Shown here: in pieces, positions 1 to 64,000 of the stretch
How positions within the stretch are numbered: position 1 is the first letter of the stretch
How the letters are laid out: each line of letters opens with the position of its first letter
Assembly (NCBI GenBank): GCA_963718515.1
Contig: OY970354.1
Coordinates: 366,942-430,941 of the forward strand
Direction: 5' to 3'
Length of the DNA stretch: 64,000 nucleotides
From: an uncultured bacterium
GTDB taxonomy: Bacteria; Patescibacteriota; Minisyncoccia; UBA6257; 2-01-FULL-56-20
Notes under the pieces: generated by a model
Seen by the model: the letters and a program-made list of their open reading frames with translations, nothing else
Databases searched by the model: none
What the model was told of the DNA's origin: nothing
Made by a program: the position numbers and the translations under genes

Positions 1-238
1 CGAACAATCAAGGCGCTCGCTGCCATACTATAGGGTGCGTTTAAAGGACAACGCCCGCGTTGCAATTATCGTCGGCAACGAAGTGAAGGGATTGCCGGCA
101 TCCGTACTGCGCAATGCAGATCGCATTCTCGAGATCCCGATGATGGGCAAAAAAGAATCGCTGAACGTTGCGGTTGCCTTTGGCATCGTGGCATTTGGTC
201 TGCGCTTTGGCGCGGGCCCGGGCGGTGGTAATATATAG
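1..238 (+). CDS. SpoU/TrmH-family RNA 2'-O-methyltransferase, C-terminal fragment (5' end outside window)
   Basis: Open frame enters from window start. The C-terminal motif ...IVGNEVKGL...ESLNVAVAFGIVAF is typical of SpoU methyltransferases. Confidence 0.55.
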   Translation, partial: EQSRRSLPYYRVRLKDNARVAIIVGNEVKGLPASVLRNADRILEIPMMGKKESLNVAVAFGIVAFGLRFGAGPGGGNI

Positions 239-241
239 AGA

Positions 242-868
242 ATGTCGTCCGGTAAGAAAATGACAACCACATTCATTGCCGTCTTCTTGGTACTTTTCGC
301 CATCGCCGTGGGGATTTGGTGGCGCATTTTTTTTGGAAAGCCGAACCCGCCGCTCCCGCGCGCGAACGTTACGGTGGTGAGCACTAGTTCGTTGCCAGGC
401 GCGAGCATCGCAGTCGCGCCATCAAGCACCGTGTCCACAACCGCCGTTTCTGCAACCGATACTTCCATAGCGAACCCTCCGCTTGCAACAGAATCACTGA
501 CCGTCGACGGCGCGCAATTCAGCGTTGAGATCGCATCGACGAGCGTTGAGCAGACGCGCGGGCTTTCGTATCGCCCGTCGCTCGGCGTGAACGACGGCAT
601 GCTTTTTCTTTTCGGCACGGGCTCCACCCAAACGTTCTGGATGAAGGACATGAACTTTCCGCTCGACATGATCTGGATCAGCGGCGACACGATCGCCGGA
701 TTCACCGCGAACATTCCGGCGCCCGCGTCCGGCACGCCGCTCTGGGAACTCATCGTCTATCCATCACCGCCCGATGTGGACAAGGTTTTGGAAGTGAACG
801 CCGGCACGGTGGCAAAATATAATATAAAAGTGGGGGACACGGTGAGCATCGGGCCGACGACTGAATAA
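242..868 (+). CDS. DUF192-domain protein with N-terminal TM anchor
   Basis: 208-aa ORF. C-terminal FWMKDMNFPLDMIWI motif is characteristic of DUF192 (COG1430). N-terminal hydrophobic segment present. Confidence 0.7.
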   Translation: MSSGKKMTTTFIAVFLVLFAIAVGIWWRIFFGKPNPPLPRANVTVVSTSSLPGASIAVAPSSTVSTTAVSATDTSIANPPLATESLTVDGAQFSVEIASTSVEQTRGLSYRPSLGVNDGMLFLFGTGSTQTFWMKDMNFPLDMIWISGDTIAGFTANIPAPASGTPLWELIVYPSPPDVDKVLEVNAGTVAKYNIKVGDTVSIGPTTE

Positions 869-916
869 AAAAAGGCCCCATCTTCTAAGAGACGAGGCCC
901 GTGTGTGGGCAGGATT

Positions 917-1474
917 TCAGCCTGCCTTGCATTCCGGTGGCATCGGCGTGTAGACCCACTCCGAGGGGTCGCTTTCCGAGTTTGCAATGAATCCATCGAA
1001 GTCGGTGAGCCATTCACAGCCCTTTGGGTCGAGGAGCCGCCCGGCATTGAACTTCATTTCCACCCGCATGATCCCATACGATGTGGGGCGGTCGACCAAC
1101 TCGCGGTTGCCGGCAATTTGAACCGTCACCGGTCCCATCACGTGGATACCGAAGTGATCCAAGAGAAATCGTTCGAGGATGAATCTGAGGGTTCTCATTC
1201 GCAGGGCTCCCCCGGCGTCGGCGACGGTGACCGTGATGCTTGCTTTCGCAGTGAGCGGCGCGGTGATCTTTACGGAGCGTACATCGCACCGGCGCTTTTT
1301 CACCAGTCTCTCAATAAAGATCTTGACGGACTGCTTACTGCCATCGCCGATGAGTTCGTCCAGTATCACGCGTCCGTCTGCGACCGGCCATCGTTCCCAA
1401 ATGAGGGCCCAGATACCCGCCACCCCGACTACTATGAAGCTGATCATGAGCCAATTCGATCCGTGTGTTATCAA
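917..1474 (-). CDS. hypothetical membrane-anchored protein
   Basis: 185-aa ORF with N-terminal TM helix, convergent with the DUF192 gene. Competing plus-strand ORFs 905..1549 and 1179..1580 look less protein-like. Confidence 0.4.
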   Translation of the reverse strand: MITHGSNWLMISFIVVGVAGIWALIWERWPVADGRVILDELIGDGSKQSVKIFIERLVKKRRCDVRSVKITAPLTAKASITVTVADAGGALRMRTLRFILERFLLDHFGIHVMGPVTVQIAGNRELVDRPTSYGIMRVEMKFNAGRLLDPKGCEWLTDFDGFIANSESDPSEWVYTPMPPECKAG

Positions 1475-1607
1475 TTACCACCTCCCGGCAGGAATAGTAC
1501 CCATAAAATGGCATTTAGTCAATTGCGCTTGGGCTTTCGGCGCGTTTGACTATATAATAGAGGAAACGTCATTCATATAAACCTTTTAACCATTTTTTCA
1601 TAATCAT

Positions 1608-2639
1608 ATGGCAAACGTGCGCGTCGCGATCAACGGGTTTGGCAGGATCGGCCGGTTGTTCTTCCGCCAGGCATTCGGGCTCCCTAATATAGAGATTGTC
1701 GCATTGAACGACCTCGGCGACGTGGAGAATCTCGCATATCTATTAAAGTACGACACGGTGTACGGCCGTTTTGATAAAGAAATAAAAACGGATGCCGCGA
1801 ACGGCAAGTTGATCGTCGATGGGAAGGAGATCAATTTCTTGCAAGTGAAGGATCCGACCCAACTTCCTTGGAAAGCCATGAATATCGATCTCGTTATCGA
1901 GTCGACAGGGCTCTTTGATGAATACGCAAAATCAAAAGTGCATTTGGCGGCGGGCGCAAAGCGCGTTGTGATCACGGCGCCCGCAAAGGATGCCGACGGT
2001 GCGGATGGCCAGACAGTGCTGATGGGGGTGAACGAAGATAATTTAAAGTTGTCGACGATCACGTCGAATGGTTCATGCACCACAAACTCCGCATCGCCGG
2101 TCATCCAGATCTTGAGCGAGAATCCGGGCATCATAAAAGCGTCGCTTTCGACCGTGCACGCATACACGGCGACGCAGGCGCTTGTAGATGGCCCGATCCG
2201 CGGCGGCCACGATTTCCGCAAGGGCCGAGCGGCGGCGATGAACACCGTTCCCGAAACGACCGGCGCCGCGATCAGTGTCGCGCGCGCGATCCCGTCGCTC
2301 GCGGGAAAGTTCGACGGGCTTTCATTCCGCGTGCCGAATATCACCGGTTCCATCTCTGACATCACATTCCTCGCCAAGCGCGCGACGACCGTGGAAGAGA
2401 TCGCGCAGATTTTGACCGACGCGGCGAACTCACCGCGCTGGCAGGGGATACTGCAAGTGACGCGCGATCAGATCGTTTCATCCGACATCATTGGGCAAAA
2501 AGTAGGCGCGACCGTCCCGCTTGATCTCATTAAGGTAATCGACGGCGATCTCGTGAAAGTGCTCTCGTGGTACGACAACGAAGCGGGGTACGTATCGACC
2601 CTGATAAAACACGTTGAAAAGGTAGCAGAACTTCTTTAA
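1608..2639 (+). CDS. gapA: glyceraldehyde-3-phosphate dehydrogenase (type I)
   Basis: 343 aa. NGFGRIGR Rossmann motif and catalytic SCTTN motif. Full-length GAPDH. Confidence 0.95.
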   Translation: MANVRVAINGFGRIGRLFFRQAFGLPNIEIVALNDLGDVENLAYLLKYDTVYGRFDKEIKTDAANGKLIVDGKEINFLQVKDPTQLPWKAMNIDLVIESTGLFDEYAKSKVHLAAGAKRVVITAPAKDADGADGQTVLMGVNEDNLKLSTITSNGSCTTNSASPVIQILSENPGIIKASLSTVHAYTATQALVDGPIRGGHDFRKGRAAAMNTVPETTGAAISVARAIPSLAGKFDGLSFRVPNITGSISDITFLAKRATTVEEIAQILTDAANSPRWQGILQVTRDQIVSSDIIGQKVGATVPLDLIKVIDGDLVKVLSWYDNEAGYVSTLIKHVEKVAELL

Positions 2640-2665
2640 ATAAGTCATTAGGTTAAGAGTAAAGG

Positions 2666-2690
2666 CCTCGCTTGCGCGGGGTCTTTTTTT
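2666..2690 (+). terminator. rho-independent terminator after gapA
   Basis: GC-rich hairpin cctcgcttgcgcgggg followed by a T7 run. Confidence 0.5.
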
Positions 2691-2890
2691 GATTTCCCGT
2701 TCTCGTCTCAAAGGTCGGCAAATTAAAAACGCCCTTATTGAGATGCAAAAGGAAAGAAAACGTTTTTCCCGTTGGGAGATTTGCGTACGGTGTGAGCGCC
2801 GGTGTCGCAAGATCTACCATTTCGGTCGGGAAATGGAATCTACTGCGATCCTTTGCAGAGCATGCTCGCGGGCATTAGAACCAAAAAATC

Positions 2891-3193
2891 ATGGAAGGAT
2901 TTATTCCTCTCGCCGAAGTGGCGAGCGCGGCTACGCGATCCGTCGAGCTGCGGCGGCTCACTGATCGACAGACACGCGTATATCAAGCGTTTGTGGAGGA
3001 GATCGGTAATATTCGCGTGCCGAGGATCGTTGAACTCCTCCAAATAGCCAATAAGCTGAAAATCAGCTATAAAGCCGCCCGGTGTGCCAAAAATACTCTC
3101 GTCAAAAAAGGATTTTTGAAGCAATGGACAACTACCTTTCGGGATAAGGATGGCCTTTTCCGCAAGAGTACCTATTACCGGATCGAGTTTTAG
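2891..3193 (+). CDS. winged-helix/HTH DNA-binding protein (regulator or excisionase-like)
   Basis: 100-aa ORF with HTH-like segment LLQIANKLKISYKAARCAKNTLVKKGFL. Followed by a strong terminator and a long palindrome. Confidence 0.45.
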   Translation: MEGFIPLAEVASAATRSVELRRLTDRQTRVYQAFVEEIGNIRVPRIVELLQIANKLKISYKAARCAKNTLVKKGFLKQWTTTFRDKDGLFRKSTYYRIEF

Positions 3194-3206
3194 GGAATCA
3201 TGAAAA

Positions 3207-3241
3207 ATCCGCCGGACTGAAAACCCGGCGGTTTTTCTTTT
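3207..3241 (+). terminator. rho-independent terminator
   Basis: tccgccgg…ccggcgg hairpin followed by tttttcttttt. Confidence 0.7.
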
Positions 3242-3250
3242 TCTTAGATA

Positions 3251-3296
3251 GGGGCAAATCTATTAATTAATTTCTTAATTAATTAAGATTTGCCCC
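3251..3296. repeat. 46-bp near-perfect palindrome (GGGGCAAATC…TTAATTAATT…GATTTGCCCC)
   Basis: Perfect 10-bp outer inverted arms flanking a TTAATTAA-rich core. Candidate operator, origin or recombination site. Confidence 0.6.
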
Positions 3297-3380
3297 CTCC
3301 GTGTTTTTTCTTAGGTTTCTCCGTCATTTCTGTTGTTTCGCTTATATGTATATTTGCCCTTTTTCGATTTCATTTCAAAT

Positions 3381-3427
3381 GCCAAAGTGTTGATAACTTT
3401 TATTTCGGCAGTTATCCACACTTTGGC
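3381..3427. repeat. 17-bp inverted repeat (gccaaagtgttgataac / gttatccacactttggc) with 13-bp spacer
   Basis: One mismatch between arms. The left arm is repeated directly at 16182..16199. Confidence 0.6.
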
Positions 3428-3631
3428 CCCGCGGAAACTTTTTCGCTGTTGTAGAAAAATATAAACATGGTCATCTGCTCAATCTGTTCTCATAGCGAGT
3501 GGTGCGACGGCGGCGATCGGTGTGATTGCCAATGCCACGACGTCGATCTCGAAGATGATGGATTCTACGAGGAAGACTACGACGATGAGGGCGAAGGAAT
3601 TGACGGCAACGAAGGGGATTAATAAACAACC

Positions 3632-3781
3632 ATGAACCCAATACTCATACTTCTCGGTTTCATTGCTTTGTATATCAGCGCTTCCCGGCTTGCTTCCGTA
3701 AGGCGGCCGCCGCAGATGGGATTCATCATGCCGAAGAAGACCCTGTGGCAAAGGATAAAAAGAATCTGGCGCAACCGATGA
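3632..3781 (+). CDS. small hydrophobic peptide (49 aa), putative membrane protein
   Basis: ATG-initiated short ORF MNPILILLGFIALYIS…, co-directional with the downstream cluster. Overlaps minus-strand ORF 3479..3751, so uncertain. Confidence 0.25.
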   Translation: MNPILILLGFIALYISASRLASVRRPPQMGFIMPKKTLWQRIKRIWRNR

Positions 3782-3902
3782 ACTGGGATATTTTCAAAGG
3801 ATTCTGGCTGGGTGTTATCTCACTTCTATTCGTCGAATTTTCAATCGTATGGTCCGTGGATGAAACCAAAGGTAACGACGATAACGATACATTAAAACCA
3901 AC

Positions 3903-4058
3903 ATGACATTTCAAGATTTCATCGGCACGATCATTTTCGCTTTTATGTTCAACTTCTGCATCACGGTCATGCTCGATGGATTGCTCGGATTGTTTTACCG
4001 GCAGATCGGGGCCAAATACATTAAAGTCGTGATGAAAAATGACGGATTGAATTATTAA
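3903..4058 (+). CDS. small hydrophobic peptide (51 aa)
   Basis: MTFQDFIGTIIFAFMFNFCITVMLDGLLGLF…, a TM-like peptide. Overlaps minus-strand ORF 3726..4061. Confidence 0.25.
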   Translation: MTFQDFIGTIIFAFMFNFCITVMLDGLLGLFYRQIGAKYIKVVMKNDGLNY

Positions 4059-4059
4059 C

Positions 4060-4185
4060 ATGACGCCCCTCGATACAATTTTCTACCAGTGGTCAGAAGT
4101 GATCAATCCCTCATGGATTCTCGTGCTGTTCGCCCTTACCACGTTGCACACCTTCCTATTTACCTTCATCGAAAATTGGCTCTAA
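4060..4185 (+). CDS. small hydrophobic peptide (41 aa)
   Basis: MTPLDTIFYQWSEVINPSWILVLFALTTLHTFLF… with a predicted TM segment. Confidence 0.25.
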   Translation: MTPLDTIFYQWSEVINPSWILVLFALTTLHTFLFTFIENWL

Positions 4186-4295
4186 AGATAACATAAAGAT
4201 TCGATAAAGAAGTTATAAAGAAAAGTTAAATAAATTTTAAAGATGTTATTCCGGAAAAATAAAGGTCGAATAAATATTAACCAAACACCACAACC

Positions 4296-4565
4296 ATGGT
4301 CAAAAAGATTTCTCTTTGGCTTTCGGGCGCTGGCGCTGCGATCGTTGGCCTCATTGGGGCTGCGGCCGCTCACGCGCAGTCCATCCCGGCAGGCGCTTTG
4401 GCGGTCCCCACCTCTACGGTTCAGGATCTCCTAGCGTCGGTCAGTAACGTGTTCACCGATCCGGGTATTCTCGGCATGGTGATTATCGCTGCTGCACTGC
4501 CGATCGTCTTCTGGTTCGCTCGCCAAGTCATTGGCTTGCTGCCGAAGTCGCGCGCAGCCCGCTAG
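4296..4565 (+). CDS. small secreted protein with C-terminal TM anchor (pilin-like topology)
   Basis: 89 aa. Signal peptide ending AHAQ and C-terminal hydrophobic segment. C-terminal module DLLASVSNVFTDPGIL…FWFARQVIGLL is shared with 4851..5462. Confidence 0.5.
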   Translation: MVKKISLWLSGAGAAIVGLIGAAAAHAQSIPAGALAVPTSTVQDLLASVSNVFTDPGILGMVIIAAALPIVFWFARQVIGLLPKSRAAR

Positions 4566-4623
4566 CATCTCACCCCATCTCACGGGCGAGGGGATGTCGT
4601 GAGAACGTCCCTTCACCCGTGAT

Positions 4624-4854
4624 ATGAAAAAGAAAATTATCACAATTTCGTTTGTTGCCTTGATTCTGATCGCCGCGGAATTTTGGTGGGCCGTGTTGAC
4701 GTTGCCTTGGCCACTAGTCGTCGCCATATATGCGTACATGGCTCATGTCCTCGTTTTGGGGTTCTTGGAAATCGCAGTGGTTGCCCTTGTTATTCCGCTC
4801 GTATTTTATCTCGTCCACGGGATCATCAATCTCGTCCGCTCAAAAAAGAAATGA
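4624..4854 (+). CDS. small integral membrane protein (2 TM)
   Basis: 76 aa, very hydrophobic. Its stop overlaps the next start codon (ATGA). Confidence 0.45.
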   Translation: MKKKIITISFVALILIAAEFWWAVLTLPWPLVVAIYAYMAHVLVLGFLEIAVVALVIPLVFYLVHGIINLVRSKKK

Positions 4855-5462
4855 AGAAAATTATATACACAATTTTATTACTCCTTCCCATTCTGCTTTC
4901 TGCGGCACCAGCTTTTGCTGCCTTATCAACAACCCCCGCCAGTTCGGATAATTTAAACTCATTGCAGATTACCGTTACCGGCAATGATAATCGCCGCGTC
5001 ATTCTCGTTGACTATGCAGGCATCATCGTGGGCGATACGGATCAAAGCCACGGCTATCCTTACCCCGATACCGACGGAACATACAGCCCTTCGCAATTAG
5101 GCTTTACGTCAAGTGGTTATGGAACCTACACAATTATCAGTACAGTTCAATCCGAAAATGGACATGGCAGCTGCACACCGGGTAATACCATCGTGAGCTG
5201 TATCGGCATGATTAATTACGGAAGCGGCTATTACAACGAAAGCACGTTTAATCTTTTTGCTCCTCCGGCACCGGTAACAATCAATTCGGGCGTGCTTGTG
5301 TTGCCGTCATCTGATACCCACGATCTTTTGGCAAGCATCACGAATGTGATGGACGGTGCAGGACTGCTTGAGATCCTTGTTCTCGCAGCAGGAGTGCCAT
5401 TAGCCTTTTGGTTTATGAGAGAGATCATCGCCTTAAACTACCAGAATAAAAAACAAAAATGA
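4851..5462 (+). CDS. secreted protein with conserved pilin-like C-terminal module
   Basis: ATG at 4851 gives signal peptide MKKIIYTILLLLPILLSAAPAFA. C-terminal DLLASITNVMDGAGLLEILVLAAGVPLAFWFMREIIAL is paralogous to 4296..4565. Confidence 0.5.
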   Translation: MKKIIYTILLLLPILLSAAPAFAALSTTPASSDNLNSLQITVTGNDNRRVILVDYAGIIVGDTDQSHGYPYPDTDGTYSPSQLGFTSSGYGTYTIISTVQSENGHGSCTPGNTIVSCIGMINYGSGYYNESTFNLFAPPAPVTINSGVLVLPSSDTHDLLASITNVMDGAGLLEILVLAAGVPLAFWFMREIIALNYQNKKQK

Positions 5463-5701
5463 AAAAGATTTTTATAACCATTTCAATATTGGGTATCACC
5501 GCATTCATGCCCCTTTTGGCGTTCGCGCAGGTTGCTACAGACAGCATTCAGCTGCCGTCCGATTTCACCGCTGATGTTTTGACGCAATCAACTGCTTTAC
5601 TAACCAATCTCGAAGGCTACATGAGCCTCATCGTGGGCGTACTTCTTGCGCTCGTCGTCGTTGAATTTGTGATCGGCGCAATCAGACATCGCGGGCAATA
5701 A
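5459..5701 (+). CDS. small secreted protein with C-terminal TM anchor (paralog family)
   Basis: 80 aa with signal peptide and C-terminal TM. ATGA overlap with the upstream gene. Confidence 0.5.
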   Translation: MKKIFITISILGITAFMPLLAFAQVATDSIQLPSDFTADVLTQSTALLTNLEGYMSLIVGVLLALVVVEFVIGAIRHRGQ

Positions 5702-5709
5702 CATGAGCC

Positions 5710-7038
5710 ATGAAAAAATATATTCTCATAGCGTTAATGGTAGTGGCGGGATCGCTTGTACTCTCCTCGCACTCTGCCTTTGCGTTCAGTCTTGAAGAAC
5801 CCCAAAGCTTCGTCCAACCGGATACGATATTTCTCGATCAGAATGGCAATTTAGAAATTCAGTGGCAAAAAATTCAATTAGGGTTCGGGGGATATGATCT
5901 GCCGGGCGGTATCATGGTTTCGATCAATGGGACAAGCACTGATCCGGAATTGAGCTACAACGGCCCGTATGCCGGATGGTCGGCGGGCGGCCATGTGCTT
6001 ACGCATGGCGGCGTCGGCACCGGTGGACCGTGCGCGCCCGGATTCGGAGGGAATTACAGCACTGCAAGCGAAGCGCCTTATGGCAACACCTACGGGCCAA
6101 TAAGCACGGTATGGAACGCGGATACCAATTCTTTTGTGAGCACGGTAGGCATGACGGAAGCCACGCCGATTTATCTCACGTTTTTTAACTACAACGGATA
6201 TACGTGCGGCATCAGCGAATCAGAACCAACCGACGGCAGCACCTACTGGCAGGTATTTTATTTAAATTCCGTTGAAGAACCCGTACAGCCGGAATTTTTG
6301 CAACCATTCGACGGCGCAGTGATTGGCCAATTCCCAAACTGGGATTTTTATTTATCAAACAACTCCACAAGTTCACAAAGTGGCGTCGTAACTGTCCACT
6401 TCGGCACCGGTCCCGGCAATCTTACACTCACCGCTTCGACGACTTATACCGATCTTCCCGCGGGAACCGATACCGAACTCACGATTCCCGAAACATATCA
6501 ATTCACCACCCCGCAGGGGCCGAGTTCAAGCATATGGTATGCCGACATTGAAGTGGCGAACACCTCAACCGATTTTGATATTACGGGATCAGTCATCAGT
6601 TTCACCTTCGAGAATAATGCGCCTACCGTCGCGCCATTTCCAAATGGCATGTTTAATTTCGAGGGAGGGGAAACATCATCCACGGCATCCGATTGCGATT
6701 ACACGACTTCAAGTTTTCTCGATGATCCGGTTGGCAATCTCGAAGAAGCGGGATGCAACATGTTTATCCCGAATTCTTCGGAGCAGGCAGATCTCTACGA
6801 TTCATTTCACGGCACATGGGGCAACCTCTCGACAAAGATTCCCTTTGGCTACGCTGCGATCATCACAACAGCATTCACTAATTTTCAAGAGGGAACGAAC
6901 GCCAGCACGCTGATGAGCACGACGACCTACGCTGCGCTTTCATCGGTGCTTGATCCATTAAAGACTGGCGTATCATTTTTACTTATTCTCATGCTGGGAT
7001 TTTGGATTTTCAAATTTATTCAGCACATAACGCTATGA
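5710..7038 (+). CDS. large secreted protein with C-terminal TM anchor
   Basis: 442 aa. Signal peptide ...SHSAFA, S/T/G/N-rich body and C-terminal hydrophobic helix. Confidence 0.55.
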   Translation: MKKYILIALMVVAGSLVLSSHSAFAFSLEEPQSFVQPDTIFLDQNGNLEIQWQKIQLGFGGYDLPGGIMVSINGTSTDPELSYNGPYAGWSAGGHVLTHGGVGTGGPCAPGFGGNYSTASEAPYGNTYGPISTVWNADTNSFVSTVGMTEATPIYLTFFNYNGYTCGISESEPTDGSTYWQVFYLNSVEEPVQPEFLQPFDGAVIGQFPNWDFYLSNNSTSSQSGVVTVHFGTGPGNLTLTASTTYTDLPAGTDTELTIPETYQFTTPQGPSSSIWYADIEVANTSTDFDITGSVISFTFENNAPTVAPFPNGMFNFEGGETSSTASDCDYTTSSFLDDPVGNLEEAGCNMFIPNSSEQADLYDSFHGTWGNLSTKIPFGYAAIITTAFTNFQEGTNASTLMSTTTYAALSSVLDPLKTGVSFLLILMLGFWIFKFIQHITL

Positions 7039-7298
7039 TCGTCTATTGGATATTAAAAATATTTGTATACCTCTTGAGCCTCATCACGGCGCCGCTCTTG
7101 TTATTGCCTACAGCATCCTTGTCGGTGGATCTCACCGGCACGCTCACCCAAGCGGGCAATTATCTGGCGCTATTCGACATATTTTTGCCCGTAGGAACGC
7201 TTTTAACGGTCTTTGGCATCATTGTCTCGATCGAGGGAGGATATTTCAGCTACAAGGTCGTAAAGTGGATCTATAACAAGATACCGGGAGTAACCTAA
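7035..7298 (+). CDS. small integral membrane protein
   Basis: ATG at 7035 overlaps the upstream stop (ATGA). Three predicted TM helices. Confidence 0.4.
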   Translation: MIVYWILKIFVYLLSLITAPLLLLPTASLSVDLTGTLTQAGNYLALFDIFLPVGTLLTVFGIIVSIEGGYFSYKVVKWIYNKIPGVT

Positions 7299-7343
7299 AT
7301 TAGGGAAAGTTGTCTTTTGGCTTTTTGGCTGTAAAATATACTC

Positions 7344-8183
7344 ATGGCGAATGAACTAACACCTTCGAGCCCGCACAAGGACTTTGAGAGCATTAAGAAA
7401 ATTGACGAAAACGGGATTGAGTATTGGGAAGCTCGTGAATTAATGCCGGTTTTGGGTTATGAAAACTGGCAAAAAGCAGAGGAGGTTATTGCTAGGGCTG
7501 CCAAAGCCTGTATTAACAGCGGTCAGGATGTGGATAACCATTTTAACCAGACGGTTAAAATGGTGAATATTGGCTCAAACACAGTAAGAGAAGTAAGAAA
7601 TTATAAGCTCGATAGGTACGCTTGTTACCTTATCGCTCAAAACGGCGATCCGAAAAAACACGAAATAGCGACGGCTCAAACATACTTTGCAATTCAGACG
7701 CGACGGCAGGAGATTTTTGAACAATTGTCAGATAGCGAAAAAAGACTATTTATCCGTGGCGAAGTATCTGATCGCAACAAAAAACTTTTTAAGACAGCGC
7801 GACGAGCTGGAGTCAGTAAATTTGGTTTGTTTAACGACGCAGGCTATAAAGGTCTTTATGGTGTACCCTTAGCAGATGTTGAAAAAAAGAAAGGGATAAA
7901 AAAGGGAGAGCTACTTGATCATGCTGGCGCAACGGAGCTTGCTGCTAACTTGTTTCGTATAACACAAACCGATGAGAAAATAGCTAAGGATAAAATATAT
8001 GGGCAAGAAGCGGCTTCGAGAGCTCACTTCATGGTGGGCGGTAAAGTTAGACAAACCATTAAAGACATTGGTGGTGTTCTGCCGGAGGAATTGTCTACTG
8101 AAAAAAGTATCAAAGAAGTAAAAAAGGAAATTAAGCTTCTCAAAAAAGAGGAAAATAAAAAGATTAAGGGATTTAAAAAATAA
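7344..8183 (+). CDS. dinD: DNA-damage-inducible protein D-like (Bro-N domain) protein
   Basis: N-terminal 120 aa align with E. coli DinD/Bro-N family (…ENGIEYWEARELMPVLGYENWQKAEEVI…YACYLIAQNGDPKK…AQTYFAIQTRRQE). Lysine-rich C-terminus. Confidence 0.7.
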   Translation: MANELTPSSPHKDFESIKKIDENGIEYWEARELMPVLGYENWQKAEEVIARAAKACINSGQDVDNHFNQTVKMVNIGSNTVREVRNYKLDRYACYLIAQNGDPKKHEIATAQTYFAIQTRRQEIFEQLSDSEKRLFIRGEVSDRNKKLFKTARRAGVSKFGLFNDAGYKGLYGVPLADVEKKKGIKKGELLDHAGATELAANLFRITQTDEKIAKDKIYGQEAASRAHFMVGGKVRQTIKDIGGVLPEELSTEKSIKEVKKEIKLLKKEENKKIKGFKK

Positions 8184-8228
8184 GGCGATTTTTTTGCAGC
8201 TGCCGACTGATCCCTGTAAGCTGTAGAT

Positions 8229-9433
8229 CCCCATCTTCCCGTCCGAATGGCGTCATTGCGGTTGGTCATAAAAATCAACTCTAAAAAATGAAAACGCTTT
8301 CTTACGAGGAATATCAGGAAAAAGTATCGAACCTTAAAAATATGGACGACGTGGCGAGCTTCGTAAAGGAGCTCGTTGCTCCGGCCGTTGAAATAATCAC
8401 CGAAGAACGGCCGCCCGCGGCGACCTTCACAAAGCACAAGAGGATTAAAACCAACCTTCCGATCCCGAAGAGATATGAGATCGCGGAAAATGACGTGGAG
8501 CAGAACATCATCGCGCTCTATGCGCGGGGACTTACCACGCGCGACATTACAAGCTATCTCAAAGAGCATCACGGGATTGAGGTATCTCAAGCGACCATTT
8601 CCTCGATCACGGACAAAATGTATCCGCTCATCAAGGAATGGCAAACGCGCCCGCTATCGTCCGTGTATCCCTTCATTTACCTCGACGGCTTGCACTTTAA
8701 GGTGCGAGAATCGGGCAAGATCGTGAACCGGTGTGCCTATATCGTCCTCGGCGTGAACTCGCAGGGCTATAAGGAAGTGCTGGGTATCTGGATAGGGGAA
8801 ACCGAAGGGGCGAAGTTCTGGATGCACGTCTTGAACGAGATCAAAAACCGTGGCGTGGAAGATATTTTGATCGCTTGCATTGACGGCCTCAAAGGATTCT
8901 CCGAAGCCATCAATGCCATCTATCCGGAAGCGCAGGTGCAGCAGTGCATCGTGCATCAGATCAGGCACACGGTTAAATTCTTGCCCCACAAGGACCGCGA
9001 GGCGTTTTGTAATGACCTCAAGGCCGTCTACGGCGCGCTGAATGAAGAAACGGGGCGAGACGCATTGCAGAAGCTCAAGGCGAAGTGGCCACGCTACCAG
9101 CCGTACCTTCGTTCATGGGAAGAAAAATGGAACGAGCTCATGCCGTTCTTTGAGTATCCCGAAGCGATCAGAAAGAGTATCTACACGACAAACGCGATCG
9201 AGAGCTTGAATCATCAGTTTCGCAAAGTTACGAAGACCACGACTGTCTTTCCGCATGATGAATCGCTGGAGAAGTTACTGTGGCTCGCGCAAGACGACAT
9301 TGCGAAGCGGTGGATACACACTGTCCGCCGGTGGGGAGAGATCGTCATGCAATTGATGATCCTTTTCCCCGGCAAAATAGAACTCTAATAAAACTAACAG
9401 CTAATCGCACTGGCGCCTTCGGATAAGATGGGA
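8229..9433. mobile_element. IS256-family insertion sequence
   Basis: Mutator-type transposase flanked by imperfect ~30-bp terminal inverted repeats (cccatcttcccgtccgaatggcg… / …cgccagtgcg…ccgaaggataagatggg reverse-complemented). Confidence 0.6.
8288..9388 (+). CDS. IS256-family (mutator-type) transposase
   Basis: 366 aa with the conserved C-terminal YTTNAIESLNHQFRK motif and the DDE region typical of IS256. Confidence 0.85.
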   Translation: MKTLSYEEYQEKVSNLKNMDDVASFVKELVAPAVEIITEERPPAATFTKHKRIKTNLPIPKRYEIAENDVEQNIIALYARGLTTRDITSYLKEHHGIEVSQATISSITDKMYPLIKEWQTRPLSSVYPFIYLDGLHFKVRESGKIVNRCAYIVLGVNSQGYKEVLGIWIGETEGAKFWMHVLNEIKNRGVEDILIACIDGLKGFSEAINAIYPEAQVQQCIVHQIRHTVKFLPHKDREAFCNDLKAVYGALNEETGRDALQKLKAKWPRYQPYLRSWEEKWNELMPFFEYPEAIRKSIYTTNAIESLNHQFRKVTKTTTVFPHDESLEKLLWLAQDDIAKRWIHTVRRWGEIVMQLMILFPGKIEL

Positions 9434-9795
9434 AAATCTGGGGGGCTTCCCAAATTCCCCCAAAGGTGCTAATTTTTAAGTACAAATTAATATGTAATAG
9501 GTAGCCTAAACCCCGCGAGTAATCGCGTGGCATGGCAACAGAACCGATGAGAGACAAAAAGCTCCTAGTCAGAGCACTCTCATCGGTCATATCTCGAAAG
9601 GGATATGGGTGTCGCAAGGCATCGCTGGCTGGGAGCTTTTTGCGTCAAGCCGGCACGACTAACCTATTGCACTTAGGTCGAAAAGATTTAAAATCAAAGG
9701 TAAGGAGATGCCAGCACCCCGCGGCATTCTATAATATGTTTATAATTTTTGGCACGCGTAGTATCTTGAAAAACTTAGGCATAGTTTTCAAGAAT

Positions 9796-10224
9796 ATGTG
9801 TAACAATTGCCACAACGAAAAGTATTGGGTCTTGACCCGTACCACGAGGTGGTTTACGTTATTTTTTATACCTATTTTTCCAACCTCATCTAGGTATTCG
9901 TTGAGCTGTCCTGTCTGCAAATACGGGATAAAACTAAATCAGGAACAGATTGAGAAATATAAACCCATCGCGGAGGCGAACACACTTTTGGCAAATGGCG
10001 CAATCACTCAAGAAGAATATCAAGAACGCCTTAATCTTCCGAAAACGGTTCAAAGCGATGTTTCGGTCCCTGAATCAGTTGCTGCTCCTAGTCTTGTGTC
10101 TGCTGCCGTTTCTACTCAAGCGGCGGTTCGTGCTCAAACCCTAGCTGCGTATTGCAAGGAATGTGGAACACGATCGGACGGAGGAAAATTCTGTGGTCAA
10201 TGCGGAAATTTAATGACTGCCTAA
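9796..10224 (+). CDS. zinc-ribbon domain protein
   Basis: N-terminal CNNCHN…CPVCKYG and C-terminal CKECG…CGQCG zinc ribbons. An upstream in-frame ATG at 9735 is an alternative start. Confidence 0.45.
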   Translation: MCNNCHNEKYWVLTRTTRWFTLFFIPIFPTSSRYSLSCPVCKYGIKLNQEQIEKYKPIAEANTLLANGAITQEEYQERLNLPKTVQSDVSVPESVAAPSLVSAAVSTQAAVRAQTLAAYCKECGTRSDGGKFCGQCGNLMTA

Positions 10225-10231
10225 TAAACCC

Positions 10232-10426
10232 ATGACCATCATTTATGATTTTCTGATTAACTATGGCTATCCGATCCTTTGTGCGGGATCATTTTTAGCC
10301 GGTCTTTATTATTGGGACATTCGACCCGATTTTCGGAAAGAGACGATGTTTTGTCCTAGCTGCGGTACCCTCATTAAAAAGGGCAGTAAATTTTGTGCAA
10401 AATGTGGCCAAAAAGTTGAAATGTAA
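10232..10426 (+). CDS. small zinc-ribbon protein
   Basis: Contains CPSCG…CAKCG. May initiate at the internal ATG at 10346, giving MFCPSCG…. Confidence 0.4.
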   Translation: MTIIYDFLINYGYPILCAGSFLAGLYYWDIRPDFRKETMFCPSCGTLIKKGSKFCAKCGQKVEM

Positions 10427-10431
10427 CTTTA

Positions 10432-12297
10432 ATGAAGGACCAATTTTGTACAGCTTGCGGCGCGAAGATAAAAGAAGGAGTTAAATTTTGCACGAGCTGT
10501 GGCAAGTCCATTAACGCAAAGGCGAGTGATTCGGATTCTAAAATTAAGCATCACGTTTCAGTACCGATAGACAGTCCATCGCCAGTGCATCCCGCGCCTT
10601 CCGAAGAAACGGCAAAAAAGCATGGAAATGGGGGATGGATAGCCGCTCTTATTGTGGCCGCCGTTGTTCTTATTATTATCTTTGCCTCAATTTTTGATCA
10701 TAGTGGAAATACTAATGGCACCTCTGCTAAGTCAGTAAATTCCACTTCGGCCAGTAATAATGTCCAAGCGTCAGTCGTGGGTATCTATTGTGATAATGAT
10801 GAAGGTGGATCTGGTACGATGTTCACTACCGATGGAACCGTCCTTACTAATAATCACGTGATCACAGGCGCAACGTCGTGTAAGGTTACAATCCCGAATC
10901 CTACGACCGGAGGCATAGCAGAAATATATGAAGCAACGCCAGTTGTTACTCCAAAGCTAAGCAAGGAATATGATATAGCCACAGTAAAAATTACCGGTTC
11001 GTATACTGATGCTAGCGGCACCACGTGGGGAAGTTATCCTACTACCTTTACTGCATTTACGTTGCCGAGCACTTGTAACACTAGCACCCCTTCCCAGCTC
11101 GGCGATACAGTTAAGATTTATGGCTATCCTATTACCAGTGGAGAACTTAATCTTACGGAGACGGACGGAATTGTAAGCAGCTTTGCAGAGGATGGAGATA
11201 TACTCACTTCGGCTAAGGTTGATAGCGGTAATTCGGGTGGGCTTGCAGTGGATCAAAACGGTTGCTGGCTGGGAATACCATCAGCGGTGGTTTCTGGTAA
11301 CTATCAAAATCTAGGCGTAATTATTCCGGGAAGTGTAGTGGAAAATATTATGAGTGGTGCTCCTGCTAAATATGAACCTGCCGTTGCTAGTTCCGGAGCA
11401 AGCGCTCTTGTTGCGGCTGTTGCAGCATCTACTCCCCAGGAAACTAATGATCAAGTTTGCCAAGATAATTATGGATCGAATAGTCAATTTGATGGAAACA
11501 CCGCTAGCGATGGTACCCCATACTGTGATTGTAAGAGTGGTTATGAATGGGATGGAAGTGGCGATGCCTGTGCTACTCAAGTATCTCTACAGCAATCCTG
11601 TCAAAGCAGCTACGGAGTAGGAAGTTATGCTTATGAAAATGGTACAAAGGCACAATGTGGTTGCTCGACTGGGTATCAATGGAATTCGAACCAATCAGCC
11701 TGCGTGGCGGTTCAAGAAACCCCCCAACAGGTTTGCCAAGACAATTATGGTTATAACAGTGAGTATTCGGGTCAAACAAATAATCAAGGTGGTCCAGTAT
11801 GCCAGTGTCAGTCAGGTTATGTTTGGAATAGTGCTCAAACTGCGTGCGTAGCGCCGCCTAGTTGCACAGCATTTTCTACTTATAATCCATCAACCAATCA
11901 ATGCGAATGTGATTCTGGATATATAGCTGATGGCGATGTTTGTGAATCAGCCACAACCTATTGCCAAGACTCGGAGGGATACGGCGCCAATTATGACGCT
12001 GATACCAATACCTGCGGATGCAGCGCGGGTTATAGTTATAGCGACGGCCGATGTGAAGATGATTATTCGTATTGTACAGATTTGGATGGAGCTGGAGCAA
12101 CGTATGATGCTGGAACAAACTCATGCACATGCGAAAGCGGCTATGTTTCGAGCGGTGGCCGATGTGTATCAGGTTATACTTATTGTGAAGATTACGGTGG
12201 CTATGGCGATCAGTACGATTCTGCCACGGGGCAATGTACCTGCGAATATGGGTATGAATGGAACGGATCAAGCTGCGTATATGAGCCTAATTATTAA
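10432..12297 (+). CDS. zinc-ribbon / TM / trypsin-like serine protease protein with C-terminal Cys-rich tandem repeats
   Basis: 621 aa. N-terminal CTACG…CTSCG, one TM helix, S1-like protease core (TNNHV…DSGNSGG) and about eight ~40-aa repeats C.DNYG…C.C..GY.W…. Confidence 0.7.
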   Translation: MKDQFCTACGAKIKEGVKFCTSCGKSINAKASDSDSKIKHHVSVPIDSPSPVHPAPSEETAKKHGNGGWIAALIVAAVVLIIIFASIFDHSGNTNGTSAKSVNSTSASNNVQASVVGIYCDNDEGGSGTMFTTDGTVLTNNHVITGATSCKVTIPNPTTGGIAEIYEATPVVTPKLSKEYDIATVKITGSYTDASGTTWGSYPTTFTAFTLPSTCNTSTPSQLGDTVKIYGYPITSGELNLTETDGIVSSFAEDGDILTSAKVDSGNSGGLAVDQNGCWLGIPSAVVSGNYQNLGVIIPGSVVENIMSGAPAKYEPAVASSGASALVAAVAASTPQETNDQVCQDNYGSNSQFDGNTASDGTPYCDCKSGYEWDGSGDACATQVSLQQSCQSSYGVGSYAYENGTKAQCGCSTGYQWNSNQSACVAVQETPQQVCQDNYGYNSEYSGQTNNQGGPVCQCQSGYVWNSAQTACVAPPSCTAFSTYNPSTNQCECDSGYIADGDVCESATTYCQDSEGYGANYDADTNTCGCSAGYSYSDGRCEDDYSYCTDLDGAGATYDAGTNSCTCESGYVSSGGRCVSGYTYCEDYGGYGDQYDSATGQCTCEYGYEWNGSSCVYEPNY

Positions 12298-12308
12298 AAG
12301 CTAAAAAT

Positions 12309-12782
12309 ATGTTCTGCTCTAGCTGTGGATCAAAATTAGAAGATGGCACGAAATTTTGTGGTACTTGTGGCGCCCCGGCCGGTAAAAAAATAGCTATAGA
12401 ATCGGCAGTAGCGCCCACTCACTCCATGACATCTTTAAAGGTACTATCAATCATAGGAATTATCTTCGCGGTAATTTGTTTTCTTTGTGCGGCCGGGCTT
12501 ATTAATAGCGATGCCGTCGCTGCGGCTGGCTGGGGAATTTATGGTGAGGTTTATCTCTTAGCACTTTCGATTGTGGCTTTGGTTAAATCAGGCTCACAGC
12601 GTACGAAAGCTTTACGGGCGTTATCAATCATAGGAATTATTGTTGCTGCGCTTTGTTTCTTTTTTGAGGTTATTTTGCTAAGTAGCAATAGTAACTTTGA
12701 TGCGGCTGGCTGGGGCTTTTATACCTATATTTATTTATTAATTTTCTCTATCGTCGCCTTAGTTAAATCAGGTAAAAAATAA
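12309..12782 (+). CDS. zinc-ribbon membrane protein with internal duplication
   Basis: MFCSSCG…CGTCG ribbon followed by two copies of a ~50-aa two-TM unit (ALSIIGII…IVALVKSG). Confidence 0.55.
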   Translation: MFCSSCGSKLEDGTKFCGTCGAPAGKKIAIESAVAPTHSMTSLKVLSIIGIIFAVICFLCAAGLINSDAVAAAGWGIYGEVYLLALSIVALVKSGSQRTKALRALSIIGIIVAALCFFFEVILLSSNSNFDAAGWGFYTYIYLLIFSIVALVKSGKK

Positions 12783-12819
12783 AGATGCAGATTTCGATCT
12801 AGCCTCGCCGCTTTCAATA

Positions 12820-13299
12820 ATGAATAACGAGATCAATTTTAGTAGACAGCTTATTAAGGGGAAAATCGTTGAGATGATTTTCGAGATGATGATGCGCGAG
12901 ATGGATCGTGTTACTGTTTTGCGAGCCGGATATGAATATACCCATCCGGAATTGGCGCAATATCAGCAGCTCCTACAAGATAAGGGCCGCGAAGTACTTA
13001 AATTTTTTGAGCACAACCCTGATTTTATTTTATTCAAAAAGGATAAAACGCAGCTCTATCTCGTTGAAGTTAAATATCGGCACTATCTTGATCCCGAAAA
13101 AATCAGAGAGATAGCTGAGGAAAAATTAGAACGCTCGGAACACATTTGGCTTTTTCTTGCGACGCCCGATGGCTTCTTTTTTTCTCAATGCAAGGATATT
13201 GCTCAAATGGGTGCTATCCAGCCCCTCTCTCCCAATTGGGTTTCCGAAGAAGTCCAGAGGAATTATCTTACGCTCCTGAAAGAATTTATAAAGCAGTAG
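12820..13299 (+). CDS. hypothetical protein with PD-(D/E)xK-like motif
   Basis: 159 aa. …HNPDFILFKKDKTQLYLVEVKYR fits a PD…ExK nuclease core. This is inference only. Confidence 0.4.
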   Translation: MNNEINFSRQLIKGKIVEMIFEMMMREMDRVTVLRAGYEYTHPELAQYQQLLQDKGREVLKFFEHNPDFILFKKDKTQLYLVEVKYRHYLDPEKIREIAEEKLERSEHIWLFLATPDGFFFSQCKDIAQMGAIQPLSPNWVSEEVQRNYLTLLKEFIKQ

Positions 13300-13308
13300 C
13301 GTTTTCTT

Positions 13309-13533
13309 TTATTCGCTGAGTTGTTCCAACTGATATAACACTCTTGCTTCGATCTGTGCGATCCTCGTACCGCTGATCCCAAAATGCGCGCCACATTCTT
13401 TTAGGGTATGCGGTTTCCCGTCGGTAAGGCCGTGCTTGTATTCAAAGACTTCAAAATAGCGAGGGTGTAGCCCTAACGAAGGCTTAGTCGCCAGATATTT
13501 CTTGTTTATCTCGCTCTGGACTTCCTTTTGCAT
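13309..13533 (-). CDS. sigma-70 region-4-like HTH protein
   Basis: 74 aa. …LTDGKPHTLKECGAHFGISGTRIAQIEARVLYQLEQ resembles sigma-70 region 4.2. Confidence 0.5.
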   Translation of the reverse strand: MQKEVQSEINKKYLATKPSLGLHPRYFEVFEYKHGLTDGKPHTLKECGAHFGISGTRIAQIEARVLYQLEQLSE

Positions 13534-13609
13534 TCTGATATGCTATATTCTATCACATCAGCCCGTTTTGGCTAAACTAGCCAGTTTCGGCTCATGGAGA
13601 CCCACCTAA

Positions 13610-14488
13610 ATGCCTACCCCAACCAAGAAATATCCCTTTACCTTCCAAGAGTTACCGCTTCAAAAGGTTGAGCAAGATCCGGATCAACCGAGAAAGAACT
13701 TCGGCACCGATGACGATGAAAATCGTCTTCTTTTATCCATCCAAGAGTACGGCATACAGCAACCTTTGGTGGTTAGTGAAGTTGAAGACGGTAGATACAT
13801 TATCCTCGATGGCCACCGGCGTTATATTTGCGCTCAAAAGTTAGAGCTTGATGTCGTGCCGTGCCGGGTATACCCCAAGCTTCCAGTGGGCCAGTTTGAG
13901 ACGTTGCGCTATGAGATTCAGAATAATCGCCGTCCGTGGAAACCGCTTGAGCGCGCCGAGGCATTAAAAACCATAAAAGAAGCAATGCGTTTTGAGAATA
14001 ATAAACAACTCGCGGAGCATATTCATATGAGCGAGGCATCCGTCTCGAATTCCATTCAGCTCGCCAAAGAGAAAAGTACCTTTTTGGAGATGATGGCGAG
14101 TTACGGTTTATCAGAAGCGTATCAAGTGGAGTTTATTCATCTCAAGGCGAAATTGAGAAGGATAAAAAAACTTGAGGTGGTGGATATTACTAAGTTGCTT
14201 TTTCAGAAGGTGCAGGATAAGGTGATCCGCAGCGCAAAAGACTTTCGGAAGTTCGGAAAGATTTTCTCTCGCGCAACGGCTAACGAGGAGCAGATTTATA
14301 AATTTCTTACTGATCCTGATATGACAGTGAACGAGCTAAGCCAGCGGACCGTGCAGTCGGGGCGATCGCTTCTTATCGAGCAGTTGATCCGAGAGATAGC
14401 GAACACTCGACAGAAAGGCGTATCGTTCAGCACTCAAGAAAAAACTTCGTTGAAGCATTTATCCGAGCTTCTTGAGAAGGTCCTTTAA
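13610..14488 (+). CDS. ParB/Spo0J-family (ParB N-terminal nuclease-like domain) protein
   Basis: Q.D..QPR..F box and ILDGHRRY (GxRR) motif of the ParB N-terminal domain. No adjacent ParA. Confidence 0.65.
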   Translation: MPTPTKKYPFTFQELPLQKVEQDPDQPRKNFGTDDDENRLLLSIQEYGIQQPLVVSEVEDGRYIILDGHRRYICAQKLELDVVPCRVYPKLPVGQFETLRYEIQNNRRPWKPLERAEALKTIKEAMRFENNKQLAEHIHMSEASVSNSIQLAKEKSTFLEMMASYGLSEAYQVEFIHLKAKLRRIKKLEVVDITKLLFQKVQDKVIRSAKDFRKFGKIFSRATANEEQIYKFLTDPDMTVNELSQRTVQSGRSLLIEQLIREIANTRQKGVSFSTQEKTSLKHLSELLEKVL

Positions 14489-14493
14489 TCCCG

Positions 14494-15840
14494 ATGCTCT
14501 CCATCTCATCGCCAGCGAAGAAAAAAGGTATCGCTTACTATCGTCATTCGGCCGAAGATAAGCAGGAGAATTCGGTTCCGATCCAAAGACAGCATACCCA
14601 AAAATTGACTGGTGAGAATAATGTTGAGCTTCTTCACGAGGAAGCTGATGAAGGCAAGTCGGGACTTCTCGCTGCTCGACCGGGATTCGAGAGGCTTTTT
14701 AAGGATTGGATCTTGAACCCTGATGCCCCATATTTTGAGTATGTATTTGTCTATGACGTTTCCCGGTGGGGTAGATTTCAAGATCCTGATGAGGCGGGAT
14801 ATTATGAGTTTCTTTGTAAACAAAAAGGTAAGAAAGTTATTTATGTTTCGCGGGGGTTTCCAAAAGAAGAACAACCCCAGCTCATTTCTCATCTTCAAAC
14901 ATCCATTGAGCGCTATATGGCGGCGGAGTACAGTCGGCAGTTGAGCGACAAGGTGTTTTATGGATGCGTGAAAGTTTCGGAGCAGGGATATTCGGCCGGT
15001 GGTACTTCGTGCTATGGGATGACGCGCCTTCTTTTGGATGCCAATAAGAAACCGATCAAAGCGCTCAAGCGTGGGGAATGGAAATCATTATCGAACGAAC
15101 GCGTTACGTTCGCACCGGCAAATGATGAAACCACGGAAGCGGTAAAAGAAATGTTTGTCCTGCTCGTGAAGAAATGGCGATCGCCGAAAGAGATCGCAGA
15201 AATTTTAAATGAGAGGCAGATTCCATCGGCGACTGGTGGATTATGGAATAGCCAAAAAGTAATTCATGTGCTTACGAATGAGACCTATACCGGCTCGCGC
15301 ATTTATAACAAGACATGGGGGCGCTTGAAGCAAAAGATGCGGCAAAATCCTCGGAATGAATGGGTGATCAAACCGAACGCCTTTGATGCCATTGTCGAGA
15401 GCGATGTTTTCCGCGAAGCGCAGGAACATTTATATTGGCTTCTCGATTCAAAATGGAAGCGGGGGATCTATGCGACTAATCGCGTGAGAAAGTTAATCCG
15501 CGAGGATCTCCGCGGCATACTCTCGAAACGAGGTATCGCATATGATGACATCGAAGAAACATTGAATAAAATCCCGATCGTTTTTGGTGTTCGTTTTTAT
15601 CACAATTCAATTCCTCATTGGTGCTTCTTGATTGAAGAAACGGCTCGCAACTATGATTTTGTCATTGGAGTAAGTGTCGCTATGGATCAGCGAGAACCAA
15701 TCGACAGATTTTTTCTTATTCCGACGAACGATTTTAATGGCGTAAACTTTAACGTTTTTTCCGAAACGGATGATTGCTATGGGAAATATAAAATAGAGGA
15801 AAGTAAGGTTGAAGAAAAAGTGCTTTCGTTTATTGCCTAA
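14494..15840 (+). CDS. large serine recombinase
   Basis: N-terminal resolvase motif YYRHSAEDKQENSVPIQRQ…FVYDVSRWGR plus recombinase domain (…LWNSQKVIHVLTNETYTGSRIYNK). Confidence 0.8.
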   Translation: MLSISSPAKKKGIAYYRHSAEDKQENSVPIQRQHTQKLTGENNVELLHEEADEGKSGLLAARPGFERLFKDWILNPDAPYFEYVFVYDVSRWGRFQDPDEAGYYEFLCKQKGKKVIYVSRGFPKEEQPQLISHLQTSIERYMAAEYSRQLSDKVFYGCVKVSEQGYSAGGTSCYGMTRLLLDANKKPIKALKRGEWKSLSNERVTFAPANDETTEAVKEMFVLLVKKWRSPKEIAEILNERQIPSATGGLWNSQKVIHVLTNETYTGSRIYNKTWGRLKQKMRQNPRNEWVIKPNAFDAIVESDVFREAQEHLYWLLDSKWKRGIYATNRVRKLIREDLRGILSKRGIAYDDIEETLNKIPIVFGVRFYHNSIPHWCFLIEETARNYDFVIGVSVAMDQREPIDRFFLIPTNDFNGVNFNVFSETDDCYGKYKIEESKVEEKVLSFIA

Positions 15841-16126
15841 TTTTAACGCCTTTCACGCTGAACCAGAAAAAGGCATAGAGGACTGTCAACAGGATAATCA
15901 CAAGAAATACAGAGATCACGATCTCGCCGTAAGTGAAGCCATTATAATAGCTATTATCGGTCGAAGTGCTTTCTCCGTAGAGAGTAAGGCATGTTGAGCT
16001 ACCGAATTGGAAGGTCCCGCTATCCGTAGAAGTAGCGGGATTTAAATTTCCTCCGGTCAACACCATCGGATTGCTATAGCTGCATGTCGTGGTTGCGTTG
16101 GTCATTTTTATATTAGTGGCGTCCAA
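15830..16126 (-). CDS. small secreted/membrane protein
   Basis: 98 aa, T/S-rich with a C-terminal TM helix. Confidence 0.3.
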   Translation of the reverse strand: MDATNIKMTNATTTCSYSNPMVLTGGNLNPATSTDSGTFQFGSSTCLTLYGESTSTDNSYYNGFTYGEIVISVFLVIILLTVLYAFFWFSVKGVKIRQ

Positions 16127-16181
16127 CCGTCTGACGGTCCCACGCCTTCATTTTAACTCCCGTAGTCAAGGTCGATCAAAA

Positions 16182-16199
16182 GCCAAAGTGTTGATAACT
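16182..16199. repeat. 18-bp direct repeat copy (gccaaagtgttgataact) of the site at 3381
   Basis: Exact 18/18 match to 3381..3398. No inverted partner here. Confidence 0.7.
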
Positions 16200-16262
16200 C
16201 AAAATAATTCAAGAACGACAATTTAAAAATAAGGGTGGGTAGGGGATAGGGTAAATTGCTAT

Positions 16263-16291
16263 TTGACATATAAAATAAGGTATGGTACAAT
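16263..16291 (+). promoter_or_regulatory. sigma-70-like promoter candidate (TTGACA-17-TACAAT) upstream of integrase
   Basis: Consensus -35 TTGACA, 17-nt spacer, -10 TACAAT. A perfect 7-bp hairpin gcccacc…ggtgggc follows at ~16425..16448 before the integrase start. Confidence 0.45.
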
Positions 16292-16443
16292 CTAAAGGTC
16301 AAAAATTAATAACTTCCCATTGTCCCGCAAGGGTCGGCCGAAAGGCTTAATTCAACCAATGGGCTTCGTAAATCGCTTAAATTGATTTATTATTTAAGCG
16401 GTGCTGCCGAAAGGTAGTACCAGCACGAGCCCACCGAGTTGAA

Positions 16444-17532
16444 TTGGTGGGCTTTGTGTTTATGAAATTAAGCGAAGCAATCAAAAATTTTATTTCGTTA
16501 AGAGAGGCGAAAGGACCACGCGCACGAAAAACCGCCGCGCGGTATTTAACCGTGCTCCGCCCTTTCTGCCTGTGTATGCAAGATCCGGAAGTTGAAGATC
16601 TCGACATCGAGCATGTGCTTTGGTACCTGAATGAGATGGAACGATTGGGATGGAAACCAAACGGAAGAAATCTCGCAGCGCTCGGATTAAGAAAATTTTT
16701 CGAGTACTGCAACCTGCGTGGCTATCCGGTTTTTAACGAGCAGCTCATTCCGGTGCCGGAGCGTGCGACGAATATCCCGCGGGTGGCAGATGAGCAATCA
16801 TTTGAAAAAATTATTGAGCAACTTCCCGCAGATTCAAACAGGCCGAACCATATTCGTAACCGGGCGCTCGTGATGCTCTTGTGGGATACTGGCGCACGTA
16901 ATGGTGAACTATGTTCTTTGAACACAGCTGATTTGCAATTTAGTAAAGACAATTCAGGATCGGCTATCATCAAAACCGAAAAGTCTCGTGGTCGTCGGCC
17001 GATTCGACAAATTTTCTGGACACCGAAAACCGGTAAGGCGTTAAAGTTGTGGATCAAAAAGAAAGCTGAATTAGAAAAGCAATTTACGTTTGCTGATCCA
17101 GAAGCATTGTTTGTAACCATTCTCAAATGTCCGCAAGCTCCTTTGCGTGGTCGCCGGATGGTGAACACGAGTGTTTGCGAAGTGATGCGTGTTTTGTCTA
17201 ATCAAGCCGGATTGGCGACCGTGATCAATGCGCACGGCGCTCGACATGCAATGGGCCGCGACGCAGCAAAGGCATTACGAAGCGATACAGCCGTTGCAAA
17301 TATTCTTGGCCACTCAAACGTTGAGAGCTCGTACATTTATACGATGCTTTGGGGTGATGATCTGAAAGAGGAATGGCAAGAGGTTATGAAAAAACGCGGA
17401 GTGCCAATGGGTCGCCCGCCGGATACCTCATCGAGTTTTCCTAAACCTCGTCAATCACGATCGGACACGTTGCCGGGCAGATTGCGACCGCACCCAGTCG
17501 CTACATCTCGGCATGGCAGGATTATGAAATAA
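16444..17532 (+). CDS. int: tyrosine recombinase / phage integrase
   Basis: Conserved R…HxxR…Y motifs (…WDTGARNGELCSL…, HGARHAMG, LGHSNVESSYIYT). True start may be the ATG at 16462 (MKLSEAIK…). Confidence 0.85.
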   Translation: MVGFVFMKLSEAIKNFISLREAKGPRARKTAARYLTVLRPFCLCMQDPEVEDLDIEHVLWYLNEMERLGWKPNGRNLAALGLRKFFEYCNLRGYPVFNEQLIPVPERATNIPRVADEQSFEKIIEQLPADSNRPNHIRNRALVMLLWDTGARNGELCSLNTADLQFSKDNSGSAIIKTEKSRGRRPIRQIFWTPKTGKALKLWIKKKAELEKQFTFADPEALFVTILKCPQAPLRGRRMVNTSVCEVMRVLSNQAGLATVINAHGARHAMGRDAAKALRSDTAVANILGHSNVESSYIYTMLWGDDLKEEWQEVMKKRGVPMGRPPDTSSSFPKPRQSRSDTLPGRLRPHPVATSRHGRIMK

Positions 17533-17690
17533 CAGAATTTTTATATTGTGCATAAAATAACCGCGTTTTTTGCCGGGCGTGTTATAGTTGTATGGACGAG
17601 CAAGAAGGCACTTGCTCTTAATAATAATGACTAAATTTAATGAGGCAGGAAAGGTCGCAAGGGCTACTTTTCTCACCTGCTACAACAACG

Positions 17691-17749
17691 AATTGGGGTA
17701 TGTGTCGACGCTCATCAAGCACGTGGAAAAAGTTGCGGAGCTTTTGTAA
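17691..17749 (+). pseudogene. duplicated 3'-terminal fragment of gapA (att-site remnant)
   Basis: Encodes …CYNNELGYVSTLIKHVEKVAELL*, matching the GapA C-terminus. About 75% nt identity to 2581..2639 with differences mostly at codon third positions. Confidence 0.6.
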
Positions 17750-17786
17750 CGGCGTGGCGCGCAATTTTTAACGAGGATATTTTATT

Positions 17787-18245
17787 ATGACCATCTACAT
17801 CGCCGCCGACCATAGGGGATTTGCTCTTAAGGAAACGCTCAAGGAGGAGCTAAAAAAAGATGGCTATGCATTGATCGATCTGGGCGATGCGACGAATGTT
17901 TCGGACGACGATTATCCGGACTTTGCCGCGGCGGTTGGGGCAAAAGTTGGGGCGGAAGGTGCTTCAGGCGGTGACGTACGCGGTATCGTGATCTGCGGAT
18001 CGGGATTTGGTGTGGATATCGTTGCTAATAAGTTCAAGGGTGTGCGCTCGGCGCTCGCGATGTCTCCAGAACACATCCGCGCCGGCCGGCATGACGACGA
18101 CGTGAATGTCTTGAGCATCGCCGCCGATTTCATTGCCCCGGAAAAGGCTTTGGAAATAGCGCGGGTGTTCCTCAGAACAGCATTCGATAAAGAGGAGCGT
18201 TATGCGCGAAGGCTTGGGGAGATAGCCGCGATCGAAGATAAATAA
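17787..18245 (+). CDS. rpiB: ribose-5-phosphate isomerase B
   Basis: 152 aa. RpiB/LacAB family signature …GIVICGSGFGVDIVANKF…. Confidence 0.9.
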   Translation: MTIYIAADHRGFALKETLKEELKKDGYALIDLGDATNVSDDDYPDFAAAVGAKVGAEGASGGDVRGIVICGSGFGVDIVANKFKGVRSALAMSPEHIRAGRHDDDVNVLSIAADFIAPEKALEIARVFLRTAFDKEERYARRLGEIAAIEDK

Positions 18246-18273
18246 AACCTCTTGTCTGTGCTAAAATGAGAGG

Positions 18274-18930
18274 ATGAAAGTGATTCCGGTCATTAATTGC
18301 CCCGATATTGTCTGTGCCGAGAAAAAGATCGACATAATGAAGACTTTCTTGAAAGAAGGCGACCTTCTGCACCTTGACGTGACCGACGGGTCTTTTGCCA
18401 CGCACAAAACATGGGCGGATCCGCTCGCGTGGGCAAGCCTTCGATCGCCGTTCGGCGCGGAGATCCATCTGATGGTGGACCATCCGGAAGAATACGTGGA
18501 CAATTGGTTCACTGCAGGCGCGCGACGCTTGATCCTCCATGCGGAATCGCTCAGCTCGGAATCTCTGCACGAGATCATTTCCGCTGCCAAGCGGTATCAT
18601 GTCGAGCTCATGCTTGCGTCAAAACCGGAATCTGCGCCGGAAGATATGTTGCCGTACATAAAACACTTCTCCGCGTTCCAGGTGCTCGCGGTCCAGCCCG
18701 GTCCTGCGGGGCAGAAATTCCTTCCATTCATCACCGAGAAGGTGCAGTTTTTGAGGGAGGAATTGCCGGATGCTATAATAGAGGTTGATGGTGGCATCAC
18801 TCCCGAGACCGCGCGGCTTGTGGCTGCGGTCGGCGCCGACACAGTCGTCTCGTCAAGTTATATCTTTAACGCCACCGATCCCAAAAAAGCATATGAAGAG
18901 TTGCTTGCGATCGAGCCAGTATCTTTTTAA
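18274..18930 (+). CDS. rpe: ribulose-phosphate 3-epimerase
   Basis: 218 aa. HLDVTDG…H motifs of the RPE TIM barrel. Confidence 0.85.
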   Translation: MKVIPVINCPDIVCAEKKIDIMKTFLKEGDLLHLDVTDGSFATHKTWADPLAWASLRSPFGAEIHLMVDHPEEYVDNWFTAGARRLILHAESLSSESLHEIISAAKRYHVELMLASKPESAPEDMLPYIKHFSAFQVLAVQPGPAGQKFLPFITEKVQFLREELPDAIIEVDGGITPETARLVAAVGADTVVSSSYIFNATDPKKAYEELLAIEPVSF

Positions 18931-18936
18931 AAATTA

Positions 18937-19797
18937 ATGGAACCGCTCACTGAAAAAAAATTGAAGTCCATGGAGGTTATGGCGACGCGCCTGCGTGAGG
19001 ATGTTATCAAGATGGTTTCGCACGCGGGGTCGGGCCACATCGCGGGGCCGCTCGACATGGCGGATATCTTCACCGCGTTCTATTTTCATATTCTGAACCA
19101 CAACCCAAAGAAGCCGAACTGGCCTGACCGCGACCGCTTGATACTTTCGAACGGCCACATCTGCCCGATCCAATATGCCGCACTCGCGCACGTCGGATAT
19201 TTTCCGGTGGAGGAACTAAAAACATTGCGCCAGTTGGGAACCCGCTTGCAGGGCCATCCACATCGGGGCGTCCTGCCGGGCATTGAGACGACGTCCGGGC
19301 CGCTTGGTTCCGGCATCTCGCAGGCGAGCGGTATTGCGCTCGCCGCCCGCCTCGACGCAAAAAAATATCAGGTGTACTGCCTGACGTCCGACGGCGAATA
19401 TCAGGAAGGCAATACGTGGGAAGCGGTCATGTTTGCGGGAAAAAATCGCCTGAGCAACCTTACCGTCGTCGTTGATCGCAATAATATCCAGATCGACGGT
19501 TTTACGGAGAAGATCATGCCGCTCGAGCCCTTCGCCGATAAATATCGCGCGTTCAACTGGCACGTGCTTGAGATCGACGGGCATAATTTTGAGGAGATCA
19601 TCGCCGCCGCCGCAGAGGCGCGCGCGGTGCATGAACAACCGACGGTGATCATCGCGCATACGATCCCAGGCAAAGGCGTGGATTTTATGGAGAACGATTA
19701 TCTCTGGCACTCGAAGCCATTCAAGCTGGGCGAAGCGGAGAAGGCGCTCGCCGAACTGCGCACGCTCCAGCATAAGATACAGAGCGAGCATGAATAG
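18937..19797 (+). CDS. transketolase, N-terminal (TPP-binding) subunit
   Basis: 286 aa. GSGHIAGPLDMADIFTAFYF…, the split-transketolase N-terminal half. Confidence 0.9.
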   Translation: MEPLTEKKLKSMEVMATRLREDVIKMVSHAGSGHIAGPLDMADIFTAFYFHILNHNPKKPNWPDRDRLILSNGHICPIQYAALAHVGYFPVEELKTLRQLGTRLQGHPHRGVLPGIETTSGPLGSGISQASGIALAARLDAKKYQVYCLTSDGEYQEGNTWEAVMFAGKNRLSNLTVVVDRNNIQIDGFTEKIMPLEPFADKYRAFNWHVLEIDGHNFEEIIAAAAEARAVHEQPTVIIAHTIPGKGVDFMENDYLWHSKPFKLGEAEKALAELRTLQHKIQSEHE

Positions 19798-19845
19798 CCG
19801 ATATAAATAAAAATCGTCGGTCATAAAATAATATATTAAAAAATT

Positions 19846-20385
19846 ATGAAAGTAGTGAATTTCGTCCTTGGGCTTGCGACGGCGGTGATCCTCGCGGCAC
19901 TCATCGGGTTGGGGATCAGCGCGTTCTATCCGGCGCCGGTCGCGCCGGCGTATCCGAATTATCCGCTGGTCGCGCCGACACCCGTATGTCCGCCGAATCC
20001 GGCAACGCCGTGCACGGTGGTACAACAGCAATCGCAAGAGCAATATGATCAACAACAGGCATTGTATCAGGCACAGCAAGATGCTTACACGGCCGAGGAT
20101 GCGATCTATGGGAGGAATCTCTTCATCATCGCCAATATCATAGGCATCATTGTGTTTGCCATCGGGTTCTGGCTCGTACTTGCGGCCTCGCTCGCGTCGA
20201 ATGCGGTGCCGGTCGGCATCATGCTCGCGGGATTATGGAGTATCGTCTACGGCTACGTGCGCGGATGGGGGAGCGTCGATGATCAGATGAAATTTTTCGT
20301 CGGGCTCGTGATCGCCGTGCTCGTGATTGGCGGGAGCATGTGGCTTATGCAGAGGCGGGAGAAAAAGATCGCGCACAGAAAATAA
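19846..20385 (+). CDS. hypothetical membrane protein (inserted between transketolase halves)
   Basis: 179 aa. N-terminal TM, Pro/Gln-rich linker and three further TM helices. Confidence 0.5.
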   Translation: MKVVNFVLGLATAVILAALIGLGISAFYPAPVAPAYPNYPLVAPTPVCPPNPATPCTVVQQQSQEQYDQQQALYQAQQDAYTAEDAIYGRNLFIIANIIGIIVFAIGFWLVLAASLASNAVPVGIMLAGLWSIVYGYVRGWGSVDDQMKFFVGLVIAVLVIGGSMWLMQRREKKIAHRK

Positions 20386-20390
20386 TAACA

Positions 20391-21398
20391 ATGTTGAATC
20401 CCGACGCAAAACTGAATCCGAAGATCTTTGAGGAGGATATCGAGGCCGCGCCGACCCGCGACGGGTTTGGCACGGGCCTTGTCGCCGCCGGGGAAAACAA
20501 AAACGTCGTCGCGCTTTGTGCGGACCTCACAGAGTCCACGCGCGTGGAGGCGTTCGCCAAGAAATTTCCCGAGCGGTATTTTGAGATGGGCGTCGCCGAG
20601 CAGAACATGGCGGCCGTTGCCGCCGGGTTAGGCGTGAGCGGCAAGATCCCGTTCATTGCGTCCTACGCGACGTTCTCTCCCGGCAGGAATTGGGAACAGA
20701 TCCGCACGACGATCGCGTACAACAATGCGAACGCGAAAATCGCCGGACATCACGCTGGGATCTCCGTCGGCCCCGACGGCGCAACTCATCAGGCAACGGA
20801 AGACATTGCGATCATGCGCGCAATGCCTAACATGAAAGTGTTCGTCCCGTGTGATGCGCTCGAGGCCAAGAAGGCGACGCTCGCGGCGGCGCAGATCTGG
20901 GGCCCGATCTATCTCCGCTTCCAGCGCGAGAAGACGCCCGTCATGACCACGCTCGAGACGCCATATTTTCCAGGCAAGGCGCAAATAATGTGGCTTCCAT
21001 CCACTGCGGCAATGGCAAAGAAGCCGGAGGTGCTCATCATCGGCTGTGGCGGATTGCTCTATAATGCACTCCTCGCCGCACGCGAACTTGAAAAAGAAAA
21101 GATCGGCGCGATCGTGCTGAACTGTCATACGATAAAACCGATCGATGCGCAAAAAATTGTCGAGTTGGCAAAAAAGACCGGCGCCGTCGTTACCGTAGAG
21201 GAACATCAGGTAGAGGGTGGCCTCGGCGGCGCGGTCGCCGAAGCGCTCGCCAAGCACGCGCCGACGCCGATCGAGTTCATCGGCATGCAGGACACATTCG
21301 GCGAGTCCGGCGCGCCTGCAGAGCTCATCAAAAAATATGGCATGGATCCAAAGGACATCAAGCTCGCGGTAAAACGTGCGCTCCGCCGCAAGAAGTAA
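20391..21398 (+). CDS. transketolase, C-terminal subunit
   Basis: Start chosen at MLNPDAKL. An in-frame upstream start at 20340 would overlap the prior gene. Pyrimidine-binding and C-terminal domains are present. Confidence 0.9.
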   Translation: MLNPDAKLNPKIFEEDIEAAPTRDGFGTGLVAAGENKNVVALCADLTESTRVEAFAKKFPERYFEMGVAEQNMAAVAAGLGVSGKIPFIASYATFSPGRNWEQIRTTIAYNNANAKIAGHHAGISVGPDGATHQATEDIAIMRAMPNMKVFVPCDALEAKKATLAAAQIWGPIYLRFQREKTPVMTTLETPYFPGKAQIMWLPSTAAMAKKPEVLIIGCGGLLYNALLAARELEKEKIGAIVLNCHTIKPIDAQKIVELAKKTGAVVTVEEHQVEGGLGGAVAEALAKHAPTPIEFIGMQDTFGESGAPAELIKKYGMDPKDIKLAVKRALRRKK

Positions 21399-21410
21399 TA
21401 TCATATTCAT

Positions 21411-22409
21411 ATGAAACAAAAATACGACTTGGTCTGCATCGGGGACGTGGTGATGGACGCTTTCATCGGGTTGAAAGAAGCGCGCGTGGAGTGGGACGCC
21501 GCTCATGAACACCCGCGGCTCTCCATGGCGTTTGCCACGAAGATCCCGTACGAATCGCTCACGGTGGCGACCGCCGTGGGGAACGCGTCGAACGTCGCCG
21601 TCGGCGCGCGCCGCCTCGGTTTGAACACCGCGATGATCACTTCCGTCGGCAACGACCATTACGGCACGCAGATATTCGATCATTATCATAAAGAGGGCAT
21701 CAGCACCGAGTACGTCAAAATAAATAAGGGTAAGCCGACCAATTATCATTTTGTGCTCAACTATAAAGCCGAGCGAACGATCCTCATCAAGCACGAAGAA
21801 TATGAATATTACGATCCGCGCAAAGTGGATTCCAATACGCATTGGATCTATTTTTCTTCAATCGCTGAGCACACGCTTCCGTTCCACAAAAAGCTGGGGG
21901 AATATCTAAAGAAGCATCCGAACATCCGAATGGGATTCAATCCCGGCACCTTCCAGCTTCGCTTTGGCACGGAAAAATTGCGCGAGGTGTACAAACACAC
22001 GTACGTGCTCTTTGTGAATCGCGAAGAGGCGCAGTTTATTTTGCACCGCAAAAACGAGGACATCGCGCCGCTTTTTGAGGGGTTGCACAAGCTCGGGCCG
22101 AAGATCGTGGTGATTACCGACGGTCCCGCTGGCGCATACGCATCGGATGGCGTGAATAGATATTTTATGCCGCCCTATCCGGATCCCAAGCCTCCGGTTT
22201 CGCGCACCGGCGCGGGCGACGCCTTCTCCACCGGATTCTTGTGCGCAATGATCTACGGGCTATCGGTATATGACGCGTTGCGATGGGCGCCGATCGAGTC
22301 CATGCACGTCGTGCAATTCTTCGGTGCGCAGACGGGATTGCTCTCAAAGTCCGCCCTGATCGCTCTCCTTAAAAAAGCGCCAAAAAATTATTCGCCGAAG
22401 AGGATATAA
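21411..22409 (+). CDS. PfkB-family carbohydrate kinase (ribokinase-like)
   Basis: 332 aa. Anion-hole motif TGAGDAF near the C-terminus. Confidence 0.8.
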   Translation: MKQKYDLVCIGDVVMDAFIGLKEARVEWDAAHEHPRLSMAFATKIPYESLTVATAVGNASNVAVGARRLGLNTAMITSVGNDHYGTQIFDHYHKEGISTEYVKINKGKPTNYHFVLNYKAERTILIKHEEYEYYDPRKVDSNTHWIYFSSIAEHTLPFHKKLGEYLKKHPNIRMGFNPGTFQLRFGTEKLREVYKHTYVLFVNREEAQFILHRKNEDIAPLFEGLHKLGPKIVVITDGPAGAYASDGVNRYFMPPYPDPKPPVSRTGAGDAFSTGFLCAMIYGLSVYDALRWAPIESMHVVQFFGAQTGLLSKSALIALLKKAPKNYSPKRI

Positions 22410-22429
22410 CACAACGTCATTAAAAGATC

Positions 22430-23305
22430 ATGAAAACCCTCCGTGAAGTATTGACCGATGCAGATAGCCGTCACATTGCCGTGGGCCACTTCAATATTTC
22501 CGACCTTGGCGCACTGAAAGCGATCTTCGCCGGCGCGCAGTCGTTGCAACTTCCGGTACTCATCGGCGTTTCGGAGGGCGAGCGCGAGTTCATCGGCGTC
22601 AAAACCGCAGTGGCGCTGATCAAAAGCATCCGCGACGCATACGATTACCCGATATTCCTGAACGCGGACCACACGCACTCGCTCGACAAGGCGCGCGAAG
22701 CGGCGGAGGCCGGGTTCGATGAGATCATTTTTGATAATTCCCAGTTATCGTTTGCGGAGAACATGGCGAACACAAAAGAAGCGGTCGCCGCGATCCGCTC
22801 CATTAATCCGAACATTATTGTAGAGGGGGAGATCGGCTATATCGGTTCGTCATCCGAGATCGTGGATGTGCGGCCCGAGGCGTCGCTCACGATGTCCACG
22901 CCGGAGGAGGCGGTGCAGTTCGCAACCGAGACCGGCATCGACGTGCTCGCGCCCGCCGTCGGCAACATGCACGGGCTTTTGAAATCCATGGTGACGGGCG
23001 AAACGCACAAAAAATTAAATATCGAACTTATCGGACAGCTCAAGGCCGCGCTCGCCGCCACCAACACTAAGTTTATGACGCTCCACGGTGGTTCCGGTAC
23101 TGAGGACGCGGATTTTACCGCCGCCGCGAAATCGGGGATGACGATCATCCACGTCTCAAGCGAACTCCGTCTTGCGTGGCGCCGCGGCGTGGAAGAAGGC
23201 CTCAAAGATCCCAATGAAATCGCGCCGTACAAGCTCGTTGCACCGTCTGTAGTAGGTATACAGAAGATCGTCATCGACCGGTTGAAGCTTTTCAACGGGC
23301 TCTAA
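22430..23305 (+). CDS. fba: class II fructose-bisphosphate aldolase
   Basis: 291 aa. …LHGGSG… and metal-binding His residues of class II FBA. Confidence 0.9.
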   Translation: MKTLREVLTDADSRHIAVGHFNISDLGALKAIFAGAQSLQLPVLIGVSEGEREFIGVKTAVALIKSIRDAYDYPIFLNADHTHSLDKAREAAEAGFDEIIFDNSQLSFAENMANTKEAVAAIRSINPNIIVEGEIGYIGSSSEIVDVRPEASLTMSTPEEAVQFATETGIDVLAPAVGNMHGLLKSMVTGETHKKLNIELIGQLKAALAATNTKFMTLHGGSGTEDADFTAAAKSGMTIIHVSSELRLAWRRGVEEGLKDPNEIAPYKLVAPSVVGIQKIVIDRLKLFNGL

Positions 23306-23440
23306 TTGCGTTATCGTTTCTTTAGTGGTTGAGGTTTCAGGGAGGGATGAGGTATGCCACATTCGGGAGTACTGCAAGTCCAACAAACACTGAGCCTAGC
23401 AGAGATGCTGATAGGGTTCATGAGATTTGCTCAAAACCAA

Positions 23441-23467
23441 AAAGGAGTCCGAAGCTTTCCTCCTTTT
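23441..23467 (+). terminator. terminator-like hairpin (aaaggag…ctccttt + T)
   Basis: Perfect 7-bp stem with 12-nt loop in the fba-rplY intergenic region. May end an sRNA or the fba transcript. Confidence 0.4.
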
Positions 23468-23476
23468 GAATAAGGC

Positions 23477-23504
23477 TTGCTCTTTTGGGCCGCTTTGCTA
23501 TACT
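23477..23504 (+). promoter_or_regulatory. sigma-70-like promoter candidate (TTGCTC-16-TATACT) for rplY
   Basis: Sequence match only. Confidence 0.35.
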
Positions 23505-23511
23505 TTCCCCT

Positions 23512-24165
23512 ATGGATTTGGCAGTAAAAACACGCGACGTATTGGGCAAAAAGGTAAAGGCACTCCGCAGGGAGGGTCTTATTCCGGCCGAATTGTACGG
23601 CCATGGATTTGCGAATGTTCACCTTACGCTTCCGGCAAAGGAATTTAATAAAGTGTTCAAGGCCGCAGGTGCGACGACTGTCGTCACGCTTTTGCTCGGC
23701 ACAGAGAAGAAGCCGGCGATGATCCACGAAGTGGCGCGCGATTCGGTGACGAGCGAGATCATTCACGTCGATTTGCACCAGGTGCGCATGGACGAACTCG
23801 TTAAGGCCCATGTGCCGCTCGAATTTATCGGTGAATCGCCCGCGGTCAAAGCGGACGGCGCTGTTATCAATAAGTCCATGTCCGAGATCGAAGTCGAGGC
23901 CTTCCCCCAGAATCTCCCGCATAGCATCACCGTCGACCTTTCCGCACTCGATGTCCTCGATAAGAGTATTTATGTGAAAGACCTCGCCATCCCGAAGAAC
24001 GTTACCGTACTTATTGATCTCGAGACTGCCGTCGCGACCGCGACCCCGCCAGCACCAGAAGAAGTGGCCGCGCCAGTTGAGGCCGTGGATGTTTCCGCCA
24101 TAAAGACCGAGGGCGAAGAGAAGAAGGCTGAACGCGACGCAGAAAAGACCGCGAAGGAGGAATAA
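23512..24165 (+). CDS. rplY: 50S ribosomal protein L25 / general stress protein Ctc
   Basis: Start at MDLAVKTRD…. bL25 fold signature …GKKVKALRREGLIPAELYGHG… with an acidic C-terminal extension. Confidence 0.85.
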   Translation: MDLAVKTRDVLGKKVKALRREGLIPAELYGHGFANVHLTLPAKEFNKVFKAAGATTVVTLLLGTEKKPAMIHEVARDSVTSEIIHVDLHQVRMDELVKAHVPLEFIGESPAVKADGAVINKSMSEIEVEAFPQNLPHSITVDLSALDVLDKSIYVKDLAIPKNVTVLIDLETAVATATPPAPEEVAAPVEAVDVSAIKTEGEEKKAERDAEKTAKEE

Positions 24166-24170
24166 AAAAA

Positions 24171-24201
24171 GACCGCTGGTTCGCCCGGCGGTCTTTTGTT
24201 T
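24171..24201 (+). terminator. rho-independent terminator after rplY
   Basis: gaccgc…gcggtc hairpin followed by ttttgtttt. Confidence 0.7.
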
Positions 24202-24223
24202 TGCTCGTCAAAATTCTCGTTCC

Positions 24224-24655
24224 TCAGTAAGGGAGCACTCTTGCGCGCCGACTGTAGCAGGCAAGTACGGCTTGTAGAGCTTCCTCCATTAAACAGCCAT
24301 TCCTTTGCTGGTTTCGTTTTATGAAAAGAAGGGGTAGTGGTTCCTCTTTTGCGAGGAGCTGGATTGCGTCCCTGAACTCGGCGACGAAGCGTTCGTCCGG
24401 CACTTCTTTTCTCATACTTGTGAATACAGACTCGAGGCTGAATCTGCCGGAGAACAGTTCGGCGAGCGTACCTTTGATGCCAACACTGCCCTTGTGAGTT
24501 TCAGTGAGCCCGGCCATTACTGATCTTAGGTAGAATGTTTCTTGAAACTGCCACACTGTCGTTGGGTCTTGGCGGAGGAGTGCGGTGAGAGCTTCATCCA
24601 CCTCCACTCCTATTTGGGGAGCGTGATCTTTGGTCAAGAGAGGGACTGCCGTCAT
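24224..24655 (-). CDS. hypothetical protein
   Basis: 143-aa ORF convergent with rplY. No recognisable motif. Confidence 0.4.
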   Translation of the reverse strand: MTAVPLLTKDHAPQIGVEVDEALTALLRQDPTTVWQFQETFYLRSVMAGLTETHKGSVGIKGTLAELFSGRFSLESVFTSMRKEVPDERFVAEFRDAIQLLAKEEPLPLLFIKRNQQRNGCLMEEALQAVLACYSRRARVLPY

Positions 24656-24713
24656 AAATCCTCCTTAATTGCTGTATTTATCCTAATCTATCGATGACCG
24701 ATTTTCAATTTTT

Positions 24714-26228
24714 TTGCGTTATAATAGAAGAGCAATGAAAAGGCCCTTGAAACCTCGCGTTCTTGGCGATGTTTCTGTCCATAAAAGGGACGGACACAGC
24801 TGGAGCGTCTTCGGTCCGCTCCACGCGCGGGTCAATCTGGTGGAGGAGCGGGTGATCCGCATCCCTTTTACTAACATCTTGAGAGTGTCGGTCATCGCCG
24901 CCGCCGCGGTTTTTTTGGTATTCGGCTCGGTGAACGCTCCTACACTTCTTACAAAAGCGTCCGGCGACGCAAGCAGTACGGACGCGACCACGACCGATCC
25001 CACCGTGGAACGCACCCAGCTCGAAACCCAACTTGCCACGCTCGAGGGACAGATCAACCAGTACCAGGGCCAGATCGCAAGCTACCAGACCCAGGGAAAT
25101 ACGCTGAACGGCCAGATCGGCGAATTGAACGACAAGATCGCATCGCTCAATCTTCAGATCCAGGCGACGACCCTTACCATCGGACAGTTGAACAGCCAGA
25201 TCGCCGACACGCAGTCAGAGATCACCGATACCCAGGCCGAGCTTGCGGACAAACAGGCGGCGATAGGGACGCTGATGCAAAGTTTGTATCAGGACGATCA
25301 CACGAGCCTCATCCAGGTATTCCTCCAGAATCCGCGATTGTCTGATTTTTGGGATGAGACGCAGGCGCTCACGCTCGTGCAGAACGATCTGCGCGTGACA
25401 TCACAACAAGTCACGAATTTGCAAAGCCAGTTACAGAATCAAGAACAACAGTTTGAGGCGTCGAAGTCCGATGCGGCAGTTGCCACGCAATATCAACAGG
25501 CACAGGCGGAAGCGGTGGCGAGCACAAAGAGCGAGAAGACCGAGCTTCTGGCGGAGACGCAGGGACAGGAATCAAAATATCAGGCGCTCCTTGTGCAAAC
25601 GCAGGCGACCGCGGCACAGATCAGAAACCGCATCTTCCAGTTGCTCGGTGGCGGCCAGCTCTCGTTCGAAGATGCGTACCAGTATGCACAGCTTGCGTCG
25701 ACTGCCACGGGTATTGACCCCTCGTTCATTCTTGCGATCCTCGATCGTGAATCGGCGCTGGGGCAAAATGTCGGCCAGTGCAATTACCAAAATGCGATGA
25801 GTCCGACGGACCAGCCGCTCTTCCTCGCGCTCCTCCAATCGCTCGATCTCAACCCCACCACCATGACGGTCTCGTGTCCCAACGCCGACGGTGTGTACGG
25901 TGGTGCGATGGGTCCGGCGCAATTTGAGCCTTCGACGTGGGATATTTATTCACCGGCGGTTGCGCAGATCACAAAAGATAACCCGCCGTCGCCGTGGAAC
26001 GACGCCGATGCATTCGTTGCGACCGCGCTCTACCTCAAGGATAATATGACGGGATGTGATACGGTATACAAGGCGGTGTTGAGTGAGGAGCGCTGTACCG
26101 CGGCGAAATATTATGCGGGAAGCAGATGGCAGAACTATTTATGGACCTATGGCGAGGCGGTCGTGGAACGCGCGACGAGCTTTGCATCTGATATTCAAAC
26201 GATCACCACAAACAATGGCAGCAGTTAA
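24714..26228 (+). CDS. coiled-coil protein with C-terminal lytic transglycosylase-like (lysozyme-like) domain
   Basis: TM segment and long Q-rich coiled coil. C-terminal …GIDPSFILAILDRESALGQNVGQCNY… resembles SLT/lysozyme-like catalytic Glu-Ser context. Confidence 0.6.
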   Translation: MRYNRRAMKRPLKPRVLGDVSVHKRDGHSWSVFGPLHARVNLVEERVIRIPFTNILRVSVIAAAAVFLVFGSVNAPTLLTKASGDASSTDATTTDPTVERTQLETQLATLEGQINQYQGQIASYQTQGNTLNGQIGELNDKIASLNLQIQATTLTIGQLNSQIADTQSEITDTQAELADKQAAIGTLMQSLYQDDHTSLIQVFLQNPRLSDFWDETQALTLVQNDLRVTSQQVTNLQSQLQNQEQQFEASKSDAAVATQYQQAQAEAVASTKSEKTELLAETQGQESKYQALLVQTQATAAQIRNRIFQLLGGGQLSFEDAYQYAQLASTATGIDPSFILAILDRESALGQNVGQCNYQNAMSPTDQPLFLALLQSLDLNPTTMTVSCPNADGVYGGAMGPAQFEPSTWDIYSPAVAQITKDNPPSPWNDADAFVATALYLKDNMTGCDTVYKAVLSEERCTAAKYYAGSRWQNYLWTYGEAVVERATSFASDIQTITTNNGSS

Positions 26229-27486
26229 AAAGATCACATTAAAAAACGGGCTTCGCATCGTGCTCGTTCCCCAGCCGCAAAACCTGGCCGCAACGGTCCT
26301 CATTTTGGTGCGCGCGGGATCGGAGTATGAGATAAAGAGCCAGAACGGCATCTCGCATTTTTTGGAGCACTTGACGTTCAAGGGCACGACGGACCGGCCG
26401 GAGCCGGGCATGATCGCACACGAGCTCACCGCGCTTGGCGCGCAGTTCAACGCGTTCACCGACCAGGAATATACCGGCTATTACGCCAAGGTGCGTGCGG
26501 AAAAAATCTCGGATGCGATGGGTATCGTCTGCGACCTCTATTTGAATCCGCTATTCAATAAAGATGAGATTGAGAAGGAGCGGGGTGTCATTATCCAGGA
26601 GATCAATATGCACGATGACGATCTTCCCGCGCGCGCCGACAAGTTGTTCAATCGTTTGGTTTACGGCGACCAGCCCGCAGGGTGGGATGTGGCCGGAGAG
26701 AAGATGGTCATCAAAAAACTCGGCCGCGAGGATTTCATTGCGTATCGCGATCGGCGCTATGTGATGCCGGGAACGGTCGTCGTCGTGGCAGGAAAGTTCG
26801 ACGCGCCGCGGATGCTCGCGCAGATCAAAAAATATTTTGGCGGCATCAAGCGCCATCCGCTCGGCGGAAAAAAGAAAACGATAGAGCGACAGTCGGCGTC
26901 GCGCGTCGCGCTCGGTTTCAAAGAATCCGATCAGGCGCATATCGTGCTCGGCTTCCGTGCATTCAATGCGCAGGATGAGCGACGCTACGCCCTGCGTCTT
27001 CTTACGGACGTCCTCGGCGGAGGAATGAGTTCGCGCCTTTTTATGCACATCCGCGAACGGCTGGGCGCGGCATATTATGTGGGCGCTGGCACGGATCTCT
27101 CATTTGACCACGGCACGTTGTCGATCTCGGCCGGGGTCGACCGCGCCAAGATGGAAGTGGTCCTCCGTGCTATCATCCATGAGTGTCGGCTCCTGCGGAA
27201 TGAACTTGTTCCAACGCGGGAACTCCAAAAATCCAAAGACCATATGGCTGGCACCATGATTCTGGGACTCGAAACATCCGACGATCTTGCAGGATTTTAT
27301 GGCGGCCAGGAGGTGCTCACGGGATCGATGTTGTCTCCCGAGGCGGTGATGGATAGAATAAAAAAGGTGACCGCGCAGGATGTGCAGAATGTGGCGAGAG
27401 TGATCATGAAGAACGACCGGCTCAATCTTGCAATAGTCGGCCCGTATAAAAGTCAAACAGCTTTTAAGAAAATTTTAACGATGTAA
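26215..27486 (+). CDS. M16-family zinc peptidase (insulinase-like)
   Basis: Start at MAAVKKITLKNGL. HFLEH (HxxEH) zinc-binding motif. Confidence 0.85.
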   Translation: MAAVKKITLKNGLRIVLVPQPQNLAATVLILVRAGSEYEIKSQNGISHFLEHLTFKGTTDRPEPGMIAHELTALGAQFNAFTDQEYTGYYAKVRAEKISDAMGIVCDLYLNPLFNKDEIEKERGVIIQEINMHDDDLPARADKLFNRLVYGDQPAGWDVAGEKMVIKKLGREDFIAYRDRRYVMPGTVVVVAGKFDAPRMLAQIKKYFGGIKRHPLGGKKKTIERQSASRVALGFKESDQAHIVLGFRAFNAQDERRYALRLLTDVLGGGMSSRLFMHIRERLGAAYYVGAGTDLSFDHGTLSISAGVDRAKMEVVLRAIIHECRLLRNELVPTRELQKSKDHMAGTMILGLETSDDLAGFYGGQEVLTGSMLSPEAVMDRIKKVTAQDVQNVARVIMKNDRLNLAIVGPYKSQTAFKKILTM

Positions 27487-27491
27487 GTGCT

Positions 27492-28934
27492 ATGGAATAT
27501 TCGAACGGTGAATTTTATATCACGACCCCCATCTATTATATTAATGGCGTCCCGCATATAGGGAGTGCCTACACGACGATTGTCGCGGACGTGCTGGCGC
27601 GATGGCGCGAAGCGCGTGGTGAGATGGTGACGTTCCTGACCGGCACGGACGAGTTCTCTCAAAAAACACTGGATGCGGCAAAGAAGAATAATGAGGAAGT
27701 GAAGGACTATACTGATCGTATGGCGGAAGCGTGGATGAAGGCCTGGGCCACGCTCGGCATATCGAACACGGATTTTATCCGCACCACCGAAGAGCGGCAC
27801 ATCGAAACGGTCAAAGATATCTGGGGGCGACTCGACGCCGCGGGCGATATCTATAAAGGCGAATATCAGGGATTGTATTGCAAGGGCCACGAGGCCTTTA
27901 TGAAAGAGGACGAGCTGACTCCCGACGGCCTCTGTCCGGAGCACAAGACCAAACCGGAGCTTGTGACCGAAGAAAATTATTTCTTCCGGCTATCGAACTA
28001 TCAAAAGCAACTGCTGGAATATTACGATACGCATAGCGAATTTGTGGCACCCGCGCACCGGTTCAATGAGGTGCGTTCGTTCGTCGAGAATGGTTTGGAA
28101 GACATCAGTTTTTCGCGCGAAAAAAAGGAGTGGGGGATCCCGGTGCCGAACGATCCCGGGCAGGTCATCTATGTATGGGCGGATGCGCTCGTCAATTATA
28201 TTTCTGCGATCGGCGTAGAGAAGTGGGAAGAGCATCCGGCGGATATCCATACCGTTGGCAAGGATATTGTGCGATTCCACGCCGTGATCTGGCCGGCGAT
28301 GCTTTTATCTGCAGGACTGCCATTGCCCGGACAGATCGTTGCAAATGGATTTCTGACGGTGGATGGCACGAAGATATCAAAGTCGTTGGGCAACGCCATT
28401 AATCCGCTCGACCTCGCCGCCCGGTATGGCAATGACGGCCTGCGCTATTTCTTGTTGCGCGAACTATCGTACGGCGACGACGGCGATTTCTCCGAAGAAA
28501 AAATGAAAGAGCGATACAATGCCGATTTGGCGAACGGGTTGGGCAACTTTGCTGCGCGGGTGCTCACGCTTGCGGAGAAAGAGGCATTGGCCACGAACCC
28601 GCACGACGCCGAATTCTCCGCGATCATCGACACGATGCAGAGGGCGGTGTACCAAAAACTGGGTGAGTTCAAATTTTCCGATGCGCTCGCCGCGATCTGG
28701 AGCGCGATCTCCTTTGGTGACCGCTATGTAAATGAAAAAAAGGTTTGGGAGATAAAAAACGATGCCGCGCGCGCGGCGGCGATCGGCAATCTCGTTTCAC
28801 TGCTTGAGGCGGTTGCCCGCGAACTCGTCCCGTTCCTTCCGGAAACCGCACAGAAGATCACCGCCGCGATCGTCCATGATGGCAATACGCTCAAGATAAA
28901 AAAGCCGGACATCCTTTTCCCGCGGGCGAAATAA
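27492..28934 (+). CDS. metG: methionyl-tRNA synthetase (short form)
   Basis: HIGH-type motif PHIGSAYT and KISKSLGN (KMSKS). Confidence 0.9.
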   Translation: MEYSNGEFYITTPIYYINGVPHIGSAYTTIVADVLARWREARGEMVTFLTGTDEFSQKTLDAAKKNNEEVKDYTDRMAEAWMKAWATLGISNTDFIRTTEERHIETVKDIWGRLDAAGDIYKGEYQGLYCKGHEAFMKEDELTPDGLCPEHKTKPELVTEENYFFRLSNYQKQLLEYYDTHSEFVAPAHRFNEVRSFVENGLEDISFSREKKEWGIPVPNDPGQVIYVWADALVNYISAIGVEKWEEHPADIHTVGKDIVRFHAVIWPAMLLSAGLPLPGQIVANGFLTVDGTKISKSLGNAINPLDLAARYGNDGLRYFLLRELSYGDDGDFSEEKMKERYNADLANGLGNFAARVLTLAEKEALATNPHDAEFSAIIDTMQRAVYQKLGEFKFSDALAAIWSAISFGDRYVNEKKVWEIKNDAARAAAIGNLVSLLEAVARELVPFLPETAQKITAAIVHDGNTLKIKKPDILFPRAK

Positions 28935-28959
28935 AAGCGGCGGCGCGACAACACGGCAC

Positions 28960-29553
28960 TTACGACGACCGGTCGAACAGGCTCTCGTACACGCGCTCAA
29001 TGTCCCGTTTGAAGTTCTCCATGTTTTCGTAATTATTTTCGAGCGCGATCTCCGCACGGCTGCCGATGTCGGGGATGTCCACTTCCGTCTTTACCTTCTC
29101 CTGTCGTGCAAATTCTTCCCACGTCGTCGCGGCTTCGCCCGCGCGATTGCGTGCGAGCAGGCGTGCATAGCGCACTTTTGCGTCGGCGGAAATATAGACG
29201 AGGATGGTTTTGACCCCTTCGTCGCCAAGGCTTCGGATCATTTTTTCATCGCCGAGCCATCGCACACCATCGAGGATCGCCACGTCAGCCGTGCCTTCCA
29301 TCAGTCGTTTTCGGATGGCGCGCGAGAGGGATCCGTCGCCGAATCCCGTCTCCGCATTCATAACGATCGCCATTTTTTGGAGGTTGTCGCGCGTGGGCGG
29401 AATATCCCACAGGTCGAGGGTATCGCGGAGGATGTCCGAGAAGGTGTGCCGGCTCACCGAATAGCCGTCTTCCACGAGAAGTTTTTCAAGAAGGTTCGCG
29501 CATGTTTCCTTGCCCGCGAGCGGGGCGCCGATGAGGCCGATGACGAGCTTCAT
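28960..29553 (-). CDS. P-loop nucleotide kinase-like protein
   Basis: Start at MKLVIGLIGAPLAGKET (Walker A). The longer listed ORF extends upstream without support. Confidence 0.55.
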   Translation of the reverse strand: MKLVIGLIGAPLAGKETCANLLEKLLVEDGYSVSRHTFSDILRDTLDLWDIPPTRDNLQKMAIVMNAETGFGDGSLSRAIRKRLMEGTADVAILDGVRWLGDEKMIRSLGDEGVKTILVYISADAKVRYARLLARNRAGEAATTWEEFARQEKVKTEVDIPDIGSRAEIALENNYENMENFKRDIERVYESLFDRSS

Positions 29554-29620
29554 ATGAGAATATTGTAACAAAAAATACCGCACCGTGCCGGAGCAACGAT
29601 GCGGTATTCGTCGAGAAGCC

Positions 29621-30265
29621 TCATGCCGCTCGGAGAATGGTTCCGATTTCGTGGAAGGACGATACGACGTGGTCGGGATGCGCCGCGCGGACCCGTTCTT
29701 CCTCCTGGCAACCGACCACCAAACCAAATGTCGTGAGGCCTGCCTCCTTGGCATGATTCACTCCATCGAATGTGTCGTCGATATAGAAAGCCTCCTCGGG
29801 GGAGACGCCATGCCTTTGCATGGTTTCGAGAAATGCATTCTTTTTGTTCGGAACTTTGAGTTGTACTTCTTCGAAGTAGCGGTGGATTCCGGCGCGTCGA
29901 AGGTACCACTCCACATCATCGATGGAAGAACTGACGATGATATTTTCCACCTGCTTCTCCCGACACAGCATGAGGAGTTCTTCTACGCCCTCACGCACGC
30001 TCATTGCCTGCGCCCGCATGAGCGAATGGTAATGATCCGACCAGACCCCTCGCATCATTTCGACCGTTACGGATGGGTCGATCCCGCGTTCGTAATAGTA
30101 ATCAAAGAATCGTGTGGCTCCGTGATCGGCTCGCCATGCTTTGAAGGTGGGGACGGATACCGTCGGCGCGAATATTCTGAAGATCTCCGCCACGCATTCA
30201 TGGCATATGTGGGGGTCGTCCGCGATCGTACCATTCCAATCGTACATCCCAATTTTGTATTCCAT
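29621..30265 (-). CDS. HAD-superfamily hydrolase
   Basis: Motif I YDWNGTI and motif IV YIDDTFDGV. Confidence 0.7.
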   Translation of the reverse strand: MEYKIGMYDWNGTIADDPHICHECVAEIFRIFAPTVSVPTFKAWRADHGATRFFDYYYERGIDPSVTVEMMRGVWSDHYHSLMRAQAMSVREGVEELLMLCREKQVENIIVSSSIDDVEWYLRRAGIHRYFEEVQLKVPNKKNAFLETMQRHGVSPEEAFYIDDTFDGVNHAKEAGLTTFGLVVGCQEEERVRAAHPDHVVSSFHEIGTILRAA

Positions 30266-30317
30266 GTGTCCTCCTGGAATTCGTTGCTAGCCCCATGCTA
30301 CACTGGAATTTATTGAG

Positions 30318-31205
30318 ATGCAACAAGACCCTCATTTCTTTGACGCCCACACCCATCTGCAATTTTCGGGCTACGATGCTGATCGCGACGCAGTGATTCG
30401 TCGCGCTCTTGATGCTGGCGTGCATATGGTGAACGTTGGCACGCAAAAGGATACGTCCCGCGCGGCGGTTGCGCTTGCGCTTGCGGAGCAATATCCTGAT
30501 GCGATGTATGCCGCGGTGGGACTCCATCCGATCCACACGGGGAGGTCGCACCACGATGTTCTTGAGTTTGGCGATTCGGATGCTGGAAGCGCAGCGAAAG
30601 CATTCACCTCGCGCGGCGAGAGCTTTGATGCGGATTATTATAGAGCGCTTGCGTCGAATCCAAAGACGGTCGCGATAGGCGAGTGCGGCCTGGATTATTT
30701 TCATTTTGCTGATGATGAGCCGCGCGAGGCGCAGATCACCCGACAGAAAGATGCGTTTCTCGCACAGATCCAACTTTCTAAGGAGCTGGGTAAGCCGCTC
30801 ATGGTCCATTGCCGCGATGCGTTCGCGGACCTTATTGCATTCCTGCGCCCGCATGCGGCTACGCTCGCCCCCGGCGTCATCCATTTTTTTACCGGTACGC
30901 CGGACGACGCGCGACAACTCCTCGATATGGGATTTTCATTTACGTTCGGCGGGGCGATCACATTTCCGCCGCGTAAAGGTAAAACGCACGGCGATTATGA
31001 TGAGGCGATCGCATCGATCCCTCTTGACCGCATCCTTTCCGAGACCGACGCCCCGTATGTAGCACCGGCGCCGTTTCGTGGCAAACGGAACGAGCCCGCG
31101 TATATAATGCACACAGTGGCCCGTCTCGCAGAGTTAAAAAACGTCTCGCCTGAAGAAATGAAGGCAGAGATATGGCAGAACGCGAAGCGGATTTTTAAGA
31201 TATAA
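30318..31205 (+). CDS. tatD: TatD-family metal-dependent hydrolase/DNase
   Basis: DAHTHL…, GLHP, GECGLDY motifs. Confidence 0.85.
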   Translation: MQQDPHFFDAHTHLQFSGYDADRDAVIRRALDAGVHMVNVGTQKDTSRAAVALALAEQYPDAMYAAVGLHPIHTGRSHHDVLEFGDSDAGSAAKAFTSRGESFDADYYRALASNPKTVAIGECGLDYFHFADDEPREAQITRQKDAFLAQIQLSKELGKPLMVHCRDAFADLIAFLRPHAATLAPGVIHFFTGTPDDARQLLDMGFSFTFGGAITFPPRKGKTHGDYDEAIASIPLDRILSETDAPYVAPAPFRGKRNEPAYIMHTVARLAELKNVSPEEMKAEIWQNAKRIFKI

Positions 31206-31209
31206 TAAG

Positions 31210-33606
31210 ATGACCATGACCCCGTACGACCCCAAGAAGATAGAGGAAAAATGGAATAAAAAGTGGCTGGCCGAGAAGGTTTTTAAGGCCGACGATGATT
31301 CGAAAAAGCCAAAATATTATCAGCTCGAGACCTTCCCGTACCCGTCTGCGGCAGGGTTGCACGTAGGCCATCCAAAAGGTTATACCGCGGAAGATATCCA
31401 CGCGCGCTATATGCGCATGCGCGGCAATGAAGTGCTCTACACGATGGGATGGGACGCGTTCGGCCTTCCCACCGAAAATTACGCCATCAAGGTTGGAAAG
31501 AATCCAAAGGAAGTGGCGGTGGCAAACACCGACAATTTTCGCCGCCAGGTGCAAATGTTCGGCTTCTCATATGATTGGGATCGCGAGATCGATACCTCAT
31601 CGCCGGAATATTATAAGTGGACGCAGTGGCTTTTTATTCAGCTTTATAAAAAGGGATTGGCATACCGCGCCGAAGCAAAAGTAAACTGGTGCCCGAAGGA
31701 TCAGACCGTGCTTGCGAACGAACAGGTCATTGATGGAAAGTGCGAGCGGTGCGGCACGGAAATCGAGGAGCGCAACATGGAGCAGTGGTTTTTGAAGATC
31801 ACCGATTATGCCGACCGATTGCTCGATGATCTCATGGGCTTGGATTGGCCGACGGCCACGATCAAACGTCAGGAGGATTGGATCGGCAAGAGCGAAGGCG
31901 CGGAACTTTCATTTGACGTCAACCGTGGGCCGGATGGCGAGCGCGCGGCACTCACCGTTTTTACGACGCGCGCCGACACGCTTTTTGGCGCCACGTATCT
32001 GGTGCTCGCACCGGAACATCCCTGGGTCGCGCTCGCAATAGATGACCAGCGCGACATTTTGTTAAATAAAGATGAAGTGAAGGCGTATGTGCAAGAAACC
32101 TCGCACAAGACCGACCGCATGCGTCAGGAGGATGCGAAGGACAAGACCGGCGTTGAATTGAAAGGCGTGAAAGCCATCAATCCTGCCACAAAAGAAGAGA
32201 TCCCGGTTTGGGTCGCGGATTATGTTTTGGGTTCATATGGCACCGGCGCGATCATGGCCGTGCCTGCGCACGATGAACGCGACGCCGAGTTCGCAAAAAA
32301 ATTTGGATTGGCCACGAAGGAGGTGGTGAAGGATGGCGCGCTTATAAACTCTGCACAGTTTGATGGCATGGAAATCGAGAAAGCAAAGGCCGAGATCGTA
32401 AAGTTCGTCGGTGGAAAAATGAAGACGCAGTACAAGCTACGCGACTGGTCCGTGTCGCGCCAGCGCTATTGGGGTGTGCCGATCCCGATGATCCATTGTG
32501 AGAAAGACGGCATCGTTCCGGTTCCCGAGAACCAATTGCCGGTGCCACTGCCGGATCTGGAAAATTATCGTCCGCAGGGAATGCCGCCGCTCGCAAGTTC
32601 GCCCGAGTTCATCAACGTGAAATGTCCGCAGTGCGGCGGCGATGCCAAGCGCGACGCGGAGACGCTCGACACGTTCGTGGATTCATCGTGGTATTTCTTG
32701 CGCTATCCGGATCCGCACAACGCCGCAGAAATTTTTGATAAGGCGAAAGCTGCGCACTGGATGCCCGTGGATCTTTATGTGATCGGCGCGGAACATACCG
32801 TGCTCCATCTTTTATATTCCCGCTTCATCACAAAATTTTTGCATAATGAAGGATATCTTTCGTTCACCGAGCCGTTCAAGCAATTGCGCCACCAGGGGCT
32901 TATCATGGGGGCCGATGGAAGGAAGATGTCCAAGAGCATCGGCAACGTGGTAAATCCCGATGAGATCGTGGCGGAATTCAGCGCGGACGTCACGCGGCTT
33001 TATCTTATGTTCATGGGGCCTTTTGCCGATTCGACGCCATGGGATGCAAAGGGGATATTCGGCGTCGAGCGTTTTCTTAAGCGCTTCTGGAAATATTGCG
33101 CTGGTGTGTTAGAAAAAGGATCCGCGGTCACGCCGGATGCATCGCCGTCCGCGCGCGTCGCCCTCCATCGCGCGATCAAAAAAGTAGGGGACGATATCGA
33201 AGCGTTCAAGTTCAATACCGCGATCTCGGCGCTTATGATCCTATTGAACGAGTTGGAGCTTTCCGCACCGCTCGATAAAGATAATCTTGCGGCGTTCGTG
33301 AAGATCGTGCATCCCTTCGCCCCGCACATGGCACAGGAGTTGTGGTCTTTAATGGGGAATCAGGGTTACGTCGATTTCGAGCCATGGCCGGCATACGACC
33401 CGGCCCTTATAATAGAAGAGAAGATCACGATCGTGTTCCAAGTGAATGGAAAAACAAAAGATATGGCTTTGGTGGACGCGACGATCACCGAAGACGTCGC
33501 GAAGGCGATGGCGCTCGCGAGTCCGAAGATCGTGGGTGTGCTCGCCGGCATCGCACCCAAACGCGTCATTTTCGTGGATAAAAAATTGGTCAACATCGTT
33601 ATTTAA
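31210..33606 (+). CDS. leuS: leucyl-tRNA synthetase
   Basis: 798 aa. HVGH (HIGH) and KMSKS motifs, plus a CP1 editing-domain region. Confidence 0.95.
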   Translation: MTMTPYDPKKIEEKWNKKWLAEKVFKADDDSKKPKYYQLETFPYPSAAGLHVGHPKGYTAEDIHARYMRMRGNEVLYTMGWDAFGLPTENYAIKVGKNPKEVAVANTDNFRRQVQMFGFSYDWDREIDTSSPEYYKWTQWLFIQLYKKGLAYRAEAKVNWCPKDQTVLANEQVIDGKCERCGTEIEERNMEQWFLKITDYADRLLDDLMGLDWPTATIKRQEDWIGKSEGAELSFDVNRGPDGERAALTVFTTRADTLFGATYLVLAPEHPWVALAIDDQRDILLNKDEVKAYVQETSHKTDRMRQEDAKDKTGVELKGVKAINPATKEEIPVWVADYVLGSYGTGAIMAVPAHDERDAEFAKKFGLATKEVVKDGALINSAQFDGMEIEKAKAEIVKFVGGKMKTQYKLRDWSVSRQRYWGVPIPMIHCEKDGIVPVPENQLPVPLPDLENYRPQGMPPLASSPEFINVKCPQCGGDAKRDAETLDTFVDSSWYFLRYPDPHNAAEIFDKAKAAHWMPVDLYVIGAEHTVLHLLYSRFITKFLHNEGYLSFTEPFKQLRHQGLIMGADGRKMSKSIGNVVNPDEIVAEFSADVTRLYLMFMGPFADSTPWDAKGIFGVERFLKRFWKYCAGVLEKGSAVTPDASPSARVALHRAIKKVGDDIEAFKFNTAISALMILLNELELSAPLDKDNLAAFVKIVHPFAPHMAQELWSLMGNQGYVDFEPWPAYDPALIIEEKITIVFQVNGKTKDMALVDATITEDVAKAMALASPKIVGVLAGIAPKRVIFVDKKLVNIVI

Positions 33607-34566
33607 ATGGGAGAAAAGATCTGGATCATCATAATCATCATCGTCGCGCTCGGCATCGGGTTCTATCTTTATAGCTCCGGCGTGGCCGGGCACGCCTTGG
33701 GGGACTTCGGTTCCGTGTTATCCTTTCCCTCCAGCACGCACTTGTTCGGCGCAAGCTCCAGCACATCAACATCCTTTTGGAGCTTCAATTTTTCCGCGCC
33801 GTACGTGCCTACGGTACCGCCGGGGCAGTCTACTATCACTGCGCCCCCCGCGCCGCCTAGTTTGACGAACAACCCCGTAGACCCCGCCGACATCCCCGCG
33901 GGCTTTACCGCCGCACAGCTTTCGCCGTATTTCCAGGAGGTGCGGTTCGGAGATGTTTCCGCGGGATATTATTCTTACTATGGCACGATCTCGCTCTATA
34001 CGAATTTTCCGTATAATGCGACCGGAACGATCGACGTCACCGGCTGGCAGATCAAGTCAAAAAATAGCGGCGAGTACATTCCGCAGGCGGTCGATGTATA
34101 CGATCCGTCGGGGCTCACGCCGGCGAGCGACATTCTTATGCAGAGCGGCGACACGGTTTATCTCTATTCGTCATCGGCGCCATTCAATCTGCGATTGAAC
34201 GAGTGCATCGGATACGTCGCAAACGTGGCCGCGTTCGATCCGTCGCTTCCGCTCGATTGCCCACAGGTCGATCAGTCGGCCATCGAGAACTTTACCGGCG
34301 AGTGCCAGGAATATATTGATTCGATAGGCAACTGCCAGGCGCCGGATATGTCGAGCCCGCAGGTTCCGCAGACGGATTACGCGTGCCAGGATTACCTAGA
34401 GAACAACTTTACCTATAAATCTTGTTTTGCCGCGCACGCGGGCGATGCCGATTTCTTGAGCAACCAGGTATGGGTATGGACGGGCAGTAATGTCCTCGAC
34501 CGGTACCACGACACGGTGGAACTGCTCGATAGGAACGGGTTGCTGGTGGATATTTATACGTACTAA
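33607..34566 (+). CDS. hypothetical membrane-anchored extracellular protein
   Basis: 319 aa. Start immediately abuts the leuS stop (TAAATG). N-terminal TM helix, Pro-rich linker and Cys-containing C-terminal domain. Confidence 0.5.
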   Translation: MGEKIWIIIIIIVALGIGFYLYSSGVAGHALGDFGSVLSFPSSTHLFGASSSTSTSFWSFNFSAPYVPTVPPGQSTITAPPAPPSLTNNPVDPADIPAGFTAAQLSPYFQEVRFGDVSAGYYSYYGTISLYTNFPYNATGTIDVTGWQIKSKNSGEYIPQAVDVYDPSGLTPASDILMQSGDTVYLYSSSAPFNLRLNECIGYVANVAAFDPSLPLDCPQVDQSAIENFTGECQEYIDSIGNCQAPDMSSPQVPQTDYACQDYLENNFTYKSCFAAHAGDADFLSNQVWVWTGSNVLDRYHDTVELLDRNGLLVDIYTY

Positions 34567-34578
34567 CCCCGGCGAAAT

Positions 34579-35595
34579 TTATTTCCTCTCCATCAGCCTC
34601 ATCTTGACCGGAAATTCTTTTCCGTCGCGCAAAATAAGCAGTTCTATCTCGTCATCAACATTCGCATCGACGAGGAAGTCCTGGATCGGATGATCGGCGT
34701 CAAGTTTCTTCGAATTTAATTCGAGGATGATATCGTTCTCGCGGACACCGGCTTTTTCCGCTGGGCTCTCAGGGACGACGGCGTAATCGTGCTCGCTCTC
34801 GCGCATGACGAGCGCACCGTGGTCGATGGACAGGCCCATTCTCTTTTTGAGCCCGGCGTCGATCATCGTGTAGCGGACGCCGAGTAAAGGCCGGCGGATG
34901 CGGCCGTATTTTTTTATATCGTCGATGTCGCGCCGTGCGGCGTTGACGGGGATCGCGAAGCCGATGCTCTGCGCGCCGGAGACGATCGCGGCGTTCACGC
35001 CAATGACGCAGCCGTCGCTATCCACGATCGGGCCGCCGGAGTTGCCGGGATTGATCGCGGCGTCGGTTTGGATGAGACCGCGCATTTCCTGCGCGGGCGC
35101 GCCGGGTTCGCTCTGTGCGGTAATGGAGCGCGAGAGTCCCGAGACGATGCCGACGGAAACCGTGTTGCGGAAGATGCCGAGCGCGTTGCCGATCGCGATG
35201 AGCGATTGGCCGAGCTCAAGCCGCGTGGCATCGCCGAGGCGCACGCAGGGGAGTCCATCCACAGCGATCTTCAAGATGGCCACGTCGTTGATGGGATCGC
35301 GGCTCAATATGGTGGCGGGGAATGTTCGCCCATCGTTCAATATCACCGTATACTCGGCCTTCCTCTCGCTTACCACATGCTTGTTCGTAAGGATGAGTCC
35401 GTTCTCCGCGACGACGAATCCCGAACCGCCGCCGGTTTGGACCATCCCGCGCTCGTCCGCAGTGCCATCGGGGATGGTGGGATTGAACCCTTTGGGAAAT
35501 TGTTTTTTCAGGTCCTCAAGGTGCTCGGCAATCGCGATCGAAACGACGGAAGGCATCACCTTTTTTATGATCTTAATGACGCGCTTGTCGTCCAT
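34579..35595 (-). CDS. htrA: HtrA/DegP-family serine protease with PDZ domain
   Basis: Trypsin-like catalytic motifs (…TNKHVV…, GNSGGP) and a C-terminal PDZ-like region. Confidence 0.85.
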   Translation of the reverse strand: MDDKRVIKIIKKVMPSVVSIAIAEHLEDLKKQFPKGFNPTIPDGTADERGMVQTGGGSGFVVAENGLILTNKHVVSERKAEYTVILNDGRTFPATILSRDPINDVAILKIAVDGLPCVRLGDATRLELGQSLIAIGNALGIFRNTVSVGIVSGLSRSITAQSEPGAPAQEMRGLIQTDAAINPGNSGGPIVDSDGCVIGVNAAIVSGAQSIGFAIPVNAARRDIDDIKKYGRIRRPLLGVRYTMIDAGLKKRMGLSIDHGALVMRESEHDYAVVPESPAEKAGVRENDIILELNSKKLDADHPIQDFLVDANVDDEIELLILRDGKEFPVKMRLMERK

Positions 35596-35600
35596 AATCT

Positions 35601-36467
35601 TTATTGTAGCACGAAGCGGACGTAGATCCCGGATGAAATAAAGCGGTCGGATTTGCTTTCCTTAATACGCAGTTCGCCGAACTCTCCGCCTTTGATTTTG
35701 CCGAACGAGCTTTCCACCGATTGCAGAAGCGACTGCGGTGCGTAACCTGCGGCATAGCCATTCAACAAAAAGAAGGAACCAGGCTTGTTCGAGAATATTT
35801 TTTTAACCGCGTCGAGTAATATGCAGATGTCTTCTTCTATCCTCCACACCTCGCCATCCGGGCCGCGGCCGAATGCGGGCGGGTCGAGAATGATGCCGTC
35901 GTATATCGATCCGCGCCGGGCTTCGCGCTCCACAAATTTGAGCGCATCGTCGGTGATGTAGCGCAATGTGTCTGCGGGAACGCCGGATATTGTGGCGTTT
36001 TCCTTTGCCCACGTATTGCTTTGTTTGGATGCATCAAGATGCGTCACGAGCGCACCGTGCTTGGCCGCCACAATGCTCGCGATGCCGGTGTAGCCGAAGA
36101 GGTTGAGAATTTTTGGTTGCTTGAGCGCTTTTACGCGCTCGCGCGTCCATTCCCAATTCGGTGCCTGCTCCGGAAAAACACCGGTGTGTTTGAACGACGT
36201 GAGCCGTAAAGAAAACCGCGCATCATTACTCCAAGAGACATCCCACGTTTCAGGAATGCCTTTGCCGCGCCACGATCCCTTTCCGCCATCAAAACGGAAC
36301 TCAGCCTTCGCCGATTTCCATAGGTCCGGGTGAAGTACTTTCCAGATTGCCTGCGTTTCCGGGCGGATCAAAACATATGGGCCGAATCGCTCCAATTTTT
36401 TATTATCGCCCGAGTCGAGGAGTTCGTAATCAGACCAGCCGTTCGCCGCGAGATCAATATGATTCAT
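35601..36467 (-). CDS. class I SAM-dependent rRNA methyltransferase (RlmI/RlmK-like)
   Basis: …YELLDSGD…, LNLFGYTG, ILDPPAFG motifs. Confidence 0.75.
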   Translation of the reverse strand: MNHIDLAANGWSDYELLDSGDNKKLERFGPYVLIRPETQAIWKVLHPDLWKSAKAEFRFDGGKGSWRGKGIPETWDVSWSNDARFSLRLTSFKHTGVFPEQAPNWEWTRERVKALKQPKILNLFGYTGIASIVAAKHGALVTHLDASKQSNTWAKENATISGVPADTLRYITDDALKFVEREARRGSIYDGIILDPPAFGRGPDGEVWRIEEDICILLDAVKKIFSNKPGSFFLLNGYAAGYAPQSLLQSVESSFGKIKGGEFGELRIKESKSDRFISSGIYVRFVLQ

Positions 36468-36476
36468 ATGTGTGGA

Positions 36477-37262
36477 TTATTTTCCTCCAAGTGCACCCGA
36501 GTGGCGGATGCTCCATTGATAGAGCACAACGGAGGCGGATACGGATGCGTTCAATGATTCGGTGCGCGCGTTCATCGGGATGCGAAGTGATACGTCGCAT
36601 CGCTCGAACGTTTTTTGCCGGATGCCCTTGCCTTCGTTGCCCACAATAAACAACGCTGGCGCGTCGAATTTTTCCTCAATAATATTTTTCGAGCCGTTCA
36701 TCACGAGGCCGTACGTCACAAAGCCTTTCTTTTTGAGTGTGTCCACGGCGCTGTTCACGTTACCGATAGAGATGATGGGAATGCGGAACGCCATGCCGGC
36801 GGATGACTTAACGACCGTGCCGGTGATCGGTGCCTGGTTGTGGACGGGGAGCAAGACGCCCGACGCGCCGAACGCGGCCGCCGAACGGATGATCGCGCCA
36901 ACGTTATGCGGGTCGGTCAGCTCGTCGAGTAGGACGAGCATCGTCTCGGCGGTGGGGCGGAGCTCGTAGGCGAATGGTTTGAAATCAAGCAGGAGCGAGC
37001 CCGGATCGGTCACGGCGATCACGCCCTGGTGCGACGTCTCGCGGCCCACCATATGCGACATCTCCTTTGCTTTCAGCACGCCTGGCGTGAGGTTCAATTT
37101 TTTGAGGAGCGCGCGGAGTTCACCATCTTGCACTTCCGGCGACAAAAAAACTTTGCGCACTGTGTGCGGTGCGTGAAGGAGCGCTTCCATGAGCGCATGC
37201 TTTCCGTAGATATAGATCTTTTCGTGTTGGCCTGCGCGAGGACGAGTATGGTTGTTACGCAT
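36477..37262 (-). CDS. rlmB: 23S rRNA (guanosine-2'-O)-methyltransferase RlmB (SpoU family)
   Basis: SpoU substrate-binding N-domain plus …LFIVGNEGKGI…ESLNASV… motifs. Confidence 0.8.
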   Translation of the reverse strand: MRNNHTRPRAGQHEKIYIYGKHALMEALLHAPHTVRKVFLSPEVQDGELRALLKKLNLTPGVLKAKEMSHMVGRETSHQGVIAVTDPGSLLLDFKPFAYELRPTAETMLVLLDELTDPHNVGAIIRSAAAFGASGVLLPVHNQAPITGTVVKSSAGMAFRIPIISIGNVNSAVDTLKKKGFVTYGLVMNGSKNIIEEKFDAPALFIVGNEGKGIRQKTFERCDVSLRIPMNARTESLNASVSASVVLYQWSIRHSGALGGK

Positions 37263-37306
37263 GGTGATGGTTAGGATAGAACACTACTCGAATTCTTTCA
37301 ACGGGC

Positions 37307-37864
37307 CTAACCTTTTATCTTCCCAGGCTCCCACGGAACGCCGAGCCACGGCAAAAGCCAGCGGTCGAGCCCGAGCCAGCCGGCGTTGCGCCAGGCGAGG
37401 ATCAGGAATAGCTCTATTAATAGAAGGAGGGGATTGATGCTGACCGTTCCGGCAAAGAGATAATTGAAGTTCATGAACGCGCCGAAGAATGCGGCAATGC
37501 CGGTGAAGGCGCCGAGCACGAGTCCGATGCCGACGGCGAGCTCACCAAATGTCACTATGTATGAAAAGAACACTGCGTGAGGCAGTGTAACGGTAGTGAT
37601 GAATGTTGCATACCATGACGCAACGGCCGGGTTCGCGCCCGACGCCTTTGCCACAGCGCCGGATAAAAATCCCACGATCGCCGTTCCCGCGTGCGGCCCA
37701 ATCCACGCGCCGCTTGTCGCTTTCTCCCATCCCGCCATCACCCACTGATAGCCCACATACACGCGGAGCAAAAGCCACACCCACGCGATGCGTGTGTCGG
37801 CAAAAAGAAAGCGCGAGAGCTTCGGTTCGGGGATCAGAATCGTCTGTGAAGATGCTTCGGCCAT
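37307..37864 (-). CDS. DoxX-family membrane protein
   Basis: 185 aa with four TM helices and a DoxX-like pattern. Confidence 0.55.
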   Translation of the reverse strand: MAEASSQTILIPEPKLSRFLFADTRIAWVWLLLRVYVGYQWVMAGWEKATSGAWIGPHAGTAIVGFLSGAVAKASGANPAVASWYATFITTVTLPHAVFFSYIVTFGELAVGIGLVLGAFTGIAAFFGAFMNFNYLFAGTVSINPLLLLIELFLILAWRNAGWLGLDRWLLPWLGVPWEPGKIKG

Positions 37865-37899
37865 ATGAGGTTATTATACCTTATTGAGAACGCATTGAC

Positions 37900-37987
37900 T
37901 GGCGGTGAGGGTGAGATTCGAACTCACGATACGTTGCCGTATGGCGCTTTTCAAGAGCGCTGCCTTAAACCACTCGGCCACCTCACC
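37900..37987 (-). tRNA. tRNA-Ser (anticodon TGA)
   Basis: Hand-folded cloverleaf with 7-bp acceptor, 3-bp D stem, anticodon loop CTTGAAA, long variable arm, TTCGAAT T-loop and encoded CCA. Confidence 0.85.
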
Positions 37988-37991
37988 TTTG

Positions 37992-38062
37992 TGGACTCAC
38001 GGGGAATCGGACCCCGACCTCCTCCATGCCATGGAGGCGTAATACCATTTTACTATGAGCCC
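37992..38062 (-). tRNA. tRNA-Ala (anticodon GGC)
   Basis: Cloverleaf with G3:U70 Ala identity pair and anticodon loop ATGGCAT. T-loop reads TCCGATT, an unusual C at position 55. No encoded CCA. Confidence 0.7.
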
Positions 38063-38149
38063 TCGCAGAACAGTAATCCGCCGCGCGAGCCTGACACTCA
38101 TTCTATATATATTGCCGCGCCTGCGTCAATCCGCTATAGTGGGGTGAAA

Positions 38150-38224
38150 GCCCTCGTAGTTCAATGGATAGAACAAATCCGTCCTAAGGATAAAATGGAA
38201 GTTCGATTCTCCCCGAGGGCACCA
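38150..38224 (+). tRNA. tRNA-Arg (anticodon CCT)
   Basis: Cloverleaf with anticodon loop GTCCTAA, TTCGATT T-loop and encoded CCA. One A·C mismatch in the T stem. Confidence 0.75.
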
Positions 38225-38296
38225 GCAAAAAGAAGGATGTTGTAAAGATAGGGCCGCAGTGCTACAGTAGTCGGCAGACCTTTTTAATTGAGCTAA

Positions 38297-38938
38297 TTGA
38301 GAAGGCCAATCTCACCAAGAGGAGAATACGGTTTGACACGCTCGCTTGTTCACACCGCTACATCTGCCCCGAGTTCCTTGCCGCCACCACTTCTTTCCGC
38401 CTCCGGATATGCATATGTCCAGGGGTTTTCGTGGCTGCAAGACCACGCCAACAAGAAAAGATTTACCTTCATCAAACTCAACGGGCCGGTCACTTCCGAA
38501 TCCCCGATGGACAACGACCAATTGCGCCTCTGTCTGTGCCATCTGCTTGAGCGGCGCTATGGAGGCACCGTCGTTAAGGCGCGCACCAAGTCGATTCTTG
38601 CCGGGTGGCAGAGCCACCAGGCATTCCGTTGCGCGAACCGCGACGCCTCGTCGAAATTCCCCATTCCTTATGCGCAGATGATGCGTCAGGAAGACGAAGA
38701 CAGGGTTCTTCAAGCGATCCGTGCCGGCGGCGATCCTTGTGTGATCGGCACATCTCTCGAGTTCGTCAAACCCGAGTATCGCGCCTTCTTCAATCACCTC
38801 TTCGGCTGCGAGGCCAACTCCCACGAGTGTATCCCGTGCCAGATCCTCGTCGAAGATTGGAGGGCATTGAAGCTCGCGCGCGAGCAACATGCTCTCTACT
38901 CATATATTTCGATCGGCACGCGACTTACCCTCGACTGA
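38297..38938 (+). CDS. hypothetical protein
   Basis: TTG-initiated ORF (alternative TTG at ~38335 behind an AAGAGGAG SD). Ends at a strong terminator. Overlapped by minus ORF 38312..38890. Confidence 0.4.
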   Translation: MRRPISPRGEYGLTRSLVHTATSAPSSLPPPLLSASGYAYVQGFSWLQDHANKKRFTFIKLNGPVTSESPMDNDQLRLCLCHLLERRYGGTVVKARTKSILAGWQSHQAFRCANRDASSKFPIPYAQMMRQEDEDRVLQAIRAGGDPCVIGTSLEFVKPEYRAFFNHLFGCEANSHECIPCQILVEDWRALKLAREQHALYSYISIGTRLTLD

Positions 38939-38951
38939 GCCAAACGTTTTT

Positions 38952-38996
38952 CCCCTGCGGTGTACCTATCCACCGCAGGGGCTTTTCTTTTTTACG
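38952..38996 (+). terminator. rho-independent terminator
   Basis: 11-bp stem cccctgcggtg…caccgcagggg followed by cttttctttttt. Confidence 0.8.
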
Positions 38997-39074
38997 AGGG
39001 AAGAGTAGGGTAAAGGGAGTTGCTCTTCCTCCCCAAAGATCAAGGGCACAATTTCACCCCAAAGGAAATAAGAG

Positions 39075-39335
39075 ATGTCGAGCGTATCAGCGGTCATCAC
39101 TCACGGGATGGTTCCCTCCATCCAAGATCAACGCCCACCACTTTCAACCATCGTCCCCACAGAAGGGAACATCGACTGCACGGATTACGAAAACTTCGGC
39201 AGATTCATGGATCGTTTTCTTGCCCGCAAGTTGAGGCCGGCTCACGGGCGGGCAATGCACGTACATGTTAGTTGCTGTCCTGGCTGTCGTGCCTTCGAAA
39301 CCAAGCGTGCGAACAATGTCGCCAAACTCGACTGA
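39075..39335 (+). CDS. small Cys-containing hypothetical protein
   Basis: 86 aa with an AAAGGAAAT SD 8 nt upstream. Followed by a ggcgccgc…gcggcgcc hairpin. Confidence 0.4.
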   Translation: MSSVSAVITHGMVPSIQDQRPPLSTIVPTEGNIDCTDYENFGRFMDRFLARKLRPAHGRAMHVHVSCCPGCRAFETKRANNVAKLD

Positions 39336-39479
39336 CATCTCAATTCCCTAGCCACCCGGCGCCGCGTTTTTCCCCCTGGAATGCGGCGCCTTTAAAATTG
39401 CCTTTTTTAGTGTTTTCATCTTAACTATCAGGAGGGGAGAGTTGGCTAGTGGGTCTAACGCGCCGCACATATGCAAAGC

Positions 39480-39566
39480 GGAAAGGTGGCTGAGTGGTCG
39501 AAGGCGCCGCACTCGAAATGCGGTGTACTCGAAAGGGTACCGTGGGTTCGAATCCCACCCTTTCCG
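39480..39566 (+). tRNA. tRNA-Ser (anticodon CGA)
   Basis: Cloverleaf with anticodon loop CTCGAAA, long variable arm, TTCGAAT T-loop and no encoded CCA. Flanked by 13-nt leader/trailer complementarity. Confidence 0.85.
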
Positions 39567-39619
39567 CTTTGCATATGTAGATTTCTTCATGGCCTGCCTC
39601 TTAGGCAGGACATGCGGTT

Positions 39620-39660
39620 GGGGCGAAACCTCCTCACAGGTTCGAACCCTGTACTCTCCG
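39620..39660 (+). other. tRNA-like 3' fragment (T-arm ACAGGTTCGAACCCTGT + acceptor 3' strand), no complete cloverleaf found
   Basis: Canonical T-arm but no matching 5' acceptor, D or anticodon arm within 100 nt upstream. Possible att remnant. Confidence 0.45.
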
Positions 39661-39680
39661 CAGTCCGCCATGCGGACATT

Positions 39681-39756
39681 GCCACCTTAGCTCAGTTGGT
39701 AGAGCAGTGCTTTCGTAAAGCAAAGGTCCCCGGTTCAAATCCGGGAGGTGGCTCCA
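39681..39756 (+). tRNA. tRNA-Thr (anticodon CGT)
   Basis: 76-nt cloverleaf with anticodon loop TTCGTAA, TTCAAAT T-loop and encoded CCA. Confidence 0.85.
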
Positions 39757-39783
39757 GGAAGGGAAAATAGATATAATGATGAC

Positions 39784-40149
39784 ATGGGTAAAAGATCGCC
39801 AGAGGGACAGGGAGAATTAAAGCTCGAGGGGGAAATAATTATGGGGGCATTGTGCTTCAATGAAATTGGCAGTGACAACCAAGATCTCGTCGTCGGCGGA
39901 GAGGGAAGGTTTTACAATGAAAAGGGTGATGCGTTTGAATGGGACCAGGAGCGGCATGGATATATATTAAAAAAAGAAGCGACGCCGCCGGATCTAAAAG
40001 CCATGATCGAGCGGTTAAAAAACGATCCCCAAAATAAATACATAAAGGATAATGAAAACGCCATGCGTGCGAAAGCGGAGATCGCTCTTGGCGCCATGAA
40101 GTCTGGCACGAGTTATGAAACAACGCCGTATCCACCATTAGATAATTAA
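39784..40149 (+). CDS. hypothetical protein
   Basis: Start moved to the first ATG after tRNA-Thr. 121 aa, hydrophilic. Confidence 0.4.
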   Translation: MGKRSPEGQGELKLEGEIIMGALCFNEIGSDNQDLVVGGEGRFYNEKGDAFEWDQERHGYILKKEATPPDLKAMIERLKNDPQNKYIKDNENAMRAKAEIALGAMKSGTSYETTPYPPLDN

Positions 40150-40153
40150 AAAT

Positions 40154-41194
40154 ATGGATTACGCCGAACAGCTCAACGAACTGGACATCGAAGCTCGCCA
40201 TCTGGGCGAGCGTCTTTGACGTCTCGAAAAAGAAGGAACAGATCGCGGCGCTTGAGGCAGATATGGCATCCGCGGGTTTTTGGGACGGGGCGGCAGCGAG
40301 ATAGCAGAAAAGAAGATCCGCGAACTCGGAGAATTAAATGACGTCGTCTCAAAATATACAGACATTTGCGCGGGGATCGATGATCTAAAAATCCAGTTCG
40401 ACGAAAATAAATTCCATGAGATAAAGCGCGCGTTCCGCGAATTCGAGCTTCAACGACTCTTCACCGGCCGCTATGATCGGCAGTCCGCGGTGCTTGCGGT
40501 GTACCCGGGCGCGGGTGGCGAGGACGCGGAGGATTGGGCGCGGATGCTCGGCATAATGTATGAGGGATATGCAAAACTGCGCGGTTGGAAGATGCGCGTG
40601 GTGGATGACAATCCGCGCTCGCGTACGATCGAAATAAACGGCGATTATGCCTACGGTTATCTAAAGAACGAACAAGGCGTGCATCGCTTGGTGCGCATTT
40701 CGCCGTTCTCGCCGAAAAAATTGCGGCATACGGGATTCGCGCTCGTGGAAGTGATTCCCGACCTGCCCGCGCTCGAAGAATCAAAATTGCAGATCCCGGA
40801 GAGCGACCTGCGCTTTGAATTCTCTCGCTCCGGCGGCCCGGGCGGACAGAATGTGAACAAAGTGGAGACGGCGGTGCGCGTGGTACACATCCCGACCGGC
40901 ATCGCGATCAGTTCGCGCGCACAGCGTTCGCAACAACAGAATCGGGAGCAGGCGCTCAAGATCCTCAAAGCGCGACTTTTTCAATTGATGGAACAGGAAA
41001 AAGTCGAAGAAGTCGGCGCATTGCGCACGAAGGTTAAGCCCGAATGGGGAAATCAGATCCGCTCGTATGTTTTGAATCCTTATCAGATGGTGAAAGATCA
41101 TCGCACCGACGCCGAAACATCGCGCGTGGACGACGTGCTGGGTGGAAATATCGATATATTTATCGAGGCGATGTTGGAGAAGAAGTCAAAATAG
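40154..41194 (+). CDS. prfB: peptide chain release factor 2 (programmed +1 frameshift; additional frame disruption)
   Basis: N-terminal [21 protein letters not shown] then CTT TGA C shifty site at 40214..40220. The +1 frame gives [24 protein letters not shown]… matching RF2. Downstream body has SPF and GGQ motifs. A second frame change is needed near 40285..40304. Confidence 0.85.
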
Positions 41195-41209
41195 TGTATC
41201 ATTAACTAC

Positions 41210-41893
41210 GTGATCGTATTCCAAGGAGTTTCAAAACAGTATACGGGCCACGGAGCCGCACTCGAAGATGTTAACTTTCAGATCGACCCTGGGGAATTCG
41301 TTTCCCTCGCAGGGCGCTCCGGCGCAGGAAAATCCACCATCATAAAATTATTGATCGGAGAAGAAAAACCCTCAAAGGGGCGTGTTTTTTTTGGGCAATA
41401 TGAGGTGAATAAATTACAGGACAACGAATTGCCGGCGTTTCGTAGGCATATAGGAGTCGTCTTTCAGGATTTCCGTCTGCTTCCCACAAAAACTGCATAT
41501 GAAAACGTGGCGTTTGCCCTGGAAGTTGCTGGCCGGCCACAAAGAGAGATCGCCGAGCTCGTGCCGCAGGTGCTCGACATGGTGGGGCTTGGGGATAAAA
41601 CAAAGAACTTCCCCGGCGAGCTTTCCGGCGGCGAGCGCCAGCGCGTTGCGATCGCACGCGCGATGATCCATCGCCCGGAAGTGGTGATCGCCGACGAGCC
41701 GACGGGGAACCTCGACCCGTTTCACACGTTCGAGATCGTCAAATTACTTGAAAAGATCAATCAGTTAGGCACCACGGTCGTGCTCGCCACCCACGACAAA
41801 GAAGTTATTAACAATTTGGAACGAAGGGTGATAACATTGGACAAAGGCCGCCTCATTCGCGACGAAAAGAAAGGAAAATATATATTGGTCTAA
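41210..41893 (+). CDS. ftsE: cell-division ABC transporter ATP-binding protein FtsE
   Basis: GTG start. Walker A GRSGAGKST, ABC signature LSGGERQR, Walker B. Confidence 0.85.
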   Translation: MIVFQGVSKQYTGHGAALEDVNFQIDPGEFVSLAGRSGAGKSTIIKLLIGEEKPSKGRVFFGQYEVNKLQDNELPAFRRHIGVVFQDFRLLPTKTAYENVAFALEVAGRPQREIAELVPQVLDMVGLGDKTKNFPGELSGGERQRVAIARAMIHRPEVVIADEPTGNLDPFHTFEIVKLLEKINQLGTTVVLATHDKEVINNLERRVITLDKGRLIRDEKKGKYILV

Positions 41894-41896
41894 CCT

Positions 41897-42805
41897 ATGT
41901 TTACCATCATCTCACGTATTTTTCATTTTGGATTTAAGAACTTTTGGCGGAACGGTTGGCTTTCGACCGCGACGGTCGCGATCATGACGCTCGCATCGAT
42001 CGGATTCCTCGGCCTCATCATCTTTGGCGTCATCACAAACGCGGCGGCGACATCCATCCAGGACAAGATAGACATCAGTGTCTATTTCAACAGCAATACT
42101 TCGGAGGATGAGATATTGAACATCCAGCAATCGCTCGAAGGATTATCGCAGGTGGCAAGTGTGGATTATGTCTCCCAGGACCAGGCACTCGCCACATTCC
42201 AGGAGAACCATGCGAGCGATCCGACGGTCAGTCAGGCCATCAACGAGCTTGACACTAACCCGCTCGAGGCGTCGCTGAACATCAAGGCGAAGGATCCGAG
42301 TCAGTACGGTGCCATAAACGATTATCTGAGCTCGCCGGATCTCGCTCCGTACATCGATACCATCAGTTACGCGCAGAACCAGGATGTCATCAACCGCCTG
42401 GCGACGATCGTGCGCGATGTCGAGATCGGCGGATGGATCGTGACGATCTTCCTCGCGCTCGTCGCGGGACTTGTCATGTTCAACACGATCCGCCTCGCCA
42501 TCTATTCCAACCGCGAGGAGATCGGCGTGATGCGCGTGGTGGGTGCGTCGAACAGCCTCGTGCGCGGGCCGTTCGTCGTGGAAGGGATGTTATGGGGGAC
42601 GATCGCCGCGGTGATAAGTCTCATTCTCGTCGCCCCCACATTGTATTTTATTTCGCCCTATCTGAACGAGTTCATCCCCGGCCTGGACATCTTCCAGTAT
42701 TTTTACACGCATATCGTCCAGCTTTTCTTGTATGACCTGTTATTCGGTGTGGTCATCGGCGCGCTGTCCAGCTTCTGGGCGGTTCGGCGTTATTTAAGAA
42801 ACTAG
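41897..42805 (+). CDS. ftsX: cell-division permease FtsX
   Basis: 302 aa. Four TM helices with a large extracellular loop, the FtsX topology, directly after ftsE. Confidence 0.8.
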   Translation: MFTIISRIFHFGFKNFWRNGWLSTATVAIMTLASIGFLGLIIFGVITNAAATSIQDKIDISVYFNSNTSEDEILNIQQSLEGLSQVASVDYVSQDQALATFQENHASDPTVSQAINELDTNPLEASLNIKAKDPSQYGAINDYLSSPDLAPYIDTISYAQNQDVINRLATIVRDVEIGGWIVTIFLALVAGLVMFNTIRLAIYSNREEIGVMRVVGASNSLVRGPFVVEGMLWGTIAAVISLILVAPTLYFISPYLNEFIPGLDIFQYFYTHIVQLFLYDLLFGVVIGALSSFWAVRRYLRN

Positions 42806-42842
42806 ATTTGAGAACATAGGCCCATCTTAGGATGGGTTTTCG

Positions 42843-43814
42843 ATGACACACGAAAACGCTCCCCACAAAACGCCATCCGACGTGCCACGTCCACCCTTAG
42901 GGGATGCCGTGCACGTGGTGCGCAAAAAAAAGGCAAAACAGCGGTTGATCATGATCGCCCTCGGGGTGATCATCCTTGCAGGCGCCTACTGGTATTTCCA
43001 GAATTTTTTCTCGTTGCGATTGGAGGACATTGCTTCCTTCGCAAATTCCCTCGAAGGATCGGCGGTTGGCCAGATACCGTCATCATCGCAAAATTTTTCC
43101 GCACCCGGGCCGTTCGTTTTGGTGGGTAAAGCGACACCCAAAAAAGCGAACATTCTTACTGTCGCCGGCGTGATCGCGGACACAAACGCCGCGCGCGCGC
43201 AAAACGGCAACCTCCCGCCGCTCACGGAGAACGCAACGCTCGATGACATCGCCACGCTTCGCATCGATGACATGTTTGCCCAGCAATATTTTGCGCACGT
43301 CGGTCCGCAGGGCGAGAGCGCGGTGACCGTCGCGAGCAGTGTCGGATATTCATATCTTGCGCTCGGCGAGAACCTCGCGCTCGGCGTGTATGCCGGTGAC
43401 GCCGGTGTGGTGAACGCATGGATGGGATCTTCCGGCCATCGCGCGAACATCCTCGACATCCATTACACGCAGATCGGCGTCGCCGTCCGTGAGGGAGTTC
43501 TCCAAGGGCAAAGCACGTGGATCGCGGTGCAGGTGTTTGGCCGGCCTTCGTCCGATTGTCCCGCGCCCGATGCAAATTTACAGACGAGCATCCAGCTTTC
43601 GGAGAACCAGATAGCCACGATGGCGAGCGAGCTCGCATCCGATAGGGCGGCGATCGATGCCATGGATCCACAGTCCGGCCCTGACTATAATGAACAGGTG
43701 GAGGACTACAATAACCTTGCGGCGCAATATAACAATCTTGCCGCGGAGACCAAAAATGCCATCGTAGACTACGATTCCCAGGTGGATGCGTTCAATACGT
43801 GCCTAGCGGAGTAG
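42843..43814 (+). CDS. CAP/SCP/PR-1-domain extracellular protein with N-terminal TM anchor
   Basis: …GHRANILDIHYTQIGVAV… CAP signature, followed by a coiled-coil-like tail. Confidence 0.65.
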   Translation: MTHENAPHKTPSDVPRPPLGDAVHVVRKKKAKQRLIMIALGVIILAGAYWYFQNFFSLRLEDIASFANSLEGSAVGQIPSSSQNFSAPGPFVLVGKATPKKANILTVAGVIADTNAARAQNGNLPPLTENATLDDIATLRIDDMFAQQYFAHVGPQGESAVTVASSVGYSYLALGENLALGVYAGDAGVVNAWMGSSGHRANILDIHYTQIGVAVREGVLQGQSTWIAVQVFGRPSSDCPAPDANLQTSIQLSENQIATMASELASDRAAIDAMDPQSGPDYNEQVEDYNNLAAQYNNLAAETKNAIVDYDSQVDAFNTCLAE

Positions 43815-43908
43815 GAAGGATTTTTTTTACTTGCTATACTTAGAAAGCGGGATGCTCTGTCGCGGGAGCTTGTTTTGGCGTAGATAATTTTTATCGATAT
43901 AGAAAATA

Positions 43909-45642
43909 ATGAAACGGTTTCTCAAAGTTCTAAAATTCATCGCCATAGGTTTCTTTTGCCTCCTTTTTATCCTCGTCCTTTTTCCGCTCAAAAATGGCAG
44001 TTCTTTAAAAAAGGCGAACGCCGATTCTCTTGATGCATATCCGAGCGTCTGTCTTGGGGGATGGCAAAATCCCGGCAATGCCGCCGGTACCCCGGATGTC
44101 CCTCCGGGCGGCGATTCGTTTACCGGCGACAACTCTGCCGTTCTCAGCCAGGCACAGGCGCAGATATTCTGCGGATCGTTCCAGGGGAGCGACGAATCGC
44201 AACCTCCATCCTCCGTCACACTTTATTTCTCATGGAATGTCATATTCCCCGACGAGACTTCGCAGGCCACGAGCACCGATCCGGATGATGCTTTGTGGAG
44301 CGAGGTGCTCGATACGACGAGTACCGCGTCGTCCACCCCCTCGTCGACGGTGAGCAACACGACAACCACGCCGGGTGTTGCATCGTCAACGCCTTCTTCG
44401 ACGCCGCCGGTTACGCCGCCGCCATCAACGCCAAAATCACCATCACCAACCAGCACTCCCGCGACCGTCACTTCCACAAGCTCGGCCGTTGTAGCCCCAA
44501 CCTCCACCCCGGCTTCCGCATCCACAACGCCACCCTCTGTTCCTGCCAGCACCACCGTCGGCACCCCGCCGCCGACAACCCCGCCTCCCGCGGCGCCCTC
44601 CTCCTCCTCGCCGGCTTCCAATGCGAGCGGCACTTCGTTCCTGCAGGATCTTATGGGCAACCCGCTCGGATTCCTTATAGAAAAAACATTTGCCGATTCA
44701 AGCGGTACTATCGCGAGCGGCACGCTTACCACCACCACTGCCAGTACGACCACGGTGAGCGATGCGCCAGGATCGTTCATTGATGTGAGTTATTCCCTTA
44801 ATGGAACCACGTGGCAGGATCTCGGGCAGGTGACCGAATCCGACTGGCAGGGCTTCTCCGTCACCATCCCGGTGAATTCATGGAGCGAGATTAATCAATT
44901 ACAAATACAGCTTAACCCGTTGATCACCACTGAGCCGCCCACCATCTACCTGGATGGGATGTGGTTGCAGGTGAATTATGGCCAGACACCGCTCGGACTT
45001 TTGGAAAGTGGCGCCACCGATGCGCTCAACGCGGTGGGGGACCTTAGCGATACCGTGGACAATGCACTGAACGATGCAACCGATGCCATCACAAATCTCT
45101 TGCCTACCAGCCCCACAAATCCCGCGCCGCAAACTTCGCCCGACACGAACACGCAGGCGGCCTCCGCCGCGCCACAGCCAAGCGTGCCACCTCCGCCCCA
45201 ATATACGTTACATATGAGCAGTACTTTTACGGTGAATACAAAAAATCTTTCATGGGTTCCCGAGGCGGCTACCTCGACCGCCACAATGACTCCTCCTACC
45301 TCACAGATCGGGGTTGTCCCTGTGGTGAGCGTGACGCCATCAGGCACCATCCAGGTCTCGGGGCCGTGCTTTGGAAATTATTATACGATTCTCATCTTCC
45401 GGAATCCGGGTGATTACAGCATGGATCCTGCTCTCGCACTCTTCAACGAGGCGAGCCCGTGCGTGAATAATAGTTTCAGCCAGACGATCGGGAATTATGA
45501 TCTCCCGCCACAGCTCGCGTCCGGCACGTATTATCTCATGATCGCAAACCAGGGAAAGCGCGGTCCGTGGCAACCTGATCCCACGGTGTATCCCATCGTC
45601 CTCGGCGTCGCACCCGCAACATCATCGCCATCATCAGAATGA
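43909..45642 (+). CDS. secreted S/T/P-rich protein with conserved C-terminal Cys-containing domain
   Basis: 577 aa. Signal/TM, long low-complexity T/S/P linker. C-terminal domain is paralogous to 49276..49791 (C..Y.T.L.F…YNEASPC…YYL.IA.QG..G.W). Confidence 0.6.
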   Translation: MKRFLKVLKFIAIGFFCLLFILVLFPLKNGSSLKKANADSLDAYPSVCLGGWQNPGNAAGTPDVPPGGDSFTGDNSAVLSQAQAQIFCGSFQGSDESQPPSSVTLYFSWNVIFPDETSQATSTDPDDALWSEVLDTTSTASSTPSSTVSNTTTTPGVASSTPSSTPPVTPPPSTPKSPSPTSTPATVTSTSSAVVAPTSTPASASTTPPSVPASTTVGTPPPTTPPPAAPSSSSPASNASGTSFLQDLMGNPLGFLIEKTFADSSGTIASGTLTTTTASTTTVSDAPGSFIDVSYSLNGTTWQDLGQVTESDWQGFSVTIPVNSWSEINQLQIQLNPLITTEPPTIYLDGMWLQVNYGQTPLGLLESGATDALNAVGDLSDTVDNALNDATDAITNLLPTSPTNPAPQTSPDTNTQAASAAPQPSVPPPPQYTLHMSSTFTVNTKNLSWVPEAATSTATMTPPTSQIGVVPVVSVTPSGTIQVSGPCFGNYYTILIFRNPGDYSMDPALALFNEASPCVNNSFSQTIGNYDLPPQLASGTYYLMIANQGKRGPWQPDPTVYPIVLGVAPATSSPSSE

Positions 45643-46271
45643 TAAAATCCCATTCCCTGCATAAAAGTAATATCGTCCTCGTCTTTAAGGAACATACCGT
45701 TCCGCCGCCTGAAAATCATGAGATCGTGGGCCTCTATGCCGGTGAGGCGGCCAAGGGAGCGCAGTTGGTGGATGATCCAATGATGCGCATGAAGATATTG
45801 GACGTTCCCGCGCGCGGTCTGCAGATCGCCTGGGAGGCGCGGCGTTTGCGCATCGAGGATATGCGCGCCGCCGAGCCGGAAGATTCACTTCTCGTCGATG
45901 AAATGGTGATGGCGTACGAGACGCTCGTCGCGCCGCGAAAGATATTTTTAGATTCATTCGGATTTAATTTTGAGGTGTACTTCCAGACGGTGGACGTGAT
46001 CCGCATCAACGATCATTTTAATGAGATATCGGGGACATTTCTTGATCTGGGCGCCGGGCTTATGGACTTTGGATGGCAATGGACGCTTGCCGAAAAGGAT
46101 GGCAAGACACTCCGTGGATATTTTCTCAAGGTGACGGCGCCGCTTGAGTTCACCATGCATCACAACGCGCATTTTTCCGCGAGGGAATTGCCGCCAAAGA
46201 AAGATATCCAAGCCATGTTCCGTGAGTCATATGCGCTTATGAACGCCACCGCCGCGCGGCTCAAATTATGA
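45639..46271 (+). CDS. hypothetical cytoplasmic protein
   Basis: 210 aa. ATGA overlap with the upstream gene. Confidence 0.45.
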   Translation: MIKSHSLHKSNIVLVFKEHTVPPPENHEIVGLYAGEAAKGAQLVDDPMMRMKILDVPARGLQIAWEARRLRIEDMRAAEPEDSLLVDEMVMAYETLVAPRKIFLDSFGFNFEVYFQTVDVIRINDHFNEISGTFLDLGAGLMDFGWQWTLAEKDGKTLRGYFLKVTAPLEFTMHHNAHFSARELPPKKDIQAMFRESYALMNATAARLKL

Positions 46272-46281
46272 TCACTGCATT

Positions 46282-48033
46282 ATGAGCTTATCCATCGATC
46301 CAAAAAATGGCGTTAAGCTAAAACCATCCCGGAAACCCGGGCGGGGGATTGCCGCGGTCATCATTGTACTTGAGGCCGTATTTTCCATCTTTCTTTATAT
46401 GTCCCTCGCCGAGCGCATTTTTGTGGTGGCACCTGCCGGCGCTGCGGCCGGCGTTCCCGATCTTGTTGCCTACCAGGGATTACTCACCGATACTTCGGGG
46501 AACCCTCTTGGCGGCGCGGGGTCGGTCTATTGCTTCCGTTATTCCATGTGGGATTCTCAAAGCGGTGGGAATCAAATATGGCCGCTCGCGGCACTTGGCG
46601 ATGCGTCTTCAACTCCCTCAAATTCCACCACCACCGTCACGGATGGCGTGTTCAGCGATGAGCTTGGTCGTACGGATACATTTGGGACACTTGATTTCGG
46701 GGCCGATACCACAGGAACCTCGACGTATTATTTGCAGGTGCAGGTCAGCACATCATCGCTCACCTGCGCTTCCGGCGTCGAAACGCTTTCTCCGCGCCAG
46801 CAGATCACGTCTGATGCGTGGTCGCAGACTGCCCAATCCGTCTACGGAAACCAACTTCGCACGCTTAATGCGACGAATATTGTGCAGGTCGGCACGGGTG
46901 GCGGCGTGACGGCCGGCAGTCAGACATTGCTCTCGCTCGACGTAGTGAATGTGTCTTCGAGCGAAAGCATCGGCGGGAGTTGTTCCCAAAACGGCACGCT
47001 GTGGTATGACTCTAGCCTTAAGCGCGCCCTTGTCTGCGAGAATTCCACCATCCAGCCGATCTCGAACGGTTCGACGAGCGTCACGAGCGTTGGCACGAGC
47101 GGCACGAGTACATTACTCTTTAATAACATTTTCCTTTCCGCGGTTGCGAATATCACTCTTAGCCAGACGGGGCAGACCATAAATATTTCCGCGCCGAACC
47201 CGGGCGCCGGATCGACGCTTTCGTACTGGGCGAATCTTCCCGACTTTCAGGGATCGACGGTGATGGGTTCCACGAGCGGGCAGTCGGTTGCCATTGCTCC
47301 GTTCGTTCTCCCTCAAGCCATCTCTGCTTCATATATACGTATTCCGGTGTCGGTATCTCTCTCTAGCGTCTCTGCGGTACAGGTGAATACAACCACCAAT
47401 TCATCCACCACATTTTCGATGGGACGTTACGAAACCGATGCATTTGTCCTCTATACCCAGAACGTCGGCGGGAACTCATTGTCCCTCGCATCCATTTTCT
47501 CTGGGTCGGCCACATGGAGCGCTCAAACCATTTACAGTGCCACGGGGACAGGCGTTAGTCTGTCGTCGTATAGCGTGTCAATCAACATAGGATATCCCGT
47601 CACGGGTAGTACAAGTAACTACGCGTCAACGTACACGCTTGCCAATTCGAGCTATGTGGTATGTACTGGCTCATTGACCAATTTTTCTGGCACGAGGTTT
47701 TTGGATATTCCTTTTGCGTCATCCCTTTCCGCAGGAGATTATTGGATCGGGTTGGGAAGAAGCACTTCGACTGCCGGAAACGCAGGCGCGGCATTGTCCG
47801 CCGCGAGTATCGGCTTGAGCGCCTGGGGAGTCAGCCAGCCCGCGATTTCGTTCGGCCTTATGGGGGTTGTGACGGCCTCGTCGACCGCTACCGCGCAGGT
47901 ACAGATCCAGCCGGGGCTTGGCTATGTGACGACGAACGTCAATATTATGAGTACGGCAAACGTCGCGCTCAGCAACATAACGAATGCCGCCAACAACCCC
48001 GAAATTTATTTCCAGTTTATCAGGGACAATTAA
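46282..48033 (+). CDS. large secreted/membrane-anchored hypothetical protein
   Basis: 583 aa. N-terminal TM and an S/T/G-rich beta-rich body. Confidence 0.55.
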   Translation: MSLSIDPKNGVKLKPSRKPGRGIAAVIIVLEAVFSIFLYMSLAERIFVVAPAGAAAGVPDLVAYQGLLTDTSGNPLGGAGSVYCFRYSMWDSQSGGNQIWPLAALGDASSTPSNSTTTVTDGVFSDELGRTDTFGTLDFGADTTGTSTYYLQVQVSTSSLTCASGVETLSPRQQITSDAWSQTAQSVYGNQLRTLNATNIVQVGTGGGVTAGSQTLLSLDVVNVSSSESIGGSCSQNGTLWYDSSLKRALVCENSTIQPISNGSTSVTSVGTSGTSTLLFNNIFLSAVANITLSQTGQTINISAPNPGAGSTLSYWANLPDFQGSTVMGSTSGQSVAIAPFVLPQAISASYIRIPVSVSLSSVSAVQVNTTTNSSTTFSMGRYETDAFVLYTQNVGGNSLSLASIFSGSATWSAQTIYSATGTGVSLSSYSVSINIGYPVTGSTSNYASTYTLANSSYVVCTGSLTNFSGTRFLDIPFASSLSAGDYWIGLGRSTSTAGNAGAALSAASIGLSAWGVSQPAISFGLMGVVTASSTATAQVQIQPGLGYVTTNVNIMSTANVALSNITNAANNPEIYFQFIRDN

Positions 48034-48034
48034 T

Positions 48035-48760
48035 ATGAAACCCCAGATCATCATTCCCAATTACGAAGGTGCGCATAACCGGGATCTCGAAAAATCCCAG
48101 GAGCGATTGCTACAGGCAAAAAGTTATCGAGACTTGTCCACGGTTATCGTTTGCCCGACCCGGGGGCAAGTTTCTGCCAAGGTAGTGCAATCATGGATGA
48201 GCCTTATGAAGCCAATGAACCAAAAGGTGATTGGGCCGTTGTTTGCGATCGGCATGGAAGTGGGGGATGCATATAACGCCATGGTCGAAATGATTATGGC
48301 GAGCCCGGAACTATCGACCTGGAAGTATGTGTTGACGATAGAGGAAGATAATATGCCGCCGCCGGACGGATTATTAAAACTTTATGAAGGCATGGATGAG
48401 TATGACGTGGTCGGCGGATTGTATTGGACGAAAGGTGAAGGTGGCCAGCCGATGATCTACGGCGATCCCGCTGTTGAACCGATGAATTTTATTCCGCAGG
48501 TGCCGCAAACCGAAGGTCTCCAGCCGGCGAACGGCCTCGGTATGGGATTTAATCTTTTTAAGATAGAAATATTCAAAAATCCAAACTTACCGCGCCCCTT
48601 TTTTAAAACATTGAATGAATTTGTGCCGGGCCAGGGTGCGCGTGGATACACGCAAGACCTTTATTTCTATGAGAACGCGGGGAAGCTTGGATACAAATTC
48701 GCGTGCGATACGCGCATCAAAGTGGGGCACTATGATGCCACGATGGACATTGTGTGGTAA
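48035..48760 (+). CDS. glycosyltransferase-like protein (GT-A fold candidate)
   Basis: Start at MKPQIIIP. …VIVCPTRGQ… and acidic EEDNMPPPDG motif resembling a nucleotide-sugar binding DxD region. Confidence 0.5.
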   Translation: MKPQIIIPNYEGAHNRDLEKSQERLLQAKSYRDLSTVIVCPTRGQVSAKVVQSWMSLMKPMNQKVIGPLFAIGMEVGDAYNAMVEMIMASPELSTWKYVLTIEEDNMPPPDGLLKLYEGMDEYDVVGGLYWTKGEGGQPMIYGDPAVEPMNFIPQVPQTEGLQPANGLGMGFNLFKIEIFKNPNLPRPFFKTLNEFVPGQGARGYTQDLYFYENAGKLGYKFACDTRIKVGHYDATMDIVW

Positions 48761-48769
48761 AACATATCT

Positions 48770-49279
48770 ATGAAACTCGACATCGCCTGCGGGCAAAATA
48801 AGCAGAAAGGATTTATGGGGGTCGACATCGCGCCGGGGCCGGGCGTCGATTTTGTGTGGGATCTCGAAAAATATCCCTGGGAGCCGTTCAAAGACCATTC
48901 CGTCACCGAGGTCTATGTGAGCCACTACGCCGAGCATACCAAAGATCTCATAGCGTTCATGAACGAGGTCTGGCGCATTTGCGAGAACGACGCGAAGGTG
49001 ACGATCGTGGGGCCGTATTACACCTCCATCCGCGCATGGCAGGATCCGACGCACACCCGCGCCCTCTCCGAGGCGACGTGGCTGTATTACAACAAAGGCT
49101 GGCGCGAAGCCAACAAGCTGGACCACTATCCCATCACCTGCGATTTTGGCGTTGATCGCATGACGGTGTTCTTCAACCCGCCGTGGGATAAGAAGACGGA
49201 GGAGGCGCGGCAGTTCGCGCAACAGCACTATTGGAACGTCATTTCCGATATTTGCGTTGAACTAAAAGTCATTAAATGA
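48770..49279 (+). CDS. small class I SAM-dependent methyltransferase-like protein
   Basis: LDIACGQNKQKGFMGVDI glycine-rich SAM motif I. Confidence 0.55.
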   Translation: MKLDIACGQNKQKGFMGVDIAPGPGVDFVWDLEKYPWEPFKDHSVTEVYVSHYAEHTKDLIAFMNEVWRICENDAKVTIVGPYYTSIRAWQDPTHTRALSEATWLYYNKGWREANKLDHYPITCDFGVDRMTVFFNPPWDKKTEEARQFAQQHYWNVISDICVELKVIK

Positions 49280-49791
49280 GGTTGCCGGGAGGGGACAATA
49301 GGGAATATCGGGTGCTCGCGATCGCCACCCTTTTTTTTCTGACGGGATTATTGTTTTTTTGGCTCGACCGGCCTCCCGCGTCGTCGCCATCCGCGCCTCC
49401 CGCTACCACCTCGCACACCCTTTCCGTGCAGTCGTCACAATCAGAAGGGGAGCAAGATCAGCAATATCTCGACCCCGATTTCGCAAAATTTCCGCCGCCC
49501 ACGCAATTTAAGACTGTCACCTATAACGCAAATGGTTTGAACGGATCCTCGACGCTCTTGGCCTCCGCAACGTGCAATGCCGCGTATATCACCGTTTTAT
49601 TATTCCCGGCCAAGATCGATTATCGCGGTGATATCAACGCCGCCGTTTACAACGAGGCGTCTCCCTGCCACTCCGACCAGCCGTTCACGCTCGTGATCGC
49701 CACGAGCGACATCGCAACCGCGCCATTCGGGAGTTATTATCTGATCATCGCCGACCAGGGGACGAGCGGCACATGGTATAATCCAAGATGA
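49276..49791 (+). CDS. membrane-anchored protein with paralogous C-terminal domain
   Basis: TM helix then a C-terminal domain paralogous to the C-terminus of 43909..45642. ATGA overlap upstream. Confidence 0.5.
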   Translation: MRLPGGDNREYRVLAIATLFFLTGLLFFWLDRPPASSPSAPPATTSHTLSVQSSQSEGEQDQQYLDPDFAKFPPPTQFKTVTYNANGLNGSSTLLASATCNAAYITVLLFPAKIDYRGDINAAVYNEASPCHSDQPFTLVIATSDIATAPFGSYYLIIADQGTSGTWYNPR

Positions 49792-50228
49792 GCATGAGAG
49801 AAATAAATTTTTCCGTTTTGAAGATCGCTCTCGCCGGTGCGGCCGTGATCGTTGTCATCGCCGCGCTATTTTTTAATATCAATAATCTCATCATGTGGGC
49901 AACGCTTAACGATCCGTTCCAGAATCAGTGGGCGGTGGTCCAGCTTTCGGATGGAGAGATCTTATATGGCCATCTCGCTGGCGTGAATGGGACGACGATC
50001 GGATTGAGCGATGTCTATCTCTTGGATAAGGTCGCGCCAGTGACGACAACGCCGATCGTTTCCACCTCCACCGACCTTACGATGGGGGCAACGCTGGGCG
50101 CGTCTGCTACCCAACAGCCGACACTCATTCCGGTCAGTGATACCCCGCAATTATTCATCAACCGCGCCGCCGTCCTCTATTTTAAATTTTTGACGCCCGA
50201 CGATCCCGCGTTCCCGTATCTTCATTAA
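49788..50228 (+). CDS. small membrane-anchored hypothetical protein
   Basis: 146 aa with N-terminal TM. ATGA overlap. Confidence 0.45.
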   Translation: MSMREINFSVLKIALAGAAVIVVIAALFFNINNLIMWATLNDPFQNQWAVVQLSDGEILYGHLAGVNGTTIGLSDVYLLDKVAPVTTTPIVSTSTDLTMGATLGASATQQPTLIPVSDTPQLFINRAAVLYFKFLTPDDPAFPYLH

Positions 50229-50276
50229 AATTTTCAAAAACATCGTCGGGCGAGTTGGTTTTCACTATCTGCGACC

Positions 50277-53200
50277 ATGAAAATTCGTAAATACCTTTTC
50301 ATCCCGCTTGCCCTCCTCTTCCTCGGGCTCACCCCCCTCGCCCACGCCGCCCCGGCGGTCGTCCAGACCTGCGCGAACGGCGCCTTCAATACCTCCGGAA
50401 ACTGTACCTTCTCCTCGAACGTCACGAACGGCGATGTCCTCGTCGCCGTCACCAATGTGAGTCAACCCTTTGGCACTGCCATCTCCGGATGCGTCACCTG
50501 GACGACCGTCGCAAGCACGACCGGCGCTCAAACCTACCCCTATGAGAATATTGCCATCGGCACGGCGACCTCGACCGCCGCATGCACCCTCACCTCGAGC
50601 GTTGCGACGACGAGCGCGGCAGTTATCTTAATCGACGCATGGGAACTCTCCGGTGTTCAGTCAACGACCGATGGAAGCGCATTTGGGGGTGTCAATTATG
50701 GCACCAGCTGGTACGAAGGCCCGCCCATCGATGCCGCGTATAACCATGACATCGTCCTCTCCGCCATAAATGCGCAAAGCAGTGCCCAGACCTACACAAG
50801 CTCGACGTTTGCGGTCGATTTCGAAGGTGTCTCCGCAGCTGGCACTCTTGAGTTCCTTGCCCATCAGACAGAGTCCACACCAGGACCTGCCGCTATCGGG
50901 TATGTTGCGTCAACCACCCTTGCTTCCTATGATACCCAAGCAATTGTCGCCATTCCTGCAACGGGGGCAACGACCTCGAGTCCCTCCGGCATCTTCATTG
51001 CACAGATCTCGCCGCTCAGTGTTAAGCCAAACGAGGCTATCAACAATACTGCGAGTACGACACTCAGCTTTGGGAATCTTCCCCGGGCAGGGGATCTCAT
51101 CATGGTCGCCATTGCGGAGAACAACGACGGTAACGTAGGCATCAAATCCATAGTCGACAACCAGACGGGCAACACCTATGTCCCCGCATTGGTCGTGACC
51201 ACGACCGCAAACACCCCTTATGGAGGCCTCTATTATTACTACGCGAAGAACATCGGCACCCCGAGCGGGAATTTCACCGTCACCGTCACCGCAAACAGCG
51301 CAACCTATATGGATGTCGGCATGTACGACATTCGTAACGCAGATCCCACAAATCCCATCCCGGCAGGGAATGCGACCTCCACGAACGCGGGGAGTGGAAC
51401 GAGTGCGCTTACCGGAACGGTGACCCCCGGCACGACCGCGCTCTTCATCGGTGACATTACCGGCAACGGCGCCAACGTGAGTCCCCTTACGCCTCCCTCG
51501 GGCTGGAACAGTCGTTGGTTAGAACCGAACGGCGCCGCCGTTGCCACACTAAACACGATCGACGTTGTCTCCTCCACCGCAAATAGCACTGCCTGGACGA
51601 TCAGCTCGCAGGCCTATCTGACTGGCCTTGTGGCGGTGAATCAGGCGGCTGCAGCGGTTTCTAACTCGCCCATCATCAACTCCTCATCCACCGATTTTTT
51701 TCTGCGTGGTGAATACGGGAGTATTTTTGGAAATTCGGTTTCAACGGACTTTAGTCTTTTCAACAGCGGCCAGGCACTCGCGCTTCCTCTCATGTCATCC
51801 ACTGATTTTGAGATCATCTCCGGAATAATTCGCCCGATCTTCCAGCCGGTCAAGCCGAACTACACATTGATTCATTACCAATGGCGGAATGACGATGGGA
51901 GCGAGACCGGGGCCACTTCCGCGACCGGCGGGATCGAGGACACGCCGCTCACCGGCCTTGCGGCGAGCACGAGCATACGGCTCCGGACAGAGATAACAAA
52001 TAACGGTGGCACGATCCTTGCCTATTCTCCGCAGTCATTTCAATTGCAATACGGCACGTTGAGCACCACCTGCTCCGCCATTTCAACCTGGACGGCGGTT
52101 GGCGCATCGGGTGCCGTCTGGAGCATGTACAACTCGAGCAATATAAGCGACGGGTCGAGTACCACCGACATCGCCACCTCGACCGGCGGCGTGTTGGATA
52201 TGAACCACACATTCATAACCCCGAACTATGGGGTGAAGACCACGACGAGTACCGTGGCCGCGATCTCCGTGCCGAGCGATTCGTTCATCGATATGGAATT
52301 CGACATTCGGGCGCTATCAAGCTCCACGGGAGGCGCCACGTATTGCTTCCGCCTGACCAATGTCGGTTCGGCCAACAATTTTACCTACACGCAATATCCC
52401 CAAGCGACGCTCGCAAACCCTTCGATTACCCTCGGCAACGGGACGGAGCCCGCACCGGTCACCGTGGCACCGGGCGCCGTCGCAACAACAACCGATGCTT
52501 TTACCTTTACGACCGCTGCCGGCACAAGCACCATTACGAACGTGACGACCACCATTTCCACCGTGAACGGCGTGGGTCTCGTTGAGATCACGAATGCGAG
52601 CGGCACCGTTGTCTACGGCTCAAGCACAAATTATGTGGTGACGCCGCTCACGCTTCCGAGTACGACGCTGAGCATCTCTCTGACCGGCATGAATGTGAGT
52701 TCCACACCCACCACGTTCCTTTTACTTGTCCAGCCAAAAAATCTTTCTTCCATGCCGGTCACGAGCGGCAATTACGTGGTCACCTCCACGATTACCGCTT
52801 GGTCGGACGCCTTGAGCGAGCCGCAGGCAGGATCGAACACCACATCGTCCGCCGTCACGATCGCAAATCCCGGCGGCATCACCCTTGGCAATGGCACGGA
52901 ACCCGCGCCGGTCACGATCGGGCCAGGATCGTCCGCCACAACGACCGACATCTTCACCTTCACGACCGCTAGTGGTACGAGCACCATTACGAACGTGACG
53001 ACGACGCTTGCCACGACGACGGGCGTGGGCCTTGTGGAAATCACGAATGCGAGCGGCACGACGATATTCGGCTCGAGTACCAATCTGGTCGCTTCATCGT
53101 CCGTGTTCGCGAGCACGACGATCAGCATCCCCGTATCCGCCATGAATGTGAGCACGACAGCGACGACATTCCAGATACTCATGCAACCGAAGAATTTTGC

Positions 53201-55043
53201 GTCCATGCCGACCGGCACCAGGCAGGGTATGTATGCCGTGAGTTCCACGGTCACGGGCTGGACGGATGCCCTCGGTCTCCCGCAGGCGGGAGCGAATACC
53301 ACCTCGTCTGTGGTCACGATCGATAATCAACCTCCAAATCCAGTGACAAATGCATCCGGTACTGTTGGAACCAGCCAAGTTACACTCAGTTGGACGAATC
53401 CCACGAGCACCTATTTTGCGGGAACGCTCGTTCTGAGGACCTCATCAACGCCCCCAATAAATGGGATCGCCACGTCGACGACCTATGGCATTGGAACTTC
53501 GACGGATCCCGTTGGCATCGCCTTCGACGGCACCAATATGTGGATGACGGATGGTGGCGCCCAGGCCGTAACGAAGATTTCTCCCACCGGCGTCACGACG
53601 ACGTATATCATTGGAGCTGCGCTGGGACCGATTGCTATCGCCTTCGATGGCACCAATATGTGGACGGCGGATGTTGGTAACAGTGTGACGAAGATTTCTC
53701 CCACCGGCGCCACGACGACGTATAGCATTGGAGCTTCGACGCAGCCCTACGGCATCGCCTTCGACGGCACCAATATGTGGACGGCGGATCATGCTAACAA
53801 CAGCGTGACAAAGATTTCCCCCACCGGTCTTGTGTTTAGCTATGGCATCGGAGTCGGGACGGTACCCTACGACATCGCCTTCGATGGCATCAATATGTGG
53901 ACGGCGGATAGTTCCGGCCAGGCCGTGACGAAGATTTCTCCCACCGGCGTCACGACGACGTATAGCATTGGATCGCGGTCGCCCTACGGCATCGCTTTCG
54001 ATGGCACCAATATGTGGACGGCGAATTATAGCGACAACAGCGTGACAAAGATTTCCCCCACCGGTACCGCGACAACGTATAACATTGGAGCTTCGACGGA
54101 TCCCCTTGCTATCGCCTTCGATGGCATCAATATGTGGACGGCGAATGAAGGTAATAACAGCGTGACAAAGATTTCTCCCACTGGCGCCACGACAACATAT
54201 TTCATCACCGGTTTAAATGTTCCCGAAGGTCTCGCCTTCGACGGCACTGGCGACATATGGGTTACAAATTATGTAGGCAATAGTGTGACGGAGATCACTC
54301 CATCGTATCGATACGATACTCCCACGAACGGTACCACCTACACCGTAGGGCAGACAATCGGTTCATCGACCGTTGCCTGCGTCGTGGCGTCAAGCACTTC
54401 CAGCTGTACCGATACAGGCCTTACGAACGGCACCAAATACTATTACCAAATATTCGCGCAAGATGCCTTCACGAACTATTCCACCGGCGTCACTCCCACG
54501 GGTTCACCATTCACGCCGGGCTCTTCCCAGACCATCACCCTCACGCTGAATACATCAACCGTCACTCTCCCCAGCCTCACTCCGGGGATCAACGTGTCCG
54601 CCACAACGACGGCAACGGTGAACGTGACCGGCGCCACGGGCGGATTCACGCTATCAATAAATCGCAACTCGGCCACCTCGACGATTGCCTCAGGAACCAT
54701 CGCGTTCCCTGATTACACCGCGTGGGCTCCTTCCGGATCAACCTGTGCGTCTGGACAGGGGAATGGGACGACGACCCCCGGCACTAACTTCTCATTTCGG
54801 GTGGCGTCATCTGGCACATCCGCTAATTACTGCTCCTTCTGGTGGGGCGCAAGCGATTCTGGCGGTACCGCGATCTATGCCGGCGTGCCGACAAGCTCTC
54901 AAATCATCGTAAATTCAACCTCATCTGCATCACAAAACGGCACCACCACAGTCACTATTCTTTACAGCGCCAATGCCCCGGGCAGTCAGCGAGCGACGAG
55001 CTACACGGGGAGTGTCACGATCACTGCCATCGCCAACCCGTGA
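50277..55043 (+). CDS. giant secreted protein (1588 aa) with tandem beta-propeller-like repeats and FN3-like domain
   Basis: Signal peptide. Two ~155-aa internal duplicates (~52410..53330). About eight ~40-aa repeats (…GIAFDGTNMWTAD…NSVTKISPTG…TTY…) resembling NHL/Vgb-lyase blades. …NGTKYYYQIFAQD FN3-like end. C-terminal domain paralogous to 55111..55770. Confidence 0.7.
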   Translation: MKIRKYLFIPLALLFLGLTPLAHAAPAVVQTCANGAFNTSGNCTFSSNVTNGDVLVAVTNVSQPFGTAISGCVTWTTVASTTGAQTYPYENIAIGTATSTAACTLTSSVATTSAAVILIDAWELSGVQSTTDGSAFGGVNYGTSWYEGPPIDAAYNHDIVLSAINAQSSAQTYTSSTFAVDFEGVSAAGTLEFLAHQTESTPGPAAIGYVASTTLASYDTQAIVAIPATGATTSSPSGIFIAQISPLSVKPNEAINNTASTTLSFGNLPRAGDLIMVAIAENNDGNVGIKSIVDNQTGNTYVPALVVTTTANTPYGGLYYYYAKNIGTPSGNFTVTVTANSATYMDVGMYDIRNADPTNPIPAGNATSTNAGSGTSALTGTVTPGTTALFIGDITGNGANVSPLTPPSGWNSRWLEPNGAAVATLNTIDVVSSTANSTAWTISSQAYLTGLVAVNQAAAAVSNSPIINSSSTDFFLRGEYGSIFGNSVSTDFSLFNSGQALALPLMSSTDFEIISGIIRPIFQPVKPNYTLIHYQWRNDDGSETGATSATGGIEDTPLTGLAASTSIRLRTEITNNGGTILAYSPQSFQLQYGTLSTTCSAISTWTAVGASGAVWSMYNSSNISDGSSTTDIATSTGGVLDMNHTFITPNYGVKTTTSTVAAISVPSDSFIDMEFDIRALSSSTGGATYCFRLTNVGSANNFTYTQYPQATLANPSITLGNGTEPAPVTVAPGAVATTTDAFTFTTAAGTSTITNVTTTISTVNGVGLVEITNASGTVVYGSSTNYVVTPLTLPSTTLSISLTGMNVSSTPTTFLLLVQPKNLSSMPVTSGNYVVTSTITAWSDALSEPQAGSNTTSSAVTIANPGGITLGNGTEPAPVTIGPGSSATTTDIFTFTTASGTSTITNVTTTLATTTGVGLVEITNASGTTIFGSSTNLVASSSVFASTTISIPVSAMNVSTTATTFQILMQPKNFASMPTGTRQGMYAVSSTVTGWTDALGLPQAGANTTSSVVTIDNQPPNPVTNASGTVGTSQVTLSWTNPTSTYFAGTLVLRTSSTPPINGIATSTTYGIGTSTDPVGIAFDGTNMWMTDGGAQAVTKISPTGVTTTYIIGAALGPIAIAFDGTNMWTADVGNSVTKISPTGATTTYSIGASTQPYGIAFDGTNMWTADHANNSVTKISPTGLVFSYGIGVGTVPYDIAFDGINMWTADSSGQAVTKISPTGVTTTYSIGSRSPYGIAFDGTNMWTANYSDNSVTKISPTGTATTYNIGASTDPLAIAFDGINMWTANEGNNSVTKISPTGATTTYFITGLNVPEGLAFDGTGDIWVTNYVGNSVTEITPSYRYDTPTNGTTYTVGQTIGSSTVACVVASSTSSCTDTGLTNGTKYYYQIFAQDAFTNYSTGVTPTGSPFTPGSSQTITLTLNTSTVTLPSLTPGINVSATTTATVNVTGATGGFTLSINRNSATSTIASGTIAFPDYTAWAPSGSTCASGQGNGTTTPGTNFSFRVASSGTSANYCSFWWGASDSGGTAIYAGVPTSSQIIVNSTSSASQNGTTTVTILYSANAPGSQRATSYTGSVTITAIANP
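53495..54300. repeat. tandem ~120-nt coding repeats (about 7-8 copies) inside the giant protein gene
   Basis: Highly similar units (ggcatcgccttcgacggcaccaatatgtggacggcgg…gtgacaaagatttctcccaccgg…). Confidence 0.8.
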
Positions 55044-55110
55044 CGAACCATTAATCGAAGTTATCCCCAGAAAATATTTTGTCGAGTGGCGGGTGTGTTA
55101 CAATTGATTT

Positions 55111-55770
55111 ATGGATAATAAATGGTTTGGGACTTCGGTAAAGAAGTGGTGTGCCGTGTTTGCCTCGGTCGTTGCCGTTGTTGCGATATTCGCCGGCGCG
55201 CTCGGGCATATCCGCCTCGTGCATCAGGCTCAGGCGTCCACTACGACATCGACCACTCAGACGATAAACGTCACGGTGAACGAGACGATCACCCTTTCGC
55301 TTGCCAGTTCGACGCTGAGCCTCCCTGCCCTTACGCCGGGAATCGCAGTGACGGCGACCTCGAGCGCTACGGTCACGACGAACGCACCTTCCGGATTTCA
55401 GTTGGAAGTGAACCGCAATAGCGCAACGTCAACGATCGCTTCGGGCACCATAACGTTCCCCGACGCAACCGCATTCAGCGGAGCCAACGCAACCTCGGCG
55501 ACAAGTATTGGCGCGAATCTTAGCTTCCGCGAAAACGCAACCGGAACCAGTGTGGGCCTCTATAGTACTTCAACGTGGGGAACGAATGATGTCGATCCGA
55601 ATGCCTTGTATGCCGGCTTTCCGACTTCCCCCCAGATCTACGCAAGCACGAGCACATATGTCGGTTCTTCGCAGACTGTGGTGATGGAAGTGAGGGCTAA
55701 TGCTCCGGCGACCCAGCAGGCTACTGCGTATACCGGAACTATCACCGTTACGGCAATTGCGTTGCCGTAG
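55111..55770 (+). CDS. small secreted protein paralogous to giant-protein C-terminus
   Basis: 219 aa. N-terminal TM/signal. Shared motifs …LPALTPGI.V.AT…N.NSATSTIASGTI.FPD… and …A.YTGTITVTAIA.P with 50277..55043. Confidence 0.55.
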   Translation: MDNKWFGTSVKKWCAVFASVVAVVAIFAGALGHIRLVHQAQASTTTSTTQTINVTVNETITLSLASSTLSLPALTPGIAVTATSSATVTTNAPSGFQLEVNRNSATSTIASGTITFPDATAFSGANATSATSIGANLSFRENATGTSVGLYSTSTWGTNDVDPNALYAGFPTSPQIYASTSTYVGSSQTVVMEVRANAPATQQATAYTGTITVTAIALP

Positions 55771-55773
55771 GTT

Positions 55774-56694
55774 TTGTGCTTAAATCTATTTATGAAAAAG
55801 AATATCGCACTGTTTTCTTTTGCGGTCGTTGCGATTTTTTCTTCCCTCTTTTTATTCCCCGGCACAAGTCATGCGCAGGTCGGTATCTCCCTATTTCCAA
55901 TAAAATTTGACGTTACCGTTGCGCCAGGCCAGTCATATTCCGATACGGTTACCGTCATCAATCCCAACGATTTTCCGATCGGCGTCCAGCCGGAAGTTGA
56001 AAATATCGCCGGAGGCAATCAGGGATCGATCGATCTCGTCGACACGGATATTCCTCACGGCCTGTCCGCGTGGATATCCATCAACGAGACCGAGTTCACG
56101 CTCGCGCCTCAACAGCAATTGCAGGTACCTTTCACTATCAACGTGCCGCTTGATGGTGAGCCGGGCGGACATTATGGCGCAATCCTTTTCCGTGGCCTTC
56201 CGGCATCGTCGACGACGCCCGGCGTGGGCATTTCCGGCAGGGTGGGATCGGTCGTCCTTTTGAACGTTCCGGGTGATTCTTACGCGACGGGCAATGTTGC
56301 GAGCTTTGCAGGACCCGCGGCGTACGTTTCCCACGGCCCATTTACTTTTACCTTTACGGTCAACAATACTGGCAACACGCACTTTACCCCGACGGGCCAG
56401 GTCACATTAAGCGGGCCCTTGTTCGGTAACGCGACACTCCCGTTCAATTCAGGGATCGTGTTTCCGGGCTTTGATCGCACGTTCACCGCAAGCTGGCCCG
56501 GACGCTATGCATTCGGACCGATCACCGCAACGCTCTCCATCACGATACCGAACAACACGAGCACCATAGTCCAGACGATCACATTCTTTGCTTTCCCGTG
56601 GGAGGAGGCACTCGGCATACTGATCGTGCTTCTTGTTCTTTACTTTATCTTCAGGACTTGGAAGAAGAACTTCAAAATAGTGCGGGTAAAGTGA
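55774..56694 (+). CDS. cell-surface protein with C-terminal TM anchor and basic tail
   Basis: 306 aa. Signal peptide …TSHAQ, beta-rich ectodomain, C-terminal TM plus RTWKKNFKIVRVK. Confidence 0.55.
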   Translation: MCLNLFMKKNIALFSFAVVAIFSSLFLFPGTSHAQVGISLFPIKFDVTVAPGQSYSDTVTVINPNDFPIGVQPEVENIAGGNQGSIDLVDTDIPHGLSAWISINETEFTLAPQQQLQVPFTINVPLDGEPGGHYGAILFRGLPASSTTPGVGISGRVGSVVLLNVPGDSYATGNVASFAGPAAYVSHGPFTFTFTVNNTGNTHFTPTGQVTLSGPLFGNATLPFNSGIVFPGFDRTFTASWPGRYAFGPITATLSITIPNNTSTIVQTITFFAFPWEEALGILIVLLVLYFIFRTWKKNFKIVRVK

Positions 56695-56706
56695 TACAGT
56701 GAGAAG

Positions 56707-57915
56707 GTGAGAAAAGCCATCTCTTTCACTATATTTTTTATCGCACTGCTCGCGACCCTTGTTGTACACGCCCAGACTGTTAACAACGCCTTGCAGGTGC
56801 TCGTCACGGTGGTATATCCACCGGCGGCTCCGAACAGCCTTACTGCCACCACCACATCGAGCTCTCAAATAAATCTTTCCTGGGTGGCGTCCGGTACCGA
56901 TCAAACCGCTTTCTCCATAGAAGAGTCCGTGGGGAATGATTCTTTGTTTACGCCGATCGATACGGTGAGCGGTACCGCCACTACGTATTCACGCACCGGT
57001 CTCCTGCCGAGCACGACCTATTTTTATCGCGTGGCTGCGGTTAATGCGGCGGGAGAGAGCGGCTATTCGAACGAAGCCGCGGCGACTACACAGGCCAGTT
57101 CCGGTGGGGGTGGAGGTTCTGGTGGTGGTGGAGGCGGTGGAGGTGGTGGAGGCGGCGGTGCCGGAGGGTCAACCTACCAGCCGCCAGTTTTTCAAACATC
57201 CGCACAATTCACCGGCATCGCATATCCCTTGAGCACGATCACGCTTCTTGAGAACGGCCAGGTGGTTGCGACGACACAATCGGGCCCTGATGCAAAGTTT
57301 GAGATCGACCTTTCGGATATTGCTCCGGGGGCCTATAACTTTGGCGTGTGGGCAAAGGATCCGGAGGGGAACCAGTCGATCACACAGACGTTTTCCGTGA
57401 CGCTCACGGACGGCGCGGCGACGATAATCAGCGGCATCTTTTTTGCGCCGACGATCAGCGCGGACAAACTGCAAGTGAAGCGCGGGGATGTGCTGACGCT
57501 GCTTGGTTACACCGCGCCTGCCGCGACGGTCACTGTGGTCGTGAATTCCACGAACGAGGTCACGCAGGAGGTGACCTCCACCGGTGCCGGCGCGTGGGTA
57601 TACGCGTTGAACACGGACCAGTTGGAATATGGCGGTCATACGGCGCATGCGTGGGCGGCGGCGGACGGGAGTGTGACGGCGGATTCGGACCTTGTGGCAT
57701 TCACCGTCGGGAATAGCGACGTTGCCGCGCCGCCGGTCAAGGCGTGTCCGGTCAAGGGAGATCTGAACGGCGACTGCAAGGTAAATCTCGTGGATTTTTC
57801 CATCTTGGCGTATTGGTGGCAGAAGCCGAATCCACCACCTGCATATCTGTTGGACGGGGGATCGACGGTCGATCTGGCGGATTTCAGCATCCTTGCGTAT
57901 TATTGGACCGGCTGA
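56707..57915 (+). CDS. secreted FN3/Ig-like protein with poly-Gly linker and C-terminal dockerin-like domain
   Basis: GTG start. FN3-like (…TTYFYRVAAVNAAGESGYS), ~30-aa Gly run, two dockerin-type Ca-binding repeats GDLNGDCKVNLVDFSILAYWW and DGGSTVDLADFSILAYYW. Confidence 0.65.
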   Translation: MRKAISFTIFFIALLATLVVHAQTVNNALQVLVTVVYPPAAPNSLTATTTSSSQINLSWVASGTDQTAFSIEESVGNDSLFTPIDTVSGTATTYSRTGLLPSTTYFYRVAAVNAAGESGYSNEAAATTQASSGGGGGSGGGGGGGGGGGGGAGGSTYQPPVFQTSAQFTGIAYPLSTITLLENGQVVATTQSGPDAKFEIDLSDIAPGAYNFGVWAKDPEGNQSITQTFSVTLTDGAATIISGIFFAPTISADKLQVKRGDVLTLLGYTAPAATVTVVVNSTNEVTQEVTSTGAGAWVYALNTDQLEYGGHTAHAWAAADGSVTADSDLVAFTVGNSDVAAPPVKACPVKGDLNGDCKVNLVDFSILAYWWQKPNPPPAYLLDGGSTVDLADFSILAYYWTG

Positions 57916-57916
57916 T

Positions 57917-58825
57917 ATGAAGAAAACAATATACATTTTTATATTGATGTCTGGCGCGGCGCTCTTGTTCCCGTGGCGCTCGTTCGCCGCGGTGCTCACC
58001 GTTGCGCCGTCTGCGGGAAATCCCGGGATGGTCACGATCAGCCTTGATACCCAGGGACAGACCGTGAACGCCGTCGAGGCCCACTTCTCGTTCGACACAA
58101 GCCTGTTTGCCATCGGCAGTGTGGACACGGCAGGATCCATCATTAATTTGTGGGTCAGTGGTCCGACCTTTTCGAACGCGTCCGGCACGCTTGACCTTGC
58201 AGGCATCATCCCGGGTGGCGAGACGACGGCCGATGGTGTGATCGCCACGATCGCGATCGTTCCCAAAGAGCCCGGTGTTGCAACCAGCTTTACGCTCGAT
58301 TCGGCACAGGCGCTTTTGAACGACGGGCAGGGGACGCCCGCCGCACTTTCCGTCGTGAGTGATCCATTTGCGACTGGCGTCACAATGGGCGGACAGACCG
58401 CCGTGAGCACGCAGGCGCCGAATGCCTTCACACCGGAGATCGGCCAGGATCCCAACATATTCAGCGGGCAATATTTTATTGTATTCGCAACGACCGACCA
58501 GGGGTCGAGCATCGACCATTATGACGTGCTTGAGGTTCCGGCGGGAACGAAGGTCACGAGTTCTTCGGTATGGACGATCGCCACTTCGCCATATCGTTTG
58601 AATGACCAAACGCTCTCGAGCGATATCTATGTCCGCGCCGTCGATTCAGCGGGCAATTTCCGCGTGGAAGAGCTCCCCGCCACGCAAAAATCCTCAAAAA
58701 CAGACAAGACATTGGATGATGTAGAGGTTCTGCTCGGGGCGATAGTGGTATTATTGATAATGGGCGGAATCATACGACGTATCCGGAAATGGAAACGAAG
58801 AAAGCGATCACGAGACTCTGGTTGA
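57917..58825 (+). CDS. membrane-anchored cohesin-like domain protein
   Basis: ATG at 57917 gives signal peptide MKKTIYIFILMSGAALLF…AAV. Cohesin-like beta-sandwich pattern (…VTISLDTQGQTVNAVEAHFSFDTSLFAIGSVDTAGSII…). C-terminal TM plus KR-rich tail. Confidence 0.6.
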   Translation: MKKTIYIFILMSGAALLFPWRSFAAVLTVAPSAGNPGMVTISLDTQGQTVNAVEAHFSFDTSLFAIGSVDTAGSIINLWVSGPTFSNASGTLDLAGIIPGGETTADGVIATIAIVPKEPGVATSFTLDSAQALLNDGQGTPAALSVVSDPFATGVTMGGQTAVSTQAPNAFTPEIGQDPNIFSGQYFIVFATTDQGSSIDHYDVLEVPAGTKVTSSSVWTIATSPYRLNDQTLSSDIYVRAVDSAGNFRVEELPATQKSSKTDKTLDDVEVLLGAIVVLLIMGGIIRRIRKWKRRKRSRDSG

Positions 58826-60237
58826 TCCTTGGCACGGTTGCCGTGCTTGCGGGCATTTTTGGCACGCACAGCGCTTTCGCGGCGACACTTTCTTTTTCCC
58901 CGCAATCCGGGACATATTTTTCGGGGCGGAGCTTTAGCGTCTCGGTCGTCGTCTCTTCGCCCAACCAGGCGATGAATGCCGTGCAGGCGGAGATATCGTT
59001 CCCGCCAGCCGAGCTTGAAGTGCTCTCCGTCTCTGAAACCAATTCCATCATCAACCTCTGGGTGCAGAATCCGACGTTCTCGAACCAGGACGGCACGATC
59101 GATTTCGGCGGCGTCGCCGTGAGTCCGGGATTCCAGGGGAATAACGGGAACATCGTAACGATACAATTCGAGGCGAAGAACACCGGGAGTGCTCCGCTAT
59201 CATTCATCTCTGGTTCTGTCCTTGCGAACGACGGGAAGGGGACGAACATCCTTAGTTCAATGGGGAGTGCAAACTTTATCATCACGCCGCTTTCCCCCAC
59301 ATCCGAGTCCACAAGCCCTGTTCCCGGATCGATCATCGTCAATTCCAATCCACCGATTGCGTCGGGAACATGGTACAACATCAATCAGATCACGTTTGAT
59401 TGGAGCGTTCCCACGAATGCGGAAGGGGTTGATTACAGCATCTCCACCAATCCGAACTTTCAGCTTCCGGACGTGAACCAGGGGCTCGTTTCTCAGGCAA
59501 CGTATGATCTCTCAAATCTTTCCGACGGGGCATGGCATTTCTTTGTAAGCTTCAATAATGGCAGTGCGTGGTCGCCGCCAGCGTCGGAGGAGCTTCTGCT
59601 CGACCGGACGCCGCCCCAGCCGTTCATCATCACCCGGGAGGATACGAACCAGACGGATAACCAGCCGGTTTTTGCGTGGGTGGCGAATGACGCGGCGTCG
59701 GGCATCGACCATTATGAGGTGAAGATCGGCGATGGCGATTGGTTCGACGCTTCGACCATCCAGAATGGGAGCTCATCGTACATATTACCGCCGCAGTCTC
59801 CGACGAACGCGCGAACGCTTACCGTCCGAGCCTTCGATAAGGCGGGGAATTACACCGATGCCACGACGAATTTTACCGTCCTCGCCCCAGCCGTGCTCTG
59901 CAAAGGCAACGGCTTTTCGTGTTCGATATCGCTCTTCTTTGCGCAGTGGGGAGCGCTCATTTCCTCGATATTCATCTTCCTTGTGCTTGTGTTGTACGGC
60001 TTCCTTTATTACCTTTTGCGGTGGAGGAAGCAATCACGCAAAGATCTTCAGAAATTCAAGGAAGAATTACAGCAGGATCTCAAGCGGGTGGAGGCGGGTG
60101 TCAAAAAGGTGACCGGCACCGAGGTTGACCTGCGGCAATCGTACTTCCTGGAAGAAAAGCGGTCGCTCGAAAAACAACTTCGCCATATCACGGATGATGT
60201 GAAAGAGGAATTAAAGCGCCTCCAAGACGATAAATAG
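58789..60237 (+). CDS. membrane-anchored cohesin-like domain protein (paralog) with cytoplasmic coiled-coil tail
   Basis: Signal peptide METKKAITRLWLILGTVAVLAGIFGTHSAFA. Cohesin-like domain (…MNAVQAEISFPPAELEVLSVSETNSIINLWV…). TM then charged coiled-coil tail. 37-nt overlap with the upstream gene. Confidence 0.6.
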   Translation: METKKAITRLWLILGTVAVLAGIFGTHSAFAATLSFSPQSGTYFSGRSFSVSVVVSSPNQAMNAVQAEISFPPAELEVLSVSETNSIINLWVQNPTFSNQDGTIDFGGVAVSPGFQGNNGNIVTIQFEAKNTGSAPLSFISGSVLANDGKGTNILSSMGSANFIITPLSPTSESTSPVPGSIIVNSNPPIASGTWYNINQITFDWSVPTNAEGVDYSISTNPNFQLPDVNQGLVSQATYDLSNLSDGAWHFFVSFNNGSAWSPPASEELLLDRTPPQPFIITREDTNQTDNQPVFAWVANDAASGIDHYEVKIGDGDWFDASTIQNGSSSYILPPQSPTNARTLTVRAFDKAGNYTDATTNFTVLAPAVLCKGNGFSCSISLFFAQWGALISSIFIFLVLVLYGFLYYLLRWRKQSRKDLQKFKEELQQDLKRVEAGVKKVTGTEVDLRQSYFLEEKRSLEKQLRHITDDVKEELKRLQDDK

Positions 60238-60238
60238 C

Positions 60239-60781
60239 ATGACATTCAATGCCCAAACATTTCTATGGGGGGCGATAGGTGTCGCATTTTTTGCGATCGT
60301 CTTTTTGATTGCATTCATTGCCCACGAAGCATCCGAGAACAGGCGATTGAAGGTCCAACAGACGGAAGCGGCACAAAAACAACAAGCACCTGCGGCGTCA
60401 CAATCAAAAAAAGATCCCGCCGCGCCGGATAGCATGGATGGGGGAGGGGTTTACTCATATAGTTCGATCGTTATGGATGAAGTACTGGGGGAAAAGATCA
60501 TCGAAGGCTTAAAAGAATCCCTGCGCATGACCGAAGAACTCTATACAAAACTTTCCGAACAATATAAGGACAACCGCGACAAGCGTATAGAACTCGCGAG
60601 CGATTGGCTCAATTACCTCGAGGCCATCGACAACATCAAGCAAGCGCGCATTGATTACCGCATGAACAGCACCGACGGCGAATCATTACGGACAGATAAA
60701 GAAAGCGCGCGCATCAAGCTGGAGATCGAGAACAAGTTCAAGAATCTCGAGCAGGCGATTCCAACGCCAGGAGGGGGATAG
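60239..60781 (+). CDS. membrane-anchored hypothetical protein
   Basis: 180 aa. N-terminal TM and charged helical C-terminus. ATG overlaps the upstream TAG. Confidence 0.45.
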   Translation: MTFNAQTFLWGAIGVAFFAIVFLIAFIAHEASENRRLKVQQTEAAQKQQAPAASQSKKDPAAPDSMDGGGVYSYSSIVMDEVLGEKIIEGLKESLRMTEELYTKLSEQYKDNRDKRIELASDWLNYLEAIDNIKQARIDYRMNSTDGESLRTDKESARIKLEIENKFKNLEQAIPTPGGG

Positions 60782-60837
60782 TTTCTACACAAGGATTTTT
60801 ACCAAGAGGCCCCCTTTCTGGTCAAATCCCCATATTT

Positions 60838-61605
60838 TTGCTACCATTTCCCTATATGTTGGCAATTTCTCTGAAGGCTGAAGACATCTTCCATATCGGC
60901 AGTTTCCCGGTCACGAACGCGCTTTTATTGGCGTTTGTGGTGCTCGTCTTACTCACCGTGCTCTCGGTCATATTAAAGAGCAAGCTCGCGATGGTGCCGG
61001 GTATCTTCCAGAACATTGCGGAGATCGTGCTTGAGGGCGCGCTTGGCCTTATGGATTCCGTTCTCGGCAACCGCAAGACTTCGGAGAAATATTTGCCGAT
61101 CGTGCTATCGACTATTTTCCTTTTTGTGCTATTTTCCAACTGGCTCGGGCTTTTGCCGGGCGTGGGATCGATTGTTGTCGGCCAGGGGGCGAATGCGGTG
61201 CCCCTGCTCCGATCACCGGCGAGCGATCTTAACTTTACTTTGGCGCTCGCGCTCATCGCCGTTACTATGATCAATATCTTCGGTATCGCCGCGATGGGCC
61301 TTCGCGAGCGCGTTTCGGTATTTTTTAACTTTCAAAGCCCGCTCAAATTCTTTGTGGGAATACTTGAGCTTATCTCGGAATTTGCTAGAATTATCTCGTT
61401 CACGTTCCGTCTTTTCGGCAACGTGTTCGCGGGCGAAGTGCTCCTCGCCATCATGGCGCTTTTGGTGCCATACCTGGTACCATTGCCTTTTATGTTCCTC
61501 GAGATATTCGTCGGTTTCATTCAGGCATTCATTTTTGGGATGCTCACGCTTGTATTCGTAGCATTGGCGGTCACTCCTCACGAAGGTGAGGAAGCTGGCC
61601 ACTAA
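60838..61605 (+). CDS. atpB: F0F1 ATP synthase subunit a
   Basis: Conserved …FRLFGNVFAGE… with the essential Arg. Multi-TM. Confidence 0.9.
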   Translation: MLPFPYMLAISLKAEDIFHIGSFPVTNALLLAFVVLVLLTVLSVILKSKLAMVPGIFQNIAEIVLEGALGLMDSVLGNRKTSEKYLPIVLSTIFLFVLFSNWLGLLPGVGSIVVGQGANAVPLLRSPASDLNFTLALALIAVTMINIFGIAAMGLRERVSVFFNFQSPLKFFVGILELISEFARIISFTFRLFGNVFAGEVLLAIMALLVPYLVPLPFMFLEIFVGFIQAFIFGMLTLVFVALAVTPHEGEEAGH

Positions 61606-61676
61606 TGCCCCGGATATAACACGGGTGAAAAGGTCGTAGCAGTCATTAAAAATCAATTAAATTTTATTCAATCATT

Positions 61677-61907
61677 ATGGATGCTGACAGTATGAGGCTT
61701 CTTGCCACCGCGATCGTGATGGGCTTTGGTTCGCTCGGACCCGGACTCGCGATCGGCTGGATCGGTTCAAAGTCGGTAGAGGCCATCGGAAGGAATCCGG
61801 AGGCGTCGTCCAAAGTGCAGACCATGGCGATCCTTGCCATCGCATTCGCGGAAGCGGTCGCCATTTACGCGCTCGTTATTGCGCTCATCATAAAGTTCGT
61901 CGCGTAG
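61677..61907 (+). CDS. atpE: F0F1 ATP synthase subunit c
   Basis: 76-aa two-helix hairpin with the conserved carboxylate (…AFAEAVAIYALV…). Confidence 0.9.
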   Translation: MDADSMRLLATAIVMGFGSLGPGLAIGWIGSKSVEAIGRNPEASSKVQTMAILAIAFAEAVAIYALVIALIIKFVA

Positions 61908-61921
61908 TCGAGTCGTGCGGT

Positions 61922-62470
61922 ATGCGCCTACGGCGCGCAGACAATCTATTATTCGCGCAAAAATATATGCAACAACTATTGGATCAATTGGGTATCAATT
62001 GGCAGCTCCTGCTCAGTCAGGCGGTCAATTTTGTGTTGCTCCTCATAGTTCTGCGTATTTTTGTATACAAACCGTTATTGACATTACTGCACGACCGGCG
62101 GAAAAAGATAGAGGACGGCCTGGTGAAGGCCGAAGAGGCCGAGCGTCGCCTCCACGAGGTGGATGAGATCGGCAAAGGCAAGATAAAGCATGCGGAGACG
62201 GAGGCGCTTGGCATTCTCAAGAAGACGGAACTGGATGCTAAGACGCTCGAGGAGAAACTGCTCGCGGAAGTGAAGCGAAAGGAAGAGGATGCGGTCGCGA
62301 CGACCGCGGTGCGCTTGCGTTCGCAGGAAGAGGAGTCGCGCCGGGCCTTGGATAAAGAAGCGGCGGCGCTGGTGCGCCTTGCGATCACGAGGACGGTCGA
62401 GCTCTCGCCGGAAAATATCGATGACGCGCTCATTGCAAAAGCAGTCAGCGAAGCAAAACACGCCGCATGA
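61922..62470 (+). CDS. atpF: F0F1 ATP synthase subunit b
   Basis: Single TM then a long charged helix. An alternative start at 61967 is possible. Confidence 0.8.
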   Translation: MRLRRADNLLFAQKYMQQLLDQLGINWQLLLSQAVNFVLLLIVLRIFVYKPLLTLLHDRRKKIEDGLVKAEEAERRLHEVDEIGKGKIKHAETEALGILKKTELDAKTLEEKLLAEVKRKEEDAVATTAVRLRSQEEESRRALDKEAAALVRLAITRTVELSPENIDDALIAKAVSEAKHAA

Positions 62471-62865
62471 AGTACGCCCCGCATATTTACGCAAAGGCGC
62501 TCGTGGAGGTGCTCGATGATACCTCGAAGCATGATACGCCCCGGGTAAAGGATGATGTGATCGCTAAAAACTTTCTGGCGCTTGTCAAAGAGAATGGCGA
62601 CGAGTCGCATCTTAAGAAGATATTGGAAGAAGCGTCGCGGTTCGCGCGCGGAAAGAGCGGCGTGAGGAAGGTGACGATCGAATCGGCGCGGGAACTTCAG
62701 CCATCCCAGAAAAAAATGATGAAGGATTTTCTCAAGCCGGGCGATGTGGTGGAGGAGCGGATCGATCCGGAGCTCATCGCGGGCGTGAGGATCATCCTGA
62801 ACGACGAAGTGCAATTCGATGGGTCGTTAAAAAATAAATTGAACAAAGTGTTGGGGACCGCATAG
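62467..62865 (+). CDS. atpH: F0F1 ATP synthase subunit delta (OSCP)
   Basis: 132 aa with C-terminal …IDPELIAGVRII… delta/OSCP signature. ATGA overlap with atpF. Confidence 0.75.
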   Translation: MKYAPHIYAKALVEVLDDTSKHDTPRVKDDVIAKNFLALVKENGDESHLKKILEEASRFARGKSGVRKVTIESARELQPSQKKMMKDFLKPGDVVEERIDPELIAGVRIILNDEVQFDGSLKNKLNKVLGTA

Positions 62866-62945
62866 CATCGTTGCTGTCATTCTGAACAACGTGAAAGGTT
62901 TTATGAAAACCTTGCAAAGCTCGGAATGGCAGGAACATAAAATAT

Positions 62946-64000
62946 ATGTCATACGAAATAATCGAAAAATTAAAAAAAGATATCGAAGGATATAAAGAGA
63001 AGCCCGAATGGAACGAGGTCGGCCGCGTCATTGAGGTCGGCGACGGTATCGTAAAGATCCTCGGTCTGCGCAACGCCGTCAGCCAGGAGGTGTTTGATTA
63101 TAGAGACGGCGCATGGCGGCGAGCGCGCCGCGTTGGCGCTCAACTTGGAAGAGGAATCCATTGGCGCACTCGTGCTCGGGGATTTCCTTGCCGTGGCAGT
63201 GGGTGACACCGTGCGCCGCACGGGCGACGTGCTTTCTATAGAAGTGGGGGATGAACTGATCGGCCGCGTCATTGACCCGTTGGGCGTGCCGCAGGACGGG
63301 CAGGGTCCCGTGTTCAAGGCCGGCTCAAAAGTTCAGCGCAATCCGCTGGAAGCCCGCTCGCCATCCGTCTTGGAGCGCGAGTCGGTGAATACGCCGGTGC
63401 ATACCGGTATCAAAGCGATCGACGCATTGATCCCGATCGGCCGCGGCCAGCGCGAGCTCATCATCGGTGATCGCGCCACGGGAAAGACCGCCGTCGCGAT
63501 CGACACCATTTTGAATCAAAAGAACGACACCGGCCGCCGCACACCGATTTGTATTTACGTGGCGATCGGGCAAAAAGAATCGAAGGTGGTAAAGATCGCG
63601 GAGACGTTGAAGCAGTTCGACGCGTTCAAGTATTCGATCATCGTTTCCGCGTCGGCGTCATCGCCGGCATCCATGTGGTATCTTGCGCCGTACGCCGGCG
63701 CCGCGATCGGCGAATATTTCCGCGATAAGGGCATGGACGCGCTCATCGTCTACGACGATCTTTCCAAGCACGCGTGGGCATACCGCCAGATCTCGCTTTT
63801 GCTCCGCCGCCCGCCGGGCCGCGAAGCATATCCGGGCGACGTCTTTTATCTGCACTCGCGTTTGCTCGAGCGCGCGGCAAAGCTTTCAAAAGAGAAGGGT
63901 GGCGGCTCTTTGACCGCACTCCCGATCGTCGAGACCCAGCTCGGCGACGTGACGGCATACATCCCGACGAACATCATCTCCATCACGGATGGCCAGATTT
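62946..64000 (+). CDS. atpA: F0F1 ATP synthase subunit alpha (3' end outside window; apparent frameshift near 63108..63125)
   Basis: N-terminal MSYEIIEKL…[26 protein letters not shown] in one frame. The rest (…[10 protein letters not shown]…[19 protein letters not shown]…[25 protein letters not shown]…) is in the +1 frame with a P-loop. Confidence 0.85.

What the first reader, a model, noticed from the sequence alone, without database searches (positions are those of the whole stretch)
9735..12782. Four consecutive genes each beginning with a zinc-ribbon (M..C..CG….KFC..CG), one fused to a trypsin-like protease and Cys-rich tandem repeats
The products of 9796..10224, 10232..10426, 10432..12297 and 12309..12782 all open with a C-x2-C…C-x2-C zinc ribbon, followed by TM segments.

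The 621-aa member adds an S1-type serine protease core (TNNHV / D / DSGNSGG) and about eight tandem ~40-aa Cys-rich repeats (C.DNYG.N…C.C..GY.W). The last member holds an internal duplication of a two-TM unit.

A zinc-ribbon on the cytoplasmic side with the protease and repeats on the extracytoplasmic side suggests a signalling or anchoring family. It looks expanded by local duplication on the element.
Basis: seen in the sequence. Interest (0 to 1): 0.55.

Follow-up and report, generated by a model that had tools for sequence, protein, structure and literature searches.

The report
Zinc-ribbon membrane-protein operon with surface protease
Four neighbouring genes in a small Patescibacteria-type genome encode zinc-ribbon-tagged membrane proteins around a membrane-anchored protease on an EGF-like stalk, and this gene set recurs in related uncultured bacteria, often behind an orphan structured RNA (LOOT), with no function yet known.

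Summary
The only four ORFs in the 64-kb window with a CxxC…CxxC motif are these four consecutive genes, and each passes a Pfam zinc-ribbon threshold.

- **Ribbon position:** it is N-terminal only in the protease (10432-12297) and the 4-TM protein (12309-12782). In 10232-10426 it is C-terminal.
- **First gene:** it starts at 9736, not 9796. It carries an N-terminal Zn_ribbon_15 module and a second ribbon at its C-terminus.
- **Protease:** it has an HtrA/DegS-like domain with an invariant H/D/S triad and no PDZ domain. Seven (not eight) four-Cys EGF-like repeats follow it.
- **Not a local duplication:** across 36 related metagenomic loci the protease sits in co-directional arrays of ribbon-tagged membrane proteins. 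Ribbons occur in 65 of 124 array neighbours against 8 of 270 ORFs outside (p≈1e-30).
- **LOOT RNA:** a LOOT RNA (Rfam RF03000, 9503-9623) heads the operon here and in 9 other loci. I found an extra covarying 18-bp helix reaching 9642.
- **Setting:** the cassette lies in a low-GC island with recombinases.

The function is inferred only. My reading is a cytoplasmically ribbon-linked membrane complex presenting an extracellular protease. I rate it a new variant of known kinds, of moderate interest.

The parts
9503..9642 (+). LOOT RNA (Rfam RF03000, 9503-9623) plus a 3' extension (9625-9642) that pairs with the centre of the RNA (9553-9570). A U-run follows. It lies about 95 nt upstream of the O1 start.
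   Evidence: Rfam cmscan gives 91.4 bits against a gathering score of 46.4, E 1e-16. The extra 18-bp helix is 91.7% paired across 14 instances, with 10 of 18 pairs showing compensatory changes and 0 of 500 shuffles as good.
9736..10224 (+). O1, 162 aa. It has an N-terminal Zn_ribbon_15 module (C22/C25 … invariant WFTLFFIP … C58/C61; nt 9799-9918), a SHOCT-like segment, a variable linker and a C-terminal zinc ribbon (aa 140-156; nt 10153-10203). There is no full-length TM helix.
   Evidence: Pfam Zn_ribbon_15 E 1.6e-12; SHOCT 24.6 bits, below its cut-off of 27. Full-length orthologs occur in 11 loci and in 59 database clusters, all 147-187 aa apart from two fragments and all starting MxIIFGW.
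10232..10426 (+). O2, 64 aa. A small membrane protein with one weakly hydrophobic N-terminal segment followed by a C-terminal zinc ribbon (aa 41-58; nt 10352-10405).
   Evidence: Pfam Zn_ribbon_3 E 7.7e-8 and Zn_Ribbon_1 E 1.2e-7. A 54-aa homolog (42% over 55 aa) lies in the cassette of L083/L084.
10432..12297 (+). O3, 621 aa. In order: zinc ribbon (aa 6-23; nt 10447-10500), disordered linker, single TM (aa 69-91; nt 10636-10704), HtrA/DegS-like S1 protease (Pfam aa 126-282; nt 10807-11277; triad H142, D181, S268), and seven 4-Cys EGF-like repeats (aa 343-615; nt 11458-12276).
   Evidence: Pfam. Alignment of 28 homologs with invariant triad and Cys. AF2 model with pLDDT 74. Foldseek to DegS-deltaPDZ at E 7e-15. 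Repeat-only model with pLDDT 84.6 matches NELL, Pfs25 and EMR2 EGF arrays. Repeat parsing.
12309..12782 (+). O4, 157 aa. An N-terminal zinc ribbon (aa 3-20; nt 12315-12368) followed by four TM segments formed by an internal duplication of a 2-TM unit.
   Evidence: Pfam Zn_Ribbon_1 E 2.4e-7. TM scan. Duplication at 54% identity, E 7e-19. DNA repeats D1 and D2.
12820..13299 (+). O5, 159 aa. A possible PD-(D/E)xK (TnsA-N/restriction-endonuclease-like) protein directly downstream on the same strand. It may be co-transcribed. Membership of the cassette is uncertain.
   Evidence: Weak Pfam Tn7_TnsA-like_N hit, E 7.8e-4. A 44%-identical homolog in L085 is preceded by its own LOOT RNA.
8288..9388 (+). 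Mutator/IS256-family transposase gene immediately upstream of the LOOT RNA.
   Evidence: Pfam Transposase_mut E 2.1e-88.
3375..3398 (.). Left copy of a 24-nt direct repeat (TCAAATGCCAAAGTGTTGATAACT). Here it is part of an inverted repeat with 18-nt arms. It is a candidate element boundary or recombination site.
   Evidence: the repeat finder family D7, 23 of 24 identical, 12,801 nt apart. Sequence read.
16176..16199 (.). Right copy of the 24-nt direct repeat. It lies between the serine recombinase gene (14494-15840) and the tyrosine integrase gene (16444-17532).
   Evidence: Recombinase domains. Phage_integrase.

Best explanation
**Shown**
- The region is one co-directional gene cassette, LOOT RNA leader then O1, O2, O3, O4 (perhaps O5). 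It sits inside a low-GC, recombinase-bearing island of a genome of about 0.83 Mb that looks Patescibacteria-type.
- Its core is O3, a type-II membrane protein. A cytoplasmic zinc ribbon and one TM helix carry an HtrA/DegS-fold serine protease with an intact triad.
- In O3 the usual PDZ domains are replaced by a rod of seven disulfide-type four-Cys EGF-like modules.
- O1, O2 and O4 are unrelated small proteins (O2 and O4 membrane proteins, O1 without a full-length TM helix) that each carry the same kind of ribbon on the side inferred to be cytoplasmic, at whichever terminus faces inward.
- The arrangement of protease plus 1-5 ribbon-tagged membrane proteins plus an O1-type two-ribbon protein is conserved across divergent relatives.

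**Inferred**
- The ribbons act as cytoplasmic handles that bring these proteins together. O1 has two zinc modules, a SHOCT-like oligomerisation segment and no true TM, so it is the likely membrane-peripheral hub.
- The assembled complex presents the protease on its EGF-like stalk at the cell surface. There it would cleave extracellular substrates, either envelope proteins or proteins of the host or partner cell.
- Expression is set by the LOOT element in the 5' leader.

The substrate, zinc binding, ribbon-ribbon contacts and LOOT's regulatory input are all untested.
For: - **Motif clustering:** the four ribbon ORFs are the only ones in 64 kb, and all pass Pfam thresholds.
- **Protease:** the triad and 4 Cys of the protease domain, plus the ribbon Cys, are invariant in 28 homologs. 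Its fold matches DegS-deltaPDZ (E 7e-15, 24-29% identity), and no PDZ hit was found.
- **Repeats:** they are confidently modelled (pLDDT 84.6) and match tandem EGF arrays. The same repeat occurs in 1,451 representative clusters, mostly behind signal-peptide-like N-termini.
- **Conserved cassette:** the upstream adjacent gene has a ribbon in 24 of 29 loci and the downstream one in 10 of 23. Array neighbours score 65 of 124 against 8 of 270 outside, Fisher p 1.6e-30.
- **O1 partner:** orthologs lie next to the protease in 11 loci, and the family has a uniform architecture.
- **LOOT:** it lies on the same strand at the head of the array in 10 loci, with the first start codon 17-73 nt after the extended RNA in 13 of the 14 instances; in this window the O1 start is about 95 nt after it.
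- **Mobile context:** GC is 44-47% against 54% elsewhere, and recombinases and a transposase are present.
Against: - There is no direct evidence for ribbon-ribbon or ribbon-O1 contacts. No multimer prediction was possible.
- The neighbouring membrane domains differ between loci (DUF805, RDD, TPR, DUF6709, the O4 type). What is conserved is a class of proteins rather than a fixed orthologous complex.
- PF13240-type ribbons are common N-terminal caps of small membrane proteins in many phyla, so part of the clustering could reflect shared regulation only.
- LOOT is not specific to this cassette. It also precedes nuclease-like genes.
- LOOT is missing from about half of the loci that have enough upstream sequence.
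- The organism assignment rests on names of homologs only.
Confidence: 0.5

Rival explanations
1. The cassette is mobile-element cargo acting in conflict. It would be a surface or exclusion module that degrades incoming phage, pilus or competitor proteins, or one that modifies the host-cell surface for the element's benefit, rather than a housekeeping envelope complex.
For: - The cassette lies in a low-GC island with an IS256-type transposase, ParB, a serine recombinase and a tyrosine integrase.
- Mobile-element hallmark genes lie within 8 kb in 4 of 7 annotated loci.
- An identical protease protein occurs in two different genomic contexts, L083 and L084.
- LOOT also precedes PD-(D/E)xK-like genes on two IMG/VR contigs that carry a terminase and a reverse transcriptase.
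- The adjacent Bro-N protein matches the PADLOC candidate PDC-S13.
Against: - There is no PADLOC system match beyond generic protease-domain similarity.
- No relatives of the protease were found in IMG/VR.
- Some loci are flanked by ordinary chromosomal genes (L084).
- This rival is compatible with the structural model above. It differs only in purpose.
Confidence: 0.15
2. The cassette is a regulated-proteolysis signalling module. The DegS-like protease would act as a site-1 protease on the extracytoplasmic parts of the neighbouring ribbon-TM proteins. This would release their cytoplasmic zinc ribbons as nucleic-acid- or protein-binding effectors, in an anti-sigma-like logic.
For: - O3's protease domain is closest to DegS, and it is membrane-anchored like DegS.
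- The neighbours have anti-sigma-like topology, with a small cytoplasmic Zn domain, a TM and an outside part.
- A 74-aa sigma-70 region-4-like ORF lies nearby on the opposite strand at 13309-13533, and a similar one is present in L083.
Against: - No site-2 protease (Peptidase_M50), full sigma factor or other transducer is conserved in the annotated loci.
- The ribbons are PF13240-type, not ZAS (HxxxCxxC) domains.
- Several partners (O2, O4) have almost no extracytoplasmic part to cleave.
- O3 carries the same ribbon itself.
Confidence: 0.12
3. There is no functional unit. The ribbons are a generic cytoplasmic cap or topology determinant of small membrane proteins in these lineages, and the genes merely sit together in an accessory-gene region under a common leader.
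For: - Partner families vary between loci.
- NCBIfam knows such '4-Cys prefix' domains on unrelated proteins.
- LOOT heads other kinds of genes too.
Against: - Enrichment next to the protease is very strong: 52% against 3%, p 1.6e-30.
- No other ribbon ORF occurs in the remaining 61 kb of the window.
- O1-type proteins are specifically and repeatedly adjacent to the protease.
Confidence: 0.15
4. The four genes would be a family recently expanded by local duplication on this element.
For: All four share the same ribbon consensus, FC..CG…KFC..CG.
Against: - No similarity exists outside the ribbon.
- The ribbons are no more similar to each other than to those of other loci.
- No DNA-level repeats link the genes.
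- The arrangement pre-exists in distant relatives.
- The only true local duplication is inside O4.
Confidence: 0.03

Closest known systems
HtrA/DegP/DegS serine proteases (MEROPS S1C), especially membrane-anchored DegS
   Same: - It has a chymotrypsin-fold protease domain with a His-Asp-Ser triad.
- Foldseek's best PDB matches are DegS-deltaPDZ, HtrA and Rv0983 (E about 1e-14, 24-29% identity).
- It has an N-terminal membrane anchor with the catalytic domain outside the cytoplasm.
   Different: - It has no PDZ domain.
- The C-terminus is seven 4-Cys EGF-like repeats.
- It has an extra cytoplasmic zinc ribbon.
- It scores far below the NCBIfam family cut-offs: degP_htrA_DO 48 bits against 416, DegS 22 against 423.
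MarP (Rv3671c)-type membrane-tethered S1 proteases of mycobacteria
   Same: It is a TM-anchored extracytoplasmic S1 protease without a PDZ domain, and it contains cysteines. Some relatives in the survey have 3-4 TM segments (RDD-type), as MarP does. What I state about MarP itself is from my own knowledge.
   Different: The sequence similarity is only marginal: NCBIfam MarP_fam_protase 25.6 bits against a cut-off of 250. MarP has no zinc ribbon and no EGF-like repeats.
PF13240/PF13248/DZR zinc-ribbon-capped membrane proteins (for example B. subtilis YdjG of the pspA-ydjGHI operon; DUF805, RDD and TM2-type proteins)
   Same: It has a short cytoplasmic CxxC…CxxC ribbon fused to one or more TM segments. 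Partners in related loci are exactly such families: DUF805, RDD and DUF6709. YdjG is described as a zinc-ribbon membrane protein in PMC9239133.
   Different: Here several different ribbon-capped proteins are arrayed with a ribbon-capped protease and a two-ribbon soluble or peripheral protein. No role for the ribbon is established in either case.
Zn_ribbon_15 family (PF17032)
   Same: O1 matches above threshold (48.4 against 28.9). It has the MxIIFGW start and two CxxC knuckles flanking WFTLFFIP.
   Different: O1 adds a SHOCT-like segment, a linker and a second, C-terminal PF13240-type ribbon. This extended form is the one found beside the protease. No solved structure exists.
Tandem EGF-like domain arrays (NELL1/2 EGF1-6, Plasmodium Pfs25/Pvs25, EMR2, Notch) and TNFR-type Cys-rich domains
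   Same: It forms a rod of small disulfide-type beta-hairpin modules. Foldseek gives E 6.6e-6 to 1e-2. Pfam ADGRF3_N passes its threshold (36 bits against 31). Weak profile similarity to NELL1 is seen (E 0.016).
   Different: Each module has four, not six, cysteines, plus a short N-terminal helix. The Pfam EGF models are below threshold (cEGF 22.3 < 26.6; EGF_3 15.9 < 28.5). TM-scores are low because the rods are flexible.
LOOT RNA motif (Rfam RF03000; from the Weinberg et al. 2017 candidate-RNA survey, PMC5737381)
   Same: It is a full-length match at 91.4 bits against a gathering score of 46.4.
   Different: Rfam types it as 'Gene; sRNA'. Here it lies in the 5' leader of protein-coding arrays on the same strand. 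It has an additional covarying 18-bp helix to sequence just beyond the Rfam model. I could not read the original supplement to see whether this was already noted.

Membership tests
HtrA/DegP/DegS (S1C) proteases | Chymotrypsin-fold domain with a His-Asp-Ser catalytic triad | tested here: met
   Trypsin_2 E 2.8e-12. H142, D181 and S268 are invariant in 28 homologs. Foldseek to DegS/HtrA at E about 1e-14.
HtrA/DegP/DegS (S1C) proteases | One or two C-terminal PDZ domains | tested here: not met
   No PDZ family appears in the Pfam scan at E<=1. The C-terminal 280 aa fold as EGF-like repeats.
HtrA/DegP/DegS (S1C) proteases | Score above the curated family cut-offs (NCBIfam degP_htrA_DO, DegS, HtrA) | tested here: not met
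   48.4 bits against 416.2 and 22.2 against 423; all others are lower.
Zinc ribbon PF13240/PF13248 (Zn_Ribbon_1/3) | Two CxxC knuckles about 11-12 residues apart that score above the Pfam gathering threshold | tested here: met
   O2 scores 31.7 and 32.0, O3 28.9 and O4 30.7 bits against cut-offs of 25 and 27. O1's C-terminal ribbon alone is sub-threshold (DZR 15.1 < 27.3), but its orthologs carry precomputed PF13240 hits.
Zinc ribbon PF13240/PF13248 (Zn_Ribbon_1/3) | Actual zinc coordination | not testable with these tools
   This needs metal analysis of purified protein. All four Cys are invariant in the O3 and O1 families.
Zn_ribbon_15 (PF17032) | Profile match above the gathering score | tested here: met
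   O1 scores 48.4 bits against 28.9, E 1.6e-12. The conserved architecture is seen in alignment A5.
SHOCT domain (PF09851) | Profile match above the gathering score | tested here: inconclusive
   O1 aa 77-99 score 24.6 bits against a cut-off of 27, E 2e-5. The segment is conserved in orthologs as PIAExNQLLxxGxITxxEY.
EGF-like domains | Six cysteines forming three disulfides per module, and Pfam EGF models above threshold | tested here: not met
   Each repeat has four Cys. cEGF, EGF_3 and EGF_MSP1_1 are all below their cut-offs; only ADGRF3_N (36 > 31) passes.
EGF-like domains | Small disulfide-rich beta-hairpin fold arranged in tandem rods | tested here: met
   The AF2 repeat model has pLDDT 84.6. 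Its top Foldseek PDB matches are NELL, Pfs25, EMR2, Notch and uromodulin EGF arrays.
LOOT RNA (RF03000) | Covariance-model score above the Rfam gathering score over the full model | tested here: met
   91.4 bits against 46.4, covering model positions 1-121.
DegS-RseA-RseP-type regulated intramembrane proteolysis | Site-2 protease and a cognate sigma / anti-sigma pair in the system | tested here: not met
   No Peptidase_M50 or full sigma factor is found in the window cassette or in 7 annotated related loci. Only a 74-aa sigma70_r4-like ORF lies on the opposite strand.
Known anti-phage defence systems (PADLOC-DB) | Match of cassette proteins to defence-system models | tested here: not met
   O1, O2 and O4 have no hits. 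O3 shows only protease-domain similarity to RT-Protease_XI (E 1.8e-8).

The most novel reading that the evidence does not exclude
The cassette is a previously unrecognised, lineage-specific (Patescibacteria/CPR) membrane machine. Short cytoplasmic zinc ribbons would be the assembly code. This code would join interchangeable small membrane modules, a two-ribbon hub protein (O1) and a protease on an EGF-like stalk into a surface complex used on the partner or host cell or against invaders. LOOT would be its cis-acting 5'-leader switch: the newly seen 18-bp helix plus U-run alternates with the Rfam central hairpin. That would give an orphan RNA motif both an organism and a regulon.
Probability: 0.2. 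Interest if true: 0.7.

Novelty: new variant of a known kind. Interest (0 to 1): 0.5.

Why it matters
Patescibacteria are tiny bacteria that mostly depend on a host, and almost nothing is known experimentally about their surface machinery. A conserved, mobile operon that puts an active-looking protease on a rigid Cys-rich stalk, surrounded by ribbon-tagged membrane partners, is a concrete candidate for cell-surface remodelling or host interaction.

It also offers a test case for the purpose of the very common 'zinc ribbon + TM' architecture. Separately, it places the orphan LOOT RNA in the 5' leaders of defined genes in an identifiable lineage and adds a covarying helix. That makes LOOT's function directly testable.

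If the ribbons turn out to be only generic caps, the finding reduces to an unusual domain architecture of an HtrA-like protease.

Tried and rejected
- **GTDB genome scan wasted.** The scan with the full protease alignment chose generic HtrA motifs. A sub-alignment without the catalytic motifs (A2) fixed this for metagenomes.
- **IMG/VR.** The protease scan found no relatives.
- **Loose LOOT DNA pattern in IMG/VR.** It gave about 120 mostly chance matches. After a stricter regex and Rfam, only 2 were true LOOTs. The rest included unrelated group I introns and tRNA arrays.
- **Repeats.** Tandem Repeats Finder found no DNA tandem repeats in 9500-13000. The protein repeats are too diverged at the DNA level.
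- **Family libraries.** PADLOC, PHROGs and NCBIfam gave no informative family for O1, O2 or O4.
- **Solved structures.** The PDB sequence search found no solved relative of O1.
- **Literature.** Searches for the cassette (PF13240/zinc ribbon/Patescibacteria/serine protease) and for LOOT found nothing specific. The supplement of the paper that defined LOOT is not held.
- **Promoters and terminators.** The consensus scan was at or below shuffle expectation and was not used as evidence.
- **Organism names.** The exact-sequence cluster look-up gave none.
- **Frameshift idea.** I considered that O1/O2 might be a frameshifted single gene and rejected it. O1 orthologs end at the same place, and O2 has its own small homolog.

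Full report

ORF listing and motif scanning show four consecutive plus-strand ORFs, each with one CxxC-x(11-12)-CxxC ribbon of the FC..CG…KFC..CG type. They are 9736-10224 (a 230-aa form from 9532 is also callable), 10232-10426, 10432-12297 and 12309-12782.

Among 85 non-overlapping ORFs of at least 45 aa in the whole 64-kb window, these four are the only ones with such a motif. The clustering is therefore far from chance.

Every one passes a Pfam gathering score for a ribbon family. The would-refute condition 'motifs fail profile significance' is not met.

The second condition, that the ribbons are not N-terminal, is met for two of the four:
- In O2 the ribbon is C-terminal (aa 41-58 of 64), after a hydrophobic segment.
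- In O1 the matching ribbon is also C-terminal (aa 140-156).
- O1's N-terminus carries a different, split zinc module, Zn_ribbon_15 (E 1.6e-12).

**2. Gene by gene**

*O1.* Its orthologs are 147-187 aa, all start MxIIFGW, and align from residue 69 of the long ORF.
- Invariant features are C22/C25, WFTLFFIP, C58/C61, a SHOCT-like PIAExNQLL…ITxxEY segment (24.6 bits, just under its cut-off), a variable linker, and C140/C143/C153/C156.
- It has no full-length TM helix.

*O2.* It is a 64-aa membrane protein. A 54-aa homolog sits in the L083/L084 cassette.

*O3.* In order, it has a ribbon (aa 6-23), a Lys-rich low-confidence linker, one TM (aa 69-91), Trypsin_2 (aa 126-282) and seven repeats of the form C-x(10-21)-CxC-x2-GY-x(4-7)-C between aa 343 and 615.
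- In an alignment of 28 homologs, the triad (H142, D181, S268), four protease-domain Cys and the ribbon Cys are invariant, and most repeat Cys are invariant or nearly so.
- The AF2 model (pLDDT 74) matches DegS-deltaPDZ, HtrA and Rv0983 at E about 1e-14. No PDZ domain is detected.
- A repeat-only model (pLDDT 84.6) matches tandem EGF arrays of NELL, Pfs25, EMR2 and Notch, and TNFR Cys-rich domains.
- A profile of the repeat finds 1,451 representative clusters. Of 144 inspected, 114 have a signal-peptide-like N-terminus and only 2 a protease motif. It is a widespread extracellular module that this protease family has borrowed, which supports an outside location.

*O4.* It is a ribbon plus four TM segments made by a 2-TM duplication (54% identity, E 7e-19; DNA repeats at 72%).

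**3. The arrangement is conserved, not locally duplicated**

The protease has more than 100 homologs (45-65% identity for full-length ones). These are named, where named at all, from Patescibacteria or Paceibacterota MAGs.

Annotated contigs around five homologs show the same theme. A Zn_Ribbon_1 protein, a Zn_ribbon_15 protein and ribbon-DUF805, ribbon-RDD, ribbon-TPR or ribbon-DUF6709 proteins sit immediately beside the protease on the same strand.

A family-specific metagenome scan added 53 loci. Across 36 non-redundant loci:
- the upstream adjacent co-directional gene has a ribbon in 24 of 29 cases;
- the downstream gene has one in 10 of 23;
- 65 of 124 array neighbours have a ribbon, against 8 of 270 ORFs outside the arrays (Fisher p 1.6e-30).

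Both N-terminal and C-terminal ribbons recur. The gene just before an N-ribbon gene often ends in a ribbon.

O1 has full-length orthologs beside the protease in 11 loci. Outside the ribbon, O1-O4 are unrelated to each other. Their ribbons are no closer to one another than to ribbons elsewhere, and no DNA repeats link them. The 'local duplication' reading therefore fails; only O4 contains a true duplication.

**4. A structured RNA heads the operon**

The 5' part of the 230-aa ORF is conserved in other loci. This led to an Rfam scan, which found LOOT RNA (RF03000) at 9503-9623 on the plus strand, at 91.4 bits against a gathering score of 46.4. It is the only copy in the window.

LOOT is also present on the same strand at the 5' head of the ribbon/protease array in L002, L083, L087, L097, L099, L104, L105, L113 and L125. 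That makes 10 of roughly 24 non-redundant loci with enough upstream sequence.

The first ORF begins 17-73 nt after the RNA in 13 of the 14 instances; in this window the ORF-finder offset belongs to the spurious 9532 frame and the O1 start lies about 95 nt after the extended RNA. In the tightest cases (17-36 nt) this leaves little room for a separate promoter, so a 5'-leader role is more likely than the free-standing sRNA implied by Rfam's type.

In all 14 instances the 20-25 nt just beyond the Rfam match pair with the centre of LOOT:
- In this window, 9553-9570 CAAAAAGCTCCTAGTCAG pairs with 9625-9642 CTGGCTGGGAGCTTTTTG.
- The energies are -24 to -38 kcal/mol, and a U-run follows.

On an alignment of the 14 instances this 18-bp helix is 91.7% paired. 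Ten pairs show changes on both sides, 0 of 500 shuffles reach it, and slid registers give 37-54%. The helix overlaps the inner part of Rfam's central hairpin, so the two may alternate.

LOOT is not specific to this cassette:
- in L085 it precedes a homolog of O5;
- on two IMG/VR contigs it precedes a 352-aa PD-(D/E)xK-like gene near a terminase and a reverse transcriptase.

**5. Genomic setting**

GC is 44-47% from about 4 to 18 kb against about 54% elsewhere. The island holds:
- secreted and TM proteins (4296-7298);
- a Bro-N protein;
- an IS256-type transposase (8288-9388);
- the cassette;
- a ParB-like protein;
- a large serine recombinase (14494-15840);
- a tyrosine integrase (16444-17532), next to rpiB.

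A 24-nt direct repeat (23 of 24 identical) at 3375-3398 and 16176-16199 brackets 12.8 kb that includes the cassette. The left copy lies in an inverted repeat with 18-nt arms. These may be recombination sites, but that is unproven.

L087 carries a related cassette, again with an integrase beside rpiB. Four of seven annotated loci have mobile-element hallmark genes within 8 kb. An identical protease occurs in two contexts, L083 and L084.

**6. Mechanism**

*Shown:* the architectures, the conserved triad and cysteines, the conserved gene neighbourhood, the position of LOOT, and the island context.

*Inferred:* ribbons inside and protease plus repeats outside. This rests on the positive-inside rule, the Cys content and the company the repeat keeps. 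My further inferences are these:
- The ribbons tie the proteins together, with O1 as a peripheral hub.
- The protease acts on extracellular substrates from an EGF-like stalk.
- LOOT controls expression in cis.

I put about 0.5 on this package. The rivals are:
- a conflict or exclusion role as mobile-element cargo, which is compatible with the same structure (0.15);
- DegS-like regulated proteolysis of the ribbon-TM neighbours (0.12); no site-2 protease or sigma factor is conserved, and the ribbons are not ZAS domains;
- mere co-location of generically ribbon-capped membrane proteins (0.15); this is contradicted by the strength of the enrichment;
- recent local duplication (0.03).

**7. Comparison with known families**

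- O3 works like a PDZ-less, membrane-tethered HtrA/DegS- or MarP-type protease. It fails the S1C membership tests for PDZ domains and curated cut-offs.
- The ribbons are ordinary PF13240/PF13248 members.
- O1 is a Zn_ribbon_15 member with an added ribbon.
- The repeats are EGF-like in fold but have four Cys and are sub-threshold for the EGF models.
- LOOT is a clear RF03000 member.
- No PADLOC system matches.
- I found no paper describing this cassette or LOOT's function in the searchable library.

**8. Verdict**

- Each component is a member of a known kind.
- The conserved combination appears undescribed: a ribbon-capped protease with an EGF-like stalk, a ribbon-capped partner array, a two-ribbon O1 protein and a LOOT leader.
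- I rate it a new variant of a known kind, interest 0.5.

Noticed in passing
window 9503-9647: LOOT RNA (RF03000) lies between the transposase and O1. The 18 nt just past the Rfam model (9625-9642) form a covarying helix with 9553-9570, followed by a U-run. The same holds in all 14 LOOT instances examined. Its position 17-73 nt before start codons in 13 of the 14 instances (about 95 nt before O1 here) suggests a 5' leader rather than a free sRNA.
   Followed up: yes
window 9532-9735: The 230-aa ORF called by gene finders (P0121, also in the NCBI record) starts inside the LOOT RNA. Orthologs show that the true start is 9736, so the deposited annotation is probably over-extended.
   Followed up: yes
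window 3375-3398 and 16176-16199: A 24-nt direct repeat (23 of 24 identical) lies 12.8 kb apart and brackets the cassette, ParB and the serine recombinase. The left copy is one arm of an 18-nt-arm inverted repeat (3381-3398 / 3410-3427). These may be att, recombination or partition sites.
   Followed up: partly
window 4296-7298: This is a run of co-directional genes for secreted proteins that end in a TM anchor. Three share a '…DLLAS(V/I)xNV… + TM' C-terminus (4296-4565, about 4848-5462, 5459-5701), and there is also a 442-aa secreted protein. None hits Pfam, NCBIfam or PHROGs. They could be pilin- or coat-like proteins of the element.
   Followed up: partly
window 7344-8183: The Bro-N domain protein matches the PADLOC defence candidate PDC-S13 over its full length (E 3e-105). 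It also matches the N-terminal part of a Type I specificity-subunit model.
   Followed up: no
window 12820-13299; L085 3539-4006 (-); L202 4403-5461 (-); L228 1294-2403 (-): O5 is a weak PD-(D/E)xK/TnsA-N-like protein. Its homolog in L085 has its own LOOT RNA upstream. Two IMG/VR contigs have LOOT upstream of a 352-369-aa NucS/PD-(D/E)xK-like gene, next to a terminase, methylases and a reverse transcriptase with DGR-like target genes. LOOT therefore heads several kinds of accessory genes.
   Followed up: partly
window 13309-13533 (-): A 74-aa ORF consists of little more than a sigma-70 region-4 helix-turn-helix (Pfam E 1.8e-5; NCBIfam RpoD/SigB C-terminal hits about 1e-8). A similar small ORF lies upstream of LOOT in L083.
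   Followed up: no
L083 versus L084: The identical 507-aa protease (P0008) and its flanking ribbon genes occur in two contigs with different surroundings. One is next to Fic and AcrVA2-like genes, the other next to ribosomal L10/L12 genes. This is consistent with cassette mobility or strain rearrangement.
   Followed up: no
window 11458-12276 (O3 aa 343-615) and proteins P0186-P0329: The four-Cys repeat is a widespread extracellular module: 1,451 clusters at 50% identity with E<=1e-3, in proteins of 170-2,373 aa. Most have signal peptides and lack a protease. Some begin with HPGNTDS…CHTC or GCCSWHGGV motifs.
   Followed up: partly
window 16444-17532 and L087 9012-10148: A tyrosine integrase sits directly upstream of rpiB/rpe, both in the window and in the Paceibacterota MAG contig DATKGV010000004.1. 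Both also carry a ribbon/protease cassette nearby. This may be a shared integration hot spot.
   Followed up: no
L147, L155, L196, L261 (IMG/VR contigs fetched by a loose DNA pattern): These are unrelated chance hits that contain multiple group I introns (up to four in L147). L158 contains an array of about 20 tRNA genes.
   Followed up: no

Follow-up and report, generated by a model that had tools for sequence, protein, structure and literature searches.

The prfB gene described here carries the canonical +1 programmed frameshift site of release factor 2 (RF2) followed by a second frame change that no orthologue examined requires, and this second change most probably reflects a minor lesion of the sequence or its assembly and no novel type of recoding. 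Translation of what is otherwise a standard prfB gene would start at the ATG at position 40154. When RF2 is scarce, the ribosome would shift +1 on the CTT of CTT TGA C and continue into the RF2 body, as in the classical autoregulatory loop. The second break would lie outside this mechanism, as a lesion confined to the present record with a net 5-nt excess within 40284-40312. Its source would be an error in the assembled consensus: a single compound indel, or an extra G combined with an insertion of 4 nt.

The window (the whole 64-kb stretch of DNA that was analysed) had been given a first-pass annotation that called this gene prfB, and similarity searches bear out the call. The reconstructed protein finds thousands of RF2 homologues and matches RF2 orthologues with an E value of about 1e-179. 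The top match (P0001) is identical to the 304-aa ORF and is recorded on just one contig, of 829,201 bp (NCBI/ENA), and the matches after it are 84-87% identical proteins from Paceibacterota/Minisyncoccia metagenome-assembled genomes (MAGs). All of these proteins, P0001 included, contain both class I release-factor domains, PCRF and RF-1 (PF03462 and PF00472). The body translation displays the SPF codon-recognition tripeptide within RISPFSPKK and the GGQ catalytic motif within GGPGGQNVN. Among the NCBIfam models, prfB TIGR00020 matches best at 356.4 bits, below its cut-off of 370, and the RF1 models reach 181-184 bits; RF2 is clearly the best match, and a score under the cut-off may be usual for a divergent phylum. 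FtsE and FtsX are encoded directly downstream of prfB.

The frames are arranged as the first-pass annotation had described them, with correct coordinates: 21 codons from the ATG lead to the TGA of the frameshift site, the +1 frame is RF2-like until it meets a TAG, and the body returns to the original frame (Table 1). The body ORF is in frame with the ATG (40280 − 40154 = 126), and homology to orthologues begins within it at about 40301. The +1-frame segment is homologous to the orthologue sequence DLAAKQKRIAELEAEMSSAGFWN up to Trp-Asp; its 23 residues after the first shift align with that sequence, so RF2-homologous coding continues in the +1 frame. A single shift is therefore insufficient for full-length RF2 here, and a second frame change is needed, as had been proposed. 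Given the second frame-0 TGA, the ribosome would have to read in +1 between 40220 and 40256 or beyond, and to regain frame 0 upstream of 40302.

Table 1. Features of the prfB locus, in window coordinates.
Feature	Position	Strand	Description
GG-rich Shine-Dalgarno-like element GGGCGAG	40204-40210	+	Followed by CGT, then CTT; 3 nt upstream of the shift site
prfB ORF0	40154-40219	+	ATG, 21 codons, in-frame TGA at 40217-40219
+1 programmed frameshift site CTT TGA C	40214-40220	+	In-frame TGA preceded by CTT and followed by C
+1-frame segment, 28 residues	40218-40304	+	Ends at TAG 40302-40304
Second frame-0 TGA	40253-40255	+	Precludes plain frame-0 read-through
X XXY YYZ heptamer G GGT TTT, +1 frame	40274-40280	+	Only classical -1 motif in the zone where the frame could be rescued
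RF2 body, 304-aa ORF, frame 0	40280-41194	+	SPF and GGQ motifs; stop TAG at 41192-41194
Aberrant linker, 29 nt	40284-40312	+	Between TGG (Trp) and AAG ATC CGC (KIR); 24 nt in orthologues
GGGG run	40287-40290	+	Inside the aberrant linker
Out-of-frame CGG CAG	40291-40296	+	Inside the linker; matches the Arg-Gln codons of orthologues

By its sequence and conservation, the first shift is the canonical, conserved prfB +1 autoregulatory site that the first-pass annotation took it to be. Eighty related loci were taken from the genome-collection matches listed, and the site was read in the 22 closest of those listed. CTTTGA followed by C, A or G occurs at the homologous position in 21 of these 22 orthologous Paceibacterota loci. 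Because this site is kept and the reconstructed protein matches RF2, the two-frame layout is not a chance pattern of ORFs. In the 21 site-bearing loci the last residues of ORF0 are ...RLGERL or ...RLGGRL, and 3 nt upstream of the site these loci carry a GG-rich element (GGGCGAG, GGCGGG or GCGGGG); by analogy with the E. coli prfB model, the GGGCGAG of the present gene has a putative stimulatory role. A survey of more than 12,000 genomes likewise found the CTTTGA-type prfB motif to be almost invariant (PMC12421855). Over its 21 residues, the leader shares 76-86% identity with four of the five closest orthologues among the matches listed and 62% with the other, L002; the identities expected from body divergence are 0.64-0.65 for the four, against 0.76-0.86 observed, and 0.66 for L002, against 0.62.

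The closest genome-collection orthologue listed (L001; CAVVHF010000018.1, MFD01112.bin.1.8, positions 3055-3075) encodes RF2 in one ORF. It reads GAG CGC CTT GAC, which is the whole frameshift motif, upstream GGGCGAG included, minus one T. Truly in-frame prfB genes lose their frameshift elements (PMC12421855); since L001 keeps the motif and yet is in frame, either autoregulation was lost there very recently or a single T was deleted in a nanopore-only assembly. Among the more distant loci, the tblastn match to RF2 starts only at about residue 81-105 in six (L039, L046, L050, L057, L061 and L062) from Harrisonbacteria, Yanofskybacteria and other Patescibacteria, in which the domain-1 region is very divergent or differently organised.

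The second break is found in this record alone. The +1 frame runs uninterrupted into the body in all 21 site-bearing orthologous loci (among the matches listed). Across the 80 loci listed, tblastn returns one continuous segment starting at or before residue 21 in 35 of the 36 loci that are at least 58% identical; the remaining locus is truncated by its contig and matches continuously from residue 36. The need for a second shift is thus seen in none of the 36 close loci by tblastn (at least 58% identity, among the matches listed), and no orthologous prfB compared shares the two-shift architecture. Two metagenome scans for the same lineage elsewhere, one using the exact flanks and the other a degenerate codon pattern (W-D...IAEKKIRE), gave no matches.

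The first-pass annotation held that the break would be mended most simply by one more nucleotide in the GGGG run, and it overlooked that the stretch from Trp to KIRELG is 5 nt longer here than in every orthologue. From the Trp of “FW” to KIRELG, the linker measures exactly 8 codons in 117 orthologous proteins (113 matched by pattern and 4 by eye), with the motif FW-x-[DN]-R-x-x-A-[DE]-x-K, in which the Arg is present in 113 of 113 and the Ala in 112 of 113. In the MAFFT alignment, each of the nine orthologues has one 5-nt gap, which lies opposite CGGGG (40286-40290). With 29 nt here and 24 nt in orthologues, the lesion is a net gain of 5 nt and therefore not the one-base homopolymer miscount originally suspected.

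We scored alternative prfB products, in bits, against a profile built from the 117 orthologues. Removal of one G together with CGAG yields FWDGRQIAEK, in which CGG CAG is kept as Arg-Gln, and scores best at 628.7 bits. Removal of 5 contiguous nt yields FWDGSEIAEK at 625.2 bits. Adding one G, the repair originally suggested, does restore the frame, but it produces a 10-residue linker where orthologues have 8 and scores 619.7 bits, 9 below the best repair and 5.5 below the 5-nt removal. A -1 slip at G GGT TTT gives 614.8 bits, and a truncated product that starts at TTG 40280 gives 614.2 bits. Since the repair scores lie only a few bits apart, the profile does not decide the exact edit history. 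Measured against the orthologues, the local linker sequence is anomalous in a compound way, and the organism's true gene probably reads FWDG followed by R-Q/E or S-E, in one continuous +1 frame.

The surrounding genes bear on whether RF2 is required and on how reliable the sequence is. The stops of the 54 confident genes in the 64-kb window are TGA (12), TAA (32) and TAG (10), and TGA is never a sense codon in this set and interrupts no gene. Because TGA ends 12 of the 54 genes, RF2 is needed; no second release-factor gene occurs in the 64-kb window. Reassignment of UGA, or read-through in frame 0, was rejected as an account of the locus, since the conserved sequence is in the +1 frame and TGA is a normal stop. 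The rest of prfB is undamaged, with 304 open codons and with start codon, leader and shift site intact; the lesion, if real, must therefore be very recent. Relaxed selection on the N-terminus was also rejected: the leader is conserved at least as well as expected, and the low identity of the 23 residues after the first shift (0.43-0.57, against an expected 0.64-0.67 with an SD of 0.10) is 1-2 SD down and not significant. Among the approximately 54 genes of the window, no other broken gene is visible by coding-frame profile, ORF junctions or Pfam; when 20 suspicious ORFs were searched against Pfam, overlapping neighbours belonged to different families or had no match.

Several other regions of the window were noted in the course of this survey. 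Between 50277 and 60237 on the plus strand, five predicted surface proteins bearing fn3, Big and cohesin-like domains lie in a row after a 1588-aa ORF. Four of the five carry individual signal peptides, and a C-terminal anchor is present in three. Since these adjacent Ig/cohesin proteins carry their own signal peptides or anchors, the short overlaps between them are gene boundaries and not frameshifts. In the region 2640-4680 the ORFs of either strand are all small (74-140 aa), none has a Pfam match and the coding score is low; the region could consist of lineage-specific small genes or of degraded sequence. Five tRNA genes lie at 37900-39756 (Ser-tga, Ala-ggc, Arg-cct, Ser-cga and Thr-cgt). 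The roughly 1.2 kb between tRNAs at 38246-39400 has a weak coding signal, and the overlapping ORFs there, 38297-38938 and 38605-39234, have no Pfam match. A full-length match to the LOOT RNA family (RF03000) at 9503-9623 on the plus strand scores 91 bits against a gathering score of 46 and overlaps the start of the ORF at 9532-10224.

An assembly indel and a real inactivating lesion, the two options put forward in the first-pass annotation, are the right pair of leading explanations for the second break. We infer, with modest confidence, that it is a consensus or assembly error. The sole contig behind P0001 has a size typical of long-read assemblies, the break strikes an essential single-copy gene at a non-conserved place in a singleton genome, and the nanopore-only relative L001 lacks a single T from an otherwise full motif; each of these points favours an artefact. 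Several of the nearest relatives listed are nanopore-only MAGs, and the nanopore MAGs of these relatives were assembled with Flye and given one round of Medaka polishing (PMC12313526). Against an artefact, a net gain of 5 nt is atypical of single-base homopolymer error, and the intactness of the other genes implies a low general rate of indel errors. The lack of other split genes neither supports nor excludes a long-read origin. It is possible, though on our reading rather unlikely, that the sequence is correct and records a recent real mutation, such as an imperfect 5-nt tandem duplication of GGGAC into GGGGC. No full-length RF2 would then come from this allele; an N-terminally truncated RF2 would be made instead, starting at TTG 40280 or by re-initiation after TAG 40302. 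In another version of this explanation, the assembled consensus would represent a defective allele that is transient or carried by a minority. The two pentamers do adjoin (GGGAC at 40282-40286, GGGGC at 40287-40291) and match at four of five positions, MAFFT models one 5-nt insertion, and the window otherwise looks clean. A genuine mutation would also suit a body ORF opened by a TTG 22 nt upstream of the TAG and post-shift residues that are somewhat more diverged than expected. However, the cell requires RF2, the TTG is preceded by no Shine-Dalgarno-like sequence, and no decay is seen in the leader, the start codon or the shift site. Under a single insertion, moreover, the protein before the lesion would have lacked the Arg present in 113 of 113 orthologues, and a mutation that inactivates an essential single-copy gene would not be expected to attain consensus frequency.

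The one-base repair can also be cast as a history, in which the true gene reads GGGGG, one G was dropped by the assembler or by slippage, and the lineage carries its own Gly-Gly insertion. We regard this as unlikely; it is a sub-case of the error and mutation explanations, and our confidence in it overlaps with theirs. It calls for only one edit, of the commonest error type, restores the frame, and produces GGC GGC AGC, which resembles a triplet expansion. Nevertheless, it needs a real 6-nt insertion at a place where neither the 117 orthologous proteins nor the 21 loci show any change in length, and its product scores lower, as given above, and lacks the invariant Arg.

The first-pass annotation also raised the prospect of a novel recoding event, and this did not hold up: the two-shift layout is present in no orthologue, and no recoding signal stands out. 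The frame could be rescued only by a -1 or +2 move inside 40256-40301. Candidate routes back to frame 0 for a second recoding event are a -1 tandem slip on G GGU UUU, a move of tRNA-Gly by +2 or +5 from GGG at 40287-40289 to GGC at 40289-40291 or 40292-40294, and two more +1 slips, at GGG G and AAA G. We consider such an event very improbable. The heptamer does lie in frame within a 15-codon zone that is open in both frames, and in-frame X XXY YYZ heptamers occur at 4.7 per 1000 codons across the 64-kb window, which gives an expectation of about 0.07 for that zone. The sequence itself is made of conserved Gly-Phe codons preceded by a synonymous GCG Ala codon, to which the heptamer is solely owed; in the three closest CTTTGA-bearing loci listed (L002-L004), GGT follows a T or a C instead of a G. 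The 90 nt downstream are no more structured than shuffled sequence (MFE of -18.3 against a shuffle mean of -16.1 kcal/mol, z = -0.85), with 38 of 200 shuffles folding at least as well. The sequence upstream of the heptamer contains no Shine-Dalgarno-like element, and Rfam matched no RNA family at the prfB locus. The product of a -1 slip would lose the invariant Trp and falls 14 bits under the best repair. We therefore judge the heptamer to be a chance feature and not a recoding site. A hop of tRNA-Gly from GGG 40287-40289 to GGC 40292-40294 would yield the exact 8-codon linker, but it comes without signals of any precedented type.

Supply of the protein poses a further difficulty. The first shift of E. 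coli prfB proceeds with an efficiency of 30-50%. Multiplied by an unstimulated second shift, this leaves an estimated yield of about 1% for a protein that is essential. That the 29-nt sequence is correct and RF2 is made by two recoding events in succession, first the canonical +1 shift and then either a return to frame 0 or termination and re-initiation to give a split RF2, strikes us as very improbable. If these events did occur, they would add a second checkpoint to RF2 autoregulation. A second break that was real and decoded would make this the first prfB to need two recoding events, in an uncultured small-genome bacterium, and would be of interest to the recoding field. Transcriptional slippage was set aside as well, as the longest nearby runs, T5 (40277-40281) and A5 (40226-40230), are too short; known slippage tracts are far longer.

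Because prfB is “broken” by design, additional lesions in it are easily over-read. Annotation pipelines will call the present gene either a 304-aa protein or a pseudogene, and statements about the completeness of this genome, a “missing RF2” or stop-codon reassignment should not rest on this record as it stands.

Features in common with E. coli prfB are CTT TGA C as slippery codon and stop, the GG-rich element that precedes it by 3 nt, an ORF0 of few codons (21 here, 25 in E. coli), a +1 frame that continues into RF2-homologous sequence, and a site conserved across the clade. The upstream element is GGGCGAG here and GGCGGG in orthologues, whereas E. coli-type prfB has AGGGGG. Unlike members of the E. 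coli-type family, this record alone has an extra frame break 70 nt downstream of the shift. In this respect it resembles the isolated prfA “pseudogenes”, which have a non-conserved break without conserved recoding elements in a single genome of a species, and for which the authors leave open whether the cause is sequencing error or real pseudogenization (PMC12421855). Unlike those cases, it concerns prfB, and its break comes on top of a genuine programmed shift.

Frameshifting of the dnaX type (-1) combines a slippery heptamer with an upstream Shine-Dalgarno-like element and a downstream hairpin. The present locus is similar in having an in-frame X XXY YYZ heptamer upstream of the stop of the incoming frame, but it has neither the downstream structure nor the upstream element, the heptamer is not conserved, and the product would be damaged. 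Gracilibacteria and Absconditabacteria, which use genetic code 25, lost RF2 after UGA was reassigned, and they are related small-genome Patescibacteria in which RF2 can be dispensable. Here, by contrast, 12 of 54 genes stop at TGA, which is nowhere used as a sense codon, and the RF2 body is intact and highly conserved.

What the first reader, a model, noticed from the sequence alone, without database searches (positions are those of the whole stretch)
43909..60781. 16.9-kb co-directional array of 14 secreted or surface protein genes with frequent start/stop overlaps
All genes from 43909 to 60781 are on the plus strand with short or overlapping junctions (ATGA at 45639, 49276, 49788; overlaps at 58789 and 60239). 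Almost all products have signal peptides or TM anchors.

Such a dense, apparently co-transcribed surface-proteome island is notable. It combines glycosylation enzymes, a giant propeller protein, paralogous small secreted domains and a cohesin-dockerin set. It may be a lineage-specific cell-surface organelle or attachment locus.
Basis: inference. Interest (0 to 1): 0.6.

Follow-up and report, generated by a model that had tools for sequence, protein, structure and literature searches.

The report
Conserved cell-surface display gene cluster in Patescibacteria
This is a real, conserved gene cluster of an ultra-small (CPR/Patescibacteria) bacterium that probably holds a large, variable adhesin on the cell surface without covalent links, using a relative of the Gram-positive WxL-interacting protein plus a cohesin-dockerin set; it is a candidate host-attachment apparatus that has not been described.

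Summary
The 14 plus-strand genes are real, and 11 of 14 products have an N-terminal hydrophobic segment (Fisher p about 9e-4 against the rest of the window). Co-directionality itself is not special: the plus-strand run continues into prfB-ftsEX-CAP upstream and the atp operon downstream. One claimed overlap (60239) is a 1-nt gap. Base composition matches housekeeping genes, so this is not an acquired island.

Genes g1-g13 keep the same order in 9 species-level Patescibacteria genomes, in at least two flanking contexts. g14 is unique to this genome.

There are two separable modules:
- **Module B (g8-g13):** a 1588-aa adhesin with a 7-blade beta-propeller that ends in a 170-aa domain; a small protein made only of that domain; a membrane-anchored WxLIP (DUF916) homologue; a dockerin protein; and two membrane-anchored cohesin proteins.
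- **Module A (g1-g7):** Ser/Thr/Pro-rich anchored proteins, a GT-A glycosyltransferase, a methyltransferase and an unknown cytoplasmic protein.

Module B has the architecture of Firmicutes WxL clusters. However, its anchor domain is an unannotated family (691 cluster representatives) that is not detectably a WxL domain. The linked cohesin-dockerin trio is not a listed component of WxL clusters. Verdict: new variant of a known kind; the mechanism is inferred, not shown.

The parts
43909..45642 (+). g1: 577-aa envelope protein. N-terminal hydrophobic segment, long Ser/Thr/Pro-rich region, and a C-terminal ~80-aa two-Cys domain shared with g6.
   Evidence: g1 478-554 ~ g6 91-167, 40% identity, E 4e-11; no Pfam, NCBIfam or PHROG hit; orthologues at 30-53% in the same position.
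45639..46271 (+). g2: 210-aa cytoplasmic protein of unknown function. Length and position are conserved.
   Evidence: No hydrophobic segment; no family or PDB hit; orthologues at 45-80%.
46282..48033 (+). g3: 583-aa N-terminally anchored Ser/Thr-rich protein. The ~340-aa N-terminal domain is conserved and the C-terminal half is variable.
   Evidence: no PDB or Pfam hit.
48035..48760 (+). g4: 241-aa soluble GT-A-fold glycosyltransferase from a very large unannotated Patescibacteria family.
   Evidence: AF2 pLDDT 84; 85 PDB matches at E<=1e-3, the listed top 50 almost all glycosyltransferases, best STIV A197 at 1.9e-9; invariant E103-x-D105; PHROG glycosyltransferase 2.7e-5; 4743 homologues, none with Pfam among the 120 listed.
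48770..49279 (+). g5: 169-aa SAM-dependent methyltransferase.
   Evidence: PHROG methyltransferase 8.8e-7; Pfam Methyltransf_11 weak, 0.003; orthologues at 63-90%.
49276..49791 (+). g6: 171-aa N-terminally anchored protein. A Ser/Pro linker is followed by a C-terminal domain paralogous to the g1 C-terminus.
49788..50228 (+). g7: 146-aa N-terminally anchored small protein of unknown function.
   Evidence: orthologues in L002 and L007.
50277..55043 (+). g8: 1588-aa secreted large protein, the proposed variable adhesin.
- Signal peptide.
- N-terminal region.
- Core at residues 467-741, shared with short orthologues.
- Tandem 151-aa duplication (711-860 and 861-1030).
- 7-blade PknD/NHL-type beta-propeller (about 1056-1360).
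- C-terminal 170-aa anchor domain (1418-1588).
   Evidence: the C-terminal domain is 51% identical to g9; orthologues are only 398-689 aa, or 2985 aa in L026.
55111..55770 (+). g9: 219-aa secreted small protein that consists only of the anchor domain (a new family).
   Evidence: 691 representatives; small proteins, or large ones with the domain C-terminal; no Pfam, NCBIfam or PDB sequence hit; AF2 pLDDT 82, with weak fold matches to chaperone-usher pilins and TasA.
55792..56694 (+). g10: 300-aa WxLIP (DUF916) homologue. Signal peptide, two Ig-like domains, C-terminal TM helix and a basic tail (KKNFKIVRVK).
   Evidence: PF06030 at 32 bits against a cutoff of 27.3, hit in 17/17 family members; the family profile hits solved EfmWxLIP1 (9i25_C, 9i1y_A) at E 4e-4; it also hits Firmicutes WxLIPs over both domains.
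56707..57915 (+). g11: 402-aa secreted protein. fn3, Gly-rich linker, Big_6 and Ig domains, and a C-terminal dockerin.
   Evidence: the dockerin is the only invariant part in 6 orthologues; Dockerin_1 in 6/6, best E 6.8e-4.
57917..58825 (+). g12: 302-aa cohesin-domain protein with a signal peptide, a C-terminal TM helix and a basic tail.
   Evidence: Pfam Cohesin weak, 0.006; paralogous to g13 over the cohesin, E 2e-15.
58789..60237 (+). g13: 482-aa cohesin-domain protein. Signal peptide, cohesin, Ig-like domains, TM helix and a ~70-aa charged cytoplasmic tail. Its start overlaps g12 by 37 nt.
   Evidence: Pfam Cohesin 7.8e-7, 29.8 bits against a cutoff of 24.1; orthologues carry PF00963; the g12/g13 overlap of 22-37 nt is conserved.
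60239..60781 (+). g14: 180-aa protein with an N-terminal TM helix and a charged tail that is probably cytoplasmic. It is specific to this genome and not part of the conserved cluster.
   Evidence: no homologue in any of 13 related loci; no family hit.

Best explanation
The region is a native, vertically inherited surface-protein gene cluster of a Paceibacterota-type Patescibacterium. It is built from two separable modules.

**Module B (g8-g13, 50277-60237): a non-covalent surface-display system**
- All six proteins are exported by Sec.
- g10, g12 and g13 stay in the cytoplasmic membrane through C-terminal TM helices.
- g10 is a WxLIP homologue. Its first Ig-like domain captures the 170-aa C-terminal 'anchor' domain, which is present alone in g9 and at the end of the large protein g8. 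This retains g8 on the cell.
- In the same way, g11 is held by its C-terminal dockerin on the cohesins of g12 and g13.
- g8 carries a fast-evolving passenger region. Here that region includes a duplicated 151-aa module and a 7-blade propeller, and it is the likely ligand- or host-binding part.

**Module A (g1-g7, 43909-50228)**
- It encodes four N-terminally anchored Ser/Thr/Pro-rich envelope proteins and three cytoplasmic proteins: a GT-A glycosyltransferase, a SAM methyltransferase and the unknown g2.
- These probably make or modify (glycosylate, methylate) envelope components.

**Shown and inferred**
- Shown: gene content, domain identities, conservation and co-location.
- Inferred: all protein-protein contacts, surface location, glycosylation targets and a role in host attachment.
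For: - **Conservation as a unit:** g1-g13 are in identical order in L018-L024, L027 and L028, and in the contig-truncated L025 and L029. The CAP/atpB flanks occur only in the three closest relatives.
- **Core cassette:** g9-g10-dockerin-cohesin-cohesin is present in 20 of the 21 loci whose g10 is at least 38% identical. In L028 the dockerin was found only by tblastn and a single cohesin by HMM. dockerin plus cohesin also lies within 10 kb of g10 in 6 more distant lineages.
- **g10 is a WxLIP homologue:** PF06030 scores above its gathering cutoff and hits 17/17 members. The profile hits solved EfmWxLIP1 and Firmicutes WxLIPs across both domains.
- **Anchor-domain family:** it is bimodal. Members are either about 200-260 aa, or large (up to 3773 aa) with the domain at the extreme C-terminus. 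Published WxL clusters show the same small/large arrangement (PMC9772566, PMC10599100).
- **Precedent for the contact:** a WxL-WxLIP complex has been solved (9i25 chains A and C).
- **Dockerin and cohesin:** the dockerin is the only invariant part of g11 orthologues. The cohesin is significant in g13 and its orthologues.
- **Topology:** signal peptides and C-terminal TM helices.
- **g4 GT-A fold:**
- **Propeller:**
- **Native composition:**
Against: - No direct evidence exists for any interaction, for surface exposure or for co-transcription.
- The anchor domain is not demonstrably a WxL domain. PF13731 was hit in 0 of 43 members. hhalign against true WxL proteins gave probability 0.4% and aligned only the last 25 columns. 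The profile hit no PDB chain.
- The Pfam model for the second WxLIP domain (WxLIP_HBD) was not hit.
- The g11 dockerin and the g12 cohesin are below Pfam cutoffs in the window proteins.
- Modules A and B occur apart in some genomes, so a shared function is unproven.
- g4 is cytoplasmic, so it cannot act on proteins after they are exported.
- No LPXTG protein is present.
Confidence: 0.6

Rival explanations
1. **Fibre or pilus model.** g9 is a polymerising subunit that assembles by donor-strand exchange. g10 is a membrane-anchored PapD-like chaperone or assembly platform. g8 is the tip adhesin, joined through its C-terminal pilin-like domain. This would be an usher-less, monoderm counterpart of chaperone-usher pili.
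For: - The g9 model's best PDB matches are donor-strand fibre subunits: CfaB, CsuA/B, the PapG and FimH pilin domains, FimG and TasA.
- Nine of 43 family members give weak DUF4402 hits and one gives Adhesin_Dr.
- UniRef names Deinococcus homologues of g10 'P pilus assembly protein, chaperone PapD'.
- Small proteins carry a conserved N-terminal QTINVTV segment that AF2 leaves unpaired. This segment is missing from g8 and its closest large relatives, as expected for a tip subunit.
- The split into a small subunit and a large C-terminal-domain protein parallels FimA/FimH.
Against: - All fold matches are weak (E >= 3e-3, TM 0.3-0.4).
- More distant large proteins do carry an equivalent N-terminal strand.
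- There is no usher or sortase.
- The papers read on WxL clusters do not report polymerisation; they describe the proteins as wall-bound.
- A hairpin after g9 that could raise subunit stoichiometry is not conserved.
Confidence: 0.2
2. **No single machine.** The array is two or three functionally unrelated operons (g1-g7/8, g8/9-g13, g14). They lie side by side only because this streamlined genome is strongly strand-biased and tightly packed.
For: - Modules occur separately. L011 has g1-g8 only. L003, L005, L006, L026 and L030-L038 have g9-g13 without g1-g7.
- g14 is absent from all relatives.
- The longest gaps (48 and 67 nt) flank g8.
- The co-directional run includes housekeeping genes on both sides.
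Against: - The A+B order is kept in 9 species-level genomes at 30-60% identity for the surface proteins, and across a change of flanking genes. This is unusual for unrelated neighbours.
- The short form of g8 bridges the modules. It travels with module A in L011 but carries the module B anchor domain.
Confidence: 0.3
3. **Cellulosome-like complex for polysaccharide breakdown.** This was originally proposed for Lactobacillus Csc/WxL clusters, and cohesin-dockerin pairs suggest it.
For: - Cohesin and dockerin modules are present.
- Siezen et al. 2006 proposed carbohydrate use for Csc clusters (PMC1534035, listed).
Against: - No glycoside hydrolase, polysaccharide lyase or carbohydrate-binding module was found in any of the 14 proteins.
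- The only dockerin sits on an Ig/fn3 protein, and in L005 on a bare linker.
- Only one dockerin protein is present per locus.
Confidence: 0.05
4. **Recently acquired genomic island**, as the first reader suggested might show in GC content or codon usage.
For: The content is rich in fast-evolving surface proteins, and g14 and the g8 expansions are strain-specific.
Against: - GC and GC3 equal those of housekeeping genes, whereas a true mobile element in the same window is 8 points lower in GC.
- There are no integrase, transposase or tRNA boundaries at the ends of the array.
- The position is syntenic in the three closest genomes.
Confidence: 0.03

Closest known systems
WxL (Csc) surface-protein clusters of Lactobacillales, Listeria and Enterococcus: small WxL + large WxL + WxLIP (DUF916-DUF3324-TM) +/- an LPXTG protein (PMC9772566, PMC10599100, PMC1534035)
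   Same: - g10 is a sequence homologue of WxLIP, with a signal peptide, two Ig-like domains and a C-terminal TM helix.
- It sits directly next to one small secreted protein made of a single ~170-aa domain and one large multi-domain protein that ends in the same domain.
- The large protein carries variable, adhesin-like passenger domains.
- All the proteins are secreted.
   Different: - The shared domain is not a detectable WxL domain. PF13731 is not hit, hhalign is negative, and the D-x-R-G...GWxL and TWxL motifs are not conserved.
- There is no LPXTG protein.
- The cassette is fixed to a dockerin protein and two cohesin proteins. The papers read do not list these as components of WxL clusters.
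- The host lineage is Patescibacteria. More than 91% of known WxL sequences are from Firmicutes.
Cohesin-dockerin scaffolds (cellulosomes and non-cellulosomal cohesin-dockerin pairs)
   Same: A secreted protein with a C-terminal duplicated Ca-loop dockerin is encoded next to cell-anchored cohesin proteins.
   Different: - No enzymes are attached.
- There is a single dockerin per locus.
- The cohesin proteins are anchored by a C-terminal TM helix rather than by SLH domains or sortase.
- The set is always coupled to a WxLIP-type cassette.
Chaperone-usher pili (including archaic Csu) and TasA fibres
   Same: - There is weak fold-level resemblance between g9 and donor-strand subunits.
- The partner (g10) has two Ig domains.
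- The adhesin carries a C-terminal subunit-like domain.
   Different: - There is no usher and no outer membrane.
- There is no significant sequence or profile match.
- Polymerisation is not shown.
Cytoplasmic glycosylation of Ser/Thr-rich surface proteins (for example Gtf enzymes of serine-rich-repeat adhesins) and wall-polymer GT-A enzymes (TarP, RmlT)
   Same: A soluble GT-A enzyme is encoded among Ser/Thr-rich envelope proteins. TarP and RmlT are among the fold matches.
   Different: - There is no accessory Sec system.
- The substrate is unknown.
- The g4 family has no Pfam or NCBIfam model.
- The link to the neighbouring proteins rests only on gene proximity.

Membership tests
WxL cluster (definition of Hassan et al. 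2023: adjacent genes with at least 1 WxLIP and at least 2 WxL proteins) | At least one WxLIP with a DUF916/PGBD domain | tested here: met
   g10 scores 32 bits on PF06030 against a cutoff of 27.3. 17/17 family members hit it. The profile hits solved EfmWxLIP1 at E 4e-4.
WxL cluster | WxLIP carries a second domain (DUF3324/HBD) followed by a TM helix | tested here: inconclusive
   No Pfam model for the second WxLIP domain (DUF3324/HBD) was hit in any of 17 members. The g10 family HMM does align to Firmicutes WxLIPs over positions 6-266/297 of 303. A C-terminal TM helix is present.
WxL cluster | Two or more adjacent proteins with a WxL domain (PF13731, two WxL motifs) | tested here: not met
   0 of 43 g9-family members hit PF13731 at E<=10, whereas 8 of 9 control WxL proteins hit it. 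hhalign of the g9 family against WxL gave probability 0.4% and E 0.14. The g9-family HMM finds nothing in the Firmicutes loci.
WxL cluster | One small protein made only of the domain and one large protein with the domain at the extreme C-terminus | tested here: met
   This holds for the substitute domain: g9 (219 aa) and g8 (domain at 1418-1588 of 1588). It holds family-wide.
WxL cluster | LPXTG-anchored small protein (frequent, not essential) | tested here: not met
   No LPXTG-like signal lies within the last 60 residues before a TM helix in any of the 14 proteins.
WxL cluster | Binding to peptidoglycan and to WxLIP | not testable with these tools
   This needs biochemistry or multimer prediction.
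Cohesin-dockerin system | Cohesin domain (PF00963) | tested here: met
   g13 scores 29.8 bits against a cutoff of 24.1. Orthologues carry PF00963. g12 is below the cutoff (17.2 bits) but is paralogous to g13, E 2e-15.
Cohesin-dockerin system | Dockerin: duplicated ~22-residue Ca-binding loop plus helix | tested here: inconclusive
   g11 scores 13.4 bits on PF00404 against a cutoff of 22.9. Dockerin_1 is the only family hit in 6/6 orthologues, best E 6.8e-4. The duplicated D-x-N-x-D...D segments are invariant.
Cohesin-dockerin system | Physical Ca-dependent cohesin-dockerin binding | not testable with these tools
   No tool was available for this.
Chaperone-usher pilus | PapD-type chaperone, usher and donor-strand pilins | tested here: not met
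   No PapD or usher Pfam hit was found. Pilin fold matches are only weak. The organism belongs to a lineage proposed to lack an outer membrane (as cited in preprint 10.1101/2025.01.22.634366).
GT-A glycosyltransferase (g4) | GT-A Rossmann-like fold with an acidic DXD-type metal and nucleotide-sugar motif | tested here: met
   Foldseek gave 85 PDB matches at E<=1e-3, the listed top 50 almost all glycosyltransferases. E103, E104 and D105 are invariant in 28 sequences. Activity and substrate were not tested.
NHL/PknD-type beta-propeller (g8) | Six to eight ~40-aa blades | tested here: met
   Pizza designer proteins at E 1e-29, virginiamycin B lyase at 1.5e-16 and PknD at 3.6e-14. Seven AFDG motifs occur about 40 aa apart.

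The most novel reading that the evidence does not exclude
g9 and g10 form an usher-less chaperone-subunit fibre system in a bacterium without an outer membrane. Under this reading:
- g9 polymerises by donor-strand exchange, using its conserved N-terminal QTINVTV strand.
- g10 acts as a membrane-bound PapD-like chaperone or assembly platform.
- Giant proteins such as g8 cap the fibre through their C-terminal subunit-like domain.
- The cohesin-dockerin trio forms the base.

This would link WxL clusters, chaperone-usher pili and a new class of Patescibacteria attachment fibre.
Probability: 0.15. Interest if true: 0.85.

Novelty: new variant of a known kind. Interest (0 to 1): 0.55.

Why it matters
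**The open question.** All cultivated Patescibacteria live attached to other microbes. How they hold and vary their adhesins is largely unknown beyond type IV pili.

**What this cluster offers:**
- A conserved, widespread cassette: a WxLIP homologue, a new C-terminal anchor domain, and a cohesin-dockerin set.
- A sequence tag for finding candidate surface adhesins. The anchor domain has 691 cluster representatives, in proteins of up to 3773 aa.
- Binary interactions that can be tested directly in vitro.

**Wider reach.**
- It extends the WxLIP-based display principle well outside Firmicutes.
- It shows that the partner domain can be replaced.
- It flags a very large, highly conserved and unannotated GT-A family (g4).

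Tried and rejected
- **g9 as a WxL domain:** I fetched true WxL proteins from Firmicutes plasmids and confirmed them with Pfam. The profile-profile comparison was negative. Only the C-terminal 'xP...Y.G.IT.T..xP' motif aligns.
- **g9 profile against PDB sequences:** no hit.
- **Foldseek of the g9 model against the PDB:** only weak matches, and the solved WxL chain 9i25_A was not among the top 50.
- **Terminator-like hairpin at the g9 stop (55748-55770):** not conserved in 5 relatives, so I dropped it as evidence for subunit over-expression.
- **Promoter and terminator scan:** counts were not above shuffled sequence. A hairpin at 43854-43869 and a promoter-like site at 43881-43910 before g1 remain only a hint.
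- **g2 and g3 profiles against the PDB:** nothing found. Both remain of unknown function.
- **Link to type IV secretion:** g4-g5 lie near VirB4-like and VirD4-like genes in L010 and L011. I judged this coincidental, because the T4SS is near-universal and chromosomal in the CPR (preprint 10.1101/2025.01.22.634366) and is absent from the window locus.
- **Genomic island:** rejected on composition.
- **Polysaccharide-degrading cellulosome:** rejected because no catalytic domains are present.
- **Antisense ORF 57169-58512 (447 aa):** treated as spurious. It is Arg-rich and overlaps g11 and g12, which have domain support.
- **Literature:** no paper held in the library links WxL or DUF916 with Patescibacteria, and no top-listed paper links dockerins with Patescibacteria lineages.

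Full report
**1. Observation**

ORF listing and translation show 14 plus-strand genes tiling 43909-60781. I call them g1-g14.

The junctions, computed, are -4, 10, 1, 9, -4, -4, 48, 67, 21, 12, 1, -37 and 1 nt.
- The three ATGA overlaps (45639, 49276, 49788) and the overlap at 58789 are real.
- The '60239 overlap' is a 1-nt gap.
- The likely starts of g4, g10 and g12 are 48035, 55792 and 57917.

Eleven of the 14 products have an N-terminal hydrophobic segment. g1 and g8-g13 have A-x-A-type cleavage sites. g3, g6, g7 and g14 look like signal anchors. g2, g4 and g5 are cytoplasmic. Against a rough gene call of the rest of the window this is enriched, at 10/13 against 13/52, Fisher p = 9e-4.

Co-directionality is not informative on its own. 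prfB, ftsE, ftsX and a CAP/YkwD protein upstream, and atpB and atpF downstream, are on the same strand.

GC and GC3 of the array (0.542/0.638) equal those of housekeeping genes (0.544/0.668). A mobile element at 3-17.6 kb in the same window has 0.462/0.472. The array is therefore native, not an island.

No Rfam family lies in the region.

**2. Source organism**

The exact proteins occur on one 829,201-bp contig. The closest relatives are Candidatus Paceibacterota and Minisyncoccia MAGs. The window therefore comes from a Patescibacteria (CPR) genome.

**3. What the genes encode**

*Module A (g1-g7)*
- g1, g3, g6 and g7 are N-terminally anchored. g1, g3 and g6 are also Ser/Thr/Pro-rich. None has a family hit.
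- The C-terminal domain of g1 is paralogous to that of g6.
- g2 (210 aa, cytoplasmic) has no hit anywhere.
- g4 has no Pfam or NCBIfam hit. Its AlphaFold model (pLDDT 84) gives 85 PDB matches at E<=1e-3. The listed top 50 are almost all glycosyltransferases: STIV A197, LH3, ColGalT1, RmlT, TarP and ppGalNAc-transferases.
- E103-E104-D105 of g4 are invariant.
- The g4 family has 4743 homologues. The listed top 120 are 68-100% identical to g4, every named one is a Patescibacterium, and none has a Pfam annotation.
- g5 is a small SAM methyltransferase.

*Module B (g8-g13)*
- g8 (1588 aa) has a signal peptide and a core at residues 467-741 that is shared with short orthologues.
- It also has a recent 151-aa tandem duplication at 72-80% identity.
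- It carries a 7-blade PknD/NHL-type propeller.
- Its C-terminal 170-aa domain is 51% identical to the whole mature g9.
- g10 is a WxLIP homologue. PF06030 scores above its cutoff and hits 17/17 family members. The profile hits solved EfmWxLIP1, and a custom HMM aligns to Firmicutes WxLIPs across both Ig domains. A C-terminal TM helix and a basic tail are present.
- g11 has fn3, Big_6 and Ig domains and ends in a duplicated D-x-N-x-D...D module.
- That module is the only invariant part in six orthologues and the only Pfam family shared by all six (Dockerin_1).
- g12 and g13 are paralogous cohesin proteins with C-terminal TM helices.

*g14* is a small membrane protein with no homologue in related loci.

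**4. The g9-type domain is a new family**

- A profile search of 1.84 billion representatives found 691 proteins at E<=1e-3.
- They are either about 200-260 aa, with the domain directly after the signal peptide, or large (300-3773 aa) with the domain at the extreme C-terminus.
- No member hits Pfam WxL, and the profile hits no PDB sequence.
- I fetched genuine WxL proteins from Enterococcus, Listeria and Lactococcus plasmid loci and verified them with Pfam.
- hhalign between the two families gave probability 0.4%, aligning only the last 25 columns.
- The AF2 model of g9 (pLDDT 82) gives only weak PDB matches. These are consistently to donor-strand fibre subunits: CfaB, CsuA/B, the PapG and FimH pilin domains, and TasA.

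**5.

*Neighbourhoods of homologues*
- The closest relative has ftsX-CAP-g1...g13-atpB in the same order.
- A more distant genome keeps g1-g13 with four inserted genes and different flanks (Sod_Ni, gyrB).
- Magasanikbacteria and other lineages keep only g9-g10-g11-g12-g13. They add a second, divergently oriented g9-like gene and a giant protein of more than 3800 aa.

*Scan of one genome per species (80 loci), mapped with HMMs and tblastn*
- The full g1-g13 order is present in 9 species representatives, plus 2 loci cut by contig ends.
- g9-g10-dockerin-cohesin-cohesin is present in 20 of the 21 loci where g10 is at least 38% identical. In L028 the dockerin was found only by tblastn and a single cohesin by HMM.
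- dockerin plus cohesin lies within 10 kb of g10 in 6 more distant lineages.
- Enzymes and g10 are well conserved: g4 at 37-83%, g5 at 63-90%, g10 at 41-84%.
- Surface proteins diverge fast: g1 at 30-53% and g12 at 26-66%.
- The length of g8 ranges from 398 to 2985 aa.
- Module A together with a short g8 occurs without module B in L011.
- The g12/g13 gene overlap of 22-37 nt is conserved.

**6. Interpretation**

The triad of a large protein ending in domain X, a small protein made only of X, and a WxLIP matches the published definition and logic of WxL clusters. In those clusters WxLIP is proposed to bind and stabilise WxL through a beta-strand insertion. A WxL-WxLIP complex is deposited as 9i25.

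I therefore propose that g10 retains g9 and g8 at the membrane surface through their shared domain. I also propose that g12 and g13 retain g11 through cohesin-dockerin binding. Together they would give a non-covalent display platform for a fast-evolving adhesin.

Module A probably supplies or modifies envelope components. The evidence is a GT-A enzyme, a methyltransferase and Ser/Thr-rich anchored proteins. This rests on proximity and conserved order only.

All contacts, the surface location and the host-attachment role are inferences.

**7. Rivals**

- **Fibre model.** It is suggested by the pilin-like fold matches, by the 'PapD chaperone' names on Deinococcus homologues of g10, and by a conserved N-terminal QTINVTV strand. 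That strand is unpaired in the model and missing from g8-type large proteins. The evidence is weak, and more distant large proteins contradict it in part.
- **'Two unrelated operons'.** This stays plausible because the modules can be separated.
- **Cellulosome-like polysaccharide degradation.** It lacks any catalytic domain.
- **Acquired island.** Composition and synteny exclude it.

**8. Novelty**

No paper in the searchable library links WxL or DUF916 with Patescibacteria, and no top-listed paper links dockerins with Patescibacteria lineages. The system is best filed as a new variant of the WxL-cluster kind:
- the scaffold protein is homologous;
- the partner domain has been replaced by an unannotated family;
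- a cohesin-dockerin trio has been added;
- the host lineage is different.

Noticed in passing
window 3000-17600: Low-GC (0.44-0.47) mobile element. It contains a Bro-N protein (7344-8183), a Mutator-family transposase (8288-9388), zinc-ribbon proteins, a trypsin-like protein (10432-12297), a TnsA-like protein, ParB (13610-14488), a serine recombinase (14494-15840) and a tyrosine integrase (16444-17532).
   Followed up: partly
window 9503-9623 (+): Strong match to the Rfam LOOT RNA (RF03000, 91 bits against a gathering score of 46). It lies just downstream of the Mutator transposase, inside the mobile element, and overlaps the start of the zinc-ribbon/SHOCT ORF.
   Followed up: no
window 48035-48760 (g4): The g4 family is very large (4743 homologues). 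The listed top 120 are 68-100% identical to g4. All named members are Patescibacteria, and there is no Pfam or NCBIfam model. It is a GT-A glycosyltransferase by fold.
   Followed up: partly
window 52407-54360 (g8 residues 711-1360): There are signs of recent expansion: a 151-aa tandem duplication at 72-80% identity and seven propeller blades 50-72% identical to each other. Orthologues in close relatives are only 398-689 aa and lack both features.
   Followed up: partly
window 60239-60781 (g14): This small membrane protein has a charged coiled-coil-like tail. It has no homologue in any of 13 related loci, including the three closest, where atpB follows g13 directly.
   Followed up: partly
L004 3311-3955 (same genome, outside the window): A second g9 paralogue (P0003, 74% identical) is encoded elsewhere on the same 829-kb contig. 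It lies next to a lamin-tail-domain protein and a 5'-3' exonuclease, with no g10 beside it in the 4-kb contig seen.
   Followed up: no
L003 14464-18328; L006 1669-5540: In Magasanikbacteria the g9-g13 cassette is followed directly by a 321-aa protein, a T2SSE/PilB-type ATPase and a 382-aa protein. A giant protein of more than 3800 aa sits on the other side. This may indicate a link to type IV pilus genes.
   Followed up: no
L010 3881-8617; L011 11312-13264: In other lineages g4 and g5 lie near type IV secretion genes (TraC-like, VirB4-like ATPase, T4SS pilin, VirD4/TrwB-like). A class-A beta-lactamase-like gene is repeatedly inserted within module A, next to g4.
   Followed up: partly
window 56590-56694 (g10 C-terminus): A conserved 'FPW(Q/E)E' motif lies just before the TM helix, and the cytoplasmic tail 'KKxFKIVRV' is conserved across Patescibacteria g10 homologues. 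This arrangement (motif, TM helix, basic tail) resembles a sorting signal.
   Followed up: no
L039-L096 (distant g10 homologues): In many distant Patescibacteria loci the g10-like gene is present as 2-3 tandem copies, with no detectable g9-type domain nearby. The partner domain may have diverged again.
   Followed up: no
window 57169-58512 (-): A 447-aa antisense ORF overlaps g11 and g12. It is Arg-rich and low in complexity, and is most likely a non-coding by-product of the GC-rich sense frame.
   Followed up: no
window 37900-39756: A cluster of five tRNA genes (Ser-tga, Ala-ggc, Arg-cct, Ser-cga, Thr-cgt) lies at the point where the gene strand switches from minus to plus.
   Followed up: no
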